This document shows, piece by piece, positions 1-52,116 of a stretch of DNA of 52,116 nt; within the stretch, counting starts at the first letter, position 1, and each line of letters opens with the position of its first letter. The position numbers were made by a program, and so were the translations under genes. The stretch covers positions 1-52,116 of the IMG/VR virus record IMGVR_UViG_3300027704_000032; one strand, written 5' to 3'. A model generated the notes under the pieces. It searched no databases. It worked only from the letters and a program-made list of their open reading frames with translations, and was not told the DNA's origin. The DNA comes from a virus. Lineage: Duplodnaviria; Caudoviricetes.

Positions 1-2211
1 GGCGTAACAGGTACAGGTGTTTTCCCTCAAGCCCCTGTGACAGGAAGCATGGCTACTGGCTTGCAGACTGCAGGTTTATCTGCTGTACCTGAAACAGTGC
101 AAGCTAGACCTGACTACACTGGCACAACTATGGCTAATCTAACATCACAGTCCCAACAGGGTTTTGGTGGTATGCGTACCTACGAAAATAAAGCTACTGG
201 TCAACAGATAATGATAACAGTAGATGCTTCAGGTAAGCCTATGACGTATGTACCCCCTGGATTTACGCTTAAGCAAGGCATGTACAAAGGTGGTGCTGTA
301 CAAGGCTATGCTGAAGGTGGTTCAACCGACAGGATGCTGGAAGCTAAGTTTCGCATTGCAGAAATGAATGGTTACTCTGGACCTAAAACTAATGCGTCTC
401 TTAATGCCTATGCAAATGCTAGCCCTGCTATGACTGCTAAATTTAATGCTATCGGTGCCTCTATGAATAAGGGTGGTATGGTTAAATTTTTTGATGAAGG
501 GGGTGTAGTTGATCATGCTCATCCTCATGACGGTTGGCAAAGTGCTACAGTTTCTGATGCAGATGCAGCAAATACCGCACAAGCAGATCAATTTCAAAGT
601 ATGCAACAAAACTTAGTTGCACAAACCATGCAACCTATGCAGTCTAATGTGGGTATGATACAACCTCAAGCTGCAGACTTTATAGGCTCTACTGCAGGTC
701 AAGCAACAGCTGTTGCACCTATGGCTCAAGTTGCGCAAGTGGGTAGTGTTCAGCAAGCACAGATGCCTATGATGACTCCCTCTGCTACATTTGATTCGTT
801 AGCGGTAGCCCCACAAGTAGCAGCTGAAACAGCTTCTATGCAGGCTGCTCAAGGTACAGTATCAGATCAAGCTCAGACCACAGCACAGCAACAACTTACA
901 TCCGGTGTCACTGGTATGTCTGCTGCTCAAGGTACAGCCACTATGGTTAATGCCCCTGCTGCACGTGAAATACAGTCAGGTGAGATTATCTCTGGTGTAG
1001 CTGATGCTGAGAAGGCTGCTACATTTAATGAGCAGATCCAAGCGGCTACTGCTACACCTTCTGCACAAGCTACTGTAGCAGGCCAACTAGAAGGTCTCAT
1101 GCAACAGTTTGAAGGTGGTGCAACACCTACATGGGCTGCTGGTTCCATGAGAGCAGCTACAGCTACGTTAGCTGCCAGAGGTCTTGGTGCTTCTAGCATG
1201 GCAGGGCAAGCAGTTATTCAAGCTACAATGGAAGCTGCAATTCCTATTGCTCAAATGGATGCACAAGTACAGGCACAATTTGAAGGTCAGAACTTGTCAA
1301 ACCGTCAAGCACGTGCTATGCTATCTGCACAACAACGTGCTCAGTTTCTTGGCATGGAGTTTGATCAAGCTTTCCAATCCCGTGTTGCTAACTCAGCACG
1401 TATTGGTGACATAGCTAATATGAACTTTACTGCAGAACAAAACGTTGCTCTTGAGAACTCTCGTGCTGCTAATACCATGAACCTTAACAACCTGTCTAAC
1501 AGTCAGGCTATGGTAATGGCTGAAGCTGCAGCTTTGTCTAACTTAGACATGGCTAATCTAAATAACCGGCAACAGTCTGCTGTACAAAATGCTCAGAACT
1601 TTATGCAGATGGACATGACTAACTTGTCCAACCTACAGCAAACTCAAATGTTTAGGGCACAACAAAACATTCAGTCTATGTTTACTGACCAAGCTGCAGA
1701 AAATGCTTCTAAACAATTTAATGCTGCTAGTGAGAACCAGACCAATCAGTTTTTTGCTAACCTATCTGGTCAGACTTCACAATTCAATGCTTCTCAGCAG
1801 AATGCAATGGATCAGTTCAACGTCAACTCAGTCAATGCTCTGCGTGAGTTTAACTCTGAGATCCAGCAACAGCGTGACTTGTTCAATGCACAGAATGGCC
1901 TTGTGATAGCACAGTCTAATGCCCAGTGGCGTCAGAACTTAGCTACACTTAACACAGCCGCTCAGAATGATAGTAACAGAGAATTTGCTGCCACTATGAA
2001 TGGTTTGACTGCTGGTAACTTAGAGCAGATATGGCAACGTGAACGAGACATTATGGACTACTCTTATAGAACTGCTAAAGACCAACAAGATCGTGCTCTT
2101 AGTATTGTACTTGCCGATAAAAAATATGAAGAGTATGCAAAGGTAAGGGCTGATGATGAGGAGACCAATATGTTCGAGTTTTTCACAACCAAAATCTTAG
2201 GTCTTAAGTAA
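1..2211 (+). CDS. Internal virion (ejection) protein, Ala/Gln/Asn/Met-rich coiled coil; 5'-truncated (frame open from base 1)
   Basis: Frame 1 has no stop from position 1 (GVTGTGVFPQAP...) to TAA at 2211. Long low-complexity QN/AQ helical region. Lies after the tail genes and before an SLT-bearing gene, as podoviral internal core proteins do. Confidence 0.6.
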   Translation, partial: GVTGTGVFPQAPVTGSMATGLQTAGLSAVPETVQARPDYTGTTMANLTSQSQQGFGGMRTYENKATGQQIMITVDASGKPMTYVPPGFTLKQGMYKGGAVQGYAEGGSTDRMLEAKFRIAEMNGYSGPKTNASLNAYANASPAMTAKFNAIGASMNKGGMVKFFDEGGVVDHAHPHDGWQSATVSDADAANTAQADQFQSMQQNLVAQTMQPMQSNVGMIQPQAADFIGSTAGQATAVAPMAQVAQVGSVQQAQMPMMTPSATFDSLAVAPQVAAETASMQAAQGTVSDQAQTTAQQQLTSGVTGMSAAQGTATMVNAPAAREIQSGEIISGVADAEKAATFNEQIQAATATPSAQATVAGQLEGLMQQFEGGATPTWAAGSMRAATATLAARGLGASSMAGQAVIQATMEAAIPIAQMDAQVQAQFEGQNLSNRQARAMLSAQQRAQFLGMEFDQAFQSRVANSARIGDIANMNFTAEQNVALENSRAANTMNLNNLSNSQAMVMAEAAALSNLDMANLNNRQQSAVQNAQNFMQMDMTNLSNLQQTQMFRAQQNIQSMFTDQAAENASKQFNAASENQTNQFFANLSGQTSQFNASQQNAMDQFNVNSVNALREFNSEIQQQRDLFNAQNGLVIAQSNAQWRQNLATLNTAAQNDSNREFAATMNGLTAGNLEQIWQRERDIMDYSYRTAKDQQDRALSIVLADKKYEEYAKVRADDEETNMFEFFTTKILGLK

Positions 2212-2222
2212 GGAATAAAAAC

Positions 2223-3119
2223 GTGGCAGAGTACACAAAAATTTTAAATACCGCTAGGGAACAAGCAGATGCTAGACTAGCACCAGTAAGTAATAGTTCT
2301 TTTCAAAATACACTTGATGAGGCCGGGGATAGTAATCTACTTAGGCCAAGTAATCGTGGGTTGATGGCGGCTAAGGTACCTTCGGTTGCTTTTACTGGCA
2401 GAACTTCTATTGCTGACGAGGTTGAAGAAGATGACTTCTTAACCAGTTACTTTAATCGTCTACGTGAGCAGAACAAAACTACTAAAGCTGAGGTGCAAAA
2501 ATACTTTGATGATAACCCTGAAAGTATTGCTGTTGAGGGTAGGGAAGCAGAGTTTGTTGGGGGGTTTAACCTACCTAAAAATCTAGTTGGTAAAAGAGGG
2601 ACTGAGGATGTAGAAGTTGCAAGCCAATCTTACTTTAACTCCGACATACTAGATAGAAAATACGGCGGTAACTCTCGTGAAGCTGGTGATGTTTCTCTTG
2701 AGGTACAGCAAAGAGTTATTAAATCAATCATAAATGAGGGTTCTAGAGTAGGACTAAGTGACAAAGAAATTGCAATTGCTTTAGCAACAGCCAGGCATGA
2801 ATCAGGTTTTAATCCAGATGCATCTGCAAAGTCTAGTAGTGCAACAGGCATTGGGCAATTTATCAACGATACTGGGACTGCCTACGGAATTAAAGATACT
2901 AACCGTTGGGATATGGATACGCAAGTAGATGCTTTAGTAAATCACGTATATGATAATGCTAAGCTTGCCCGTAAGAAGGGTTATGGAGATGAGTACATCT
3001 ACGCTCTTCATCATGATGGCCCTGCTCTTGATAGAACTGGCTTAAGTAAATCAAAAGAACTTGTAATGCCATATGTAAGTGGGTACCTAAAATTAATTAA
3101 AGAGTTCAGAGGAAACTAG
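2223..3119 (+). CDS. Internal virion protein with C-terminal lytic transglycosylase (SLT/lysozyme-like) domain
   Basis: ARHESGFNPDASAKSSSATGIGQF matches the SLT ES..N...A.G..Q signature. GTG start with AAGGA upstream. Confidence 0.75.
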   Translation: MAEYTKILNTAREQADARLAPVSNSSFQNTLDEAGDSNLLRPSNRGLMAAKVPSVAFTGRTSIADEVEEDDFLTSYFNRLREQNKTTKAEVQKYFDDNPESIAVEGREAEFVGGFNLPKNLVGKRGTEDVEVASQSYFNSDILDRKYGGNSREAGDVSLEVQQRVIKSIINEGSRVGLSDKEIAIALATARHESGFNPDASAKSSSATGIGQFINDTGTAYGIKDTNRWDMDTQVDALVNHVYDNAKLARKKGYGDEYIYALHHDGPALDRTGLSKSKELVMPYVSGYLKLIKEFRGN

Positions 3120-3120
3120 T

Positions 3121-3678
3121 ATGTTTAACGCACCGATACCAGGACAGTCACTTACTTCTGAGCCTAGAAACTATCCTTGGGAAAACCCACCTGAGTTTCC
3201 TGATGCAGAAGGAGCACTGTTGTTCCACATGGACAGGCTAAAAAAGCCTGACATAATGGAAGCTGTTGCAGGACTTCTAACCCTAGGTCTCGATGTTGTA
3301 ACTCTTACAGAAGGTATCTTGAGAGGTGGTGTTGCTGATGGTCGTCACAGTATAGATATATCTATGTTAATTGGGCCTATTGTACACGAGTATATTGTAG
3401 GGGTAGCGGACGCTGCTGGGATTGATTATGACGAGGGTCTTGAAGAAGAAGAGATGGATCTAGAAAGAGTTAAGTACTCAGTCAGATCTAAAGAGGCCAA
3501 GAAGATCTTGGAAGAGATTAAGTCTGATGAAGATATAGATTTAGGTGATATGGAATCTGACATGCCAGAAGGAATGGACATGCAAGAGGATACTGCGGAT
3601 ATTCTTGAAGAAGAACTTGAAGATATGGTAGTAGAAGAAGAGAAGCCGATGGGCTTAATGTCTAGGGGGACTGTCTAA
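3121..3678 (+). CDS. Hypothetical acidic protein, internal virion cluster
   Basis: 185-aa ORF beginning APIPGQSLT..P..YPWE.PP with an acidic C-terminus; tightly packed with its neighbours. Confidence 0.6.
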   Translation: MFNAPIPGQSLTSEPRNYPWENPPEFPDAEGALLFHMDRLKKPDIMEAVAGLLTLGLDVVTLTEGILRGGVADGRHSIDISMLIGPIVHEYIVGVADAAGIDYDEGLEEEEMDLERVKYSVRSKEAKKILEEIKSDEDIDLGDMESDMPEGMDMQEDTADILEEELEDMVVEEEKPMGLMSRGTV

Positions 3679-4748
3679 TGGGTATGTGGAAGGGTATAAA
3701 TCAGGGTAATAAAGCATATGAAGCTAATCTGTTAGCCGAAAAGAACATACAACTTTCTGAAGATGAACTTGATATCCGCAGGAGAAATTCTGACAGAGCT
3801 GATAAAAAGTTTGAATCAGAGGAGACTATGAGACAAGTAGAGATGGCTACACTTATTAGGAATAATTTAGGTGGCTCATTTTCCCCTGTAAAAACAAGCT
3901 CTGGAGGTGGTTCCTCAACTAAGGTTTCGGAGACAGAGCTTAAAAAAAATATGGCAGTATTAACTACAAGATTTCAAATTCCAGCAGCAGAAGTGCAAGA
4001 TCTGCATGCAAAAGGTGGTGCTTCCGCTGTTGTTGAGTTAGTTAAAATAGGTAATACATACTCTAATAAGTTTAAGACAGGTGAATATCTTGGAGAAGCC
4101 CCAAACATTGTTATAGGTCAAATGTTATCCGATGCAATCTTTACACAGTCTGAAGAAGTAGCATATGATTGGAACAAGATTAATGAGCAGGTTGGTTTTG
4201 AGGTTAATGAGACTATTAGAACTATGGTAGGTTCAGGGTATGTGATACCAGGTACAGCTTCTTTTGAAGCTCCTGCTTTAATAGAGAAACCTACTTTAGC
4301 TGAACTTGATGCGGCAGATAAACGAGGGGTAGTTAATGTTGAAGCTCAGTCTCGTGCTGATGCTAAAGCTATTAATGGTAGGTTGAATGCAATACGTACT
4401 AGGCAACAGTCTTCGGAACTTAGTTCAATAGAAAACTTAGAGCTTCAATGGTTAGTAGAACGGCAGGGACAAATTTCGTCTGCTCAAGAATCTTTTAAAG
4501 ATGACTTGTTTACTCCACTAATTGAGTTGTATGGATCTTCCTATTTAGAAACTGTAACTGAATTTTATCCTAAGTTACAGAATGCACCGTTAAACCCAGC
4601 ATTTAAACTGGCCTCTCAACAACCAGTTGATGTTCAAAGCGAAGAACTTTATGTACAACTGTACCGATCAGGTATAATTAAAAATGGTCAGGTAGTACAG
4701 TATATAAATTCTGCCGGGGAAGTAGTTGAAGAAATTGTAGGTCAGTAA
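3678..4748 (+). CDS. Putative internal virion protein
   Basis: 356-aa ORF with TAATG coupling at both ends; position in the internal protein cluster. Confidence 0.5.
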   Translation: MGMWKGINQGNKAYEANLLAEKNIQLSEDELDIRRRNSDRADKKFESEETMRQVEMATLIRNNLGGSFSPVKTSSGGGSSTKVSETELKKNMAVLTTRFQIPAAEVQDLHAKGGASAVVELVKIGNTYSNKFKTGEYLGEAPNIVIGQMLSDAIFTQSEEVAYDWNKINEQVGFEVNETIRTMVGSGYVIPGTASFEAPALIEKPTLAELDAADKRGVVNVEAQSRADAKAINGRLNAIRTRQQSSELSSIENLELQWLVERQGQISSAQESFKDDLFTPLIELYGSSYLETVTEFYPKLQNAPLNPAFKLASQQPVDVQSEELYVQLYRSGIIKNGQVVQYINSAGEVVEEIVGQ

Positions 4749-7700
4749 TGAGCAATATAAATAATCTTCTAGAGAAGTACGAGGAGACACCTCAAGAAGA
4801 CGAGGCGTCTGTATTGGATACTGTGCCTGAAGTTCAAACTCAGGGCAGTAATATTCAAGATTTAAGTACCCGTTATCCAGATCAATCTGAAGTAGATACA
4901 AGTACCTCAAACATAGAAAAATTAGTGGGAAAAACTACAAACAATAGTAGGACACTACCATCTGAACAACTAGGTTTTGTAGACTTAGATTCTGTGTTCG
5001 AAGAGTACGGTCGTAAACTAATTAAAGAAGACTTCCTAGAAGATGATCGTCTGATGGATGTGGTGTACCAAAGTCTTGAAGCTAGGTATCAACCTGCTGG
5101 TGTCATAGGTACTACCTACCGTGGTGTCTCTGGCCTAGCTGGTGGTGATACTGGTGGCGGTGCTTTTGGCCCTCGTGACTATAGAACTATGGATAAAGAA
5201 GATGCCTTTGAGATATGGCAGAACTATCAGCGTTCATTTACTGGTGGTCAGAGTATTACGACAGCTAATGAAATAGCTATGAGTCTATCTGCAGATGACA
5301 GTGTACGTAATAAACTAGGTGCAGGGTACTTACTTTTTGATCAGATGGACAATGCGTTTACTGGTGAAGGCTCATGGGCTGAAATGGGTGATGCCACTTG
5401 GGACTATACTAAGGCAGCTATATATGATCCTACTACACTGTTGTCGTTTGGCTTAGGTAAAGTCCTTACCTTTGGTGCTACTAAAGCATCAACTGCAGCA
5501 GTTAGACTAACAATGATTAAAGGTTTTCAAGCCTACGTTAAGAATGGTATGTCAAAGACAGCTGCACGTCAGGCTGTAGGCAAAGTAGTAGCTAAAGTTG
5601 CTCCAGTTGTAGCAGCTGAGGCTATAATTAATGTGGGTGTAGATGCTGCATATCAAATGCAACTCATGGGTACAGGTGCTCAAGAAGAATTTAGTGGGTC
5701 ACAGTCAGCAATGGTTGCAGCAGGTTCTATCCTTATGCCAGCAGTATTGTTTGGAACCAGTGGTGCAGTGAGTGGACTTAGAAGGTCCGACTTCCTAAAG
5801 GATAGTTGGATAGGCTCTAAAGAATTAGATGTTGCAGCACTGAAGATGGATGCAAAAACTGCAATGGCAGAGTCAAGGAAGCGTATAAAGAACAAACAAC
5901 TTATAGATACTGTTGATGAAAACTTTGGAAGAATCTCAGGTGGTGACGCTGGCTTCATGGCTTGGGAAACTATTAAAGTTAAAGCCAAATCTGCAATTGC
6001 TAGGAAGCAAGAGATAGATACTGACACAGAAACAATGAATATTTTTATGTCTAATTTTTGGCAAGGAGCTAAAGATGGTAGCACAAAGGGTTACTATGCA
6101 GCACTTAGAGAAGCTGGTTTTAGGGCAACCCCCGCCATGATAGATGAATATAAAATTACAGGTACTTTTGCTCAAACTATTATGTTTTTAAAACCAAGTA
6201 CAGTAAAAAATATAATGACTACTTTTGAAAAAGAAACGGGAAGAAAGCTTAACATCAAAAAGACACCAGCAGGTCTGAGAGATCATATGATCAAACAAGC
6301 TTCTGATGCTGGTGGGACATTGAAGCTTTCTTCTCAGTTGTCTCGCCTAGAAAAATTAAGAGGTGCAGAACTTACCACTGCACTTAAGAATATGGGTACG
6401 GGTAAGATGCCCAGCGATCCAAAGAAGTTGCAGTTTGCATTGTCTGTTTATAAAAGACTTATTACCTCACACCTATCTACTACAGGTGCTAACGTAAAAG
6501 GTTTTGCTCAACTAGTGTCCCTTAACACAGCGGCTGATCTATTTACCTCTGCAATTGACTACACTATAGCTGGGGGAGCAAAGTTAGCTGGCAAAACTGA
6601 TGTTGCAAAAATATACTCTGACCGAGGCTATGGTTCTTTTCTTGGTGCTCTTCGTAGAGGTGCCTCAGTATTGTCACCTGAGTTAGATTATAAGTTTGGT
6701 CAACAAATACTAGAGTTAAACCCTAAGACAGCTGAAACTCTTTTCAGAGATGTAAGTGGTGATGGTGGTGTTAGAGATGCCCTTGAGCACTTCAATCTAG
6801 ATCCTAAGGGTAAGGTAGACTCTGAAGGTAAACTAATAAATAAAGATGCGACACTAGACCCCAACAGTTTAACATACCTCACAGCTAAGGGTATGGATTC
6901 AGTGACCAAAGGTGCTCAGACAGTTACACTGGTTAGAATGCAGGACGAGATTACTAAGACTTGGGCTTTTGGTACTAACGTAAATCAATACATCATGCGT
7001 GAGTATGGTACCACACCTCAAAAATTCTTTGCTAAAAGTGATGCAGCACTTGAGATGGCATCCGATAGATTTCAAAAGAACGTACTTGAAAAAGCTGCCT
7101 TCCGTACTATGAGGGAGACTGCTTCTGTAAACTGGTCTACACTGCCAGCTAACAATGTATTTAGATCGGCAGCAAGATTCATTGAACAGATAACTAACAA
7201 AACTCCTATTGGTTTTATCGTACCCTTCGGTAGCTTTTTGAATACAACCATAGCTACAATGGGTGACCTATCTGGATTCAATGCTATAAGATTTAGTCTC
7301 GAAAAAATGACAGGTAAGAAACACGACTTTGCAACTCAAGAGGGTGCTGAAGCTTTTGGTCGTATGGCCGCTGGCTGGTCTGCTGTAGGCCTTGGTACCT
7401 ACGCTGCAGGTGGTGCAATAGATAGGGTAAAGGAAGGTCTAGCATGGAACCAAGAGAGAAATTCCGATGGTTCTATAGGAGATGTAACATTTGACTGGCC
7501 CTACTCTACTATTAGAGTTGTTGAACAAATGCTTGCACATTCTACTAAAGGTAACCCCAATCCATTTGAGGGTCTTAAGGATATCTCTTTTAAAGAAATA
7601 CCTGATGATCTATGGGCGGAACTTAGGAACCAACTAGGTGGTCAATCAGTACGTGATTTAAAAGATTTTGAGAGGAGTCTTTTAGAATACGGTAATAATT

Positions 7701-8515
7701 TATTAGAGCTTAAAGAGTCTGAACTTATTACTGGAGAGTTTGCGGGACCATTACTTAGTACTGTTGTCGAAACATTGGAAGACTTAATTCTCCCACCTGC
7801 CGGTAGAGTAGTTCAAGGTATGTCTCGACCACTCGATCCAGTGAATCAAGTTTGGGGTTTAGTATCAGACAAGAACATGACACCTGACCTAAGACAAGGG
7901 CCTGAGAAATACAATCAGGCAATAAAGTATGTCAATAATCTTTTTGATAGTTTAGGTCTACCTTCCTCGACTGACCTACCTAGAAGAGCTATGCCTACCC
8001 GTGGTACAAATCTCAAGGTAGATCCAGGTAAACAAATACTTGGTGTTCGTGGATCTCGTGAGCCTAACCTAATAGAGACTATGCTGAATGCATCTGGTAT
8101 GTCATCTTGGAAAGCTATTAAGTTTGATGGGCCAGCTGAGGTTAAAAACTATATGGATGGTATGGTAGCACCATACTTAGAATCTTCTGCAAGAAGATAC
8201 TTGAAAAAAAATCCAGAGTTCTTTAAGATGAATCAGGCAGACAAAGAAAAAATAGTTAAGTCTCTTATCGAAGAAGCCAAGGGTAATGTACTAAAGACAA
8301 TGCAGTCAGGGCCAATACCACGTAGTTTAGAAATGGTCAGGGTCTTGTCTGGTAAAAATAAAGATGAAGTTAAAAATGTTATGAAGTTCCTTGGCATTGA
8401 GGGCGAGCTAGAAGACCTATTAAAAAAGGAGGATGCACTAAGCACCCTCCAGAAAATTGATATGTTAGTAAAGAACTACGACAAGATCTTCCACGGTGAC
8501 CTTAAGATAGACTAA
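4748..8515 (+). CDS. Large internal virion (ejectosome-like) protein
   Basis: 1255-aa ORF, last gene of the structural arm, with Gly/Ala-rich hydrophobic helical stretches; analogous in position and size to T7 gp16-type proteins. Confidence 0.6.
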   Translation: MSNINNLLEKYEETPQEDEASVLDTVPEVQTQGSNIQDLSTRYPDQSEVDTSTSNIEKLVGKTTNNSRTLPSEQLGFVDLDSVFEEYGRKLIKEDFLEDDRLMDVVYQSLEARYQPAGVIGTTYRGVSGLAGGDTGGGAFGPRDYRTMDKEDAFEIWQNYQRSFTGGQSITTANEIAMSLSADDSVRNKLGAGYLLFDQMDNAFTGEGSWAEMGDATWDYTKAAIYDPTTLLSFGLGKVLTFGATKASTAAVRLTMIKGFQAYVKNGMSKTAARQAVGKVVAKVAPVVAAEAIINVGVDAAYQMQLMGTGAQEEFSGSQSAMVAAGSILMPAVLFGTSGAVSGLRRSDFLKDSWIGSKELDVAALKMDAKTAMAESRKRIKNKQLIDTVDENFGRISGGDAGFMAWETIKVKAKSAIARKQEIDTDTETMNIFMSNFWQGAKDGSTKGYYAALREAGFRATPAMIDEYKITGTFAQTIMFLKPSTVKNIMTTFEKETGRKLNIKKTPAGLRDHMIKQASDAGGTLKLSSQLSRLEKLRGAELTTALKNMGTGKMPSDPKKLQFALSVYKRLITSHLSTTGANVKGFAQLVSLNTAADLFTSAIDYTIAGGAKLAGKTDVAKIYSDRGYGSFLGALRRGASVLSPELDYKFGQQILELNPKTAETLFRDVSGDGGVRDALEHFNLDPKGKVDSEGKLINKDATLDPNSLTYLTAKGMDSVTKGAQTVTLVRMQDEITKTWAFGTNVNQYIMREYGTTPQKFFAKSDAALEMASDRFQKNVLEKAAFRTMRETASVNWSTLPANNVFRSAARFIEQITNKTPIGFIVPFGSFLNTTIATMGDLSGFNAIRFSLEKMTGKKHDFATQEGAEAFGRMAAGWSAVGLGTYAAGGAIDRVKEGLAWNQERNSDGSIGDVTFDWPYSTIRVVEQMLAHSTKGNPNPFEGLKDISFKEIPDDLWAELRNQLGGQSVRDLKDFERSLLEYGNNLLELKESELITGEFAGPLLSTVVETLEDLILPPAGRVVQGMSRPLDPVNQVWGLVSDKNMTPDLRQGPEKYNQAIKYVNNLFDSLGLPSSTDLPRRAMPTRGTNLKVDPGKQILGVRGSREPNLIETMLNASGMSSWKAIKFDGPAEVKNYMDGMVAPYLESSARRYLKKNPEFFKMNQADKEKIVKSLIEEAKGNVLKTMQSGPIPRSLEMVRVLSGKNKDEVKNVMKFLGIEGELEDLLKKEDALSTLQKIDMLVKNYDKIFHGDLKID

Positions 8516-8745
8516 TCATCATCTAACATATGGTCCGCCCAATCATAGGCTTCTCGTTTGACATCATCAACACGAACAGACCCCTGTCTACCAGATAGTA
8601 ACCCCGCAAGAGCTTGTCCTGCAAGGTACAGTCTGGCGGTCAGGGGTTTATCTTTTAGTGCCTTCGCATCCCTGAAGTCCCTCGCTTCTTCTAGCAAGGT
8701 GTTCTTTTTCTTAGGTCTACCTACAGGCTTACCAGTACTACTCAT
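8512..8745 (-). CDS. Hypothetical protein (N-terminal GRPKK AT-hook-like; AGQALAGLL...AY..AD.ML motif common in phages)
   Basis: 77-aa ORF with AGGAGG RBS and ATGA overlap with phoH. Confidence 0.65.
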   Translation of the reverse strand: MSSTGKPVGRPKKKNTLLEEARDFRDAKALKDKPLTARLYLAGQALAGLLSGRQGSVRVDDVKREAYDWADHMLDDD

Positions 8746-9455
8746 ATCCCCTCCTTTAAGAATACCTTAACCCACTGTGCACAGATATCACTACGTACAA
8801 TGTCATCAATACCGAACTCAATGACAGGCACAGGCATCATGTGTTTCTTTGCCAGATGAATAACCTTAGAGAGACCGTCACCACTAGGCAGGTCACTCTG
8901 TTGTACATCACCATTCAATACAATTTTACTACCCTCACCTACCCTAGTCAACAACATCTTTAACTCATGGGTTGTTATGTTCTGTGTTTCATCTACAATA
9001 ATAAAGGAATTATCAAAGCTACGTCCACGCATAAGAGCCAGAGGTGCCATCTCGATGTTGCCATTTTTAATTCCTGTCTCTACTGCACCCTTACCAAGGT
9101 GTTTGATCAACACGTCCAGCACTGGTAAGGCCCAAGGGTATGTCTTCTCTTCAAGTGTACCTGGAAGATACCCGATGTCTTTACCCACTGTAATGTGAGG
9201 CCTGGTGATGACAATCTTATCAATCTCTTTGGTAATGTAGAGATCAGCTGCAAAGGTAGCAGTAACATAAGTCTTACCAGTACCAGCAGGGCCTAGGATA
9301 AAGACTTGATTGCCACCACTCAAGGCAGCTATCAGCTTACCCTGAGTGATTGTCTTGGGTACAAGACCGGAAGTTTCCTTCTTGCTTGCACCCTTGTAGT
9401 TTGTTTTTCGTCGTGACCTTACCTGCTTCTTAGGTGGTTCAAGAGAATCAATCAT
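8742..9455 (-). CDS. phoH: PhoH-like ATPase
   Basis: GPAGTGKT Walker A, TRP, IGYLPG..EK, MRGRSF, DETQN, LLTRVG, GD..QSD and VRS motifs. Confidence 0.95.
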   Translation of the reverse strand: MIDSLEPPKKQVRSRRKTNYKGASKKETSGLVPKTITQGKLIAALSGGNQVFILGPAGTGKTYVTATFAADLYITKEIDKIVITRPHITVGKDIGYLPGTLEEKTYPWALPVLDVLIKHLGKGAVETGIKNGNIEMAPLALMRGRSFDNSFIIVDETQNITTHELKMLLTRVGEGSKIVLNGDVQQSDLPSGDGLSKVIHLAKKHMMPVPVIEFGIDDIVRSDICAQWVKVFLKEGI

Positions 9456-9901
9456 AGTTTAACCAACTCTGCCTTTGTGTAAGGGATGTGGAAGAATAAC
9501 TCACCGGGCTTGATGTACCTACCCTTAGCTTCCTTCAAGCTTTCTTTGGTAAGTAGTGTGTCCTTGATACGCCAAGCCTGCTTGAAATCTTTACGGAAGA
9601 CATAGAAGTTTAGTACCCCATTGTCACCATCATACTTATCAAGTAGTCTTTGCTTACGTTCTGGAATACGGATCTCATCCCAATGGGCAGGCCAATCACC
9701 ATCCCATGCAACCTTTACCTCAGCTTCGTTAAGAAATGTAAGGCCATGCTTTTGTGATACGACATCAACGAAGTAGTTCTCCTCTGTAGTTACGATGACA
9801 TGGTCTTTAGATTCTAAGTGAGAGACCAGTGCATCTTTTGCTTGTTTATCGTAGGCTTCATATAAGGCTCGGTTAAAACTCTTTCGTACTGGTTTCATCA
9901 A
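9452..9901 (-). CDS. Hypothetical protein, possibly PD-(D/E)XK nuclease fold
   Basis: 149-aa ORF; VD...EAEVK resembles a D...ExK active site. Confidence 0.5.
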   Translation of the reverse strand: MMKPVRKSFNRALYEAYDKQAKDALVSHLESKDHVIVTTEENYFVDVVSQKHGLTFLNEAEVKVAWDGDWPAHWDEIRIPERKQRLLDKYDGDNGVLNFYVFRKDFKQAWRIKDTLLTKESLKEAKGRYIKPGELFFHIPYTKAELVKL

Positions 9902-10118
9902 AGTATTCCTTTAGTTCTCTGTAGCCCCCGACATGGGTTCCATCTGGTTTAAAGATTTGTGGTACTGTAGTATACCCTGCTTGCTTAACAAGAGTCAACA
10001 CCCACTTATTAGAGGAGGAGTCTACAGAGTAGGGGGTGTATGACTCCCCCCTACCATTAAGCAAGGCCTTAGCACTGTCACAAAAGTTGCACTGGCTCCT
10101 TGTTATTATTGTCCACAT
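9873..10118 (-). CDS. Glutaredoxin
   Basis: CNFC active site, TVPQIF and HVGG motifs; adjacent to RNR. Confidence 0.9.
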   Translation of the reverse strand: MWTIITRSQCNFCDSAKALLNGRGESYTPYSVDSSSNKWVLTLVKQAGYTTVPQIFKPDGTHVGGYRELKEYFDETSTKEF

Positions 10119-12013
10119 CAGACTAGATCAACAATCTCACAGGAGTCACCAGAGCAAGCAAGTGTCTGGCTACCAGCCGTGTTGTCTTCACTCTCATACT
10201 GTGAGAGGTTAGACCAGTCGATAGTCTTAGGCATTAAGGACTTGAGAGTCTTGTAGTCACTCTTCCCACACTCTTGATAAGGTGCTTGCTGATAGGTGTG
10301 CTCATTGAATGGTAAAAAAGATACACCTGACATCTCATCAAAAAACTTGTAAACAAAAGCACCTACTTCAAACCACTCATCATTCTTGACGTTGATTGTA
10401 ACCGATGGCTTATGCTCACACCATCCACGTTGATAGGCTAACCACATCTCTAGCTGTTCGATTGCAGACATGTCAGCAGTACACACAGCACCAGTAGGTG
10501 CCTTCATAGGAAAGCTAAACACTGTAGTTTGATCAGGCTTGAATGCCTCAGGTGCATTAGGTACGCCTTGATCTTTCATGAACTGTGTTAGTGGATCTTT
10601 ATTGTCACCACGCACGGTACGAATGTAGTAAGGTGAGTGACGAGCATGAATACCACTGGCAGAATCAACAAGTTGTGAAACCGTTCCACTTGGTTTGACA
10701 CAAGTGATAGCAGTAGCGACAGGGATACCAAGACGTTTAGCCCACTCAGCATTAGTAGTAACAGCAATTTGTTTAAGGTGTGTAAGAGTATTCTCCAATC
10801 CTTTGTTCTTCAAAGTCATCAGTGAATTATCCATGATGCCTGTTAGAGATACACCCAACAACCTTTCTTCTTCAGTGTTCTTCTGCCAGATCTTACGTAG
10901 GTATGGGAACTTAGTAAAGCTGGCTTGGATAGTACCTAAGATGGTAGCTAATCTTACCTTCTCTGAAAGAGAATCTAAATCATCTGTTGCACGTACAACT
11001 ACCTCTGTTAGGTTGCAAAACTGATTTGGGCGTAAAATTATTTCGCTGCACGGATTAGTTCCAAACTCATAGTCTGCATCCCGTCTACCATTCTTAGCAG
11101 CCTGTACCTTAGATGCTTGTCGATTGAATATACCACGCTCACCTGAGCCTGACTCAACCAGTGCCATCCACTCACGCATGAAGGATAAACTATCAGGTTT
11201 CTCAGTGTAGGATACAGAGTTGTTAGCCAAGGCACGTTGTGGGTTGTTCTCCCACCAACTGCCTGACTTAGCATGTCGCATACGATCATCCGATAGGTTA
11301 GATAGGGATATCATAGCTGACCTACGTACACCACCAACTACTACTACCTCTCCAATCTTACACATGATATCATGACATTCAATTGAAGATAGCTTACGTC
11401 CTTGTGCTTCCTTGAATGTTTGAATAGTAAAGTTAAATAAGTCTACCAATGGCGCTGGGCCTGAGGCCCGGCCACCAAAAGTCTTAAGGGGTGCGCCAGC
11501 AGGACGTACCCTAGTAACATCCCATGTTGGGATCTCACCACTATACAGGAGTGCAATCACTTGACGCAACGACTTAGCCCACCCCTCCTTACTGTCCTTG
11601 ACGACGATATTAGTCTCACTCTGGAAGAGTTGAGGCACCTCTGGAAGCTTGCTGACGAACTGCCTTTCTACACTAAAACCAACCCCGGTACCACAGAGGA
11701 GGATAAACATAGCCTCATCGAAGGCTTTAAGGTCATCTACGGGTAGGTAGGAGCAGTTGTACATGCAGGTGTTGTCACGTTCTGCGGCAGCACCAGCTGT
11801 CATAAGACCACGCATAGAGGGCATAACCTCTAGCCCAATGATGGCCTGTTCTAATTTATACTTAGTGTCTGGGTCCACCAAGTCTTTGATGATGTTGTCA
11901 GAGAAACGAGTAACAGTATCGTTCCAAGATTCTCTACCCAAACCATCATGGTACTTAGCATACCGTGACTTGTGAATAAATGATTGATAGTCGGTTGGTA
12001 AATTGTTGCTCAT
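10118..12013 (-). CDS. nrdJ: Class II (adenosylcobalamin-dependent) ribonucleotide reductase
   Basis: YNC, GTGVGFS, GGVRRSA, TNPCSEI, CNLTEV, KPSGT and C-terminal CxxxxC (ACSGDSC). Single 631-aa subunit; no beta subunit in the window. Confidence 0.93.
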   Translation of the reverse strand: MSNNLPTDYQSFIHKSRYAKYHDGLGRESWNDTVTRFSDNIIKDLVDPDTKYKLEQAIIGLEVMPSMRGLMTAGAAAERDNTCMYNCSYLPVDDLKAFDEAMFILLCGTGVGFSVERQFVSKLPEVPQLFQSETNIVVKDSKEGWAKSLRQVIALLYSGEIPTWDVTRVRPAGAPLKTFGGRASGPAPLVDLFNFTIQTFKEAQGRKLSSIECHDIMCKIGEVVVVGGVRRSAMISLSNLSDDRMRHAKSGSWWENNPQRALANNSVSYTEKPDSLSFMREWMALVESGSGERGIFNRQASKVQAAKNGRRDADYEFGTNPCSEIILRPNQFCNLTEVVVRATDDLDSLSEKVRLATILGTIQASFTKFPYLRKIWQKNTEEERLLGVSLTGIMDNSLMTLKNKGLENTLTHLKQIAVTTNAEWAKRLGIPVATAITCVKPSGTVSQLVDSASGIHARHSPYYIRTVRGDNKDPLTQFMKDQGVPNAPEAFKPDQTTVFSFPMKAPTGAVCTADMSAIEQLEMWLAYQRGWCEHKPSVTINVKNDEWFEVGAFVYKFFDEMSGVSFLPFNEHTYQQAPYQECGKSDYKTLKSLMPKTIDWSNLSQYESEDNTAGSQTLACSGDSCEIVDLV

Positions 12014-12384
12014 CGTTTGTCTCCTGACCCCTGTAGGGTTCCTCTTTGCTTACGGTCGTATAACTTATCTAGGTTAGACTTAGCTACCTCACCCATGTCT
12101 ACGTTAAGGTCACGGCATAGTGCTGCTATGTACCACAGACAGTCGCCTATCTCAGCTGCCAGTGCGGCCTTATCCATCTTACCATCACGGATAATCTTCT
12201 TAACCTTGTTGGCTACCTCACCAGCTTCACCAGCTAAGCCCAGCGCAGGGTAAGTGATAGCATGTTGTATAGGATATATTGCTGTACCTGCAGCAGCCTT
12301 TTGGTAGGAGCTAAGTGTCATATCTTTATACAGGGTGCTATCCTTATAGTAGCCCCATGCTTCTAAATCAGTTTCATTTATCAT
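12010..12384 (-). CDS. mazG: MazG-like nucleotide pyrophosphohydrolase
   Basis: LGLAGEAGEVANKVKK...EIGD.LWY...N..KL..R motifs; start trimmed to the ATG of MINETD. Confidence 0.85.
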   Translation of the reverse strand: MINETDLEAWGYYKDSTLYKDMTLSSYQKAAAGTAIYPIQHAITYPALGLAGEAGEVANKVKKIIRDGKMDKAALAAEIGDCLWYIAALCRDLNVDMGEVAKSNLDKLYDRKQRGTLQGSGDKR

Positions 12385-12535
12385 GTAGAACCTCACAATC
12401 TAATACTTCTATATCGTCTATGTCATAGAGGGCATACTGTATTTGCTCTGATATAACATCCACATTATTTCCAAATGCCTCTAAAAAATTAGCACTCTTG
12501 TCTACTGAAATAGTTAAGTTGATCTCGAATATCAC
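12374..12535 (-). CDS. Small acidic hypothetical protein (53 aa, not in ORF track)
   Basis: GTG start with AGGAG RBS; translates (M)IFEINLTISVDKSANFLE...VLHDK; fills the gap between neighbours. Confidence 0.6.
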   Translation of the reverse strand: MIFEINLTISVDKSANFLEAFGNNVDVISEQIQYALYDIDDIEVLDCEVLHDK

Positions 12536-12546
12536 AGCGGAAACTC

Positions 12547-12789
12547 CTAGTTATACTTAGGGTTGCTACCCATGTCAATGGTTAATGGCTCAACAGTTTT
12601 ACTAAAATAACTTACCCACTCATAGGCATCATCAAAGTCTTCGAACCAAAAGTTATCTATCTCTATCTCACCATCAATCTCCACTTTACATAGCATGAAG
12701 TACTGAGATCCATCAGGAATTTCATATTCCTCATCAAACTCATCAACAGATGTCGGACCCTCAACGATACCCCAAATTTTAATTTCCAT
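12547..12789 (-). CDS. Hypothetical acidic protein
   Basis: 80-aa ORF in operon context. Confidence 0.6.
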   Translation of the reverse strand: MEIKIWGIVEGPTSVDEFDEEYEIPDGSQYFMLCKVEIDGEIEIDNFWFEDFDDAYEWVSYFSKTVEPLTIDMGSNPKYN

Positions 12790-13135
12790 CTTTATCTTTC
12801 CAGTTACGTAAGAGTTCCATGTAGTGATCCATGCCTACCATAACAACCCAAGGCATCCGGTCTGACCTAAAGAAAACCACTGGCTCTCCTTTAGCATGTT
12901 TACTTGCTTGTTCCAAGTACCCATACACAGTTTTTAATGAAGACTTCCTACGTTTAACTTCGATAGTGATAGGAAGTTTCTTCCTTGCTGCGGGGGACAA
13001 CTGAATGTCTTCTCCTGTGTCCCCCATAGTTGTGCTCTTGATGTCATCAGGTTCGAACTCAGGAAATGTTTCAAGTAACTTATCCCTGATCTCTTGCTGA
13101 CCACCTCTACCCTTTGCCTTAGCTGCCCTAGTCAT
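12779..13135 (-). CDS. Putative Holliday junction resolvase (PD-(D/E)XK)
   Basis: KAKGR..Q start, G.DI...IEVK catalytic pattern, EQA and PVVFF motifs. Confidence 0.7.
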   Translation of the reverse strand: MTRAAKAKGRGGQQEIRDKLLETFPEFEPDDIKSTTMGDTGEDIQLSPAARKKLPITIEVKRRKSSLKTVYGYLEQASKHAKGEPVVFFRSDRMPWVVMVGMDHYMELLRNWKDKDGN

Positions 13136-13982
13136 TAGGAATCTCCTGGACTTGAGGAACCTTCTCTACATGAGTAAGGTACTCAACACCATAAGAGTAT
13201 TGGAACATGCGTAGGTTAGGCCAGCACTCTTTCTTATAGTCGCAGAATGTACAAGACTTATCCAACTTCATGTTGGGACTAGACTTACTGGCAGGCACTG
13301 GTGGTACACGATCAACAGGTATCTTACCAGCAACCATATCCTTTGCGGCAAGCATCTCTTGCTCTTTAGTCTTAAGCTCTTCGGTAAAGTCATACACATC
13401 TAGGCATACCTCACCGCTTACCTTATCAATAACTAAGAATGCTCCAGTCGTTTTATTGGTGACGAGTGGATCATCCTTTGCTGCATACACATATGAAGAC
13501 AGTTGTGAGATATAACCGAATGGGTCGTTGTCTCTAAGCTCACCGTTCTTAAACTTTTTAAATGAATAAGGGCTGGCTGACTTAACGTCAACTGTCATAC
13601 CATCTATCACTGCATCCCTGTGTCCACGGATACCGTGTACGTGCATACGTTCTTGCATACCCTCCACTGAGTGGCCTGATGCCATCACCATGTGGAGAAT
13701 TAATTCTTCAATCATATCACCATAAAAGAATCTCAGTAGCATACTAGCACTGAGAGGTTCACTTGTAGTGGGTTTGTTTATCCGATACCAAAGCTTACGT
13801 TTACATGGGGTACCAATGGACGACAAGGAAAGGTATGCCCTTGGTTCCTGTGGTTTGCTGAACCTAGTGTTAGCGGAGGTTGCAATAGCCTCACCCATCA
13901 TCGTGCCTAGTGTACTGCTCCAACCACCTCTACCATAGATAACTTCTTCTAGGTCTGGAATAAGAGTATCAATATTTTTCAT
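13128..13982 (-). CDS. PD-(D/E)XK exonuclease (Cas4/RecB-like)
   Basis: LSSIG..C.RKLWY, GHRD, DVKS, YISQL..Y and C-terminal C.FC.YK..CW. Confidence 0.8.
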   Translation of the reverse strand: MKNIDTLIPDLEEVIYGRGGWSSTLGTMMGEAIATSANTRFSKPQEPRAYLSLSSIGTPCKRKLWYRINKPTTSEPLSASMLLRFFYGDMIEELILHMVMASGHSVEGMQERMHVHGIRGHRDAVIDGMTVDVKSASPYSFKKFKNGELRDNDPFGYISQLSSYVYAAKDDPLVTNKTTGAFLVIDKVSGEVCLDVYDFTEELKTKEQEMLAAKDMVAGKIPVDRVPPVPASKSSPNMKLDKSCTFCDYKKECWPNLRMFQYSYGVEYLTHVEKVPQVQEIPND

Positions 13983-13993
13983 AATCTCTCCTT

Positions 13994-14020
13994 AAGAAAA
14001 GTGGCCCCCCGAAGGGGGCC
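13994..14020 (-). terminator. Intrinsic terminator after the ssb gene
   Basis: Minus strand reads GGCCCCC-TTCG-GGGGGCC-AC-TTTTCTT: 7-bp GC stem, cUUCGg loop, U tract. Confidence 0.85.
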
Positions 14021-14024
14021 TAGG

Positions 14025-14576
14025 TTAGAACATTATTTCGTCATCTAGTTTTACGTCTGCTGGTGGTGACGAAGCTGCCACCGCAGGACTTAGTGTATCG
14101 GCTGAGAAGACCACAGGTGCAACTCCCTCAACCATCACATGATTGATTACCATTACGGAATCAAGTCGTGTTCCTATTGTACCATAGTTAGGTACGTCAT
14201 AGACCGTAGCCATTACCTCCACTGTTGACCCATTCCCAATCATACCATCGGTATCAAAGTTCCAAGGTGTACCATCAGAATGGGTGACATCTGGTGCGCC
14301 TCCATCCCAGTCACGTCCGGTATCAAACTTACGATCAAGCTTGACCCGCATACCTCTGCCTTCAATATCAGGCTTAGGTTCCTTAGATGAACCAGCTGCT
14401 TGTAGTGCAGCTATGTTACCATCATCCAAGATCAAATCAATGCAACATGCACCGTTTGTTTTTTCGTAGATGCCAACTGCTGTTGGGGTTTTCTTGTACC
14501 CTGTCATATCACGGTTCTGAGCAAAGACCTTTGCCCATTCAGCAATACCAGTTAGTTTAAGTTTACGTGTAGCCAT
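14025..14576 (-). CDS. Single-stranded DNA-binding protein (T7 gp2.5-like)
   Basis: G...WAKVF, IGNGS.V.V and RL..V.V motifs; acidic tail ending in Phe (DDEIMF); next to PolA. Confidence 0.75.
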   Translation of the reverse strand: MATRKLKLTGIAEWAKVFAQNRDMTGYKKTPTAVGIYEKTNGACCIDLILDDGNIAALQAAGSSKEPKPDIEGRGMRVKLDRKFDTGRDWDGGAPDVTHSDGTPWNFDTDGMIGNGSTVEVMATVYDVPNYGTIGTRLDSVMVINHVMVEGVAPVVFSADTLSPAVAASSPPADVKLDDEIMF

Positions 14577-14587
14577 GTTAGTTTCTC

Positions 14588-16465
14588 CTAATGTACATCA
14601 CTGTACTTTTGACCGTATTGTATATCAATACCAAGGTCAACATTTAATTTCAAGTCTTCGTTAAGTTTTTTAATAGCCCAGTTCAATGCGGCACTATGCA
14701 CATCTTCATCTCCTTTTTTAACTAGGTTAATTGATTCGTCGTGGAATTGACCAAGGATATTAGGTCTCTTGATCCGGTAATAAGCAACCCACTTGTCAAA
14801 GCAGTAGGCTCCAGTGGATTGATTGATAGTAGAGAAGGTATCCTTCTCGTAACGTAGGCTATGCCAGAACTTACTGACGGGATTCTGTACCCACATCTCA
14901 CCATTAATCTTCCTGATCTTCTGTGTCTCAGCGAAAGCTTTGACTGACCAGTTGCGTTCCCAATAAGCATCAAGCAATGCCTGACACTCACGTATGGGTA
15001 GGCCTGTGGTACGTGCCAGCTTAGCTGCACCAACACCATAAGTAGCAGAGTAGTTGACCACCTTGAAGTTCTTACGAACTCTTTTGATACCCTTGAACCT
15101 TGATGCATCACTGACCGTATCTTCATCTGAACTACCATAGAAGTTGTAGTCATCTTCGGTAAGTGTGCCTGACTTAACAGCAAGATCTAGGTGGGGATCA
15201 AACCCCGGCTTAGCCATCTCCTCCACATAGTCAGGGTCAAGAGGCTGCATGTAGTGACGCTTAGTGGTATCCTCAAGGGACACCATGTCAGCACCGCAGA
15301 GAGTGTAGCCATCAGCTACAGTCAAGCAACCCCTAATCTCCTTACCCCAAGGCTTATCAATACCTGGGAGATTGACCAGTGGTTTGTTGTGCTTGAATCG
15401 TAGTGTGTTAGTCAGGCCATTGATCTCTGCCTTGACGTACCCATCACGTTCACAACTCAAGAACCCTTTGAAGATAGCCAACCTGTGACCTAAGATGGAA
15501 TAACCTTCCAGTACTTTGACGCTGGGGTTATCTTCAATTAGGATCTGAACGGAGGGGGAAAGCTCTCCATCCTTACGGACTTGGGGTATCTTTCTTTCTT
15601 CACCTGTCTCCTTATCTTTATCGTAGTCAAATGTACATGGTACCCAGCCCAATGAAAACAACCAGTCCTTTACCTGAAGGTGGGACTTAGGGTTAGGTTC
15701 ATTCCAACCTTTGATGACAGTAATCTCCCCGTCATAGTGTGCAGGGAGGTTGTGTTCTTTTAGAAGAGAGAACCACCTTTCACCATGAGAGGAGGTACTA
15801 AGATCTTGCTTGAAGCATACCTTAGGCCTAGTCTTTTTACTGGTGACCTTCTGTCTAGGCATGACAGTCTTAAGCTCTTCTGTCTTGAGTTCCAACTGCC
15901 TAGTAACCTCATTGAAAGAATCATTGGCAAGGCCAACGTCAAGCTTCCAACCAGAAGTCTCAGCAGCAAACGCACAGTCCATCTTGAATGTTAGGTAACG
16001 AAAGAACTTATCCAATAGAACCTTGTCGTTACCATAGATATACAAGAATCTCTTGAGTAGGTTCCTCCAAAGCAACCAGTTGATCTTAACATCTTCAACA
16101 CAACGGTGTTGGTACTCTTCCTTAGTGAGTCCAGCCCAGTCAGTAATTTCTGGCTTGGGTATGTCGAAGTCTACACCAAAGGATTCGAGGCCATGCTTAG
16201 GTCTACTATAGTTTAGAACCCAAGACATTGGCAGAGTATCAAACAGCCTAGCCTTAACCTTGATACCTAAGATCTTTTCGAGCAACGGTATATCATAACG
16301 TATGATGTTGTGTCCGATCAAACCTTTTTGATCAAGGATAAAGTCACGCATCTCTTGGTAGTCGAAGATAGTCTGGTAGTTATTACCATCGGATGTATAA
16401 GACAGACAGTGTATCTTAGTGGCATCATCCAAAAGATTATCAGCTTCTACATCAAATAATATCAT
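14588..16465 (-). CDS. polA: DNA polymerase family A with 3'-5' exonuclease
   Basis: Exo motifs FDVE, GHNI..YD and C..DV; polymerase motif A GADMVSLE, motif B RKNFKVVNYSATYG, motif C FHDE. Confidence 0.95.
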   Translation of the reverse strand: MILFDVEADNLLDDATKIHCLSYTSDGNNYQTIFDYQEMRDFILDQKGLIGHNIIRYDIPLLEKILGIKVKARLFDTLPMSWVLNYSRPKHGLESFGVDFDIPKPEITDWAGLTKEEYQHRCVEDVKINWLLWRNLLKRFLYIYGNDKVLLDKFFRYLTFKMDCAFAAETSGWKLDVGLANDSFNEVTRQLELKTEELKTVMPRQKVTSKKTRPKVCFKQDLSTSSHGERWFSLLKEHNLPAHYDGEITVIKGWNEPNPKSHLQVKDWLFSLGWVPCTFDYDKDKETGEERKIPQVRKDGELSPSVQILIEDNPSVKVLEGYSILGHRLAIFKGFLSCERDGYVKAEINGLTNTLRFKHNKPLVNLPGIDKPWGKEIRGCLTVADGYTLCGADMVSLEDTTKRHYMQPLDPDYVEEMAKPGFDPHLDLAVKSGTLTEDDYNFYGSSDEDTVSDASRFKGIKRVRKNFKVVNYSATYGVGAAKLARTTGLPIRECQALLDAYWERNWSVKAFAETQKIRKINGEMWVQNPVSKFWHSLRYEKDTFSTINQSTGAYCFDKWVAYYRIKRPNILGQFHDESINLVKKGDEDVHSAALNWAIKKLNEDLKLNVDLGIDIQYGQKYSDVH

Positions 16466-18075
16466 GCTGCCATTTCACTCCCAATGTAAGGTGCATCTTC
16501 TGTCAGGATCGTAGTCTCTGGATCGTAATAGAGTGAGCCTGCGTTGCCTAACTTAGCGAATGGTCTGTTCTTGTCAATGACAAATGTTGTAGTGTTCTGA
16601 AGTATCTCATCCTCTGACTCAACATCACGCTCCAACTTAATACATATGATAGCTTCCTCTTCAAGTGAGGCAGCATACTTAGTACGTCCATCGTCATTAA
16701 CCTGTGAGATAAATACCACACCAATGTTCAACTCCTTGGCAAGCTGTGCCATACGTGAGCCTAGTGTAGTAAGTACACTGGTAGCACCATCAACACCAGT
16801 ACTGGACAAGTAAGCCAGTCGTTGTACGTGGTCAATGAAGATGAACCCTGCACCATAGACTGAAGCCGATAGCCTTACGTAGTCCAGTAGCTTGAGTGGA
16901 TCATCATGACCACGCATCTCAAAGATGATAGTACGTTCACCCTGTGTAGCTGCCTGAGCAGCCTTGATCACATCCTCCTCACTTATGCCGGCATCTCTTG
17001 CATCATCCTTAGTACGGACGTTGATACCTAGGTGGTAGGTAGCCATAGCACGGTAGGTTGTAGACTTCATCTCCTCCATGTGGAGCAGGGCAATACGTGT
17101 CTCCTCATCACGCAGTAAGCCAGTCTCAAAGTACCGAACAACTTCGGTCTTACCCATACCACGAGGAGCTTTGATAAAGGTAAGACCTCCCTTAACCATG
17201 CCCCTGATCTTTTCGTCAAGGCCAGCGTGACCAGTGGGTACATACTCGTAAGGGTTCTCGTTAAGGATTGCTGCTTCCACATCTGCATCAGAGCAGAAGA
17301 AGTTCTCAGGTGAATATCTTTGTGGCTTCCTTGCAGCCCACATGAGAGCATCACTATCACCTGACTCAAGGAACTCATTAGCATCCTTATGCTTAGACAT
17401 CGGCACATAGTAGAACTTATCTGGGAAGGCTTGGTATAACTTGTCAGCTGCCCTACGTCCAGCATCGTCAAGCTCACCTGCATATACAAGTTCTTTGAAT
17501 GACGACAGATAAGCATGGTTGTGCTTGATGAATTTCTCTCCGATGGATGCGCTGGGCAATGACTTCACGGGGAATGTCTTGCCTAGTATCTGATACAGGC
17601 TGGCTGCATCAAACTCACCTTCGGTAATATAAATACGATTGCTTGAACCTGCGTTAAACTCAGGGCCAAACAGCATGTTCATACCTAGGCCACGGTCTTT
17701 GACCCAGGACTTAGACTTGTCGTTGAACATGCGATACTTAACTGTGTGCGGGTACTTGTAAGCATATCGTACTGGCTTACCGTCCTCGCCCAGTTGTAAT
17801 TGAATGCCGTACATCTCACAGACATCAGGCTCTATGCCCCTGATACCTTTGTATGTCGAACTCTTAACCTCTATTGTCATAGGGTTTCTCCTCTCTCGTA
17901 GTGGATACTCTGTCGCTGCCCATGAGAAGGTGGCTGGCATGCCTTTCTCTGGGTACGATCTGCTACAAGAATGACAGTGACCAAAGCCATCGTCATTCCA
18001 ATTGAATGCATCACTTGATCCACACTCTTCGTATGGGCAAGCTAGGTGCGGGTTATCTCCTGTCTTCATCATCAT
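16462..18075 (-). CDS. DNA primase/helicase (T7 gp4-like)
   Basis: Zn finger CP...C..SD...CHSC, TOPRIM ITEGEFDA, KDANE, Walker A APRGMGKT, FIDH, SQ and KNR motifs. Confidence 0.93.
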   Translation of the reverse strand: MMMKTGDNPHLACPYEECGSSDAFNWNDDGFGHCHSCSRSYPEKGMPATFSWAATEYPLRERRNPMTIEVKSSTYKGIRGIEPDVCEMYGIQLQLGEDGKPVRYAYKYPHTVKYRMFNDKSKSWVKDRGLGMNMLFGPEFNAGSSNRIYITEGEFDAASLYQILGKTFPVKSLPSASIGEKFIKHNHAYLSSFKELVYAGELDDAGRRAADKLYQAFPDKFYYVPMSKHKDANEFLESGDSDALMWAARKPQRYSPENFFCSDADVEAAILNENPYEYVPTGHAGLDEKIRGMVKGGLTFIKAPRGMGKTEVVRYFETGLLRDEETRIALLHMEEMKSTTYRAMATYHLGINVRTKDDARDAGISEEDVIKAAQAATQGERTIIFEMRGHDDPLKLLDYVRLSASVYGAGFIFIDHVQRLAYLSSTGVDGATSVLTTLGSRMAQLAKELNIGVVFISQVNDDGRTKYAASLEEEAIICIKLERDVESEDEILQNTTTFVIDKNRPFAKLGNAGSLYYDPETTILTEDAPYIGSEMAA

Positions 18076-18241
18076 AAAACATATCCATCATTATAGCCCA
18101 GATATACATGACAGCTACAAGAGGCCATGTCAAGGCTAGTTTTATTGGTGCGTTCTGACTCTCGTCATCAATGGGATCAACCAGCCCGAAGACTAGCATC
18201 ATCCCAAGGAAGTACATGAACAGTGCAATCCAAAGTTCCAT
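18053..18241 (-). CDS. Small two-TM membrane protein
   Basis: 62 aa with two hydrophobic segments. Confidence 0.6.
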   Translation of the reverse strand: MELWIALFMYFLGMMLVFGLVDPIDDESQNAPIKLALTWPLVAVMYIWAIMMDMFYDDEDRR

Positions 18242-18483
18242 TAGTCATCCCTTACTTTTAATCTAAACATACCTTCTGTACTTTGCAGTGAGGCAGCTAT
18301 GTCAAGCAACTGTTGGTAGCTCAGTAGTATCATGTCCGTACTATTCCACTGATCGTCATGCTGCGATATAAATACAGTACCATCTTCAGTAAGAATAACC
18401 TCAACATCAAGGAACTCATCCTCTTGGTCAAGTGTAACAACAGTAACTTTATCGTGTGAAAATTCTACAGTATACACTACCAC
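18241..18483 (-). CDS. Hypothetical acidic protein
   Basis: 80-aa ORF coupled to its neighbours. Confidence 0.6.
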   Translation of the reverse strand: MVVYTVEFSHDKVTVVTLDQEDEFLDVEVILTEDGTVFISQHDDQWNSTDMILLSYQQLLDIAASLQSTEGMFRLKVRDD

Positions 18484-18716
18484 TGCTCCTTGTTCATGTA
18501 TGCACGTAGCTTAGCCCTACTCTTCTCAGAGCTATCGAAGCTACGTATCTCACCTTCACGTTCAACAACAACACCAGTGTTCCACTTGGTTGCTTCCTCC
18601 TCCGCTTGCTTCCTATTGTTAAACAGTAAGGGAGATGAATATATTGTGAATGGATTTTCATCTGCAACATATGACCACTCCCCCCTCTCTATCTCAATCA
18701 TCACTGCATACTTCAT
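18477..18716 (-). CDS. Hypothetical protein
   Basis: 79-aa ORF with TAATG coupling. Confidence 0.6.
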   Translation of the reverse strand: MKYAVMIEIERGEWSYVADENPFTIYSSPLLFNNRKQAEEEATKWNTGVVVEREGEIRSFDSSEKSRAKLRAYMNKEQW

Positions 18717-18976
18717 TACAACTTCTCCTCTCCATTAAGTTGATTGATACGCATACTTGCATACCTGATAACTTTCTCCAAGTCAATGATCTCACTTTCA
18801 ACTTGATCCTTACCCTCATATAATTTGAAGCCAGCCCTGCTACTGTACTTAATAAGGTTGCCACGCCAAAACTCAAAGCCGTTACGCATGATGTAAGTAA
18901 TAGGTTCAATACTCCACCTTGAATAGTGACTAGGCTCATTTACAATGTCATGTGTATTGATCCACTCTTTAATCAT
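18716..18976 (-). CDS. DUF3310-family protein (T7 gp1.7-like, putative nucleotide kinase)
   Basis: VN.PSHY....IEPI.YI....F.RGN.IKY..RAG.K...DLEK..RY; start placed at MIKEW, which has a GGAGG RBS. Confidence 0.8.
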
Positions 18977-19205
18977 ATCTATCCTCCTTGTCCTCTCGTT
19001 TTGCTTTCTGTATCCGTTCATACCTATTGAACAGTTGTTCAAACTTCCACTGGTACAGCTGCTGCATACCCATCAAAGCATTCATAATCTCATCCTCTGT
19101 AGGCTCAGGATAACCATCACCAATCTGTTTGAACACCGTTTCAATGTCATTGCAGACTGACCAGCAGTCCATAATGTGTGGCTCTAAGTCATATATTTTA
19201 GCCAT
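18969..19205 (-). CDS. Hypothetical protein
   Basis: 78-aa ORF (DLE..IM.CW....D...N.L.G...LY..KF) in operon context. Confidence 0.65.
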
Positions 19206-19209
19206 GAGC

Positions 19210-19398
19210 CTAGTACTCCCCAGTCGTATCAGTTATTGATAGCAGGTCAGCTATACTACCAGGTACTTCATGTTGGCAGTGGTACTCTCTTATTTCCTTA
19301 TCTGTTTTCATCTCCTCGGCAAACTCCTCAGCTTTTTCATAGGAATTAAAGGTACCTAGTTCGTACCACCTGTTGTAAGTTACTGTATATTCACTCAT
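19210..19398 (-). CDS. Hypothetical protein
   Basis: 62-aa ORF with LGTF.S...A motif. Confidence 0.55.
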
Positions 19399-20125
19399 CT
19401 CTCAATGCCTCCCATGATATTTGAAATAACTCTTTCATCTCTTTGCTGATTGCACCAGCTACTACTCGTGTCTCTGCTTGTGTGTCAGGCTTACAGCGAA
19501 GGTTACACATGTCACTAAAGGCATCGAGGCTACCTGACCAGTACCATTCAGTCATAGTGGACTGTGGCAGCACCATACGGGCTTGCTCTGGGCATACATT
19601 ATTTTTTAATAGTTCTTCATATATCATAAGGGTATTAGAGTACACGTTATCTTCTACACAACTAGATGTATCCATTTCCCAGTAATCAGCTAAGTATGCT
19701 TTGTCATCTGCATACTCATCAGTATCATCACAAAGTAGTTCGTTTACGAAACCACTACCACTACCTTGTTTCTTATCTTTAGCTTTCTCTCTCCAATTAT
19801 CAGGTAAATAAAACTCCGGTTCATCACTGACATACCTACGACTAATCTCATTCCAACGTAGGAACTTATGCTTGACCAGCTGCCTTGCGACAAAGACAGG
19901 TGCCTTGATGTGGAAGGATGCAAAAGCATGTCCGAATGGTGACATATGCCTATGCTTGGCTAGGTACTTGATAAGTTTTCTATCTGTATCGTGCAGTACA
20001 ACACTTGTCTTATCACCATGAGTCACAGTACCAAGGGCCTCTCGCTTCTTGCCGAAGGATACCCGTGCTGCATTCACCACCGATAGGTCACTGCCCATGT
20101 GGTCTATGTATGTTACTTCAATCAT
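19391..20125 (-). CDS. thyX: Flavin-dependent thymidylate synthase
   Basis: VNAARVS, H.SPF.H, RQLVKH...NEISRRY, EQARMVLP and LR....Q.E.R motifs. Confidence 0.93.
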   Translation of the reverse strand: MIEVTYIDHMGSDLSVVNAARVSFGKKREALGTVTHGDKTSVVLHDTDRKLIKYLAKHRHMSPFGHAFASFHIKAPVFVARQLVKHKFLRWNEISRRYVSDEPEFYLPDNWREKAKDKKQGSGSGFVNELLCDDTDEYADDKAYLADYWEMDTSSCVEDNVYSNTLMIYEELLKNNVCPEQARMVLPQSTMTEWYWSGSLDAFSDMCNLRCKPDTQAETRVVAGAISKEMKELFQISWEALRDE

Positions 20126-20126
20126 C

Positions 20127-20294
20127 TTATTCTACCTCCAAATATATACAAGCAATCTTAATGTTTGTGCTTGTCTTCATAACCTTTGCTGATTTCGATG
20201 CTACAACACATTTATGAGAGCTATCATAGGAACCCAACTGAAAGTGTTCAACCCCCAACCCAGTCACTAATTTCAACCATACTAATACCCACAT
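20127..20294 (-). CDS. Small hypothetical protein with hydrophobic N-terminus (55 aa, not in ORF track)
   Basis: ATG with AAGGAG RBS; MWVLVWLKLVTGLGVEHFQLGSY...CIYLEVE. Confidence 0.6.
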   Translation of the reverse strand: MWVLVWLKLVTGLGVEHFQLGSYDSSHKCVVASKSAKVMKTSTNIKIACIYLEVE

Positions 20295-20318
20295 AATTTA
20301 ATCTCCTTCCATTATATT

Positions 20319-20366
20319 TTATAACTTACTTAGCCAATGTGTGCAATCGTCGTGTGGATCATCCAT
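20319..20366 (-). CDS. 15-aa sORF MDDPHDDCTHWLSKL
   Basis: AAGGAG RBS directly after the tRNA CCA end, then ATG; stops just before the next RBS. Confidence 0.4.
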   Translation of the reverse strand: MDDPHDDCTHWLSKL

Positions 20367-20378
20367 TAGATTTCTCCT

Positions 20379-20455
<77 letters not shown>

Positions 20456-20456
20456 G

Positions 20457-20535
20457 TACTTAAAGTATTACCTTAAGTAATATATTATTTATATATTATA
20501 ATAAGATTAAAATACTTTAAGTAATACTATAAGTA
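20457..20535. repeat. Origin-like element A: two pairs of TACTTWAAGTA-type 11-bp dyads flanking an AT core
   Basis: Dyads at 20457, 20469, 20513 and 20525, with an almost pure A/T stretch at 20480-20512. Confidence 0.6.
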
Positions 20536-20536
20536 T

Positions 20537-20568
20537 ATTATATAGGGGAGCTTGGACATTCTGTCAAG
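20537..20568 (-). promoter_or_regulatory. Sigma70 promoter driving tRNA and replication genes
   Basis: Minus strand CTTGAC-N17-CTATAT (then AAT), matching the alphaproteobacterial RpoD consensus. Confidence 0.8.
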
Positions 20569-20580
20569 TGCGACATATTG

Positions 20581-21531
20581 TCAGAAGTATTTGTATACAT
20601 CACCGTCATTAAAATAATCCCCATAGTATTTGCTGTCGTCAATACCTGCCTCCTCCATTAGTGCATAATACTTGACACCCCATCCATCAAGTAGCTCGGC
20701 TACCTTGTGGGGGTGATCTTGTATCATTGTCTTGATTGCTTCTATGTTGTCCTCATCAGAGCTACTACCACTGTTACGCCAGTCACCCCATGTGTCCTCA
20801 ATCACAGCAGGGTCACGTCTGAACAACAACATATCCCAATCAGCATTGACAAGAGAGTCACATAAAAACTCTGCATATACAAGGTCTTGTGTCTCATTGA
20901 CACCGTGCTGCCCATAGTAACCAACACTGATGTTAGTACACTCAGACACTACAGAGGCATACTCGTTGCTATCAGTGTATGAGCCACCATCATCAGCAAC
21001 TAACTGTGACATGTACAGTGCATCAGCAAATGACATAGCAAATTCTTCTGAGGCTGTACGTAAGCCCATCTGGTGTGTGATGACTGACTTATCACCGAAC
21101 CTGTCGAAGGATATCACAGCGTCTATATGACGCAACCATTCTGGATCATCAGCTACCAATGCACGGCTACCCTTACAGCCTACCTCCTCAGCAGCATGTA
21201 TAACATACACACCCTTGACCTCAGCCTCAATCATATTCATGATTAGCCAGATACCAGTGGTACAATCAGCACCTAGGCAGCTGGATGTTGTAGCATCTGC
21301 GACTGATACTATGTCATTAACGACAAGGACATTCTGCATACCCTCAAGTCTATGCACCGTGTCGTGATGTGCAGTGAAGCACAGGTTAGGATTGTCACCC
21401 ACTGACAGTATGTAGTTACCGTGTATGTCAGGTAATCCAAAGGTAGGTTCGAGAAACCTCTGACAAAATTCTTTCTGCGTTTGGCTACCCTCTGGGCGCT
21501 TGTATCGCAGCATTTCTATTAGACTATACAT
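20581..21531 (-). CDS. M28/M20-like zinc peptidase
   Basis: AHHDTVH, LGAD, AEEVG, SFDR, YTD and NISVGY..QH metal-binding pattern; start moved to MYSLIE (TAATG overlap). Confidence 0.75.
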   Translation of the reverse strand: MYSLIEMLRYKRPEGSQTQKEFCQRFLEPTFGLPDIHGNYILSVGDNPNLCFTAHHDTVHRLEGMQNVLVVNDIVSVADATTSSCLGADCTTGIWLIMNMIEAEVKGVYVIHAAEEVGCKGSRALVADDPEWLRHIDAVISFDRFGDKSVITHQMGLRTASEEFAMSFADALYMSQLVADDGGSYTDSNEYASVVSECTNISVGYYGQHGVNETQDLVYAEFLCDSLVNADWDMLLFRRDPAVIEDTWGDWRNSGSSSDEDNIEAIKTMIQDHPHKVAELLDGWGVKYYALMEEAGIDDSKYYGDYFNDGDVYKYF

Positions 21532-23192
21532 TATATATCCATCTCTTCTTGTTTGTTTTCCCACAGGCAGTCATCATTCAACTCCCATATACCCTCGTCA
21601 TCATTAAGCTCTTGTCTGGATACTGTGTCACCATCAACCAAGGTACACATGGCAACTACAAGGTGTAGCTCACCATCCCAGTCAGATAGAAAGTAATCAC
21701 CTATATCATCAGGTGATATCCATTCATCGTCACCCTCACAGTATTGTACATCATCTATGTGCCAATGCTCACCATCACTGCACAGCACAAAGCAGTCACC
21801 TTGATTAGCTGCCCACTGAGACACCACTAGCTCTTCCTTGATACCTGTACGGTCAATCCTATATGCGGTAACAGCATCGTCATTGTGGTGTGACTCCTCT
21901 GAATACTCACAGTAGAAGTGTTCGTCGTGAAAGCAACTCTCGCAGAAGTCCTCCTCACAATGCTCAGACCACATACTTTCATGCTCATCTAAGCCATCAC
22001 CACAGCGAGCACAGTGATTTTCATACCCACCAAGTACACCACTGTAGTTGCTTGCATCTATGTCACCACAATCATCCTGTATGAGGTACTTACCATCATC
22101 GGTCAAACTTAGCATACGTGGCTCAGTGTCTAGGTAAGGTGCAATGTAACGGCCCTCTCCCTCACCACTAGCAGGTATGGCAAGCAGCCTAGCAGCACCC
22201 CAGTGAGGAGTGTCTGTCTCTGCATCCATCTCACCTAGGTGATCCTCTATCATGTCCAGTGCTTGCTCTGATACACCGTAGATAGGCCCAGCTTGAGGGC
22301 CAATACAGTCATCACCTGTGTAAACCACACATCGGCCAGCAACTAGACCCTTCTGATCTAAGGCTGTGACTACGGTGAAGTCACCACTTGCATACGCCTC
22401 AGCTGGGTGACAGTCAAGGTGATCGAAGTCATACCGCATACAACTGGATGAAGAGGACTTACGATTGTGTGTGGTGCTGATGTTCTCCATCGGTGATTGA
22501 GTACCACCATAGGCCAGCTTGAATGCAGCCCTATCCTTGGCGACAGAGATAGTCATTGTCCTAGGTACAAATTCCTTAAGGAAATCATCTACTAACAGTA
22601 TGACCTGCTTGTGCTCCAACTCAGGGAACATGGTAGAGATAGCACGACCGGGCTTCATCACTGTATGCCTGTCATCCATCCTCATGTCAAGTGACTTGTA
22701 TATACTCATGCTACCATACTTGAGCTTAGACCTGATAGGCTGGAAGGCAGTGAGCCTACGCTGCCACTTGAATACACTGGTCGGAAAGCAGTCAGACCTA
22801 GCCTCAGCATGCCTACGTTTGGTCAAGCCGCCTAGCACTTTACCATCAGATGTATTATAGTGTTCGTAAAAGTAGGTTGTAAACCACTTGAATAACCTCA
22901 CATCCTCAGTGGAGTAATCAGGTATACTATCGAAAGGCCCCCACTCCTTGAGTACAGGGTCAGCCTCACCTTCATCTTTAAGGGTAACACGCTTGACTAC
23001 AAAGCCTGCTTCCTTAGGTAGATGTACCCACCACTTAGTCTTATTGTCTAGCTGGATGTACCCACCTATTAGATTACCATCCATTACGACATGACATTCA
23101 CTGTCGACATCATAGGACTTGTACTGCGTAACAGCCTCAGCCCCGCTGCCAATTATGCTATCTATATTGACAGCAACTAAAGAGTATTGCAT
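21531..23192 (-). CDS. Large early protein with SCM/GR/IYG/PYLD core and C-terminal Cys/acidic zinc-finger-like repeats
   Basis: 553 aa from MQYSL (GGAGG RBS); KPGR, SSCM, AGRCVV, PYLD; CARC, C...FC..C and further Cys repeats. Confidence 0.65.
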   Translation of the reverse strand: MQYSLVAVNIDSIIGSGAEAVTQYKSYDVDSECHVVMDGNLIGGYIQLDNKTKWWVHLPKEAGFVVKRVTLKDEGEADPVLKEWGPFDSIPDYSTEDVRLFKWFTTYFYEHYNTSDGKVLGGLTKRRHAEARSDCFPTSVFKWQRRLTAFQPIRSKLKYGSMSIYKSLDMRMDDRHTVMKPGRAISTMFPELEHKQVILLVDDFLKEFVPRTMTISVAKDRAAFKLAYGGTQSPMENISTTHNRKSSSSSCMRYDFDHLDCHPAEAYASGDFTVVTALDQKGLVAGRCVVYTGDDCIGPQAGPIYGVSEQALDMIEDHLGEMDAETDTPHWGAARLLAIPASGEGEGRYIAPYLDTEPRMLSLTDDGKYLIQDDCGDIDASNYSGVLGGYENHCARCGDGLDEHESMWSEHCEEDFCESCFHDEHFYCEYSEESHHNDDAVTAYRIDRTGIKEELVVSQWAANQGDCFVLCSDGEHWHIDDVQYCEGDDEWISPDDIGDYFLSDWDGELHLVVAMCTLVDGDTVSRQELNDDEGIWELNDDCLWENKQEEMDI

Positions 23193-23202
23193 TTTATATC
23201 CT

Positions 23203-23237
23203 CCAAAAGAATTGCCCCACACAATTAGCATGGGGCT
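23203..23237 (-). terminator. Possible intrinsic terminator in the early region
   Basis: Minus strand GCCCCATGC-TAATT-GTGTGGGGC followed by AATTCTTTT. Confidence 0.5.
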
Positions 23238-23242
23238 ATTGA

Positions 23243-23644
23243 TTAGGCATCAATGATACCTACCTTGTGTTCAGTGACAGTGATTGTCTTGAAGGTGTCA
23301 CCTACCTTCAGTTGCTTACGCACCTTAGCAAACTCAGTAGTAGACATCACCTTGCCATTCATGATGTAACCTCCACGCTTGACCAAGATGTTGAACCTAC
23401 CCTTAGCGATAGGCTTCACCACCTTAGCACGATCAAGGTTAGGGTTACGGGCTGCTGACTTAGGCAAGAAGCCAAGACGCTTGTAAGCCTTGGACATTGC
23501 ACCAGTACTCATGTCGATATTAAAGTGAGCCATTGTATCAGGTGCAGTATGATTGCTGTAATACTCACAGATTTCTAACCACTTTGCAGCAGTGAGGTTT
23601 AGTTTGATGCCTTGCTTACGAGTTGTTGTTGTAGTATTAGCCAT
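23243..23644 (-). CDS. Basic early protein, possible DNA-binding
   Basis: 133 aa, Lys/Arg-rich, GAGGAG RBS. Confidence 0.65.
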   Translation of the reverse strand: MANTTTTTRKQGIKLNLTAAKWLEICEYYSNHTAPDTMAHFNIDMSTGAMSKAYKRLGFLPKSAARNPNLDRAKVVKPIAKGRFNILVKRGGYIMNGKVMSTTEFAKVRKQLKVGDTFKTITVTEHKVGIIDA

Positions 23645-23722
23645 GATTTTATCTCCTCAGATAAGTTATAAGATACCCCAATGGTATCACGCTAAGCACT
23701 CCTCCAAGTGCCTAGTCTGATA

Positions 23723-23854
23723 CTATCGTATGGTTACGTTAGTTATACCTTTCTCCTTTAGGGCTATCAGTAGCCCCTCTATGCCACTCTCAGACATGGT
23801 GCAGTGTAACACATCATCTATGTACACCTTCACAGTCCTGCTATCATACTTCAT
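23723..23854 (-). CDS. Small early protein (43 aa, not in ORF track)
   Basis: MKYDSRTVKVYIDDVLHCTM...NVTIR, overlapping the upstream gene end. Confidence 0.5.
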   Translation of the reverse strand: MKYDSRTVKVYIDDVLHCTMSESGIEGLLIALKEKGITNVTIR

Positions 23855-24053
23855 TTCTAATCATCCTGTGTACAAACATCGTTACATCTTTAGACACACC
23901 ATCACTACCAGATATTTCCAATTCCATATCGGTGTGACCAAAGTCCTCATCCTCTAACACATAGTGTTGCACACAGGCATGCAGGCTGTTGCCCTGCACA
24001 TCCACCATGTTTGCACCATACTCAGTCTCATACCATCCAGTTAAACGTAACAT
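23844..24053 (-). CDS. Small early hypothetical protein
   Basis: 69 aa, GGAGG RBS. Confidence 0.6.
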   Translation of the reverse strand: MLRLTGWYETEYGANMVDVQGNSLHACVQHYVLEDEDFGHTDMELEISGSDGVSKDVTMFVHRMIRNEV

Positions 24054-24065
24054 TATATTCCTCCA

Positions 24066-24206
24066 TTACATTACACACAGTGAGGCACCGTATATTTTAC
24101 CACACCAAAAGAACAACCCACATCCTACGACAAAGCACATCAGCACATTCACTGCCATGTACACCCTTTCGGATTGCTGCACTTGTTTATGTTCAAGTCT
24201 ATTCAT
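24066..24206 (-). CDS. Small early membrane protein (46 aa, not in ORF track)
   Basis: ATGA overlap with the upstream gene; MNRLEHKQ...VNVLMCFVVGCGLFFWCG hydrophobic segment. Confidence 0.55.
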   Translation of the reverse strand: MNRLEHKQVQQSERVYMAVNVLMCFVVGCGLFFWCGKIYGASLCVM

Positions 24207-24412
24207 CCTGCCACTACCTTCCATTCAAGATTAAATACACTAGGGAAAAAGTTATTCACCCTACCAGTTGAAGCCTCATGCCTTGGTATCTCAGCACTAT
24301 CAAGCACAGCTACATCACCACGAAAGTCAGTGAGGGTATCACCCCTAGTCACAGGGTTGCCACCACTATCCACGAGCATCCACATACGCCCATTACTATC
24401 TACTCTAGTCAT
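24203..24412 (-). CDS. Small early hypothetical protein
   Basis: Start moved to MTRVDS (AGGAG RBS); GD...DFRG and STGRV..F.SVF motifs. Confidence 0.6.
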   Translation of the reverse strand: MTRVDSNGRMWMLVDSGGNPVTRGDTLTDFRGDVAVLDSAEIPRHEASTGRVNNFFPSVFNLEWKVVAG

Positions 24413-24499
24413 ATCAATTTCTCCTTTGTTAGATATGCACAAGAAAACACCCCACGCTTTCACATAGGGTGTTGTTCTACTGTATATCTGTGTCGGTAT

Positions 24500-25030
24500 T
24501 TATGCAGCAACTTTCAAGCCTGTGCGTTGGGCCTGCAACGCTGCGATCATCACCTCAAGTTGATCAGGATTAGTTTTCAACTGACGTTCTGCCCACACCA
24601 TTGCATCAAATTCTTTTGGTGCTGCCTCAGGCTTAGGGAAAGCACTGTCAAATTTATCATCTTTGATAGTGCACTTGACAATGCATAGCTGCTCAATCGC
24701 AGCAATGGCATTCAGTACCAACACCTGATCAACCTCACCATCAATATCGACAGCGCACTTGCCGTCTTTGAAAATCAATTTGACGTTAGGCAATGCCACC
24801 GCAAGTATGCGCTTCAAAGGTGCAGCGAACCGCTTGCCAGTAGCATCAGCTTTATTCTTGCCGAATTTCTTGCCGTTCACATAGGCCGCCATACGATACA
24901 AAGGCAAGTTATTTTTATCAGCAAAACATTCAAGCACTTGCTTACTTGACTTGAAAAACCCAAGCTCAGCACCACGAGAATTAGATACAAATTTCTCGAC
25001 ATGATTAGTTTCAACATTTTTAATAGACAT
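24500..25030 (-). CDS. First early gene, hypothetical
   Basis: Start moved to MSIKNV (GGAGA RBS); the upstream extension in the ORF track runs through a hairpin. Confidence 0.65.
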   Translation of the reverse strand: MSIKNVETNHVEKFVSNSRGAELGFFKSSKQVLECFADKNNLPLYRMAAYVNGKKFGKNKADATGKRFAAPLKRILAVALPNVKLIFKDGKCAVDIDGEVDQVLVLNAIAAIEQLCIVKCTIKDDKFDSAFPKPEAAPKEFDAMVWAERQLKTNPDQLEVMIAALQAQRTGLKVAA

Positions 25031-25382
25031 AGCATTTCTCCATTTTTTTGCCATACAACAAAACACACCACACCATGCGATGTGCTTTGCATGTTGGCAC
25101 ATGCAGCCCCTCACCATACAATCCCCCTTGATATATCTAAAGGGTAGCTTTCGCAGGACACACCAACTTGCACATAGACTACCACCTATATGATGGGCGC
25201 ATGTGTTTTGGTGTTTATATCTGAATTTCTAGGGCCGCTTTTTGTTTTAAAGTTGTCACCCACGGGGACGATATCGAACCCGCTTGCAATATTTTTACCA
25301 CCTCAATCAAGATATGCTGATCTGATTTTCCTATAATCGGAGTTGTCAATTCCTAAGGCCAGATTGAGGCTACTATTCAAAA

Positions 25383-25394
25383 TGTCAAATAACG
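25383..25394 (-). promoter_or_regulatory. boxA-like antitermination signal
   Basis: Minus strand CGTTATTTGACA(TT) resembles rrn/lambda boxA (GCTCTTTAACA; GYTCTTTGACA in alphaproteobacteria); upstream of all early genes. Confidence 0.55.
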
Positions 25395-25518
25395 GTGGGT
25401 CACTGCCCTAGGCTGAACCGAATCAATCTGGTGAACTAAGCCCCGTCAAATTCGATGAACAATCAATAGCACCAACAAATCAGATTGAAACCCCATTGAA
25501 AACATTGAATAAAATTTA

Positions 25519-25531
25519 AATCAATAAATTA
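25519..25531 (+). promoter_or_regulatory. IHF consensus site
   Basis: AATCAATAAATTA = WATCAANNNNTTR with an A-rich upstream flank. Confidence 0.45.
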
Positions 25532-25564
25532 TTATCTAATAAAAACAGATAGATAAATGATTTG

Positions 25565-25954
25565 TTGCGAATGGTTCTCAAGTAAAAAAGTGATAGTTGT
25601 TACAATACTGAAACATTTCGTGATCTATGAGAACAAAACGAGAACCTATTATATATTATATAGTATAAGGGAATTTTTTACCAAATGGTCAAGAATACAG
25701 TGAACGAATAGGGAACAAAGGTTTTGAGGTACCAAAGCCCCACAATATTCCTTTCGTTGCTGCATGGGGCTAAAATCAGGCTCTCTGTCGTGTTCACTGT
25801 ATGTTCTACTACCTGTTCACGGTATGTTCTACTCAGGGTGGATAGGTCAGTATCACTTACCTATTACTCAGGGTGAGGGGGGATAGGTCAGTAGAGCTGA
25901 CGTATTGGGGGGATGTGTTTTATTTCTTACTTCCCTCTTGCGAATGACTCGCAA
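25565..25954. promoter_or_regulatory. Two Fur/Mur-like boxes (25565-25581, 25938-25954)
   Basis: TTGCGAATGGTTCTCAA and TTGCGAATGACTCGCAA, 17-bp dyads. Confidence 0.5.
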
Positions 25955-26062
25955 TCTCACAGAATTGTAAACAAACCGTGAACATGCCCCAATAATAGTG
26001 TTACATTGTGCATAATATTGTGTAATAACAGCAGTTTAACTGTGAGTGTTCCCCTTTTGTTC
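25631..26062. promoter_or_regulatory. Array of alphaproteobacterial LexA (SOS) boxes
   Basis: GAAC-N7-GAAC at 25631 and 25702; GTTC-N7-GTTC at 25792, 25815 and 26048; one-mismatch AAAC-N7-GAAC at 25969. Confidence 0.8.
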
Positions 26063-26086
26063 TATAGGTCAGTGTTATTGACCCAT
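25842..26086. repeat. Three copies of a 23-bp dyad ATAGGTCAGT-N3-RYTKACSYAT
   Basis: 25842-25864, 25883-25905 and 26064-26086; identical left arms, near-complementary right arms. Confidence 0.7.
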
Positions 26087-26156
26087 TGACTACCCCCCGC
26101 ATGGGCCACCCCACCCTCCCCCGTATGCGTATACACACAATGACAGCGGGGAGTAT

Positions 26157-26182
26157 TTTACAATCTGTTAACCACATGTTAA
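26157..26182. promoter_or_regulatory. CtrA box
   Basis: TTAA-CCACATG-TTAA at 26168-26182 (TTAA-N7-TTAAC on the minus strand), plus an in-phase TTTA half site at 26157. Confidence 0.55.
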
Positions 26183-26484
26183 TACAACCCCATATGAGTA
26201 TTACTCAGAGTAAAACTTGTTTCCTACTAGTAATATTTGACCATTTGGTAAAATTTCTAGTTATTATACCTCAATTATGTTATAATAATATTAGATCCGT
26301 AGAATCACGGTAATACACTCAGGGTATGTCGGCTTATTAAAACTAATTACCCCCACTCAGAGGGCCTCTCTGTAGCTCTCAGAGCATACTGGGGGTAAAT
26401 CGGGGGTGTTATGAGTGATACGACAGACACAGCTGGGGGTAGGTCGATAAAATAATAATAATTAATATTTATTTTTATCTGCCC

Positions 26485-26515
26485 CTTGACATCGGCGCTC
26501 AGAGTGCTATATAAT
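26485..26515 (+). promoter_or_regulatory. Sigma70 promoter (rightward)
   Basis: CTTGAC-N16-CTATAT(AAT), AT-rich UP-like tract upstream. Confidence 0.75.
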
Positions 26516-26640
26516 ACTTATAGTATATACTTTAAGTAACTCTGAGTGTACTTAAAGTATTACCTCTAGTATTTATTATTTTTATAATATATAATTAATA
26601 CATATTTAAAGTAATACTTAAAGTAATACTTAAAGTACCC
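26515..26640. repeat. Origin-like element B: seven TACTTWAAGTA-type dyads flanking an AT core
   Basis: Dyads at 26515, 26528, 26549, 26561, then 26603, 26615, 26627; AT core 26572-26602; an inverted paralogue of element A. Confidence 0.6.
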
Positions 26641-26681
26641 CTTTTAGATGTACAATTTTTTTGTCGTAGGTCTAAAAAGAC

Positions 26682-26710
26682 TTGACCTCAAAAGATTTAA
26701 AGGTATAACT
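26682..26710 (+). promoter_or_regulatory. Promoter for the late arm
   Basis: TTGACC-N16-TATAACT just upstream of the ATG at 26715 (probably near-leaderless). Confidence 0.65.
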
Positions 26711-26714
26711 AGTA

Positions 26715-26966
26715 ATGTCAAAACCTAAAATGTTTGCTTCAGACTCCGTACTGGAAGAATTTTATTTAGCTCTAGCTGGTAAAGATGAAGCAAGGATGCG
26801 CAGAGTACACATACCGAGATCGGATGTATTTTACGTAAGAGAAAAGATTCACCAAGACACTGGAACCAAATATACATTAGATCACGTTGAGAGAGCTATG
26901 TACTTGGAAGGTATGCTTGAACGTAAAGACGTACTTGACCCTGGACGTAAGAGAGAATACGAATGA
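26715..26966 (+). CDS. Hypothetical protein, first late-arm gene
   Basis: 83 aa with HIP.SDVFYVR and VE.AM..EG motifs. Confidence 0.7.
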   Translation: MSKPKMFASDSVLEEFYLALAGKDEARMRRVHIPRSDVFYVREKIHQDTGTKYTLDHVERAMYLEGMLERKDVLDPGRKREYE

Positions 26967-27295
26967 CTTCCTTCGAAGAAGCTGATAAGAATGGTGATGG
27001 TGCTATTAAGAAGCCTGAATGGGACGAATTACTATTAGATGATAAACGCAGGCGGATAGAAGATGACGATGCCCATAGAGACCAGACTCGTAAAATGGCT
27101 TGGTTCGCTCTATGGGGAATGTTACTTTATCCTTTTGCTGTCGTGGCAACAGATGCGATGGGTCTCAACAACGCTACAACAATTATCGGCAGCATGGCCT
27201 CCGTTTATTTTGTGTCTGTTGCTGGGGTTGTATCTGTCTTTATGGGTGTTGCCAAGCTAGTTAAGAAGCCAGTACAAAAGGTAGATCAACGATGA
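26963..27295 (+). CDS. EF-hand plus two-TM membrane protein (holin/antiholin-like)
   Basis: DKNGDGAIKKPE 12-residue EF loop; two hydrophobic helices; in the lysis cluster. Confidence 0.65.
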   Translation: MTSFEEADKNGDGAIKKPEWDELLLDDKRRRIEDDDAHRDQTRKMAWFALWGMLLYPFAVVATDAMGLNNATTIIGSMASVYFVSVAGVVSVFMGVAKLVKKPVQKVDQR

Positions 27296-27648
27296 TAGGA
27301 CAGATCATAGGTGCAGTAGGTGGACTAGCTTCGTCTTACCTAGATGGTAAGGTAGCTGTACAGAAAGCTAATGCAGAGATTAGAGTCAAGCAAGCTACCG
27401 GTGAGCTTGACTGGGATATAGCTGCAATGAACAGCACTCAGAATAGCTGGAAGGATGAATGGATTACTTTATTATTTAGTATCCCACTTATCCTCGCATT
27501 CTGTGGAGACTGGGGTAATCAGATAGTGCAAGCTGGTTTCACTGCATTAGAGGTTATGCCGACATGGTATCAGTATTCCTTAGGTGGTATTGTAAGTGCT
27601 AGCATCGGTATGAGATCAATATCTAAATTCTTTACAGGGAAAAAGTAA
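27292..27648 (+). CDS. Putative holin (3TM, GTA-holin-like)
   Basis: SWKDEW, multiple TM segments, P.WY and G.R...KF; directly upstream of the endolysin. Confidence 0.6.
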   Translation: MIGQIIGAVGGLASSYLDGKVAVQKANAEIRVKQATGELDWDIAAMNSTQNSWKDEWITLLFSIPLILAFCGDWGNQIVQAGFTALEVMPTWYQYSLGGIVSASIGMRSISKFFTGKK

Positions 27649-28100
27649 TGACATTCAAACTATCCCAACGCAGCTTAGATAAGATGGAAGGCGTAGACGC
27701 TGACCTAGTAGCTGTGACTAAACGTGCCATTGAACTTACAAAGATAGACTTTGGAGTTATCTACGGCATGCGTACCATACAAGAGCAGGAGAAGCTGGTA
27801 GCTGCAGGTAAGTCTCAGACTATGAAGTCTAAGCACCTAGTAGGCAGAGCAGTGGACCTGATGGCTTATGTGGATGGTAAGGGTTGCTGGGAACTAAACG
27901 TCTATGATGACTTGTGTGATGCAATGAAAGAAGCTGCTAAGGAACTTAGCGTAGCTATTAAGTGGGGTGCAGCTTGGTCTGAAGGTGATATCCGCACCTA
28001 TCCCGGTACAGCTGAAGATGCAATGATGGCATACGTAGACCTACGTAGAAGCCAAGGGCGTAGACCCTTCATCGACGGACCGCACTTCGAACTAATGTAG
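27648..28100 (+). CDS. Endolysin, M15 L-Ala-D-Glu peptidase-type
   Basis: G.RT..EQ, SKHL.GRAVDL, WG..W and DGPHFEL motifs. Confidence 0.9.
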   Translation: MTFKLSQRSLDKMEGVDADLVAVTKRAIELTKIDFGVIYGMRTIQEQEKLVAAGKSQTMKSKHLVGRAVDLMAYVDGKGCWELNVYDDLCDAMKEAAKELSVAIKWGAAWSEGDIRTYPGTAEDAMMAYVDLRRSQGRRPFIDGPHFELM

Positions 28101-28104
28101 TACA

Positions 28105-28578
28105 ATGATTGATCCTATAACTGCTGTAGGTTTAGCAACCAGTGCATTTAATATCTTAAAACAAGGTATCAATGCAGGTAAAGATATACAAGAAATGAGT
28201 GGTGCATTAGCTAAGTGGGGTTCTGCCTTTAGCGATTTTAGTTACGCAGAGGACAAAGCTAAGAACCCACCCTTCTATAAGATGATGAGTGATAACTCTG
28301 CTAATGCTATTGAGATCTTTGCACAGAAGAAGAAAATGCAGCAGATGCGAAAAGAGATTAAGGATCACATCTCTTGGACATACGGTCCCTCTGCTTGGGA
28401 TGAAGTACTAACAATTGAAGCTGAGATGAGACGCATACGTAAGGAAGAAGCTTACAAGAAACAAGAGTTCATAGACAATGCTATTAATGGTATCCTTGGA
28501 ACTGTAATCTTTCTTATAGCTGCACTAGGAGTAGGTACTGCAATGTACTACCTAGGTAAACATCAGGGAAAATGGTAA
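28105..28578 (+). CDS. Coiled-coil protein with C-terminal TM
   Basis: 157 aa starting MIDP.TA; hydrophobic C-terminal helix. Confidence 0.65.
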   Translation: MIDPITAVGLATSAFNILKQGINAGKDIQEMSGALAKWGSAFSDFSYAEDKAKNPPFYKMMSDNSANAIEIFAQKKKMQQMRKEIKDHISWTYGPSAWDEVLTIEAEMRRIRKEEAYKKQEFIDNAINGILGTVIFLIAALGVGTAMYYLGKHQGKW

Positions 28579-28856
28579 TGGCTATTGAGTATAGGGGTGA
28601 AAAGTTTGAAGGTTATAACAAACCCAAACGGACTCCCAAGCACCCAACTAAATCTCACGCCGTACTTGCCAAAGAAGGTGAAACCATTAAGCTCATCCGC
28701 TTCGGTGAACAGGGAGCATCCACAGCAGGTAAACCTAAAGAGGGTGAATCTGACCGCATGAAGGCTAAGCGTAAAAGCTTTAAGGCTAGACACGGTAAGA
28801 ATATTAAAAAGGGTAAGCTAAGTGCGGCTTACTGGGCTGATAAGGTTAAGTGGTAG
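28578..28856 (+). CDS. Basic phage protein (..IRFG.QG...SF.ARH...SAAYW...W type)
   Basis: Lys-rich ORF; motif set recognised from many phages; start at MAIEY via TAATG coupling. Confidence 0.7.
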   Translation: MAIEYRGEKFEGYNKPKRTPKHPTKSHAVLAKEGETIKLIRFGEQGASTAGKPKEGESDRMKAKRKSFKARHGKNIKKGKLSAAYWADKVKW

Positions 28857-28859
28857 TGT

Positions 28860-29063
28860 ATGGGATATCTTGGTGTAATACTAGTTTGTATGAGTGCTCT
28901 GGCTGAGCATTGTGATGTGGTTACTAGCCCCTACATATTCATTACGGTAGAAGAGTGCCAAGCAGATGTTCTAAATGAATCACTAAAGATTAGAAATAAG
29001 TTCAGTTCTGCGACTATAAATCCTAACTGTGTTGAGTTAAAATATAATGGGGAACCTACTTAA
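28860..29063 (+). CDS. Small protein with hydrophobic N-terminus and four Cys
   Basis: 67 aa, signal-peptide-like start. Confidence 0.55.
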   Translation: MGYLGVILVCMSALAEHCDVVTSPYIFITVEECQADVLNESLKIRNKFSSATINPNCVELKYNGEPT

Positions 29064-29239
29064 TGGTTAAGAAATCTACTGTAAACGCAGCTAATAACTA
29101 TACCAAACCTGGTATGCGTAAGAAGGTTGTAGCCTCTGTAAAGGCTGGATCTTCAGGTGGTAAACCTGGACAGTGGTCTGCACGTAAAGCTCAAATGGTA
29201 GCTAAACAATATAAAGCAAAAGGTGGTGGATACAAATGA
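29063..29239 (+). CDS. DUF5872-like protein, N-terminal half (58 aa, not in ORF track)
   Basis: YTKP.MR...GG.PGQWSARKAQM.A.QYK.KGGGYK signature; TAATG coupling. Confidence 0.75.
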   Translation: MVKKSTVNAANNYTKPGMRKKVVASVKAGSSGGKPGQWSARKAQMVAKQYKAKGGGYK

Positions 29240-29310
29240 TACGGTATTTAAAAAGATTATTATGTGCTTTGTTTAATCGCAAGTGTAGTCCGAAATGTGA
29301 CTGCTGTTAA
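29236..29310 (+). CDS. 24-aa Cys-rich sORF MIRYLKRLLCALFNRKCSPKCDCC
   Basis: ATGA overlap with the upstream stop; ends just before the next RBS. Confidence 0.45.
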   Translation: MIRYLKRLLCALFNRKCSPKCDCC

Positions 29311-29324
29311 AAAGGATTACAGAC

Positions 29325-29516
29325 ATGAAGGGTGTAAAGCACTATAAAAAAGATGGTACTGAACATAAAGGCAGTACTCATAAAATGAAAGACGGGTCTT
29401 TACACAGTGGTAAGACACACACTAAAACAAGTGTAAAATTATTTCACTACAAAGACCTAAGTAAAATAGCAAAGGCTAAAGCAGATGGCGCTAGCAAAAA
29501 GTCAAAAAAGTCTTAA
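29325..29516 (+). CDS. Small His/Lys-rich protein (HKMxDG motif)
   Basis: 63 aa, AAGGA RBS. Confidence 0.65.
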   Translation: MKGVKHYKKDGTEHKGSTHKMKDGSLHSGKTHTKTSVKLFHYKDLSKIAKAKADGASKKSKKS

Positions 29517-29922
29517 GTCTTGGGGTAAAGAAGACTGGGGTACTAAGAGTGGTAAGCCTAGCGGTAAGACCGGCGAGAGATACCTACCTAAGAAGGCTAG
29601 GGAGTCCTTGTCGTCAGCTGAGTATGCATCTACGACTAAAGCTAAGCGCAAGGGTACAGCTGCAGGTAAGCAGTTTGTTAAACAACCAAAAGAAATCGCA
29701 AAGAAAACTTCAAAATTTAGAGCAGCAGAAGGTGGACTTACTATGAAAAAAGGTATGCATAAGATGCCTGATGGCAGCATGATGAAAAACTCGGATATGA
29801 AATCAGGGTACATGTACGGTGGCATGACTAAGAAGCCTATGAGATCTGGTTATGGACATGGTGGAATGGTTAAAGCTAATTGTGGTGCGTCCATGAAGGC
29901 AACCCAAGGTAAAAATAAATGA
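29485..29922 (+). CDS. Basic protein: DUF5872-like C-terminal half plus Met/Gly-rich tail
   Basis: QKSL..W..EDW.TKSG, RYLP..A...LS..EY..T..AKR, GKQFV; tail carries HKMPDG and Y.xGGM motifs. Confidence 0.7.
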   Translation: MALAKSQKSLKSWGKEDWGTKSGKPSGKTGERYLPKKARESLSSAEYASTTKAKRKGTAAGKQFVKQPKEIAKKTSKFRAAEGGLTMKKGMHKMPDGSMMKNSDMKSGYMYGGMTKKPMRSGYGHGGMVKANCGASMKATQGKNK

Positions 29923-30224
29923 ACTTCCTAGATTACAAAACTAAACTAGAAGAGCATGGCTACACTGTCACCACAGATAATGTGACAACTCGTATGGGTG
30001 ATGTACTTGCTGCATTTGATCCCTATGGTTCTCACTGGTGTGTAGACTCTAAAGTATCTGAGATTCTTTCTGAGGATCTTACTGTCGAAGAAGTTGTTGT
30101 AGAAAAAGTACGTGCTCGTACTGATAGAGGTTACTACGTTAAGGATGACCCATCTACACCTGAAAATGAGGCCTGGACTACTAAAGCAGTTAAGAAAATT
30201 AAAAAATCCAAAGGAAAGAAATAA
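29919..30224 (+). CDS. Hypothetical protein (RAR...G.Y..DDPSTP.NEAW motif)
   Basis: 101-aa ORF coupled to its neighbours. Confidence 0.65.
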   Translation: MNFLDYKTKLEEHGYTVTTDNVTTRMGDVLAAFDPYGSHWCVDSKVSEILSEDLTVEEVVVEKVRARTDRGYYVKDDPSTPENEAWTTKAVKKIKKSKGKK

Positions 30225-30844
30225 TGGCTGAAAAAAAATTAGAGGGTAAGCCTCGTACTGTGGGTGCTGCAAAAAAAGCAGGATCTAAATTCTTTTATGA
30301 TAAGAATGGTAATAAGAAACTTGCTGTGACTGCAGAAGAACTTAAGAAATCTGGAAAGACTCTTACACAGTGGGCTAATGACTGGAAAAAACCTGGGTCT
30401 AGTACAGCTGTAAGCAAATCCCTCCGTCCCAAAAAGAGACCACCTAGTGATGTAGAAGGCTATACACCAGAGCCAGTCACCGTAAAAGAATTAGATGATC
30501 CTTCGACTGCAAGCGGTCGTGGGAATGGAAAAGCTGAAGTTAAAAAGCGTAGATCAAAAAATAATACAACAACTACTGCTTCAAGTAATAGAGGTAAAAG
30601 TTTTGGTACAAGAGTAAGAAAGAGAAAACCAGGTGGCCCTGATCCACTAGGCCTAACTGGCAAAAAAACTTATGTAAGTGCCCTTGAAAAAAGTAAATTA
30701 ACAAAACTTAAAAGTTATACCTTTAAAGAATGGGATGCAATGAGTAAAGACGAACGTAAAAAACTACGTCTTCCAATGACTGCCTACCCAGGAAGTAAAA
30801 AAATGAAGGTTGTTCAAAGACCTTTAAATATACGCCAGCCGTAG
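30224..30844 (+). CDS. Highly basic, low-complexity protein
   Basis: 206 aa, Lys-rich, contains SLRPKKRP. Confidence 0.65.
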   Translation: MAEKKLEGKPRTVGAAKKAGSKFFYDKNGNKKLAVTAEELKKSGKTLTQWANDWKKPGSSTAVSKSLRPKKRPPSDVEGYTPEPVTVKELDDPSTASGRGNGKAEVKKRRSKNNTTTTASSNRGKSFGTRVRKRKPGGPDPLGLTGKKTYVSALEKSKLTKLKSYTFKEWDAMSKDERKKLRLPMTAYPGSKKMKVVQRPLNIRQP

Positions 30845-30855
30845 AAAGATAGATA

Positions 30856-31215
30856 ATGACGCAATTTACCCAAGGTAGACCATCTCGTATGAGATCAGTG
30901 TACGGCCACAATGAAGGCACTACAACTGAAGATGTGTATACTTGTCCACCTAACTGTGTAGCAGAGGTTACTTTTATTCATGTTGTGAATGGGGGTAATA
31001 GCACTAGAACTGTTGTGCTAGCTTGGTATGTTGCTGCTGATGATTACACTTCTCTCTTCTTATCTGATAAGAGTCTTGCTTCAAATGCACATGTAACCTT
31101 CAGTGATATTGACCTTGTACTACAAGCTGGAGACAAAATAAAAGTTACACCATCTGGAACAGGTCACATCGACACTATCATAACTGCTACAGAAACCTTT
31201 ATCCCAGTAGGGTAA
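30856..31215 (+). CDS. Small beta-rich protein, probable virion component
   Basis: VYTCP.N and LVLQAGDKI motifs typical of small phage structural proteins. Confidence 0.6.
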   Translation: MTQFTQGRPSRMRSVYGHNEGTTTEDVYTCPPNCVAEVTFIHVVNGGNSTRTVVLAWYVAADDYTSLFLSDKSLASNAHVTFSDIDLVLQAGDKIKVTPSGTGHIDTIITATETFIPVG

Positions 31216-31223
31216 TAACGGGG

Positions 31224-31253
31224 TTGCATTATTAGCATTGGTATGTTATAACT
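31224..31253 (+). promoter_or_regulatory. Promoter upstream of DUF1127/terminase genes
   Basis: TTGCAT-N17-TATAACT. Confidence 0.55.
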
Positions 31254-31309
31254 GTTTATGTAAAACTATCCTAGCCCAAGTAAGGGTTTACTTAAATTAG
31301 GATAGAGCA

Positions 31310-31483
31310 ATGATCAGAATTATTAAAGGTTTCGCTAACCGTGTATGGAACCGTCATATCGAACGTATGCAACAAAGAGCAGACTACTGGATACTAAACA
31401 ATATGTCAGCAAAACAATTGCGTGATATAGGTATTACACGTACTGAAATAAGGCAGAAAATATATGGGCCGCAACCTCACTGA
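31310..31483 (+). CDS. DUF1127 (YjiS-like) small protein (57 aa, not in ORF track)
   Basis: L.NMSAKQLRDIGITRTEI matches the DUF1127 core LxxLSDxxLxDIGxxRxEI; Arg-rich N-terminus; AGGA RBS. Confidence 0.75.
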   Translation: MIRIIKGFANRVWNRHIERMQQRADYWILNNMSAKQLRDIGITRTEIRQKIYGPQPH

Positions 31484-31829
31484 AAAACAACAGGCATTCT
31501 TGGATGCATTGTTTGAAGAAGCCGAAGGCAACCCTGTTAAAGCTCTTAAGCTTGCAGGGTATGCCGAAGGCACGTCTTCTACTACTCTCATGTCCGCTTT
31601 AAAAGAAGAAGTAGCTGAGAAAACTAAAGACTTCATCGCAACTCGTGGACCAGCAGCAGCTTGGGCTATGATGCAGGTAATGAGATCACCCACCGACTTG
31701 GGCAACAAAGAGAAGATGGCAGCTGCAAAAGACTTTATGGATCGTGCTGGTTTTGTTAAGACTGACAAGATTGAAGTAAGATCAGAAAGTCCTTTGTTTA
31801 TACTGCCTCCGAAAGAAAATGAAAACTAA
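31464..31829 (+). CDS. Putative terminase small subunit
   Basis: LTEKQ..F...G....A...AGY N-terminal HTH; AA...DRAG; upstream of terL. Confidence 0.65.
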   Translation: MGRNLTEKQQAFLDALFEEAEGNPVKALKLAGYAEGTSSTTLMSALKEEVAEKTKDFIATRGPAAAWAMMQVMRSPTDLGNKEKMAAAKDFMDRAGFVKTDKIEVRSESPLFILPPKENEN

Positions 31830-32250
31830 AACTTGGAAATTACCTAAACCTGAAGAGGTTGGGGGTGAATGGGAATGGGTACCTTTAGTAAGAGTAGGAA
31901 GATTTCTTCCATTTGGCTATAGACAAGACCCTAGTGATGCTGATATACTATTACCAGTCCCAGAAGAACTAGAGCTTTTTGAACAAGCTAAGAAACACTT
32001 AAGTCAGTACAGTTACCGTGAGGTATCTGCGTGGTTAAGTGAAACTTCTGGTAGGTATATCTCCCATGTAGGTTTGTTTAAGAGGGTTAAGATTGAGCAA
32101 AAACGTAAGGCAGCAACTTCAATCCAACGCTTCTACGCCGAAAAATATAAAGAAGCAGCTGAAAAAGCCGAAAAGCTTGAAAGCAACCGCCTTGGCAAAA
32201 GACAGCCAGTCGGAAAAAGTTCCAGCGCAGGTAAAGCCAGCACCGATTGA
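31819..32250 (+). CDS. Hypothetical protein (PFGY and HTH-like YS.REV..WL)
   Basis: 143-aa ORF between terS-like gene and terL. Confidence 0.6.
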   Translation: MKTKTWKLPKPEEVGGEWEWVPLVRVGRFLPFGYRQDPSDADILLPVPEELELFEQAKKHLSQYSYREVSAWLSETSGRYISHVGLFKRVKIEQKRKAATSIQRFYAEKYKEAAEKAEKLESNRLGKRQPVGKSSSAGKASTD

Positions 32251-33655
32251 TGTAGAAAAGGCTCAACGGGAGATTCTCTTTGAGCCTAACCCAGGCCCAC
32301 AGACAGACTTCCTTGCCTCTACTGAGCAAGAGGTACTCTATGGTGGATCAGCCGGGGGCGGTAAGTCCTACGCAATGGTAGCTGATCCAGTCCGCTACTT
32401 GAATAACCCTAACGCCCAGATGCTTTTAGTTCGTCGTAGTACAGAGGAACTGAGGGAGCTTATTTCAGTATCTAAACAACTATACCCACGTGCTATCCCC
32501 GGTATTAAGTTTATGGAAAGAGATAAGACTTGGGTAGCTCCTAGTGGTGCTACTCTCTGGATGTCTTATCTTGATCGTGACGATGATGTCATGAGATATC
32601 AAGGACAGGCCTTTAATTGGATTGGCTTTGATGAGCTTACCCAGTGGGCCTCACCTTACCCTTGGAACTATATGAGGTCACGCTTACGTTCTACCTCAAC
32701 CAGTGGACTACCCCTCTATATGAGAGCTACTACTAACCCTGGAGGTCCAGGTCACCAGTGGGTTAAGAAGACTTTTATTGACCCCGGTACACCTAGGAAA
32801 CCTTTCTGGGCTACTGATACTGAAACTGGTGAGACTATTGCTTGGCCTAAAGGTCACTCAAGAGAAGGCCAACCTTTATTTAAAAGAAGATTTATTCCTG
32901 CTACTTTGTTTGACAACCCCTATCTTGCAGATGATGGTATGTATGAAGCTAACCTTTTGTCCCTTCCAGAGCATCAACGAAGACAGTTGCTTGAAGGAGA
33001 TTGGGATGTTAATGAAGGTGCAGCTTTCCCAGAGTTTAATAGAAACATACATGTCATTGAACCCTTCGAGATACCAAACAGTTGGACAAGATTTAGAGCC
33101 GCAGATTACGGATACGGATCTTACAGTGGCATAGTCTGGATTGCAGTTGCACCTGATGAACAACTGATTGTCTATCGTGAGATGTATGTACAGAAAGTTT
33201 TAGCCACAGATCTAGCTGATATGATACTGGAAGTAGAGTCTGAAGAAAAGATACGTTACGGTGTACTCGACAGTTCTTTGTGGCACAAACGTGGTGACAC
33301 TGGACCCTCTCTAGCAGAGCAAATGATTGTTAAAGGATGCCGATGGAGACCTGCAGATAGATCTAAAGGTTCTCGTGTATCAGGTAAAAATGAAATACAT
33401 AGGCGACTACAAGTCGATGACTTCACAGAAGAACCTAGGTTAGTTATCTTTAATAACTGTAGGAATTTAATTTCACAACTCCCATCTATACCATTAGATA
33501 AAAACAACCCTGAAGATGTAGACACTCACGCAGAAGATCACCTCTATGACGCACTACGTTACGGTGTAATGACACGACCAAGAAGTAGTTTATTTGATTA
33601 TAACCCAGCTTCAAACACAGGGTTCCAAGCAAGTGATCCTAATTTCGGTTACTAA
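32093..33655 (+). CDS. terL: Terminase large subunit (true start may be TTG 32192 or later)
   Basis: YGGSAGGGKS Walker A, FDELTQ Walker B, ATTNPGG motif III, RNase H-like DYG and DH.YDALRY. Confidence 0.95.
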   Translation: MSKNVRQQLQSNASTPKNIKKQLKKPKSLKATALAKDSQSEKVPAQVKPAPIDVEKAQREILFEPNPGPQTDFLASTEQEVLYGGSAGGGKSYAMVADPVRYLNNPNAQMLLVRRSTEELRELISVSKQLYPRAIPGIKFMERDKTWVAPSGATLWMSYLDRDDDVMRYQGQAFNWIGFDELTQWASPYPWNYMRSRLRSTSTSGLPLYMRATTNPGGPGHQWVKKTFIDPGTPRKPFWATDTETGETIAWPKGHSREGQPLFKRRFIPATLFDNPYLADDGMYEANLLSLPEHQRRQLLEGDWDVNEGAAFPEFNRNIHVIEPFEIPNSWTRFRAADYGYGSYSGIVWIAVAPDEQLIVYREMYVQKVLATDLADMILEVESEEKIRYGVLDSSLWHKRGDTGPSLAEQMIVKGCRWRPADRSKGSRVSGKNEIHRRLQVDDFTEEPRLVIFNNCRNLISQLPSIPLDKNNPEDVDTHAEDHLYDALRYGVMTRPRSSLFDYNPASNTGFQASDPNFGY

Positions 33656-33664
33656 GGAAAAATC

Positions 33665-35794
33665 ATGGCAGAAGAAGACAACAACTTTACCAGCGACGAA
33701 ATGTATATGGATGACATAGAGTCTTCTCATATTGAAGACCGTGGTGATCCAGAGGATTACAATGACCCGACTGTTGGTAACATTGTAGGATTCGTTGAAC
33801 AGAAGTTCTCTAAAGCTGACACTGCACGTCACTCTGATGAGCAACGCTGGATTAAAGCATACAGAAACTATCGTGGTATCTATGGGCCAGATGTTCAGTT
33901 TACTAGTACTGAAAAGTCTAATATCTTTGTTAAGGTTACAAAGACTAAAGTACTTGCAGCTTATGGACAGATCACTGACGTACTGTTTGGCGGCAATAAG
34001 TTTCCTATCACTATTGACCCCACAACACTTCCAGAAGGTGTGTCTGAGTCTGTTCACTTTGATAGCAACCCACAGGTTGATCAGATGAGTAAGCAAGCTG
34101 GTGATGATGAGCTTCAGAAACTCATGCCCGGTGAAACCCTTGTAGACTTTAAAGAAAGAGTCGGAGGTATGCAGGGTAAGCTTTCTCCTGTAGAAGATAA
34201 ACTCAAAGAAGGTCCAGGTACTACACCTACAGCCATTACCTCTCACCCTGCAATGGTTGCAGCTAAGAAGATGGAAAAGAAAATACATGACCAGCTAGAA
34301 GAGTCCAACGCCAATAAGCAACTACGTACAGCTGCTTTTGAATGCGCACTCTTTGGTACTGGTATTATGAAAGGTCCATTTGCTCTTGATAAAGAGTATC
34401 CAAACTGGGATGAAAACGGTGACTACAATCCAACCATTAAAACTGTGCCACAAACCTCTAGTGTTTCTATCTGGAACTTGTACCCTGACCCTGATGCTTC
34501 TAATATGGAAGAAGCTTCCTATATAATTGAACGTCATAAGATGTCTCGCAGCCAGCTACGTGCTTTGAAGCGTAGACCTTTCTTCCGTGAGAATGCTGTA
34601 GATGCTGCTATTGACATGGGTGAGTCCTACACTAAAGAGTGGTGGGAACAAGTCATGGAAGATGCAGGTCAGGAAACTAAATCAGAACGGTATCAAGTAC
34701 TAGAGTTCTGGGGATATGTAGATACTTCTATGTTAGAAGATCATGACATTGATATTCCTAAAGAGTTAAAAGATGCAGAAGAAGTAAGCGTTAATATCTG
34801 GATCTGTAATGGACAAGTACTCCGTCTTGTAATGAATCCGTTTACTCCTTCATACTTACCTTACTATGCAGTACCCTTCGAGGTCAATCCTTACAGCTTC
34901 TTTGGTGTAGGTATTGCTGAGAACATGGACGACACACAGACCCTGATGAACGGCTTCATGCGTATGAGTGTAGACAATGCTGCACTGTCAGGTAACTTGC
35001 TCATTGAGATTGATGAGACTAACTTAGTACCGGGACAGGATCTATCTGTGTACCCCGGCAAAGTCTTTAGGCGTCAAGGGGGTGCTCCTGGTCAGAGTAT
35101 CTTCGGAACTAAGTTCCCCAACGTATCTAATGAGAACATGCAGATGTTTGACAAAGCACGTCAACTCTCTGATGAGTCTACAGGCTTAGCATCATTCTCC
35201 CACGGACAGACAGGTGTATCTGGAGTAGGTAGAACTGCATCAGGTATCTCAATGCTTATGTCAGCTGCTAATGGTAGCATCAGGACTGTAGTTAAAAACG
35301 TAGATGATTATCTACTAGGTCCACTGGGTAAAGCTTTCTTTAGCTTTAATATGCAGTTTGACTTCGACCCAGAGATCAAAGGTGACTTGGAAGTTAAAGC
35401 ACAAGGTACTGAAAGCCTGATGGCTAACGAAGTACGTAGTCAAAGACTTATGCAGTTTCTTGGTGTCGTTAGTAACCCAGCCCTTGCACCTTTTGCAAAA
35501 ATGGATTATATTGTTCGTGAGATTGCAAAAAGCATGGACCTTGATCCTGACAAAGTTGCAAACTCTCTGGGTGATGCTGCTGTACAAGCAGAGATCCTCA
35601 AGAAATTCCAAGAAGCTAATCCACCACCAGCACCACCTCCAGGTGCACCTGCACCTCAGGGAGGCCCACAGGGTGCTCCAGCAGGGGTACAAGTACAAGA
35701 CACCACTGGAAGTGGTGGAGGTCAGATAGGTACAGGTACAGCCCCAACTCCAGGTGAGCAAGGTTTCTCAGCTAATACAGGTCCAGTTCAATAA
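33665..35794 (+). CDS. Portal protein
   Basis: 709 aa after terL; FGTGIMK, G.GIAE...Q..MN, RTASG..ML and a Pro/Gly tail. Confidence 0.88.
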   Translation: MAEEDNNFTSDEMYMDDIESSHIEDRGDPEDYNDPTVGNIVGFVEQKFSKADTARHSDEQRWIKAYRNYRGIYGPDVQFTSTEKSNIFVKVTKTKVLAAYGQITDVLFGGNKFPITIDPTTLPEGVSESVHFDSNPQVDQMSKQAGDDELQKLMPGETLVDFKERVGGMQGKLSPVEDKLKEGPGTTPTAITSHPAMVAAKKMEKKIHDQLEESNANKQLRTAAFECALFGTGIMKGPFALDKEYPNWDENGDYNPTIKTVPQTSSVSIWNLYPDPDASNMEEASYIIERHKMSRSQLRALKRRPFFRENAVDAAIDMGESYTKEWWEQVMEDAGQETKSERYQVLEFWGYVDTSMLEDHDIDIPKELKDAEEVSVNIWICNGQVLRLVMNPFTPSYLPYYAVPFEVNPYSFFGVGIAENMDDTQTLMNGFMRMSVDNAALSGNLLIEIDETNLVPGQDLSVYPGKVFRRQGGAPGQSIFGTKFPNVSNENMQMFDKARQLSDESTGLASFSHGQTGVSGVGRTASGISMLMSAANGSIRTVVKNVDDYLLGPLGKAFFSFNMQFDFDPEIKGDLEVKAQGTESLMANEVRSQRLMQFLGVVSNPALAPFAKMDYIVREIAKSMDLDPDKVANSLGDAAVQAEILKKFQEANPPPAPPPGAPAPQGGPQGAPAGVQVQDTTGSGGGQIGTGTAPTPGEQGFSANTGPVQ

Positions 35795-35991
35795 TGCATA
35801 ATCTTAAACCTATGGTAAATGATAGACCTATGTGGGAATCTTTTCTTGCAGAGTTACAAGAACGTCTCAATGATGTACATAGACAAATGGAACAAGCTCA
35901 TACTCCCGAAGATCTATTTCGTTTGCAAGGCCAAGCAGCCTGCCTAAACAAGTTTAAATTCTTGAGGGATAAAGTTAATGGCGGAAACTAA
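35794..35991 (+). CDS. Small helical protein following the portal
   Basis: 65 aa with R.QG...L motif; TAATG coupling. Confidence 0.7.
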   Translation: MHNLKPMVNDRPMWESFLAELQERLNDVHRQMEQAHTPEDLFRLQGQAACLNKFKFLRDKVNGGN

Positions 35992-38900
35992 AAAATCTCT
36001 ACGTCCCAAAGCTAGACCTAAAGGATTAGGTTTAAGTTCTACTCGTCCTCGTTCACGCCCATTGTCTGATGAAGAGGGTATGGCAAAGCAAGAAGCTGCT
36101 GCAGTTAAACAAGCACAGTCCTTAGACCAAGTACGAGAGTTTGGTAACCTAGAGTTTAGAGCTGACATGGACAAACAGCTTAAGTGGAATCCCCTAGCTA
36201 GGTTGGGTTTTGAACCAGATCAATCTGTTGTTGCAAGGCCAGCTTACAATAGCCCAGAGATGTACGAGGGTATGAGGTACCCATACCGTGCTGAACAAGA
36301 GTACATTGATGACACTCTTAGCAGGGCGACTAGTGGCTCAGTTTATGCAGATATAGCAGGAAGAGTTAAGCCAGGTTTCGTTATAGTAAATTCTAACACA
36401 GCCAAAAACCCAATATGGTCCCATGAGTACACCCACGGTGGTTTAGAAAAAATAATAGAATACCTAAACGAAGATAAAGAGTACTTTAAAGAAAAGTACG
36501 GAACAGATACAGTTAAACTTTTAGAAAAAATTGAAGTTGATACAAATACAGAGAAAGGACCAAATGAAAAACTGACTGAGATGTTGGATGATATTTCTAA
36601 AGATGCTGACGTAGACATAAGTGGTAACGTAATACCTGCTGCTGGAACTGGCTTGGGTACTATGGATAAGACAAGGTCTGCTGTATCAGACCACGAAGCA
36701 AGTACAGACCGAGTTCAACTAAGAAGAAATCTAGAAGAAGGCAGGGTAAATGATGCCGATATGAGTACTAGAGTATTCTTCGAACAGAACCTACCAGGGT
36801 ATGCTGGCATTTTTAAAGCTGCTGAAGACATGCTTGAAAAACAAGGTGAACCATTACCTTCTAAGAAAAGAGGTTGGGGGGAACAGAAGGCTAACAAATG
36901 GTTATCGGGTGAAGGGTTTTTCAATGAGGGTGGTGATGTAGCCACTCAAACAGAAGAAGCCTTAGGCTGGACTGCTGAGGGTAAGAAGTTTGCCGAAGCT
37001 AATCCAGTTAATATAAAAGCTCCTGAAGGATTGTCTATTAAAAATGTTCCTGCATTTGACAGGCCAATGAGTGCTGGTCCTAAAGACAAGTGGACCGGCA
37101 GACAAGATGAGCTAGGTAACCGTGAGTATAAATCACAGTTAGATGGCTCAACTTATTTTATTAAACCTGACGCTGATCAACGTACAGAACTAGAAAAAAT
37201 ACAGCAGGATATTATTCCAGCAGTTACAAAGTATTTAGAGAACCCAACCGCACCATCAAAAGAACAAACGATAGAGTTTTTAAAAACTGCTGCAGGAGAT
37301 GCTTGGGAAACAATCAGCATTCCTGGTGATCTTGTGTCTGGAGATAAAACTCTTGGTGACATTACATTGGGCGATGTCTTTGAAATAGGTGGTAGTGCTG
37401 CTGTTGCTTCTCTTCCTATGAGTGTACCAGAGGGTTCTATGAGAACTTTTGGTGGTTCTAATCCACCTACTTATGAGCCACGTTCCGAGCCTTTAGATTC
37501 GTATAGCGGAGACGGTCTCTCACAAGAAAATCTAGATCTTTTTAATACGAACTTTATAATGTTTCGTGAACCTATTATAAAGTTTGCCGAGACTGTAGAC
37601 ATACCTAAGAAAGGTCTTCTAGGTTCTGAGTTTCTTACTCTAATCAAAAAGAACAACTCCATACCTGAGACTTCTCTGCAAGAGGGTATCATAGAACCTA
37701 AAAAGAGATATACTAAAAACGAACTTTTAGAAGCCATAGGCCCAGAAGAATATAGAAGTGGCACTTTTAAATCTGTTGCAAACATTGCACCGGACAAACC
37801 AAAACAATTCGAAGCATTTCAAAGACAGGGAAGAGATGCTGGATTTGAAGGTGGACGAGAACTACAGTATTTTGACATACCTATAGATACTAGTATTGGC
37901 TTTCCAGGTAAAAAATTTAAAGCCAACGAGCAACATTACAATAGTGATACGCTTGTGCACGTAAGAGGTTCTATTATTAACCCTCAAGATGGCGGTTTTG
38001 AGAACACAGATTTTTTGAAGGTTATCGGGGGAGAAGACTATCTTCTTGTAGAGGAGATTCAATCTGACCTTTTAACTAAGGGTTTCGTAAGACCTAAAAA
38101 TAAATTTGATGCAGATTTTTCAAATGCTACTGATGACTTCAGTCGATTTAAAATGGTGTCATATGGAGAAGCTTTTGGTTCTATAGATAAAGAAATTAAA
38201 AGTGTAGTTAAAGAACTTGAAATTGATGTCGGTAAGAAAACTACAGATTTAATATACTCTATACTAGATCGTCCTTTTTCAAGGACTCATACCCCTAAAG
38301 AAACTACTGCCTTGCTGAATTACCACGAGTTAATACAAAAAAAATTAACTGATAAAAAAATAGATAACGAAATAGGTACTTTAGAACTAGACAGTATTTA
38401 TCAAGCGTACCTAACAAATAAAAAGATCTCTGATACCTATTCAAACCCTAACGATATTGGCCTCCCCCCAATAAGAAAAAATAAACAGGCCGTAGACGAA
38501 GCTTTAAAAATACTTATAGCTAAAGCAGCGCAGTCTGATGTAACTAAGATAGTCATACCCCCAGCTGAAAGAATTGCATTAGCAAGAGGTAGGAAGTTAC
38601 AAGAAGAAAAAGGTGACCGATTTTACAGGACGTATGTTACTGATCTTCAAAAATCTTTAAGTGAGCTTCAGGACAATTACCCTGTTAAAATATATAGAGA
38701 AGAGTTACCATACAAAAGACATGAAGACTTTGTAGGTTTTGTATCAGAAGAAATAGTAGATGAACCGGGTTTTGAAAAAACTCGTGTAAACACCAGTACA
38801 AGTAAAATAGGTACAATAATTGATATTACAGAACTAGTAGATAAATACAAAGTAGAAAAACCAAGACAGTTTGCCCAAGGAGGCGTAGTAGAAGACATGA

Positions 38901-40249
38901 ATAGACAAATGGAAATGTTCGCAGTAGGTGGACTTAGCGACGATGGCATGACCCGTGACCCAGTGTCAGGTAATGATATTCCCCCAGGTTCTATGGCAGA
39001 AGAAGTACGGGACGATATCCCAGCACAACTCTCTGAGGGTGAGTATGTCGTACCTGCTGATGTTGTACGTTTCTTTGGTGTAAAATACTTTGAAGATCTA
39101 CGCATGGAAGCTAAAATGGGCTTGTCAAACATGGAAGCTAATGGTAGAATAGGTGGTGAACCTGTTCCTTCCGGTGGTCCTATGGCTGGTCCTACTGAAG
39201 GTGCTCTCACTCCAGAAGAGATGGCAGTACTCTCTGACATGGGTATGAACGTAGGTGGATTTGTGCCACAACAACCTCCTGTACAAGCTATTGGTAATGC
39301 TCAGCAAGGTATGGACAGAGGTTATGCCCCAGGTGGTCAAGTTGTTCCTATGCCTGGTCCTACTGAAAGCCTTTCAACAGAAGCAGCAGTTGTTGCCCCT
39401 ACATATAACCAACCACCAAGCTTTAATACAGAAGACTACGGGCTTGGATTTAGTGTCTTTGGACAACCATCTAGTACAGCTACAACGCCTGGTAAATTTA
39501 CTACAGTTACTTTGTATGGCCCTAATAAAGAAGTAATGACACTTACTTTACCAACCCAACAGGCTGAGTACGATGGGCTTATTTCTGAAGGTTACACTAC
39601 ACAACCACCAGGTACAGTTGCAAATATTGAAAAGGACAACAGTCCTCCTATTATTCCTACAAATAGTGATACAGGTAAAGGTGGTAAGAAATTTAGCGAG
39701 ATGGATGTAGCTGAAATAACAGAAGCCTACAATGACAACTTAAAAGCACGTACAGTTCTGACAGGAATGTCTTTAGTTAATCCTATCTTTGGTAGTATTG
39801 GTGTGGCAGTAACTAACTATGCACAAAAACAAATTATAACACAAATGAATAAACTAGAAGTTAAAGTCCCTGAAGACAAGGGCTTTCTTTCTAATCTTGG
39901 GGGCACTATCAAAGATATATTTGGTACTGGTGATAAAGATCCGAAAAAATCTGCTGTTAGTACTAGCACTGAAACAGCACCTGCAATATCTCTAAGACCT
40001 AAGCCAAGACCCCCAGTGCTTGAGGAATCTGACGATGGTAAGCCTGCAGACTTTGGGGGTACGGTAGAGGCCGCTGAAATTTCTGCTGCAGCAAAAGCAT
40101 CTAAGACTCCTGAAAATCTACAAAAAGTAAAGGCCAAAAGTGAAGCTGCTTACAAAGCTGCAACGAGTACTAAAAAAGAATTAGATTCTACATATGGAAG
40201 TGGGTTAAATAAAGGCGGCTTGATGAAAAAAAAGAAAAAGAAGAAGTAA
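35978..40249 (+). CDS. 1423-aa multi-domain (polyvalent-like) protein: HExxH domain, EEIQSD domain, DDIPAQLSEGEYV domain
   Basis: HEYTH at aa 149-153, EEIQSD at aa 692, DDIPAQLSEGEYVVPADVV at aa 1012; lies between portal and scaffold. Confidence 0.7.
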   Translation: MAETKKSLRPKARPKGLGLSSTRPRSRPLSDEEGMAKQEAAAVKQAQSLDQVREFGNLEFRADMDKQLKWNPLARLGFEPDQSVVARPAYNSPEMYEGMRYPYRAEQEYIDDTLSRATSGSVYADIAGRVKPGFVIVNSNTAKNPIWSHEYTHGGLEKIIEYLNEDKEYFKEKYGTDTVKLLEKIEVDTNTEKGPNEKLTEMLDDISKDADVDISGNVIPAAGTGLGTMDKTRSAVSDHEASTDRVQLRRNLEEGRVNDADMSTRVFFEQNLPGYAGIFKAAEDMLEKQGEPLPSKKRGWGEQKANKWLSGEGFFNEGGDVATQTEEALGWTAEGKKFAEANPVNIKAPEGLSIKNVPAFDRPMSAGPKDKWTGRQDELGNREYKSQLDGSTYFIKPDADQRTELEKIQQDIIPAVTKYLENPTAPSKEQTIEFLKTAAGDAWETISIPGDLVSGDKTLGDITLGDVFEIGGSAAVASLPMSVPEGSMRTFGGSNPPTYEPRSEPLDSYSGDGLSQENLDLFNTNFIMFREPIIKFAETVDIPKKGLLGSEFLTLIKKNNSIPETSLQEGIIEPKKRYTKNELLEAIGPEEYRSGTFKSVANIAPDKPKQFEAFQRQGRDAGFEGGRELQYFDIPIDTSIGFPGKKFKANEQHYNSDTLVHVRGSIINPQDGGFENTDFLKVIGGEDYLLVEEIQSDLLTKGFVRPKNKFDADFSNATDDFSRFKMVSYGEAFGSIDKEIKSVVKELEIDVGKKTTDLIYSILDRPFSRTHTPKETTALLNYHELIQKKLTDKKIDNEIGTLELDSIYQAYLTNKKISDTYSNPNDIGLPPIRKNKQAVDEALKILIAKAAQSDVTKIVIPPAERIALARGRKLQEEKGDRFYRTYVTDLQKSLSELQDNYPVKIYREELPYKRHEDFVGFVSEEIVDEPGFEKTRVNTSTSKIGTIIDITELVDKYKVEKPRQFAQGGVVEDMNRQMEMFAVGGLSDDGMTRDPVSGNDIPPGSMAEEVRDDIPAQLSEGEYVVPADVVRFFGVKYFEDLRMEAKMGLSNMEANGRIGGEPVPSGGPMAGPTEGALTPEEMAVLSDMGMNVGGFVPQQPPVQAIGNAQQGMDRGYAPGGQVVPMPGPTESLSTEAAVVAPTYNQPPSFNTEDYGLGFSVFGQPSSTATTPGKFTTVTLYGPNKEVMTLTLPTQQAEYDGLISEGYTTQPPGTVANIEKDNSPPIIPTNSDTGKGGKKFSEMDVAEITEAYNDNLKARTVLTGMSLVNPIFGSIGVAVTNYAQKQIITQMNKLEVKVPEDKGFLSNLGGTIKDIFGTGDKDPKKSAVSTSTETAPAISLRPKPRPPVLEESDDGKPADFGGTVEAAEISAAAKASKTPENLQKVKAKSEAAYKAATSTKKELDSTYGSGLNKGGLMKKKKKKK

Positions 40250-40312
40250 CCACTACCATAAAACTATAAGGCTACCCAGCAATAATGCTGGCCCCAACAT
40301 AAGGAAGACAAT

Positions 40313-41227
40313 ATGTCTGAAATGACTCAAGTAGAACCTCAGAAAACAGCTGGCTTTGTAGACCGTGGGTTTAACCACTCTAAACGTAAAGCTCAGATTG
40401 AGAATGAAGAAAAAGAAATTGCTCGTCTTGAAGCTATTCAACGAGGGGAAGAAGAACCCGATGAAGAGCAGGCAGTAGAACCTGAGGATCAAAAAGAAGA
40501 GGTACAGGCTAAACAAGAACCTGAAGAGGATGACTCTAAGCTAGCACCTGAAGAACGTACCTTTAAGAAACGATATGGTGACCTACGGCGTCACATGGAA
40601 ACTAAAGAAAAAGAGTGGGATGATAAGTTTGAATCCCTAAAGAGTACTGCAGAACGTAAGGGTATTGTTCCACCTAAGTCCGATGAGGACATCGAGAAGT
40701 GGGCAAAGGAATACCCCGATGTAGCTGGTATAGTAGAGACTATTGCTGCTAAGAAAGCAAAGGAACTCTTTGATAAAGCTGATGCTAGGCTACAGAAGAT
40801 TGACGAAGCAGAGGCAGATGCTTACCGACTTAGATCAGAGGATGCTATCAGAGAAGCTCACCCTGACTTTGATGATCTTCGTAATGGAGACTCATTTCAT
40901 GACTGGGCAGATGCACAACCTAAGTGGGTTAAGGATGCTCTCTATGAGAACATGGATGATCCAGCTTCAGTTGTTCGTGTCATCGACTTATACAAATCAG
41001 ATAATGGTCTTACTAAAGACCGTAAGAAAGCTACGAGTAAGGCAGCAGCCACTTCGATAGCTAGAGGTTCTAGAACTAAAGTAGACGCTGAAGGATCTTC
41101 CCAGCAGATTAAAGAGTCTGATGTGGCAAAAATGTCTGCTTCTGAGTTCGAAAAACGTGAAGAAGCTATCACAGACGCCATGCGTAATGGAAAATTTGTC
41201 TATGATATTACGGGTTCTGCACGATAA
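40313..41227 (+). CDS. Capsid scaffolding protein
   Basis: Acidic coiled coil with KKRY.DL, HPDF and C-terminal MS..EF....I..A...G; directly upstream of the MCP. Confidence 0.8.
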   Translation: MSEMTQVEPQKTAGFVDRGFNHSKRKAQIENEEKEIARLEAIQRGEEEPDEEQAVEPEDQKEEVQAKQEPEEDDSKLAPEERTFKKRYGDLRRHMETKEKEWDDKFESLKSTAERKGIVPPKSDEDIEKWAKEYPDVAGIVETIAAKKAKELFDKADARLQKIDEAEADAYRLRSEDAIREAHPDFDDLRNGDSFHDWADAQPKWVKDALYENMDDPASVVRVIDLYKSDNGLTKDRKKATSKAAATSIARGSRTKVDAEGSSQQIKESDVAKMSASEFEKREEAITDAMRNGKFVYDITGSAR

Positions 41228-41231
41228 CCTG

Positions 41232-41260
41232 TTGACATCAGTCATGTCATCAGTATAACT
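41232..41260 (+). promoter_or_regulatory. Promoter for the major capsid gene
   Basis: TTGACA-N16-TATAACT. Confidence 0.7.
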
Positions 41261-41265
41261 AGAGG

Positions 41266-41513
41266 TCAAGTGTGGGCCTTCTACATAGAACTACCCCACC
41301 TTTATACTTTCCTTCACATTAAAAAGCTAAAACATCGGAAGACTTACCTGTCAAAGTATAGGCCCAGTTTTACGTGATCGGCCAAATCACGTTTGTCTGC
41401 ACCCTAGAAACACTTCAGCCTCTTCGTCTTGTACAGCTTCTTTGAGTTAGGGTGTATACCTTACACTCGTATACATCTTTGAATCATAAGCCAAACATTC
41501 TAGGAGAATTACA
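41266..41513 (+). other. Long structured 5' leader of the capsid gene (candidate cis-regulatory RNA)
   Basis: About 250 nt with no credible ORF; perfect hairpin ACGTGAT/ATCACGT (41372-41392) and several alternative pairings. Confidence 0.45.
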
Positions 41514-42587
41514 ATGGCATTCGCAACAACAGGTGGACACGGAAACTTGCCCAATGGCAACTTCAGCTCCATAATTTATTCCAAAAAAGTACAACTCGCA
41601 TTCCGCAAATCTACAGTATCTGGTGATATCACGAACTCTGATTATTTTGGGGAAATTGCAAATCAAGGCGACACCGTCAAAATCATCAAAGAACCTGAGG
41701 TAAGCGTTTCAGCCTATACACGTGGTGCTCAGATCACCGCACAGGACTTGGATGATGCAGACTTCTCGTTGACCGTAGATAAAGCTAACTACTTTGCTTT
41801 TAAAATGGACGATATCGAGGAGGCTCACAGCCACGTCAATTTCATGGATCTTGCTACCAACCGTGCGGCTTACCGCTTGGCTGATCAGTACGACCAAGAA
41901 GTATTGGGCTACTTGGCAGGTTACAAGCAAACTGCTTTGAACGCCTCTGCTGATGCAGTAAACGACCAGACTAACGGAACTCTAGCAGTCTCCACAGCTG
42001 GTACAGATGAACTTCTGACTAATATGAAGTTGATCAAAAGTAGCTTCGGTAACATTACAACGTCATCCGCTGGTGATCATTCGATTCCAGTAGCTGCTCG
42101 TTTGCCGGGTGCAACTGCTCTTCCAACTGCATACGCTTCACCAGCAATGGTTGTTGCTCGTATGGGTCGCCTTCTTGATCAACAGCAAGTTGATACACAA
42201 GGTCGTTGGCTGGTAGTAGATCCAGTATTTATGGAAATCCTCCGTGACGAAGACTCACGTCTTTTTAACGCAGACTTCGGTGAATCTGGTGGCCTTCGTA
42301 ATGGTCTTGTCTTGAATAACTTCCACGGCTTCCGTGTATATACTTCAAGCAACTTGCCTTCAGTAGGTACTGGTTCAGGTACAACTGGTACAGCAAACCA
42401 AAATACTAACTACGGTGCTATCGTAGCTGGTCATGATTCTGCTGTAGCAACTGCCGAGCAAATCAACAAAACTGAAAGCTATCGTGACCCTGACAGCTTC
42501 GCTGACATTGTTCGTGGTATGCATCTATACGGTCGCAAGATCCTTCGTCCTGAAGGCATTGTAACCGCTAAATATAACGCAGCATAA
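41514..42587 (+). CDS. Major capsid protein (HK97 fold, P22 gp5-like)
   Basis: N.DY.GEI...GDTV.I, D.A.YFAF..DDIE, GF.VY.S.NLP, F.DIVRG...YG.KILRP; strongly biased codons. Confidence 0.92.
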   Translation: MAFATTGGHGNLPNGNFSSIIYSKKVQLAFRKSTVSGDITNSDYFGEIANQGDTVKIIKEPEVSVSAYTRGAQITAQDLDDADFSLTVDKANYFAFKMDDIEEAHSHVNFMDLATNRAAYRLADQYDQEVLGYLAGYKQTALNASADAVNDQTNGTLAVSTAGTDELLTNMKLIKSSFGNITTSSAGDHSIPVAARLPGATALPTAYASPAMVVARMGRLLDQQQVDTQGRWLVVDPVFMEILRDEDSRLFNADFGESGGLRNGLVLNNFHGFRVYTSSNLPSVGTGSGTTGTANQNTNYGAIVAGHDSAVATAEQINKTESYRDPDSFADIVRGMHLYGRKILRPEGIVTAKYNAA

Positions 42588-42601
42588 GGGAGGATAAACT
42601 T

Positions 42602-43081
42602 ATGGCTACTTTAACTACATTTTTAGCACCCACTCGTGGAGCAGGTAATCCTTCACGTAAACCCTACATGATCGAAAATACAATTGACCTTACTTCAAGT
42701 GCAATTGATTGTTCATCTGGTGACATTGTTCAAGCACTTACTGTGCCTGGTTCACACGTCATTCTATGGACTGGTGTGCAAGTTATGGAAAGTGCAACTC
42801 AAAATACTGGTACAGATGCTACCATTCTTTTGGGTACAGCGGTTGACCCTAACGAGTACATCACTGCATTTGATATTGATGGTGCTGCAGATCTTGCATA
42901 TGCACCAACAGTAGCTCAAGCAGGTGTCCTTGTCAATGCTTCTGCAGATACATTGGACCTAACCTTTGCTGGTTCTGGTGCAAGTTTCACTGCTGGTAAA
43001 CTTCGTGTGTTTGCTATGTTGATGGATGTTTCTGAAGTTGGTGTTCACACTGCTGCAACAGCAGCCCGTGACAACACTTAA
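42602..43081 (+). CDS. Capsid decoration/cement protein
   Basis: 159-aa beta-rich ORF right after the MCP, GGGAGG RBS; DTLD..AGKLRV motif. Confidence 0.65.
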   Translation: MATLTTFLAPTRGAGNPSRKPYMIENTIDLTSSAIDCSSGDIVQALTVPGSHVILWTGVQVMESATQNTGTDATILLGTAVDPNEYITAFDIDGAADLAYAPTVAQAGVLVNASADTLDLTFAGSGASFTAGKLRVFAMLMDVSEVGVHTAATAARDNT

Positions 43082-43093
43082 ATAACTAAATAT

Positions 43094-43124
43094 TGGGGCT
43101 GGCTTATGCTGGCCCCATTATTGT
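43094..43124 (+). terminator. Probable terminator after the capsid genes
   Basis: TGGGGCTGGC-TTAT-GCTGGCCCCA followed by TTATTGT (weak U tract). Confidence 0.55.
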
Positions 43125-43142
43125 ATCTTAAGGAAACTCAGA

Positions 43143-43853
43143 ATGGCTACATACGTACAGCTTATAAATGAATTGCTAAGACGATTAAATGAAGTCACAC
43201 TGGAGGTTTCTGGCGATGGCTTTGATACCGTTCGTAACGTACAGGCTCTTTCTAAAGATGCTATCAATAGTAGTACACGTGCTATTTTACAAGATGGTCA
43301 AGAGTGGCCTTTTTTAAAACAAACTTACGTACAGACACTTACAATAGGTACTAGTCAATACAGTTTTCCAGCCGATATGGCTTCAGTTGACTGGGGTACT
43401 TTTTACCTTAAAAAATTAACCTCAGCAAATAACCAACCAAGAAGACTTTCTCCTATCTCCTATGAAGAATACATCTCTCGTTTTAGACAGGCCGATGATA
43501 ATGCCAATCAAACTACAGGAGTCTCTGCACCAGAATATGTGTATCAGACACAAGAATCTAAGTTTGGTGTTACACCAATTCCAGATAAGGCTTATCAAAT
43601 AGAATATATTTATTGGTCTTTTCCTGCAGACCTTACACTCTATGATGATACGTCTATTATACCGGACAGATTTAAACACGTTATTATTGATGGTGCTATG
43701 ATGTACATGATGCGTTTTAGAAGTAACGAACAAAGTGCAGCTATTCACCAACAGAATTTCCAAGAGGGTATTAAAGCAATGCGCCGTATTCTACTTGACG
43801 ATAAGATTTCTTTACGGTCAACTGTTCTTAATAGGACATCAATGAATGGCTGA
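43143..43853 (+). CDS. Head-tail adaptor / tail tubular protein A
   Basis: TY..L.N..L.RLNE, WPF, P.PD..Y and IP.RF..VI..GA motifs typical of podoviral adaptors. Confidence 0.75.
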   Translation: MATYVQLINELLRRLNEVTLEVSGDGFDTVRNVQALSKDAINSSTRAILQDGQEWPFLKQTYVQTLTIGTSQYSFPADMASVDWGTFYLKKLTSANNQPRRLSPISYEEYISRFRQADDNANQTTGVSAPEYVYQTQESKFGVTPIPDKAYQIEYIYWSFPADLTLYDDTSIIPDRFKHVIIDGAMMYMMRFRSNEQSAAIHQQNFQEGIKAMRRILLDDKISLRSTVLNRTSMNG

Positions 43854-45741
43854 TAATTTAGCCTCATATAAAGTTTTTTGTGCTGGTGGTCTTAATACTA
43901 GCCGTGATGTGTTGTCACAAGGTGAAACACAACCTGGTTCAGCTATTACTTTAATTAACTACGAGCCAGCGGTTACTGGTGGCTATCGTAAGATAAGTGG
44001 CTATAGTAATGATTATGGCACTATTGGTGGCACAGGTAATGTACTAGGTGTAGCTGTTGTTGATGGAATACATGATGGTATTTTTGGAGCACGAAAGCCT
44101 AGCTCCGGTAACAACTACTTACACAGATGGAATCCTTCTGGTGATGGTAGCTGGGTTGCTATAAACTCTAGTCTAGTTGCTAATGATAGGGATGGTGTAT
44201 GTGCTGCACAAACTACTAGCGGCTCAGCTAACCTAGTTATTAATGGTACTTTACACTCAAGCAACACAATTAACTTTACAACTGCTGCATCCCTACAACC
44301 TAGAAAAGTTACTATCTTTTCTGCTGGTGGAGATGTATCAGGTGTATCTTTTACTATTACAGGCACGGACTACTTAGGCACCGCTCTTGTTGAAATAGTA
44401 ACAGGTCCAGCTGCAGATGCTACAGTAACAAGTACAAACTTCTTTAATACTATTACACAGATAGCTGCGGGTGGTGCTGTTACAGGCAATATTGAAGTAG
44501 GGTCAGGTGCTGGACAATACAGACCTACTGCACCTACAATGACAGGTGTAACTAAAGTAAGATTCCTTAAGTACAACTGGTCAGGCCCAAAGATTATTTT
44601 AACTGACGGAATAAACCCTGCTGCTACTTATGATGGCTCAAACTACATTCAAGTAACAGACAGTAATGCCCCAAATAGCCCTAAGTTTTCTGCTTCCTTT
44701 GCAAACCATATGTTTTTAGCTGGTGATCCAACAGATAATTTTAACCTATACTTTAGTGCTCCCCTAAGTGAAACAGACTTCTTATCAGCTAATGGTGCGG
44801 GAGTTATTAATGTTGGGTTCCCTATTGTCGCAATAAAAGCCTTCCGTGATCAACTTTATATCTTTGGAACAACTAATATTAAGAGGCTTGAAGGTAACAA
44901 TTTAGCCAACTTTACTCTAAAAGAAGTAACAGATGATCTGGGTTGTATGGCTTCAGATAGTATCATTGAAGTAGGTGGTGATCTACTATTTCTTTCACAG
45001 GATGGTCTTCGTCCTATTTCTGGCACTGCTAAAATTGGTGACGTAAACTTAGAAACTGTCTCAAAAGACATCCAATCTATTTTTACCGACCTTGTATTTA
45101 GTGTAGACCTTGAAAAAATAGATGCTGTAGTTATCCGACAGAAGACTCAGTTCCGTATTTTTCTTGGTGCTTCTGATGGTCAAGGTGTTATAGGTGGCTT
45201 CAGACAATCACCCAATGGTCTCCAGTTTGAGTACGGTCAAATGTTAGGGATCTTCACTACTTGCGCTGCTAGTGGCTATGTAGATGAGTCTGAGTTTGTT
45301 ATTCACGGGGATAGTGGTGGTAAAGTCCATAGACAAGAACAAGGTAATGACTTTGATGGTGAGCCAATCTTTAGTATATTTCAGACACCTTTCTTTCATA
45401 TGCAAGACCCAGAACAAAGAAAAATATTTTACACAGTAGCTACTTATCTTCGTTCTGAAGGCGACAATGAAATTGTTATGTCTGTTCTGTTTGACTACGA
45501 GGATGTAGATACACTCAGTCCTAGCAACTTTACACTAGTAACACAAGGTGCAGCAGCCTATTTCAACGAGGCTCTGTATGATAGTACAGCAATCTTTGAT
45601 GGTAATCCTGCACCTGTTAGACGAACAAACATCTCAGGTTCAGGAAAATCTGCAGCAATTAAATATGTAACAAATGATACAAACGCATCACACAGTGTAC
45701 AGGGCATAGTGATTACGTTTGGAGTAGGAGATAGGTTGTAA
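43846..45741 (+). CDS. Tail nozzle / tubular protein B (P22 gp10-like beta propeller)
   Basis: GGLN start, LYFS, LYIF, GC.A..SI.EVG..L.FLS.DG.R motifs. Confidence 0.75.
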   Translation: MADNLASYKVFCAGGLNTSRDVLSQGETQPGSAITLINYEPAVTGGYRKISGYSNDYGTIGGTGNVLGVAVVDGIHDGIFGARKPSSGNNYLHRWNPSGDGSWVAINSSLVANDRDGVCAAQTTSGSANLVINGTLHSSNTINFTTAASLQPRKVTIFSAGGDVSGVSFTITGTDYLGTALVEIVTGPAADATVTSTNFFNTITQIAAGGAVTGNIEVGSGAGQYRPTAPTMTGVTKVRFLKYNWSGPKIILTDGINPAATYDGSNYIQVTDSNAPNSPKFSASFANHMFLAGDPTDNFNLYFSAPLSETDFLSANGAGVINVGFPIVAIKAFRDQLYIFGTTNIKRLEGNNLANFTLKEVTDDLGCMASDSIIEVGGDLLFLSQDGLRPISGTAKIGDVNLETVSKDIQSIFTDLVFSVDLEKIDAVVIRQKTQFRIFLGASDGQGVIGGFRQSPNGLQFEYGQMLGIFTTCAASGYVDESEFVIHGDSGGKVHRQEQGNDFDGEPIFSIFQTPFFHMQDPEQRKIFYTVATYLRSEGDNEIVMSVLFDYEDVDTLSPSNFTLVTQGAAAYFNEALYDSTAIFDGNPAPVRRTNISGSGKSAAIKYVTNDTNASHSVQGIVITFGVGDRL

Positions 45742-45742
45742 C

Positions 45743-48730
45743 ATGGCAGGATATACAAGACAGTCTGCAGCGGACATAACTGCTAATGCGGTTATTAAAG
45801 CTGCACCAGTAAATGCAGAATTGAACGCATTACTTGCTGCTTTTAATGCAAGCACTGGTCACAAACATGATGGGACTACTGCAGAGGGTGCTTTTGTTCC
45901 TGTACTAGGGGATGCAGATGGCTTAAATAAAATAGTTGTTGATACTACTAATAATAGGCATGGGGTCTTTGTCGAGGTAAGTGGCTCTGCAGTAGAGCAG
46001 ATACGTATTTCAGATGGTCTTATAGCTCCCGTTACTGATAATGATGTTGATCTAGGTGGATCTACTTTAGAGTTTAAAGACTTACACCTAGATGGCACTG
46101 CTCATATTGACACGCTAGACGTTGATGCAAACGCTGGTATTATTGGTGCGCTTACCGTAACGGGTGTTACAGCCCTTAATGGTGGCTTGACTATGGACAG
46201 CAATAAGTTTACTGTTGCAAACACCAGCGGTAACACAGCCATTGCAGGTACGCTTGCAGTAACTGGCGCTACAACCTTAGCTGCTACTTCCTTTGGCGAT
46301 GCTAACATTACTAACGTGGGTAATATTGCTCTTGATAGCATTACGGCTGATGGTTCAACTATTACAATTACTGGCAATACTACCTTCGCTGATGGTGCTT
46401 TTGACTTTAACATTGCTTCACACGATACCTCAAATGGTTTAAAACTAGGTGGTACATTAGTTACAGCAACCGCTGCTGAGCTTAATATCTTAGATGGTGT
46501 CACATCCACTGCAGCAGAACTAAACATACTTGACGGTGTAACATCTACGGCTACCGAACTTAACATACTAGATGGGGTTACTGCTACAACTGCAGAGTTA
46601 AACTATCTTGATGTAACTACACTTGGTACATCTGAAGCATCTAAAGTTGTTACAGTAAATGCTAGTGGTGACTTGATTGTACCTGACAGTGACAAGTTTA
46701 ACTTTGGTGCTGGCAGTGACATGGCACTGTACCATGATGGAACTAACTCTTATATCACCAATAAAACAGGTGCGTTAAAAGTTGCTACAGAAACATCTGG
46801 CATTGCAATAACTATTGGTCACACTACATCAGAAGTAACAGTAGCAGATAACCTTACAATTACAGGTAACTTGACTGTTGGCGGTACACAGACAATCGTA
46901 GATACAGTCACGATGAATGCAGCTAATGCTATTGTGTTTGAAGGTGCTACTGCTGACGATCACGAAACTACACTGACCATTGTTGACCCAACAGCAGATC
47001 GTACAATTAACCTGCCCAACCAAAGTGGTACTATTCCAGTACTGGCTGCAGCAAGTAACACAGCTATTACCGCTACACCTGCTGAGCTAAACATAATGGA
47101 TGGCGGAACTAGTGTTACCTCTACTACATTAGCTGATGCTGATGGTGTTGTAGTCAATGACGCAGGTACTATGAAGCAGGTCGCTATGAGCGACATTAAC
47201 ACTTATATGCAGAATAACTTGAACACGCAAGCAAATCTAACTACAGTTGGTGCGCTTAATGCTGGTTCTATTACGTCAGGCTTTGGTACTATTAACATAG
47301 GGTCTTCCGCCTTCACAACTACAGGTGCGGTAAACTTTGGTTCTCTGAATGACGGTACTATTGGAGTTACAGCTTTTGTTGATGAAGACAACATGTCATC
47401 CAACAGTGCCACTCTTATACCAACACAACAGAGTGTAAAAGCTTACGTGGATACTGTAGCAGGTGCGGCTAATAACGTTACTGGTCTTACATCTACAGGT
47501 GCAGAGCTTAACATACTAGACGGTGCTACAGTTACTACAGCAGAGCTTAACATTCTTGACGGTAGTGAAACTACACAAGCTACAGTCACTCTGGTCGGCA
47601 CAGACGGTGTTGTAATTAGTGATGCTGATGTGATGAAACAAGCACTTGTATCTGACTTTGATACATATATGGCAACTACAACTAAAACTCTTACTAACAA
47701 GACATTGACAAGTGCTATACTTAATGGTACAACTCTTGTTGGTGGTGACTTTATTACAGCCTCTAATGCTGATCTTGACTTAGCTCCACATGGGACAGGT
47801 ACAGTTGTTGTAAGAGGCAATAGTAACTCAGGTGCAATAGTATTTAACTGTGAAAGCAATAGTCACGGACAGAAGGTCTCTGGACAGCCACACTCTGCAG
47901 GTGTTACAAATACCTTAATGCTACCAGCAGGTGCTAACTCAACGTTAGTATCTCTTGTATCTACAGATACACTTACTAATAAAACTTTAACGTCCCCTAA
48001 AATTAATGAGGATGTAGCAGTAACTTCTACAGCTACAGAGTTAAACATACTTGATGGTGTAACATCCACTACAGCAGAGTTAAACATTTTAGATGGTGTC
48101 ACTTCTACTGCAGCAGAACTTAACATACTAGACGGTGTAACAAGTACCGCTGCAGAACTAAACATTCTTGATGGTGTTACATCTACCGCAGCAGAGCTTA
48201 ATATACTTGATGGTGTAACCTCCACTGCTGCAGAACTTAATGTACTAGATGGCATTACTGCAGTAGTTGGTGAGCTTAATGCATTAGACATTGGTAGCAC
48301 AGCAGTGGGTACAGCAGTTGCTTCTAAGGCTGTAATACTAGACTCCAACAAAGACTATGCAGGAATGCGTAACGTTACTACAACAGGACTATTTAAACCT
48401 GTCACATACCAAGAGACATATGTATCAAAGAGTGCAGCATCTACAGTAACCTGTGATCTAGCTACAGCTAATCACTTTGCAGTTACTCTGGATCAAAATA
48501 CTACGTTTGCATTTAGTAACCCACCCGCTAGTGGTACTTCGTTCTCGTTCATACTTCTCGTTACCCAACACAGCACCGCCGTAACACTAACATGGCCTAA
48601 CACCGTTGATTGGGCAGGTGGTTCAGCACCTGATGCTGCAGGTAATAATGAAGTGCAAGCTTATGGTTTTGTAACCAGAGATAACGGAACGACTTACTAC
48701 GGTTTCCTTGGAGGAACAGCTATTGGGTAA
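45743..48730 (+). CDS. Tail fibre protein with 13-aa AELNILDGVTST repeats
   Basis: MAGYTRQ...GH.HDG attachment domain, TLTNKTL motifs, 14 ELNxxD repeats, C-terminal TWP..V.W.GG.AP domain. Confidence 0.85.
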   Translation: MAGYTRQSAADITANAVIKAAPVNAELNALLAAFNASTGHKHDGTTAEGAFVPVLGDADGLNKIVVDTTNNRHGVFVEVSGSAVEQIRISDGLIAPVTDNDVDLGGSTLEFKDLHLDGTAHIDTLDVDANAGIIGALTVTGVTALNGGLTMDSNKFTVANTSGNTAIAGTLAVTGATTLAATSFGDANITNVGNIALDSITADGSTITITGNTTFADGAFDFNIASHDTSNGLKLGGTLVTATAAELNILDGVTSTAAELNILDGVTSTATELNILDGVTATTAELNYLDVTTLGTSEASKVVTVNASGDLIVPDSDKFNFGAGSDMALYHDGTNSYITNKTGALKVATETSGIAITIGHTTSEVTVADNLTITGNLTVGGTQTIVDTVTMNAANAIVFEGATADDHETTLTIVDPTADRTINLPNQSGTIPVLAAASNTAITATPAELNIMDGGTSVTSTTLADADGVVVNDAGTMKQVAMSDINTYMQNNLNTQANLTTVGALNAGSITSGFGTINIGSSAFTTTGAVNFGSLNDGTIGVTAFVDEDNMSSNSATLIPTQQSVKAYVDTVAGAANNVTGLTSTGAELNILDGATVTTAELNILDGSETTQATVTLVGTDGVVISDADVMKQALVSDFDTYMATTTKTLTNKTLTSAILNGTTLVGGDFITASNADLDLAPHGTGTVVVRGNSNSGAIVFNCESNSHGQKVSGQPHSAGVTNTLMLPAGANSTLVSLVSTDTLTNKTLTSPKINEDVAVTSTATELNILDGVTSTTAELNILDGVTSTAAELNILDGVTSTAAELNILDGVTSTAAELNILDGVTSTAAELNVLDGITAVVGELNALDIGSTAVGTAVASKAVILDSNKDYAGMRNVTTTGLFKPVTYQETYVSKSAASTVTCDLATANHFAVTLDQNTTFAFSNPPASGTSFSFILLVTQHSTAVTLTWPNTVDWAGGSAPDAAGNNEVQAYGFVTRDNGTTYYGFLGGTAIG
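46468..48290 (+). repeat. 39-bp (13-aa) tandem repeats in the tail fibre
   Basis: Blocks of 4 (about 46468-46620) and 7 (about 48025-48290) copies plus 3 scattered copies. Confidence 0.85.
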
Positions 48731-50639
48731 CTCATTTGAAAAGGTATTTATAGGTAACGCTGGTACTGCCGCTGGTGGTGGTGGCCTTGATATTGATGAT
48801 GTGTTCAGCACTTATTTGTATACTGGAAATAGTGGTTCTCAAACGATCACTAATGGCATTGACCTTACTGAAGGTGGTTTGGTTTGGACTAAATCTCGAT
48901 CTAATACTTACAGCCACGGCCTTTACGATACTGAGCGTGGGGCTACAAAAGAGATAAAAAGTGATGCCAACACAGCCGAAAGCACTGACAACGGCGTTAC
49001 TGCATTTAATGCCAATGGTTATAACGTTGGAAATAGATTTACAACAAATACGAATGCCAAAACCTACGTCTCTTGGACATGGCGGAAGGCCCCTAAGTTT
49101 TTTGATATTGTTAAATATACTGGAAATGGTGTTAATGGTCGGACTATTAGCCATAATCTAGGGTCTGTTCCCGGTATGATTCTAATTAAAGGTCTAGATA
49201 CTACCTTTTCATGGCATGTTTTTCATAGAAGTTTACCTACTGAAACAGGTGACTTTCCATACACATTAAGTTTGGACACAACTGCTGCTCAGGCTGGAAG
49301 TCAAACGTATTATGGGTCAGGTATTACCAGTACAGAGTTTAAGATAAACAGGTACAATGCAGTTAATCAAGCTAATAAAGAATACGTTGCGTACATCTTC
49401 GCACACAACGATTCGGACGGTGAGTTCGGACCTGATGGTGACCAAGATATTATCAAGTGTGGTAGTTATACTGGTAATGGTTCCTCACAAGATATTAACT
49501 TAGGTTTTGAGGCTCAATGGGTAATGTTTAAGCCAGCTTCCGTAGCAGGCAACTGGAATATCATGGACGTTATGAGGGAGATGCCAACAAGCGGTGAGAA
49601 TGCAAAACGCCTTCGCCCAAACGACTCCGGTGCAGAATCAACTCTAAACCACTTATATGGAACGAGAGCTTTAGCAACAGGCTTCACTATTCTTGGACAA
49701 ACAATTGCAGATTTTAATAAGGACGGAGAAGATTATATCTACATGGCAATTCGCCGTGGCCCACTAGCTGTGCCTACTGATGCGACTAAGGTGTTTAACA
49801 CTGATGTGGCGGATAGTACCGGCTTGGCTGCTACATTTCCTATAGACATGTCCATATTTGGTGGCAGAACAGGGACTGATAAGTTTTATGCTATGGACAG
49901 GATCAGAGGAGGTAACTATTCTTTCACTAATACCACGGCGGCTGAGCTTTCTAATGCAGCGTTTAATATGTTTCAAAACGGCTCTGTTTATTATGCATAT
50001 AGAGATGCTCTAGACACCAATTATCTAGGTTGGCTATGGAGACGTGCTCCAGGCTATTTTGATGTGGTTGCATACAGCGGTACAAATTCTGCAAAAACTG
50101 TAGGCCATAACTTAACAGTCACGCCCGAAATGATGTGGGTTAAGTCTAGATCAAATGCTAATAGGTGGACGGTTTTTCACAAAGATATGGGGCCAACTAA
50201 ACGTGCGTTCTTAGATTTGACACAGGCTTTTGATACAGGTTCAGGTATATGGAATAACACTGCTCCAACTTCTACAGTATTTACTGTAGGTACTGATTCT
50301 AATACAAACTATAACGGACATACATTTATAGCCTACTTATTCGCAACTGCCCCCGGTGTGTCGAAGGTGGGTTCCGCAAGCCACTCTGGAACAACAAACG
50401 TGGACTGTGGCTTTACGTCAGGAGCAAGATTTGTGATGCTAAAACGTACTGACGCAGCAGGGGCTTGGTACGTCTGGGACAGTGTTAGAGGTATCATAGC
50501 TGGAAACGATCCGTACCTTCTGCTGAACTCAACAGCGGCTGAAGTTACAAACACAGACTACATTGACCCGCTCAATGCAGGCTTCACAATCTCAGATGCT
50601 TTTACTGACGGTAACTATATCTTCTACGCAATTGCATAG
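48708..50639 (+). CDS. Second tail fibre / receptor-binding protein with Y(T/S)G(N/T) repeats (start may be TTG 48723)
   Basis: Repeated YTGN..., HNL...P.M...K and W..FH units; two similar halves. Confidence 0.7.
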   Translation: MEEQLLGNSFEKVFIGNAGTAAGGGGLDIDDVFSTYLYTGNSGSQTITNGIDLTEGGLVWTKSRSNTYSHGLYDTERGATKEIKSDANTAESTDNGVTAFNANGYNVGNRFTTNTNAKTYVSWTWRKAPKFFDIVKYTGNGVNGRTISHNLGSVPGMILIKGLDTTFSWHVFHRSLPTETGDFPYTLSLDTTAAQAGSQTYYGSGITSTEFKINRYNAVNQANKEYVAYIFAHNDSDGEFGPDGDQDIIKCGSYTGNGSSQDINLGFEAQWVMFKPASVAGNWNIMDVMREMPTSGENAKRLRPNDSGAESTLNHLYGTRALATGFTILGQTIADFNKDGEDYIYMAIRRGPLAVPTDATKVFNTDVADSTGLAATFPIDMSIFGGRTGTDKFYAMDRIRGGNYSFTNTTAAELSNAAFNMFQNGSVYYAYRDALDTNYLGWLWRRAPGYFDVVAYSGTNSAKTVGHNLTVTPEMMWVKSRSNANRWTVFHKDMGPTKRAFLDLTQAFDTGSGIWNNTAPTSTVFTVGTDSNTNYNGHTFIAYLFATAPGVSKVGSASHSGTTNVDCGFTSGARFVMLKRTDAAGAWYVWDSVRGIIAGNDPYLLLNSTAAEVTNTDYIDPLNAGFTISDAFTDGNYIFYAIA

Positions 50640-50683
50640 AGTAATCAAGATAACAATCAAACTCATCTGAAAGGATCAATCTT

Positions 50684-51184
50684 ATGGGCGAATACAGACA
50701 CACAGAAACAGGCGAAGTTAAAACTCAGGGCGCATGGCGTGGGTTAAACAAACATAGGTCCATGCCACGGGTATGGAATGTTAATGTGCTAGAAGCTCTT
50801 AGCCTAGAGGCTGTACTTGCATCTCCAGCGGCTACTATATCACAGTATCAAACATCTGTTCGTGATGGCGTAGAGCAAGATTCATTAGGCAACTGGGTTG
50901 AGAAGTATGTTGCCAGAGATATGTTTGCTGATACTACTGATGATGATGGTGTAACTACTACTAAGTCAGAGCATGAGACTGCATATCAAACTGGCCTTGA
51001 TGCCGTTACTGCAGCTTCGGTTCGTACTAAACGTGATACACTACTTGCTGAAACGGATTGGACAGGTATGTCCGATGTAACAATGGCTTCCGCTATGACT
51101 ACTTACCGTCAAGCTCTTCGTGATATTACTGACCATTCAGACTTTCCCAATCTTGAGGAATCTGATTGGCCTACAAAGCCATAA
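50684..51184 (+). CDS. Tail fibre assembly chaperone
   Basis: R.KRD.LL.ETDW, YRQALRDIT, FP....WP.KP signature. Confidence 0.85.
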   Translation: MGEYRHTETGEVKTQGAWRGLNKHRSMPRVWNVNVLEALSLEAVLASPAATISQYQTSVRDGVEQDSLGNWVEKYVARDMFADTTDDDGVTTTKSEHETAYQTGLDAVTAASVRTKRDTLLAETDWTGMSDVTMASAMTTYRQALRDITDHSDFPNLEESDWPTKP

Positions 51185-51187
51185 GTT

Positions 51188-51442
51188 ATGTCAGAAGTAA
51201 CCATCACACATGATGAGCTAGAAGCAATGCTGGACCGTGCAGCTAGGCGTGGAGCTAAGGAAGCTCTACGTTCTATCGGTCTACTTGACGATGATGCACA
51301 CAGAGACATTACAGAAATGCGTAGCTTGATTGAAGCTTGGCGTGATACTCGTAAATCTATCTGGACAACAGCAATAAAAGTAACCACTGTCGCCGTACTG
51401 ACGTTTATCGCAGGCGCAGTATACATGACAATGGATAAATGA
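51188..51442 (+). CDS. DUF6127-like small membrane protein
   Basis: AA.RGA..AL..IGL.D..A..DI.EMR.L..AWR plus a C-terminal TM. Confidence 0.65.
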   Translation: MSEVTITHDELEAMLDRAARRGAKEALRSIGLLDDDAHRDITEMRSLIEAWRDTRKSIWTTAIKVTTVAVLTFIAGAVYMTMDK

Positions 51443-51454
51443 AGGTAGAATAAC

Positions 51455-52116
51455 ATGGCAATAGATGTAAGTGAATTTCAAGCGGCTGTAACTCAAACTG
51501 ATATAGACACTCACAGGCCCAGCGCAGCTAATTATAATCCTAGCACCAAACCTAACATGCGAGAGTTAGGTATGATCAACGCAGGGTTAAATCCAGGCAG
51601 TGCTTCTGACCACGCCACTTACCAAGCTGCCCTTGTGGCAGGGTATGCCGCTCCCGACTCAGATATAGGTAAAGCAATATCCGCAAGCAATGCGGCTGCA
51701 AGCGAGGCTCTTTATGGTGTTGTAGGTTCTAATACAGATACACGCAACTGGGAGGCTATCCAGTCTGCTGCCTCAGCAGGCGCAGATATTAACCAAGTAA
51801 TAGGTGCAGCTACTAACGCAATGTATGGAGGGGTTACACCACAGCTTGTAAATGGTGCTCTGGTGCTGGTCAGCGGTAACGGTCAAGTTCTTCGTGGGGT
51901 AAGCCCTAAAAATACTAAAGCATTTCAAAAAGAATTAACTAAGTTTGGTGTAAGTGACACTGAATGGGGTAATACTCTTGCCACTCAGTTTGATACCTAC
52001 AGGACATCACAAACTGAAGCTCAGGCAACATTCCAAGGCATTATAAATGACCCTACCTCAACGGCTCAGGAAAGGGCTGACGCACAGATAGGAATAGATA
52101 GATCTATAAAAATAGT
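51455..52116 (+). CDS. Probable internal virion protein, 3'-truncated (not in ORF track)
   Basis: ATG at 51455 (AAGGT upstream); 220 open codons MAIDVSEFQ...IDRSIKI to the window end. Confidence 0.7.
   Translation, partial: MAIDVSEFQAAVTQTDIDTHRPSAANYNPSTKPNMRELGMINAGLNPGSASDHATYQAALVAGYAAPDSDIGKAISASNAAASEALYGVVGSNTDTRNWEAIQSAASAGADINQVIGAATNAMYGGVTPQLVNGALVLVSGNGQVLRGVSPKNTKAFQKELTKFGVSDTEWGNTLATQFDTYRTSQTEAQATFQGIINDPTSTAQERADAQIGIDRSIKI

What the first reader, a model, noticed from the sequence alone, without database searches (positions are those of the whole stretch)
280..40219. A hydrophobic-x-x-G-G peptide tag recurs 13 times in three unrelated late-arm proteins: possible processing or packaging system
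Seen: MYKGG (280), YAEGG (307), MNKGG (463), FDEGG (490) in the internal protein; AAEGG (29722, weakest), YMYGG (29809), YGHGG (29851) in the basic protein; FNEGG (36920), FAQGG (38870), FAVGG (38918), MNVGG (39245), YAPGG (39323), LNKGG (40205) in the 1423-aa protein. Most are followed by x-V/M/L, often in tandem pairs, and they sit at domain boundaries or termini. Known: FAxGG followed by DxIPAxLSxGExV occurs in cis in many tape-measure C-termini. Here the DxIPA module occurs once (39011) while the tag is spread across proteins. Inference: the module recognises the tag in trans, either as a maturation protease or as a docking site that loads cargo into the head.
Basis: partly seen in the sequence, partly recalled or inferred. 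Interest (0 to 1): 0.82.

Follow-up and report, generated by a model that had tools for sequence, protein, structure and literature searches.

The report
Shared Gly-Gly tag in phage proteins
A short peptide motif (Phe, Tyr or Met, two residues, then two glycines) recurs at the joints and ends of three unrelated late proteins of a marine short-tailed phage, and it is the motif that flanks the cutting region of tape measure proteins in long-tailed phages, so it probably marks where such proteins are cut or held, though what reads it is unknown.

Summary
Shuffles give far fewer: 4, 2 and 8 observed against means of 0.63, 0.43 and 1.83, while the other 60 ORFs are at background. The window is a near-complete HMO-2011-type marine podovirus.

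The tags are conserved while their flanks are not. All 139 testable family representatives carry a tag just upstream of the core, against 8 in the shuffled control. The DxIPA..GEYV core matches the C-terminal element of tape measure proteins profile to profile. There it is flanked by the same tags, in lambda, phiE125, LeBron and SIO-2. The one mapped cut of T5's tape measure falls directly before A-E-G-G.

The 1423-aa protein is a portal-adjacent multi-domain protein. Its relatives carry LPD23 and metallopeptidase domains, and it has a conserved HExxH motif of its own.

My best reading is a joint or terminal motif of proteins inferred to be packaged and ejected, read in trans by an unknown factor.

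This scan noted the same motif before in tape measure proteins on other DNA. Here it occurs in a podovirus, spread over several unrelated proteins.

The parts
1..2211 (+). C-terminal 736 aa of the 'internal protein'; the contig end cuts the gene, and its N-terminal part is ORF 51455-52114
   Evidence: Full-length relatives are 961-1190 aa. No Pfam, PHROG or NCBIfam match.
280..294 (+). tag MYKGG
   Evidence: the equivalent region in 12 relatives keeps 1-3 tags.
307..321 (+). tag YAEGG (tandem partner, 9 aa after the previous tag)
463..477 (+). tag MNKGG
490..504 (+). tag FDEGG (tandem partner)
29485..29922 (+). 145-aa basic protein: a widespread 79-aa N-terminal domain (phrog_14910, function unknown) plus a Lys/Met/Gly-rich tail carrying the tags
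29722..29736 (+). weak tag AAEGG, in the context F-R-A-A-E-G-G; relatives have F-R-A-[SN]-[EK]-G-G
   Evidence: It resembles the T5 site P-R|A-E-G-G.
29809..29823 (+). tag YMYGG
29851..29865 (+). tag YGHGG
35978..40249 (+). 1423-aa multi-domain protein two genes after the portal: a variable N-terminal extension plus a conserved C-terminal core
36122..36934 (+). N-terminal domain with an invariant HExxH motif (H149-E-Y-T-H153, nt 36422-36436); candidate zincin-type peptidase
   Evidence: H, E and H are invariant in 6 sequences down to 28% identity. The fold model is poor (pLDDT 53.6) and Foldseek finds no PDB match at E<=0.001. No Pfam match.
36920..36934 (+). tag FNEGG at the end of the HExxH domain
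   Evidence: In L025 the same domain runs straight into the tag that precedes the core.
38870..38884 (+). tag FAQGG (tag 1 before the core)
   Evidence: In the split forms L033, L035 and L053 the upstream ORF ends with this tag.
38918..38932 (+). tag FAVGG (tag 2, part of the module)
38996..39100 (+). core element (DDIPAQLSEGEYVVPADVV...), the tape-measure-type GE[YF]V element
   Evidence: hhalign of A1 against five tape measure C-termini: probability 89.9%, E 1.7e-6, 33 columns. tblastn hits at E<=10 outside the HMO-2011 group are mostly annotated tape measure.
39245..39259 (+). tag MNVGG (after the core)
39323..39337 (+). tag YAPGG (after the core)
39755..39811 (+). the protein's only hydrophobic 19-residue segment (aa 1260-1278, Kyte-Doolittle mean 1.65)
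   Evidence: Comparable Gly-rich hydrophobic stretches in G001 and G004 relatives were seen by eye.
40205..40246 (+). C-terminal tag LNKGGLM followed by seven lysines
   Evidence: 85 of 130 representatives have [FMYL]xxGG in their last 30 aa (shuffled control 4), and most of the 40 C-termini printed show a K-G-G-L-[MI] plus Lys-rich end.
51455..52114 (+). N-terminal 220 aa of the internal protein gene, cut by the contig end
   Evidence: Synteny with CRP-9 gp41/gp40.

Best explanation
The [F/Y/M]-x-x-G-G tag is a genuine short linear motif. It marks module boundaries and C-termini in proteins that this HMO-2011-type podovirus most likely packs into the head and ejects ahead of the DNA: a portal-adjacent multi-domain protein, an internal-virion-type protein and a small basic protein.

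It is the same motif that flanks the GE[YF]V element near the C-terminus of tape measure proteins of long-tailed phages. In those phages that region is where the protein is cut during tail maturation.

I read the tags as joints recognised in trans by one common factor that is not the DxIPA module. At internal sites the most likely outcome is proteolytic release of modules. This factor could be a host protease or an unidentified phage one, possibly helped in this phage by the HExxH domain of the 1423-aa protein. At C-terminal sites followed by a Lys-rich tail, the tag may serve as a hold or release point.

Shown here: the motif, its excess over chance, its conservation against changing flanks, its positions at junctions and ends, and the profile-level link to tape measure proteins.

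Inferred: virion location, ejection, and cleavage.
For: - Enrichment is confined to the three proteins.
- Conservation in the post-portal family: in 150 representatives, 139 of 139 testable have at least one tag 20-75 aa before the core (134 have two or more; shuffled control 8). 129 of 139 have one 40-200 aa after it (shuffled control 30). 85 of 130 have one in the last 30 aa (shuffled control 4).
- Sequence upstream of tag 1 is non-homologous between clades, yet ends in the tag in 30 distinct sequences.
- Residue preference at -3 over 1749 GG contexts: M 5.3x, F 4.85x, Y 2x, against L 0.75x, I 0.5x, V 1.15x. This points to a specific pocket, not general hydrophobicity.
- Internal-protein relatives (12 loci) keep 1-3 tags in the same linker, with turnover. 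Basic-protein relatives with tails carry 2-3.
- Junction positions: the HExxH domain ends in a tag, and a natural gene split falls directly after tag 1.
- Tape measure link: (probability 89.9%, E 1.7e-6).
- Cleavage precedent: T5 pb2 is cut after R1127 (passages of PMC10038345), which reads P-R|A-E-G-G-M-M. Lambda gpH loses a ~14 kDa C-terminal piece 'from the glycine-rich region'; its site and catalyst are unknown (passages of PMC12617516). A cut at residues 720-733 beside F-A-T-G-G would give 13.0-13.8 kDa.
- Relatives of the 1423-aa protein carry LPD23 and the DUF6782 putative metallopeptidase. For this class, processing by zincin-like peptidases has been proposed (abstract and passages of PMC5512222).
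- The internal-protein gene is followed by a transglycosylase-like ORF typical of internal virion protein operons.
Against: - No data here show that any of the three proteins is in the virion or is cut.
- Only one cleavage site (T5) is mapped, and it has Arg, not F/Y/M, at -3.
- In the natural split the break lies after G-G-L-V, whereas T5 is cut before A-E-G-G, so the two do not mark the same bond.
- Tandem tags 9 residues apart, and tags followed only by a Lys tail, make little sense as simple cut sites.
- The one tag-like motif seen in a solved structure lies within lambda gpH residues 818-849 (M-R-D-G-G-L-F at 842-848). That stretch is ordered and bound to the hub protein gpI, which favours holding over cutting.
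- No prohead-type protease was found in the 27 of 63 ORFs scanned.
- HExxH domains are absent from ORFs of 150 aa or more in G001, G004 and the examined late regions of CRP-9 and HMO-2011, all of which keep tags. An embedded peptidase therefore cannot be the general reader.
Confidence: 0.45

Rival explanations
1. Docking signal. The tags are anchor peptides that hold cargo proteins on a common structural partner (portal, hub or nozzle protein, capsid interior or the DNA end) for encapsidation and ordered ejection. There is no cleavage.
For: - The F/M/Y preference, with I and L disfavoured, fits an anchor residue in a pocket.
- Many tags sit at extreme C-termini.
- The split-off N-terminal protein keeps the tag as its last seven residues.
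- Lambda gpH residues 818-849, which contain M-R-D-G-G-L-F, are ordered on gpI.
- The Lys-rich context in small proteins and at the C-terminus of the 1423-aa protein suggests contact with DNA or acidic surfaces.
Against: - No partner has been identified.
- The tags are predicted disordered in the module model.
- The split clade is very closely related, so retention of the tag there may only reflect a recent split.
- The T5 cut falls at such a motif.
Confidence: 0.25
2. First reader's model. The DxIPAxLSxGExV module of the 1423-aa protein recognises the tags of other proteins in trans, as a protease or as a loading dock.
For: - The module is extremely conserved: 42 invariant columns of 124.
- Every genome examined that has tag-rich proteins also has a GE[YF]V element: the window, G001, G002, G004, G005, CRP-9 and HMO-2011. 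G003 has neither.
Against: - The module alone is not predicted to fold into a domain, and its own tags do not pack on it.
- No catalytic family match or solved relative; the best PDB sequence hit has E 1.5.
- In lambda the equivalent stretch (residues ~690-817) is unresolved.
- Co-occurrence is expected anyway, because the core is always flanked by tags in cis. The sample is 8 genomes, two of them only late regions and one (G005) a 45%-complete fragment.
Confidence: 0.07
3. Local processing by the embedded peptidase. In this phage the HExxH domain at aa 50-320 of the 1423-aa protein cuts the tags of its own chain, and perhaps those of the other two proteins.
For: - H149, E150 and H153 are invariant down to 28% identity.
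- 54 of 150 family representatives carry HExxH in the N-terminal extension.
- Three of the five relatives scanned match the DUF6782 metallopeptidase family (P0003, P0015, P0024); only P0003 and P0024 score above Pfam's cut-off.
- Autoprocessing of such proteins has been proposed (passages of PMC5512222).
Against: - The window's own domain has no Pfam match.
- Its model is poor, and Foldseek gives no match at E<=0.001 among 109 listed.
- 96 of 150 representatives lack HExxH, as do the G001, G004, CRP-9 and HMO-2011 parts examined, yet all keep tags.
Confidence: 0.1
4. No specific function. The tags are a by-product of Gly-rich flexible linkers or of local duplication.
For: - They lie in low-complexity, probably disordered segments.
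- Individual sites turn over between relatives.
Against: - Shuffles that keep composition do not reproduce them.
- The -3, -2, -1, +1 and +2 positions all show preferences.
- The tags are kept where flanks are unrelated and across unrelated proteins and phage types.
Confidence: 0.08

Closest known systems
C-terminal maturation region of tape measure proteins (lambda gpH to gpH* plus gpHC; T5 pb2 to pb2* plus pb2C)
   Same: - The same core element, P-A-x-L-S-x-G-E-[YF]-V.
- The same [F/Y]-A-x-G-G tags before and after it, and a tag-like motif near the C-terminus.
- A hydrophobic Gly-rich stretch in the same protein.
- The T5 cut lies directly before A-E-G-G.
   Different: - Here the phage is a podovirus, and the gene sits two genes after the portal, not in a tail module.
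- No match to PF09718 or TIGR01541.
- The region after the core is about 400 aa, not about 100.
- The order of hydrophobic stretch and core is reversed.
- Tags are also spread over two other, unrelated proteins.
Polyvalent proteins of phages (Iyer et al. 2017, PMC5512222)
   Same: - A large multi-domain protein next to packaging genes.
- A swappable set of N-terminal domains: 0-1287 aa before the core in 79 loci.
- Relatives carry LPD23 and a zincin-like peptidase family.
- Processing and injection have been proposed for the class.
   Different: - The anchor is not MuF or a portal fusion. It is a conserved C-terminal core with a tape-measure-type element.
- The window's own extension has no Pfam domain.
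- The passages I read do not mention a Gly-Gly joint motif ('glycine' occurs 0 times in the main text).
T7-type internal virion proteins and podovirus ejection proteins
   Same: - Large late proteins.
- One neighbour has a lytic transglycosylase-like domain.
- Hardies et al. place HMO-2011 among podoviruses with a tubular tail B homologue (passages and Table 2 of PMC4819975).
   Different: - No sequence match to T7 gp14, gp15 or gp16 families was found.
- Table 2 of that paper lists no IVP-D homologue for HMO-2011.
T4 capsid-targeting sequences and gp21 processing of internal proteins (recalled, not from a call)
   Same: A short peptide shared by unrelated cargo proteins, which both targets them to the head and is a protease site.
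   Different: - T4's signal is N-terminal, has a different sequence, and has a known prohead protease.
- No such protease gene was found in the 27 of 63 ORFs scanned here.

Membership tests
Tape measure protein, lambda gpH type | C-terminal P-A-x-[LV]-[SH]-x-G-E-[YF]-V element | tested here: met
   hhalign of A1 against A4 (phiE125, LeBron, SIO-2, lambda, T5): probability 89.9%, E 1.7e-6, 33 columns. tblastn hits are mostly tape measure genes.
Tape measure protein, lambda gpH type | [F/Y]-A-x-G-G motifs flanking that element | tested here: met
   Window: two before and two after. Lambda at 733 and 778; phiE125 at 1221 and 1277; LeBron at 1399; SIO-2 at 1319.
Tape measure protein, lambda gpH type | Encoded in a long-tail module, after the tail chaperones and before the distal tail genes, in a phage with a long tail | tested here: not met
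   The gene lies between the portal and the scaffold-like and coat genes of an HMO-2011-type podovirus.
Tape measure protein, lambda gpH type | Match to Pfam Tape_meas_lam_C (PF09718) or TIGR01541 | tested here: not met
   No match for the window protein or its module, whereas phiE125 matches both models (PF09718 above its cut-off; TIGR01541 at E 6.6e-20, below its curated cut-off).
Tape measure protein, lambda gpH type | Proteolytic removal of the C-terminal fragment during assembly | not testable with these tools
   Needs virion protein chemistry.
Phage polyvalent proteins (Iyer et al. 2017) | Large protein with several unrelated domains, encoded beside portal and terminase genes | tested here: met
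   1423 aa, two genes after the portal. The N-terminal extension varies from 0 to 1287 aa across 79 loci.
Phage polyvalent proteins (Iyer et al. 2017) | LPD domains and/or a zincin-like metallopeptidase domain | tested here: inconclusive
   Of five relatives scanned, four match LPD23 (P0015 and P0050 above Pfam's cut-off) and three match DUF6782 (P0003 and P0024 above it). The window protein has no Pfam match. It has only a conserved HExxH motif, with a poor model and no fold match.
Phage polyvalent proteins (Iyer et al. 2017) | MuF or portal domain as the packaging anchor | tested here: not met
   No Phage_Mu_F or portal match in the 1423-aa protein.
Prohead protease with tagged substrates (T4 gp21 type) | A prohead protease gene in the head module | tested here: not met
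   None among the 27 of 63 ORFs scanned with Pfam and/or PHROGs. The small late ORFs and the minus-strand early arm were not scanned.
CAP-Gly domain | Significant sequence or fold match | tested here: not met
   The only PDB sequence hit is the KIF13B CAP-Gly domain at E 1.5. The model shows a helix where CAP-Gly has strands.

The most novel reading that the evidence does not exclude
[F/Y/M]-x-x-G-G is a general 'cut here or hold here' signal of proteins that travel through phage DNA channels. It is shared by tape measure proteins of long-tailed phages, the portal-adjacent multi-domain and internal proteins of abundant marine podoviruses, and a class of tiny Lys-rich proteins built almost entirely of tags. 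One conserved reader, possibly a host protease, acts on all of them. If so, this would identify the site and the logic of the still unexplained gpH and pb2 maturation cleavage. It would also imply that podoviruses deliver a processed set of cargo modules, including small basic peptides.
Probability: 0.2. Interest if true: 0.8.

Novelty: new variant of a known kind. Interest (0 to 1): 0.6.

Why it matters
Lambda's tape measure cleavage has been known since the 1970s. A 2025 paper still states that the site and the catalyst are unknown (passages of PMC12617516).

A motif that recurs many times, in unrelated proteins and in two very different virion architectures, gives a comparative handle on that question. 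It yields a concrete prediction for mass spectrometry and mutagenesis in lambda and T5.

It would also assign a role to conserved proteins annotated as hypothetical in their GenBank records, in one of the most abundant marine phage groups. The module profile finds 3587 cluster representatives. It suggests that these podoviruses pack and inject a modular, exchangeable protein cargo.

If instead the tags are only docking points, they would still define a new encapsidation signal.

Tried and rejected
- Complex prediction. I paired the L033 module (alignment A2) with the last 70 aa of its split-off upstream protein. The verdict was 'no answer', so it counts neither way.
- Module folded alone: mean pLDDT 61, not a domain.
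- Profile A1 against PDB sequences: only the KIF13B CAP-Gly domain at E 1.5, treated as chance.
- Family scans: Pfam, PHROGs and NCBIfam gave nothing for the 1423-aa protein, its module or the internal protein.
- HExxH domain: model pLDDT 53.6. Foldseek against PDB gave 109 matches at E<=10 and none at E<=0.001.
- Protein atlas: only viral hypothetical clusters. One cluster, 51% of whose members carry LPD23, scored 0.76, which is a lead only.
- tblastn of an 86-aa tag-only basic protein against phages: no match, probably because of the low-complexity filter.
- Literature searches turned up no description of this motif in podoviral proteins. A motif written in another notation would be missed.
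- Own-scan look-ups by sequence and by place: nothing.
- A DNA-level repeat as the cause is rejected because codons differ between sites.
- An embedded HExxH peptidase as the universal reader is rejected for the family.
- A double-glycine leader with a C39 peptidase system was considered from memory only. That motif's upstream consensus differs and no such peptidase was seen. It was not tested further.

Full report
**What the window is.** The 52,116-base window is a whole IMG/VR virus record, linear and about 94% complete. Its nearest named relatives are the Roseobacter phages CRP-9 and CRP-13 and Puniceispirillum phage HMO-2011, so it is an HMO-2011-type marine podovirus. The late arm reads:
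- large terminase (32093-33655);
- SU10-type portal (33665-35794);
- a 65-aa ORF;
- the 1423-aa protein (35978-40249);
- a 304-aa protein of an unknown PHROG, in the scaffold position;
- a P22-type coat protein (41514-42587);
- tail genes.

The 'internal protein' gene is cut by the contig ends. Its start is at 51455-52114 and its last 736 codons are at 1-2211. Full-length relatives have 961-1190 aa. The next ORF (2223-3119) has a lytic transglycosylase-like region that matches PHROGs named internal virion protein with endolysin domain, tape measure and lytic tail protein. I therefore take this block to be an internal virion or ejection protein operon. That is an inference from gene order.

All 13 sites are present as described.
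- Per-protein shuffles give means of 0.63, 0.43 and 1.83 [FYML]xxGG sites, against 4, 2 and 8 observed. The other 60 ORFs have 10 against 14.2 expected.
- Of 26 GG dipeptides in the three proteins, 14 have F/Y/M/L at -3, against 10 of 75 elsewhere (Fisher p 8.7e-5).
- The three proteins were picked after the fact, so I give more weight to relatives.
- The three proteins share no similarity beyond the tags themselves.
- Synonymous codons differ from site to site, so the signal is at the protein level.

**Conservation.** A search with the module region found 79 IMG/VR loci. A 28-row profile (A1) found 3587 cluster representatives at E<=0.001 in the 1.84-billion-protein library. In the 150 best representatives:
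- all 139 with enough upstream sequence have a tag 20-75 residues before the core, and 134 have two or more (shuffled control 8);
- 129 of 139 have one 40-200 residues after the core (shuffled control 30);
- 85 of 130 have one in the last 30 residues (shuffled control 4), and most of the 40 C-termini printed end in K-G-G-L-[MI] plus a Lys-rich tail.

Over 1749 GG contexts in these proteins, position -3 is enriched for M (5.3x), F (4.85x) and Y (2x), but not for L, I or V. Position -2 prefers A or N, -1 prefers E or K, +1 prefers L and +2 prefers V. The 90 residues before tag 1 are unrelated between clades, yet end in the tag in 30 distinct sequences.

Twelve relatives of the internal protein keep one to three tags in the same linker, with sites gained and lost.

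The basic protein's first 79 residues are a very common stand-alone phage domain: at least 600 IMG/VR stretches, phrog_14910, function unknown. Among the sequences printed, about a dozen have a C-terminal extension, and those extensions carry one to three tags.

Marine phage loci also encode tiny, very basic proteins made almost only of tags and lysines. The cultured relatives CRP-9 and HMO-2011 show tags in the equivalent genes.

**Tags mark joints and ends.** The conserved part of the 1423-aa protein is the module plus about 450-580 residues. The part before it varies from 0 to 1287 residues.
- In the window protein, a domain with an invariant HExxH motif (H149-H153; conserved down to 28% identity) ends in F-N-E-G-G. 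A middle region of about 630 residues then ends in F-A-Q-G-G, followed by the module.
- In L025 the HExxH domain runs directly into the tag before the module.
- In one clade (L033, L035, L053 and near-identical loci) the gene is split. The upstream ORF ends with tag 1 as its last seven residues, and the module ORF starts just after it.

**What the module is.** The core around D-D-I-P-A-Q-L-S-E-G-E-Y-V aligns profile to profile with the C-terminal element of five tape measure proteins (probability 89.9%, E 1.7e-6, 33 columns). A tblastn of the 35-residue core at E<=10 found 200 phage records. Of the rows listed outside the HMO-2011 group, most are annotated tape measure.
- PhiE125, LeBron, SIO-2 and lambda all show tags beside the element. 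Lambda has F-A-T-G-G at 733, Y-A-T-G-G at 778 and M-R-D-G-G-L-F at 842.
- The module is not a member of the lambda tape measure families by model score.
- Folded alone it gives mean pLDDT 61, one helix, and disordered tags.
- No solved relative was found.

**What the 1423-aa protein is.** Of five relatives scanned, four match LPD23 (large polyvalent protein associated domain 23) and three match the DUF6782 putative metallopeptidase family, not all above Pfam's cut-offs. 54 of 150 representatives carry an HExxH motif in the N-terminal extension. This places the family with the phage polyvalent proteins. For that class, packaging in the head, injection, and processing by zincin-like peptidases have been proposed (abstract and passages of PMC5512222).

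The window's own HExxH domain has no Pfam match. Its model is poor and it has no fold match, so calling it a peptidase rests on the conserved motif alone.

**Bearing on function.**
- Passages of the T5 tail paper place the pb2 maturation cut after R1127. In the sequence this is P-R|A-E-G-G-M-M, followed by a GE..EVV stretch.
- Passages of the 2025 Ur-lambda paper say several things about gpH. [quoted passage not shown] The site and the catalyst are unknown. Residues about 690-817 are unresolved. Residues 818-849 sit on the hub protein gpI.
- A cut at lambda residues 720-733 would give 13.0-13.8 kDa.
- For JBD30, a cut at residue 1066 is only predicted (passages of PMC11445458).

So there is one experimental precedent for cutting at such a motif, and one structural precedent for a terminal tag-like motif being held by a partner.

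**Against the simple protease picture.**
- No prohead protease was found in the 27 of 63 ORFs scanned.
- HExxH is missing from ORFs of 150 aa or more in G001, G004 and the examined late regions of CRP-9 and HMO-2011, all of which keep tags.
- The natural split and the T5 cut do not fall on the same bond.
- Tandem tags 9 residues apart, and tags followed only by lysines, are odd as cut sites.

**Co-occurrence.** I fetched five further records, chosen only because they carry the basic-protein domain.
- G001, G002, G004 and G005 have a GE[YF]V element (G002 and G005 in divergent forms), and G003 has none.
- Small tag-rich proteins occur in G001, G002 and G005, and G003 shows no tag excess.
It is also expected if both features simply belong to the same kind of protein, and the sample is small.

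**Verdict.** The tag is real, specific and modular. It links an abundant group of marine podoviruses to the unexplained maturation region of tape measure proteins. My estimates are:
- a trans-read joint motif with cleavage at internal sites, 0.45;
- pure docking, 0.25;
- local processing by the embedded HExxH domain, 0.10;
- no specific function, 0.08;

Earlier notes of this scan had described the same motif in tape measure proteins on other DNA, and they gave me the T5 and lambda lead. I checked that lead against the papers and the sequences. What is new here is the podovirus setting and the spread over unrelated proteins.

Noticed in passing
window 36122-36934 (HExxH at 36422-36436): The N-terminal part of the 1423-aa protein holds a domain with an invariant H-E-x-x-H and other invariant acidic residues, conserved down to 28% identity. 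It is a possible zincin-type peptidase with no Pfam family of its own.
   Followed up: partly
L033 4932-8427 and 8430 onward; also L035 and L053: In one clade the large protein is split into two genes exactly after tag 1. The upstream protein ends in the tag, and the module protein starts just downstream in an overlapping frame.
   Followed up: partly
window 35794-35991: The 65-aa ORF between the portal and the large protein is conserved. 69-79-aa ORFs occupying the same position (their C-termini share an L-x-K-x-K-x-L-R-D-x-V-N-G pattern; not aligned to the window's ORF) directly precede short-form module proteins in other loci. Function unknown.
   Followed up: no
L182 14314-14574 (G001); also L058, L066, L111 and L126 ORFs listed: Tiny, very basic proteins (50-100 aa) are built of repeated tag-plus-lysine units. 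Many share a conserved V-P-A-[FY]-A-x-D-G-x-G-K stretch. No function is known. They could be basic internal peptides.
   Followed up: partly
window 2223-3119: A 298-aa ORF with a lytic transglycosylase-like region lies directly after the internal protein gene, as in internal virion protein operons.
   Followed up: partly
window 1-2211 and 51455-52114: The contig ends cut the internal protein gene. About 200 codons are missing compared with relatives of 1115-1157 aa, which fits the 94% completeness estimate.
   Followed up: partly
G002 45202-46929 (L187), minus strand: A 575-aa protein of a different phage type carries a divergent GEF-I-F-P-A-D-V-V element near its C-terminus, preceded by tags. 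Near its N-terminus it has a G-D-S-T-L-V-H-M-A-P-S-E motif of unknown role.
   Followed up: no
window 40220-40249: The seven-lysine tail is encoded by an A-rich run (A8-G-A5-G-A2-G-A2-G). I did not check whether it is prone to slippage.
   Followed up: no
L122, L125, L130, L154: In some phages the basic N-terminal domain is joined through an M-A-K-G-G tag to a second conserved ~90-aa domain that ends in a W-x-x-K-V-K-W-like motif. This is another case of a tag at a domain junction.
   Followed up: no

What the first reader, a model, noticed from the sequence alone, without database searches (positions are those of the whole stretch)
25500..26260. Dense array of host transcription-factor operators at the presumed genome end: decoy, sensor or DNA-entry device
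About 750 non-coding bp contain roughly 16 closely packed sites for at least seven different factors: LexA x5-6, Fur/Mur-like x2, RutR-like x2, an unknown 23-bp dyad x3, CtrA, IHF and DnaA. Most are far from any evident promoter and belong to unrelated regulons, so ordinary promoter control is unlikely. The phage appears strictly lytic. Hypotheses (inference): (a) a DNA sponge that, once replicated, titrates repressors and derepresses SOS recombination, metal uptake and pyrimidine genes with no protein needed; (b) host proteins coat the first-entering end to ratchet DNA in or block AddAB/defence nucleases; (c) a host-state sensor for early transcription. I know of single-factor cases (CtrA or LexA sites in phages) but not such a multi-regulator array.
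Basis: partly seen in the sequence, partly recalled or inferred. Interest (0 to 1): 0.92.

Follow-up and report, generated by a model that had tools for sequence, protein, structure and literature searches.

The report
Host-repressor docking sites on phage control region
The gene-free stretch between the two diverging gene arms of an uncultured marine roseobacter phage is packed with DNA sites that match the docking sites of its host's own DNA-damage, pyrimidine and heme/iron regulators, so the phage probably reads the host's state before switching on its early genes.

Summary
The core observation holds. All 5 exact alphaproteobacterial SOS boxes (GTTC-N7-GTTC) of the 52-kb contig lie within 432 bp, against 0.017 expected in shuffles. 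A sixth is imperfect. The region also holds two RutR-type boxes (13/14), three copies of a 23-bp dyad and two TTGCGA-N5-TCGCAA palindromes. I tested each class in alphaproteobacterial genomes.
- The SOS box stands before lexA in 32 of 40 genomes.
- The RutR palindrome sits beside RutR-like TetR and dihydropyrimidine dehydrogenase genes.
- The "unknown" dyad sits 103-144 nt before dihydropyrimidine dehydrogenase genes.
- The fourth palindrome sits beside hemA, a heme receptor and rubrerythrin.

The CtrA, IHF and DnaA sites are not above chance.

The region is the divergent promoter hub, and it is not shown to be a genome end. Box A abuts a conserved -10 in five phages, so this looks like promoter control. 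Relatives keep 4-6 boxes in changing positions, and CRP-13 has none.

My best reading (0.5) is that host repressors gate an early operon, as Spo0A does in phi29, LexA in GIL01 and CtrA in "lytic deferment". A decoy role is not excluded. No binding has been tested. The scan noted similar arrays on other phage DNA.

The parts
24500..25030 (-). First gene of the leftward early operon (175-205 aa, no known family). It is followed by a 133-aa, a 566-aa and an M28-like peptidase gene, down to 20581.
   Evidence: ORFs. The conserved start is inferred from the alignment. No family was found. tblastn found parts of the operon in 7 of 10 array-bearing loci (p205 in 6, p566 in 6) and in 0 of 6 array-less ones.
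25565..25581 (.). Palindrome 1, TTGCGAATGGTTCTCAA (heme/iron-type operator candidate)
   Evidence: Arm identity to relatives is 0.60.
25631..25645 (-). SOS (LexA-type) box A. Read leftward it is GTTCTCGTTTTGTTC.
   Evidence: It is invariant in 5 of 5 aligned phages. It is the top PWM hit in the window, at 18.6 bits. It differs by 1 base from a genuine lexA operator (L147).
25655..25684 (-). Leftward promoter PL: TTGGTA-18-TATAAT, with the -10 at 25660-25655
   Evidence: 10 of 12 matches. The -10 block is invariant in 5 of 5 phages. Box A starts 2-9 nt after it.
25677..25692 (.). RutR-like box 1, covering the -35 of PL
   Evidence: In the closest relatives this position holds tandem SOS boxes instead.
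25702..25716 (-). SOS box B
   Evidence: PWM score 14.8. Its position is not conserved (identity 0.59).
25771..25776 (+). TAAAAT within GGCTAAAATC, where GGCTAAAAT is invariant: candidate -10 of a rightward promoter ahead of box C
   Evidence: No conserved -35 is present, so this is inference.
25792..25829 (+). SOS boxes C (25792-25806) and D (25815-25829), 23 nt apart
   Evidence: An exact box stands at the place of C in 3 of 4 aligned relatives. D is specific to the window.
25842..25905 (.). Dyad copies 1 (25842-25864) and 2 (25883-25905), ATAGGTCAG-N5-CTGACnTAT
   Evidence: Copy 2 has arm identity 0.85 to relatives and copy 1 has 0.33.
25938..25954 (.). Palindrome 2, TTGCGAATGACTCGCAA
   Evidence: Arm identity is 0.79. 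The identical 17-mer occurs in a host-class genome (G043). It stands 15-31 nt before SOS box E in the window and in relatives.
25969..25983 (-). SOS box E, imperfect here (AAAC-N7-GAAC) and exact in the 4 aligned relatives
   Evidence: In relatives it lies 11 nt before a -10-like hexamer: TATAAT in 2 of 4 and TAGAAT in a third.
26048..26062 (+). SOS box F, abutting dyad copy 3
   Evidence: PWM score 16.6. It is specific to the window (identity 0.16).
26064..26086 (.). Dyad copy 3
   Evidence: Arm identity is 0.81.
26093..26176 (.). Most conserved non-coding block (TGGGCCA, G/C runs, GTATACGTATAC-like stretch, AATGACAGCGGGG, T-run, TCTGTTAAC). Function unknown.
   Evidence: Identity is 0.82. 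It was found in 13 sequences, including CRP-13. No consensus RNA fold was predicted. Summed contig depth there is far above that of its neighbours in 4 metagenome runs.
26237..26252 (.). RutR-like box 2, about 28 nt upstream of the extended -10 TGTTATAAT at 26278-26286
   Evidence: A pair of such boxes flanks the core in L067 as well.
26486..26637 (+). Consensus promoter PR2 (TTGACA-18-TATAAT, 26486-26515), then an array of TACTTAAAGTA palindromes. It lies outside the finding and carries no host-type boxes.
   Evidence: A twin stands at 20566-20455 on the minus strand.

Best explanation
The stretch is the central control region of a tailed phage of the CRP-9/CRP-13 kind (HMO-2011-type structural arm). 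Two gene arms diverge from it. Its early promoters carry operators of host regulators.

Host LexA is the main repressor. It sits on the start site of the leftward early promoter PL, and in relatives also on its -35. It also sits at two or three further promoter-like sites in the core. A RutR-type pyrimidine sensor, a second pyrimidine-operon-type dyad and a heme/iron-type palindrome add further inputs.

In an undamaged cell the early-left operon (p205, p133, p566, M28-like peptidase) and the core transcripts would be held down. LexA cleavage, and pyrimidine or iron signals, would release them. This is a multi-input form of host-imposed deferment of the lytic cycle.

Shown:
- The motifs exist, are enriched, and match genuine host operators.
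- Box A has a fixed position at a conserved -10.
- Box number is kept while positions turn over among relatives.

Inferred: that host proteins bind, the direction of the effect, and the promoters other than PL and PR2.
For: - Enrichment. 5 of the 5 exact boxes in the window lie in 432 bp. Shuffles give a mean of 0.017 and a maximum of 1.
- Match to real operators. 32 of 40 lexA upstream stretches from alphaproteobacterial genomes hold the same box, while spacing controls give 0-2. A matrix built from those 34 sites ranks boxes A, F and B as the three best hits in the window.
- Position on a promoter. Box A and the -10 block are invariant in 5 of 5 aligned phages, and the box starts 2-9 nt after the -10. 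L054 has the same layout, with the TTGCGA palindrome at -35.
- Relatives. 6 loci carry clusters of 3-6 boxes, 6 more distant ones carry close pairs (22-38 nt apart), and L090 carries two boxes 1.5 kb apart. Five near-complete relatives without arrays hold 6 boxes in 274 kb, against 12 for the control pattern.
- Motif classes travel together. SOS boxes occur with the dyad and the palindrome in 7 loci and with the palindrome alone in 2 more. SOS boxes flank a RutR-like box in 4 loci, and L067 holds both kinds without that flanking order.
- Host-genome contexts. RutR palindrome: of 17 flanking ORFs, 5 are TetR_N, 3 are YcdC/RutR-type and 2 are dihydropyrimidine dehydrogenase. Dyad: 6 sites against 1 control, and 3 of them lie 103-144 nt before dihydropyrimidine dehydrogenase-like genes. 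TTGCGA palindrome: 61 sites against 18 control. Its neighbours include 3 5-aminolevulinate synthases, a heme receptor, a rubrerythrin and a ferritin-like protein.
- No regulator of the phage's own was recognised, and it has no LexA homologue.
- Precedents. LexA acts just downstream of the GIL01 P1 start site (PMC4551915, passages). Spo0A boxes repress early promoters of the virulent phage phi29 (PMC2731898, abstract). CtrA sites occur in alphaproteobacterial phages (PMC9437464, passages).
Against: - No binding or expression data exist. No RNA run holds the stretch.
- The host is unknown. The host-class genomes are an unnamed sample of Alphaproteobacteria and are not shown to be Rhodobacteraceae.
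- Only PL and PR2 are convincing sigma-70 promoters. The promoter scan finds 6 sites against 7.5 +/- 3.2 in shuffles.
- Boxes B, D and F and both RutR-like boxes are not positionally conserved.
- Repression by intact LexA would block a strictly lytic phage in healthy cells unless it is leaky or relieved on entry.
- The two strongest promoters, which drive the replication and structural arms, carry none of these boxes.
- Perfect RutR palindromes are barely enriched over the control (10 against 6 sites).
- The TTGCGA sites whose neighbours I examined were chosen for centres like the phage's (20 of 61 sites, 14 used), so that picture may be biased.
- The cultured relative CRP-13 has no SOS box in this region.
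Confidence: 0.5

Rival explanations
1. DNA decoy. Once replicated to high copy, the array soaks up LexA (and RutR and others), so that host SOS, pyrimidine and iron genes are switched on without any phage protein.
For: Box number (4-6) is kept among relatives while positions shift. That pattern fits selection on site count. Several boxes (B, D, F) have no obvious promoter. Four regulons are represented. Earlier notes of this scan describe similar arrays on other phage DNA. Those notes are leads, not support.
Against: The two best-conserved boxes sit on promoter elements. All sites cluster at the control hub and are not spread along the genome. Six sites per genome is few for a sponge. The titration arithmetic cannot be done without the host's LexA numbers. 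CRP-13 and five complete relatives do without the boxes.
Confidence: 0.15
2. Replication origin or silencing complex. The repeats organise a nucleoprotein complex at the origin. Host factors, or an unrecognised phage initiator, bind them to control the start of replication and not transcription.
For: The cumulative GC skew has its minimum here. AT-rich tracts flank the core. The replisome is T7-like (primase-helicase and Pol A), a type whose origins are promoter-linked (established knowledge). The distant relatives L087 and L067 carry more than 10 GGATAG/CTATCC dyads that look like iterons. Spo0A also acts at phi29 origins (PMC2731898, abstract).
Against: The SOS-type boxes lie in both orientations at irregular spacings of 71, 90, 23, 154 and 79 nt, unlike iterons. 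No initiator gene was recognised. DnaA-like boxes are not above chance. The skew switch follows equally from the divergent gene strands.
Confidence: 0.15
3. Look-alikes. The sites are read by small, unrecognised phage proteins, and the likeness to host operators is convergent or irrelevant.
For: About half of the ORFs have no family. CRP-13 carries other palindromes (TGTGATCACA, GTTTAA-N-TTAAAC) in the same place, so the region swaps operator sets. PR2 is followed by TACTTAAAGTA dyads with no host counterpart that I tested.
Against: Four independent motif classes each match operators found at fitting host genes. Box A differs by one base from a real lexA operator. The palindrome at 25938 is identical to a host-class site. 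No HTH or S24 protein was found.
Confidence: 0.12
4. Entry or end device. Host proteins coat the first-entering genome end to pull DNA in or to shield it from nucleases.
For: Many metagenome contigs stop inside this region. The CRP-13 record is opened here.
Against: The region is mid-contig. One complete relative has its assembly end-repeat about 1.9 kb away from the conserved block. Contig breaks are expected at a hypervariable, repeat-rich spot. No raw reads were on hand to map termini.
Confidence: 0.03

Closest known systems
Spo0A boxes of the virulent Bacillus phages phi29 and Nf (PMC2731898, abstract read)
   Same: The phage has no lysogeny genes. Its early promoters carry several sites for a host master regulator, which represses transcription and can suspend the lytic cycle. 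Site position differs between related phages, and that changes the outcome.
   Different: That case has one regulator (Spo0A) and a sporulation signal, and it is shown by experiment. Here four regulator classes are inferred (SOS, two pyrimidine-type, heme/iron-type), the host is an alphaproteobacterium, and nothing has been tested.
LexA control of phage GIL01 promoter P1 (PMC4551915, passages read)
   Same: The host LexA, not a phage CI, binds boxes just downstream of the start site of the promoter for the replication/regulation arm.
   Different: GIL01 is temperate (a linear plasmid prophage) and needs the phage proteins gp1 and gp7. It has two adjacent boxes. Here there are 5-6 boxes of the alphaproteobacterial direct-repeat type, no maintenance genes were found, and no gp7-like partner is known.
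CtrA-mediated 'lytic deferment' in phages of Alphaproteobacteria (PMC9437464, passages read)
   Same: Virulent alphaproteobacterial phages carry promoter-associated sites for a host global regulator, proposed to time the lytic cycle.
   Different: The regulator there is CtrA. The single CtrA-like site here is not above chance and is not conserved. The inputs here are LexA, RutR-type and others.
RutR operators of Escherichia coli, for example at carAB (PMC2475637, passages read)
   Same: A 16-bp palindrome TTGACCAnnTGGTCAA. The phage boxes match 13 of 14 positions with positions 4 and 13 intact, and resemble the carA site and a bound site ending GGTAAA.
   Different: The sites are on phage DNA, as an inverted pair 544 bp apart that flanks the core. 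The binding protein is unknown.

Membership tests
Alphaproteobacterial LexA (SOS) operator | Direct repeat GTTC-N7-GTTC (Caulobacter SOS box, table in PMC9578287) | tested here: met
   5 exact boxes and 1 with 7 of 8 core bases. Other spacings and inverted forms give 0-1 in the window.
Alphaproteobacterial LexA (SOS) operator | Same word stands at genuine autoregulated lexA promoters of the host class | tested here: met
   32 of 40 lexA upstream stretches hold it. A matrix built from them ranks phage boxes A, F and B first in the window.
Alphaproteobacterial LexA (SOS) operator | Overlaps promoter elements | tested here: met
   Met for box A (+1 of PL, 5 of 5 phages) and for box E in relatives (-35 region). 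Unclear for B, C, D and F.
Alphaproteobacterial LexA (SOS) operator | Bound by LexA and induced by DNA damage | not testable with these tools
   No RNA run holds the stretch. No binding data exist.
RutR (TetR-family) operator | 16-bp palindrome TTGACCAnnTGGTCAA with positions 4 and 13 intact | tested here: met
   TTGACCATTTGGTAAA, two copies, 13 of 14. Consensus and key positions are from PMC2475637.
RutR (TetR-family) operator | In host-class genomes the palindrome lies at rutR or pyrimidine-catabolism genes | tested here: met
   10 perfect sites. Of 17 flanking ORFs, 5 are TetR_N, 3 are TetR_C_3 (YcdC-like) and 2 are dihydropyrimidine dehydrogenase. Enrichment over the control is weak (10 against 6).
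Fur-family (Fur/Mur/Irr) operator | Palindrome found at iron/heme genes of host-class genomes | tested here: inconclusive
   61 sites against 18 control. Of 24 flanking ORFs, 3 are 5-aminolevulinate synthase, 1 a heme receptor, 1 a rubrerythrin and 1 ferritin-like. The rest are mixed. The sites were hand-picked, and the regulator is not identified.
GIL01-type LexA-run phage switch | Stable prophage state (plasmid or integrated) and a phage co-factor of LexA | tested here: not met
   No integrase, partition or S24/HTH family was found in the 66 ORFs scanned. Hits in genome collections are phage-sized or short contigs binned into MAGs of unrelated phyla. A gp7-like partner cannot be recognised by sequence.
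Iteron-type replication origin | Same-orientation, regularly spaced repeats next to an initiator gene, with DnaA boxes | tested here: not met
   The boxes lie in mixed orientation at irregular spacing. No initiator was recognised. DnaA-like boxes are at chance level.
Transcription-factor decoy (sponge) DNA | Sites act by number and are not tied to promoters; titration at high copy | tested here: inconclusive
   Count is kept while positions turn over, which speaks for it. The best-conserved boxes sit on promoter elements, which speaks against it. Titration is not testable here.

The most novel reading that the evidence does not exclude
A lineage of abundant, apparently virulent marine roseophages has no regulator of its own at its early switch. 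It runs that switch on four host repressor systems at once: LexA, a RutR-type sensor, a second pyrimidine-operon operator and a heme/iron regulator. Composite operator modules are shuffled between relatives. The same array would then work both as a multi-input gate for deferring the lytic cycle and, after replication, as a sink that loosens those host regulons.
Probability: 0.3. Interest if true: 0.85.

Novelty: new variant of a known kind. Interest (0 to 1): 0.7.

Why it matters
Phages of the RCA roseobacter lineage and their HMO-2011-type kin are among the commonest viruses in coastal seas. How they time infection in slow-growing, UV-exposed hosts is unknown.

If a control hub wired to host DNA-damage, pyrimidine and heme/iron sensors is real, it would give a concrete and testable mechanism for deferred or conditional lysis (pseudolysogeny) without any lysogeny genes.

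The work also ties the previously unassigned 23-bp dyad to a likely host context, the promoters of dihydropyrimidine dehydrogenase genes. And it shows that operator sets are swapped between related phages at one fixed genomic place.

Tried and rejected
- Invertible switch. The 17-nt inverted pair flanking 544 bp suggested an inverton. No strand-change joint was reported in contigs of 4 runs and no recombinase was found. Rejected, weakly.
- Small genes in the gap. Only short ORFs occur. The one I followed (26001-26177, minus strand) loses its start codon in relatives.
- Terminator or small RNA at 26093-26176. The C-run/G-run stem of the window is replaced by G-runs in CRP-13-type relatives, and 13 sequences give no consensus fold. 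Rejected.
- Known RNA families: none.
- Population variants. Among the 40 differences listed (57 more not shown), 1 falls in a GTTC core. That is about what chance gives, so it is uninformative.
- RNA evidence: no RNA holder was listed.
- Termini. All runs are kept as contigs, so ends cannot be seen.
- Function of the first early gene. The PHROGs, Pfam, Atlas and PDB sequence searches gave nothing. An AlphaFold model (mean pLDDT 71.8, 7-row alignment) gave no Foldseek match at E <= 0.001. The 566-aa protein had no PDB sequence match better than E 0.36. The 83-aa first rightward protein had no Atlas hit.
- Prevalence scan with the phage box consensus. 8 of 120 have 3 or more boxes within 1 kb. 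Not followed further.
- Gammaproteobacterial relatives with CTGT-N8-ACAG. None could be identified. The window has one such word, at 45574, outside the region.
- Supplements of the papers were not opened. None bears on a claim made here.
Full report
**What the window is.** The window is a whole IMG/VR virus record of 52,116 bp. It is classed as linear and rated 94% complete. Its nearest named relatives by DNA are the Roseobacter RCA phages CRP-13, CRP-6 and CRP-1.

Gene content splits into two arms that diverge from a gene-free gap.
- The leftward arm (minus strand) holds several genes without a known family, an M28-like peptidase, tRNA-Arg, ThyX, a primase-helicase, DNA polymerase A, a Cas4-type exonuclease, ribonucleotide reductase and PhoH.
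- The rightward arm holds small genes, an endolysin, the large terminase, the portal and structural genes. These run off the contig end and continue at its start.

[quoted passage not shown] The paper reports no integrase for that group (PMC8528129, passages read).

The gap runs from 25118 to 26714, or from about 25031 if the conserved start of the first leftward gene is used. The finding (25500-26260) is its core. The cumulative GC skew has its minimum here. That follows from the strand switch, and a replication origin could add to it.

**Check of the observation: the SOS boxes.** The window holds exactly five words of the form GTTC-N7-GTTC or its complement. All five lie between 25631 and 26062. 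Words with N6 or N8 spacing, or with inverted halves, occur 0-1 times in the whole window. Dinucleotide-preserving shuffles of 25500-26260 give a mean of 0.017 boxes and never more than one in 2000 trials. Shuffles of the whole window give 1.2. A sixth box at 25969-25983 has AAAC for GAAC. It is exact in all four aligned relatives.

**Check of the observation: the other motifs.**
- The RutR-like pair is a perfect 17-nt inverted repeat at 25676-25692 and 26237-26253, with 544 nt between the arms.
- The three dyads start at 25842, 25883 and 26064. The two TTGCGA-N5-TCGCAA palindromes start at 25565 and 25938. At the stringency used, the palindromes are the only such words in the window.
- The CtrA-like word at 26168 is one of three in the window, and its second half is not kept in relatives.
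- DnaA-like nonamers with one mismatch number 2 of 11 in the gap. The IHF-like word is 1 of 4. I treat these three classes as chance.

About 13 sites of four classes are therefore real features.

**Are they host operators? LexA.** The SOS box of Caulobacter is given as GTTCN7GTTC in a review table (PMC9578287). To test this in genomes, I reached a sample of 151 alphaproteobacterial genomes. The route was a metagenome-assembled genome labelled Alphaproteobacteria that holds a relative of a phage gene. The tool hides their names, so I cannot say which are Rhodobacteraceae.

Of 40 lexA upstream stretches of 501 nt, 32 hold an exact GTTC-N7-GTTC, with consensus TGTTCTAGTTTGGTTCT. Other spacings occur 0-2 times. 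Phage box A, read leftward, is GTTCTCGTTTTGTTC. That is one base from one of these operators. A matrix built from the 34 host sites ranks boxes A, F and B as the three best hits in the window.

**Are they host operators? RutR.** The E. coli consensus is TTGACCAnnTGGTCAA, and positions 4 and 13 matter most (PMC2475637). The phage word TTGACCATTTGGTAAA matches 13 of 14 positions with both key positions intact.

Perfect palindromes occur once in each of 10 of the 151 genomes, against 6 sites for the reversed control. Of the 17 flanking ORFs, 5 carry TetR_N, 3 carry the YcdC (RutR)-type C-terminal domain, and 2 are dihydropyrimidine dehydrogenases.

**Are they host operators? The dyad.** TAGGTCA-N7-TGACCTA occurs 6 times in 5 genomes, against 1 control site. 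Five of the six lie in AT-rich spacers of GC-rich genomes. Three of them stand 103-144 nt before dihydropyrimidine dehydrogenase-like genes. Two of those three share a bacA neighbour and may not be independent. A fourth lies beside a small-terminase-like gene.

**Are they host operators? The TTGCGA palindrome.** It gives 61 sites in 39 genomes, against 18 control sites. Among them are words identical to the phage's site at 25938 and to the relatives' site. I examined 24 flanking ORFs at 14 sites. Three are 5-aminolevulinate synthases. One each is a TonB-dependent heme receptor, a rubrerythrin, a ferritin-like protein and a ferredoxin-NADP reductase. The rest are mixed. I chose those sites for centres like the phage's, so this points to a heme/iron regulator but does not prove one. 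The label Fur/Mur is not established.

**Anatomy relative to promoters.** The promoter scan finds a perfect TTGACA-18-TATAAT at 26486-26515 (PR2) and a leftward TTGGTA-18-TATAAT at 25684-25655 (PL). Promoter-like sites as a whole are not enriched.

In an alignment with the four closest relatives, the surroundings are about 50% identical. The block from box A through the -10 of PL is invariant. Read leftward, every one of the five phages has TATACTATATAAT, then 2-9 nt, then GTTCTC-N4-TTGTTC. The box therefore covers the start site, the classical place for a repressor and the same arrangement as LexA at GIL01 P1 (PMC4551915).

The -35 of PL is covered by the RutR-like box in the window. In L019, L038 and L046 it is covered by two or three phased SOS boxes, and in L054 by the TTGCGA palindrome.

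In all four aligned relatives box E lies 11 nt before a -10-like hexamer, which puts it over a -35 region. The hexamer is TATAAT in L046 and L044 and TAGAAT in L038. L019 has no clear one. Box C follows a GGCTAAAATC word (GGCTAAAAT is invariant) that may be a -10. RutR-like box 2 lies about 28 nt upstream of an extended -10, TGTTATAAT, at 26278-26286. That extended -10 is kept in all relatives.

The claim that the sites are far from promoters does not hold for the best-conserved ones. For boxes B, D and F I could assign no promoter.

**Relatives.** The conserved 118-aa protein of the right arm has more than 580 relatives in IMG/VR, and 80 loci were fetched. The 566-aa early protein brought in 18 more.
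- In 793 kb of these loci there are 56 boxes. Thirty of the 56 lie in six loci (L019, L038, L044, L046, L054, L060), 29 of them in clusters of 3-6 in the same gap. L067, L087-L089, L098 and L099 carry close pairs there (22-38 nt apart), and L090 carries two boxes 1.5 kb apart. Some of these share only about 40% identity in the early protein.
- Five near-complete relatives without arrays hold 6 boxes in 274 kb, against 12 for the control pattern.
- CRP-13 has none in its 964-bp gap. It shows other palindromes there.

The classes travel together.
- SOS boxes occur with the dyad and the TTGCGA palindrome in L019, L038, L044, L046, L054, L060 and L098.
- In L090 and L094 the SOS box occurs with the palindrome only.
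- Two SOS boxes flank a RutR-like box in L087-L089 and L099. L067 holds both kinds but without that order.
- L067 has two RutR-like boxes around its core, as the window does.

Positional conservation against the window, measured as identity:

| Element | Identity |
|---|---|
| Box A | 1.0 |
| Dyad 2 | 0.85 |
| Dyad 3 | 0.81 |
| Palindrome 2 | 0.79 |
| Rest of the region | 0.50 |
| Box D | 0.28 |
| Box F | 0.16 |
| RutR-like boxes | 0.50 and 0.36 |

Some sites are therefore fixed and others turn over, while the number of boxes per phage stays at 4-6.

tblastn finds parts of the early-left operon (p205, p566, peptidase) in 7 of 10 array-bearing loci examined and in none of 6 array-less ones, within the DNA fetched.

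**What else is in the gap.**
- An 84-bp block at 26093-26176 is the best-conserved non-coding element. It is shared with CRP-13 and with phages that have other replication modules. It has no consensus RNA fold. In four marine metagenome runs its summed contig depth is far above that of its neighbours, as expected for a piece shared by many populations. Its role is open. A packaging site, an origin or a special promoter are my guesses.
- PR2 is followed by five or six TACTTAAAGTA palindromes. A twin of this whole unit points leftward at 20566-20455, ahead of tRNA-Arg and the replication genes.
- These two consensus promoters carry none of the host-type boxes. The host-type operators therefore seem to govern the early-left operon and the core, not the main replication and structural transcripts directly.

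**How it most likely works.** I rate at 0.5 the reading that this is a promoter hub gated by host repressors. LexA holds PL, and probably two or three core promoters, until it is cleaved. RutR-type and dyad-binding proteins add a pyrimidine signal, and the TTGCGA reader adds a heme/iron signal. Composite modules recur: palindrome plus SOS box 7-25 nt on, SOS box abutting a dyad, and SOS-RutR-SOS. That suggests combined logic.

The phage encodes no recognisable regulator and no LexA homologue.

The closest known systems are these.
- Spo0A boxes of the virulent phage phi29.
- LexA at GIL01.
- The CtrA "lytic deferment" proposal for alphaproteobacterial phages (PMC2731898 abstract; PMC4551915 and PMC9437464 passages).

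The difference here is the number of regulator classes packed into one region, and the apparent lack of any lysogeny gene.

The main weakness of this reading is biological. Intact LexA would hold back a lytic phage in healthy cells unless repression is partial, or is relieved by DNA entry or by copy number.

That weakness keeps the decoy reading alive (0.15). An origin-linked nucleoprotein complex (0.15) and unrecognised phage readers (0.12) also remain possible. An entry device has no support (0.03).

**Novelty.** Host-regulator sites on phage promoters are known one regulator at a time.
- My search for "roseophage" and "LexA" returned 8 papers. None looked from its title or abstract to be about such sites in lytic roseophages (listing only).
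- A search on host transcription factor, binding sites, lytic phage, phage genome and LexA returned 31 papers. Of the 15 listed, the relevant ones are those cited above.
- The CRP-9/CRP-13 paper does not contain the words promoter or intergenic.

I know of no printed description of this array, but these searches cover open-access text only. Earlier notes of this scan report similar multi-regulator arrays on other, unrelated phage DNA. I did not check those notes. They suggest the pattern may be general. I file this as a new variant of a known kind.

Noticed in passing
window 20455-20566 (minus strand) and 26486-26637 (plus strand): Two copies of one unit: a consensus sigma-70 promoter followed by TACTTAAAGTA palindromes around an AT core. 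They point away from each other. The left one stands just ahead of tRNA-Arg and the replication genes. It may be a middle/late promoter with a phage-specific operator, or a T7-style promoter-linked origin.
   Followed up: partly
window 26093-26176: An 84-bp block shared with CRP-13 and with phages that have other replication modules. TGGGCCA is flanked by C-runs in some phages and by G-runs in others. A GTATACGTATAC-like stretch, AATGACAGCGGGG, a T-run and TCTGTTAAC follow. No RNA fold is predicted. Summed depth in metagenome contigs is very high.
   Followed up: partly
window 26290-26450: A conserved stretch right after the extended -10 TGTTATAAT. RNAalifold predicts 28 pairs, 3 of them with changes on both sides. 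It may be a structured leader or a small RNA. Inconclusive.
   Followed up: partly
L001 1-964 (CRP-13 gap); L087 2470-2515; L067 3410-3425: CRP-13 has no SOS box in the homologous gap. It has 3 copies of TGTGATCACA (plus one TGTGACCACA variant) and three GTTTAA-N-TTAAAC-type palindromes instead. TGTGATCACA also occurs in L087 and L067. The same genomic place holds different operator sets in related phages.
   Followed up: no
L087 2830-3030 and 3200-3420; L067 3230-3560: More than ten GGATAG/CTATCC dyads separated by TTTGG-like spacers. They look like iterons and sit where the window has only three ATAGGTCAG dyads.
   Followed up: no
L183 (unnamed alphaproteobacterial genome) 2001-2021: A perfect copy of the dyad lies between a small-terminase-like gene and an AAA_25 gene, so a prophage-like element in a host-class genome uses the same operator.
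   Followed up: no
window 20581-25030 (minus strand): The early-left operon (p205, p133, p566, M28-like peptidase; functions unknown) co-occurs with SOS-box arrays. tblastn found parts of it in 7 of 10 array-bearing loci and in 0 of 6 array-less ones, within the DNA fetched.
   Followed up: partly
window 25590-25627; L001 80-170: The word TGAAACATTnnGTGAT, preceded by GTGATAnTTGTTACA, is shared between the window, CRP-13 (two copies) and L029. This is another unassigned conserved element.
   Followed up: no
L196, L211, L239, L249, L250, L253, L267, L285: Of 120 other IMG/VR loci that hold the phage-type box consensus, 8 have three or more GTTC-N7-GTTC boxes within 1 kb, some phased at 11 nt. 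SOS-type box arrays therefore exist on other viral contigs.
   Followed up: no
window 25118-26714 in runs X2-X5; loci L005, L015, L030, L039: Metagenome contigs often stop inside this gap, and no listed piece spans it. I take this as a sign of strain-level variability or repeats and not of genome ends.
   Followed up: partly
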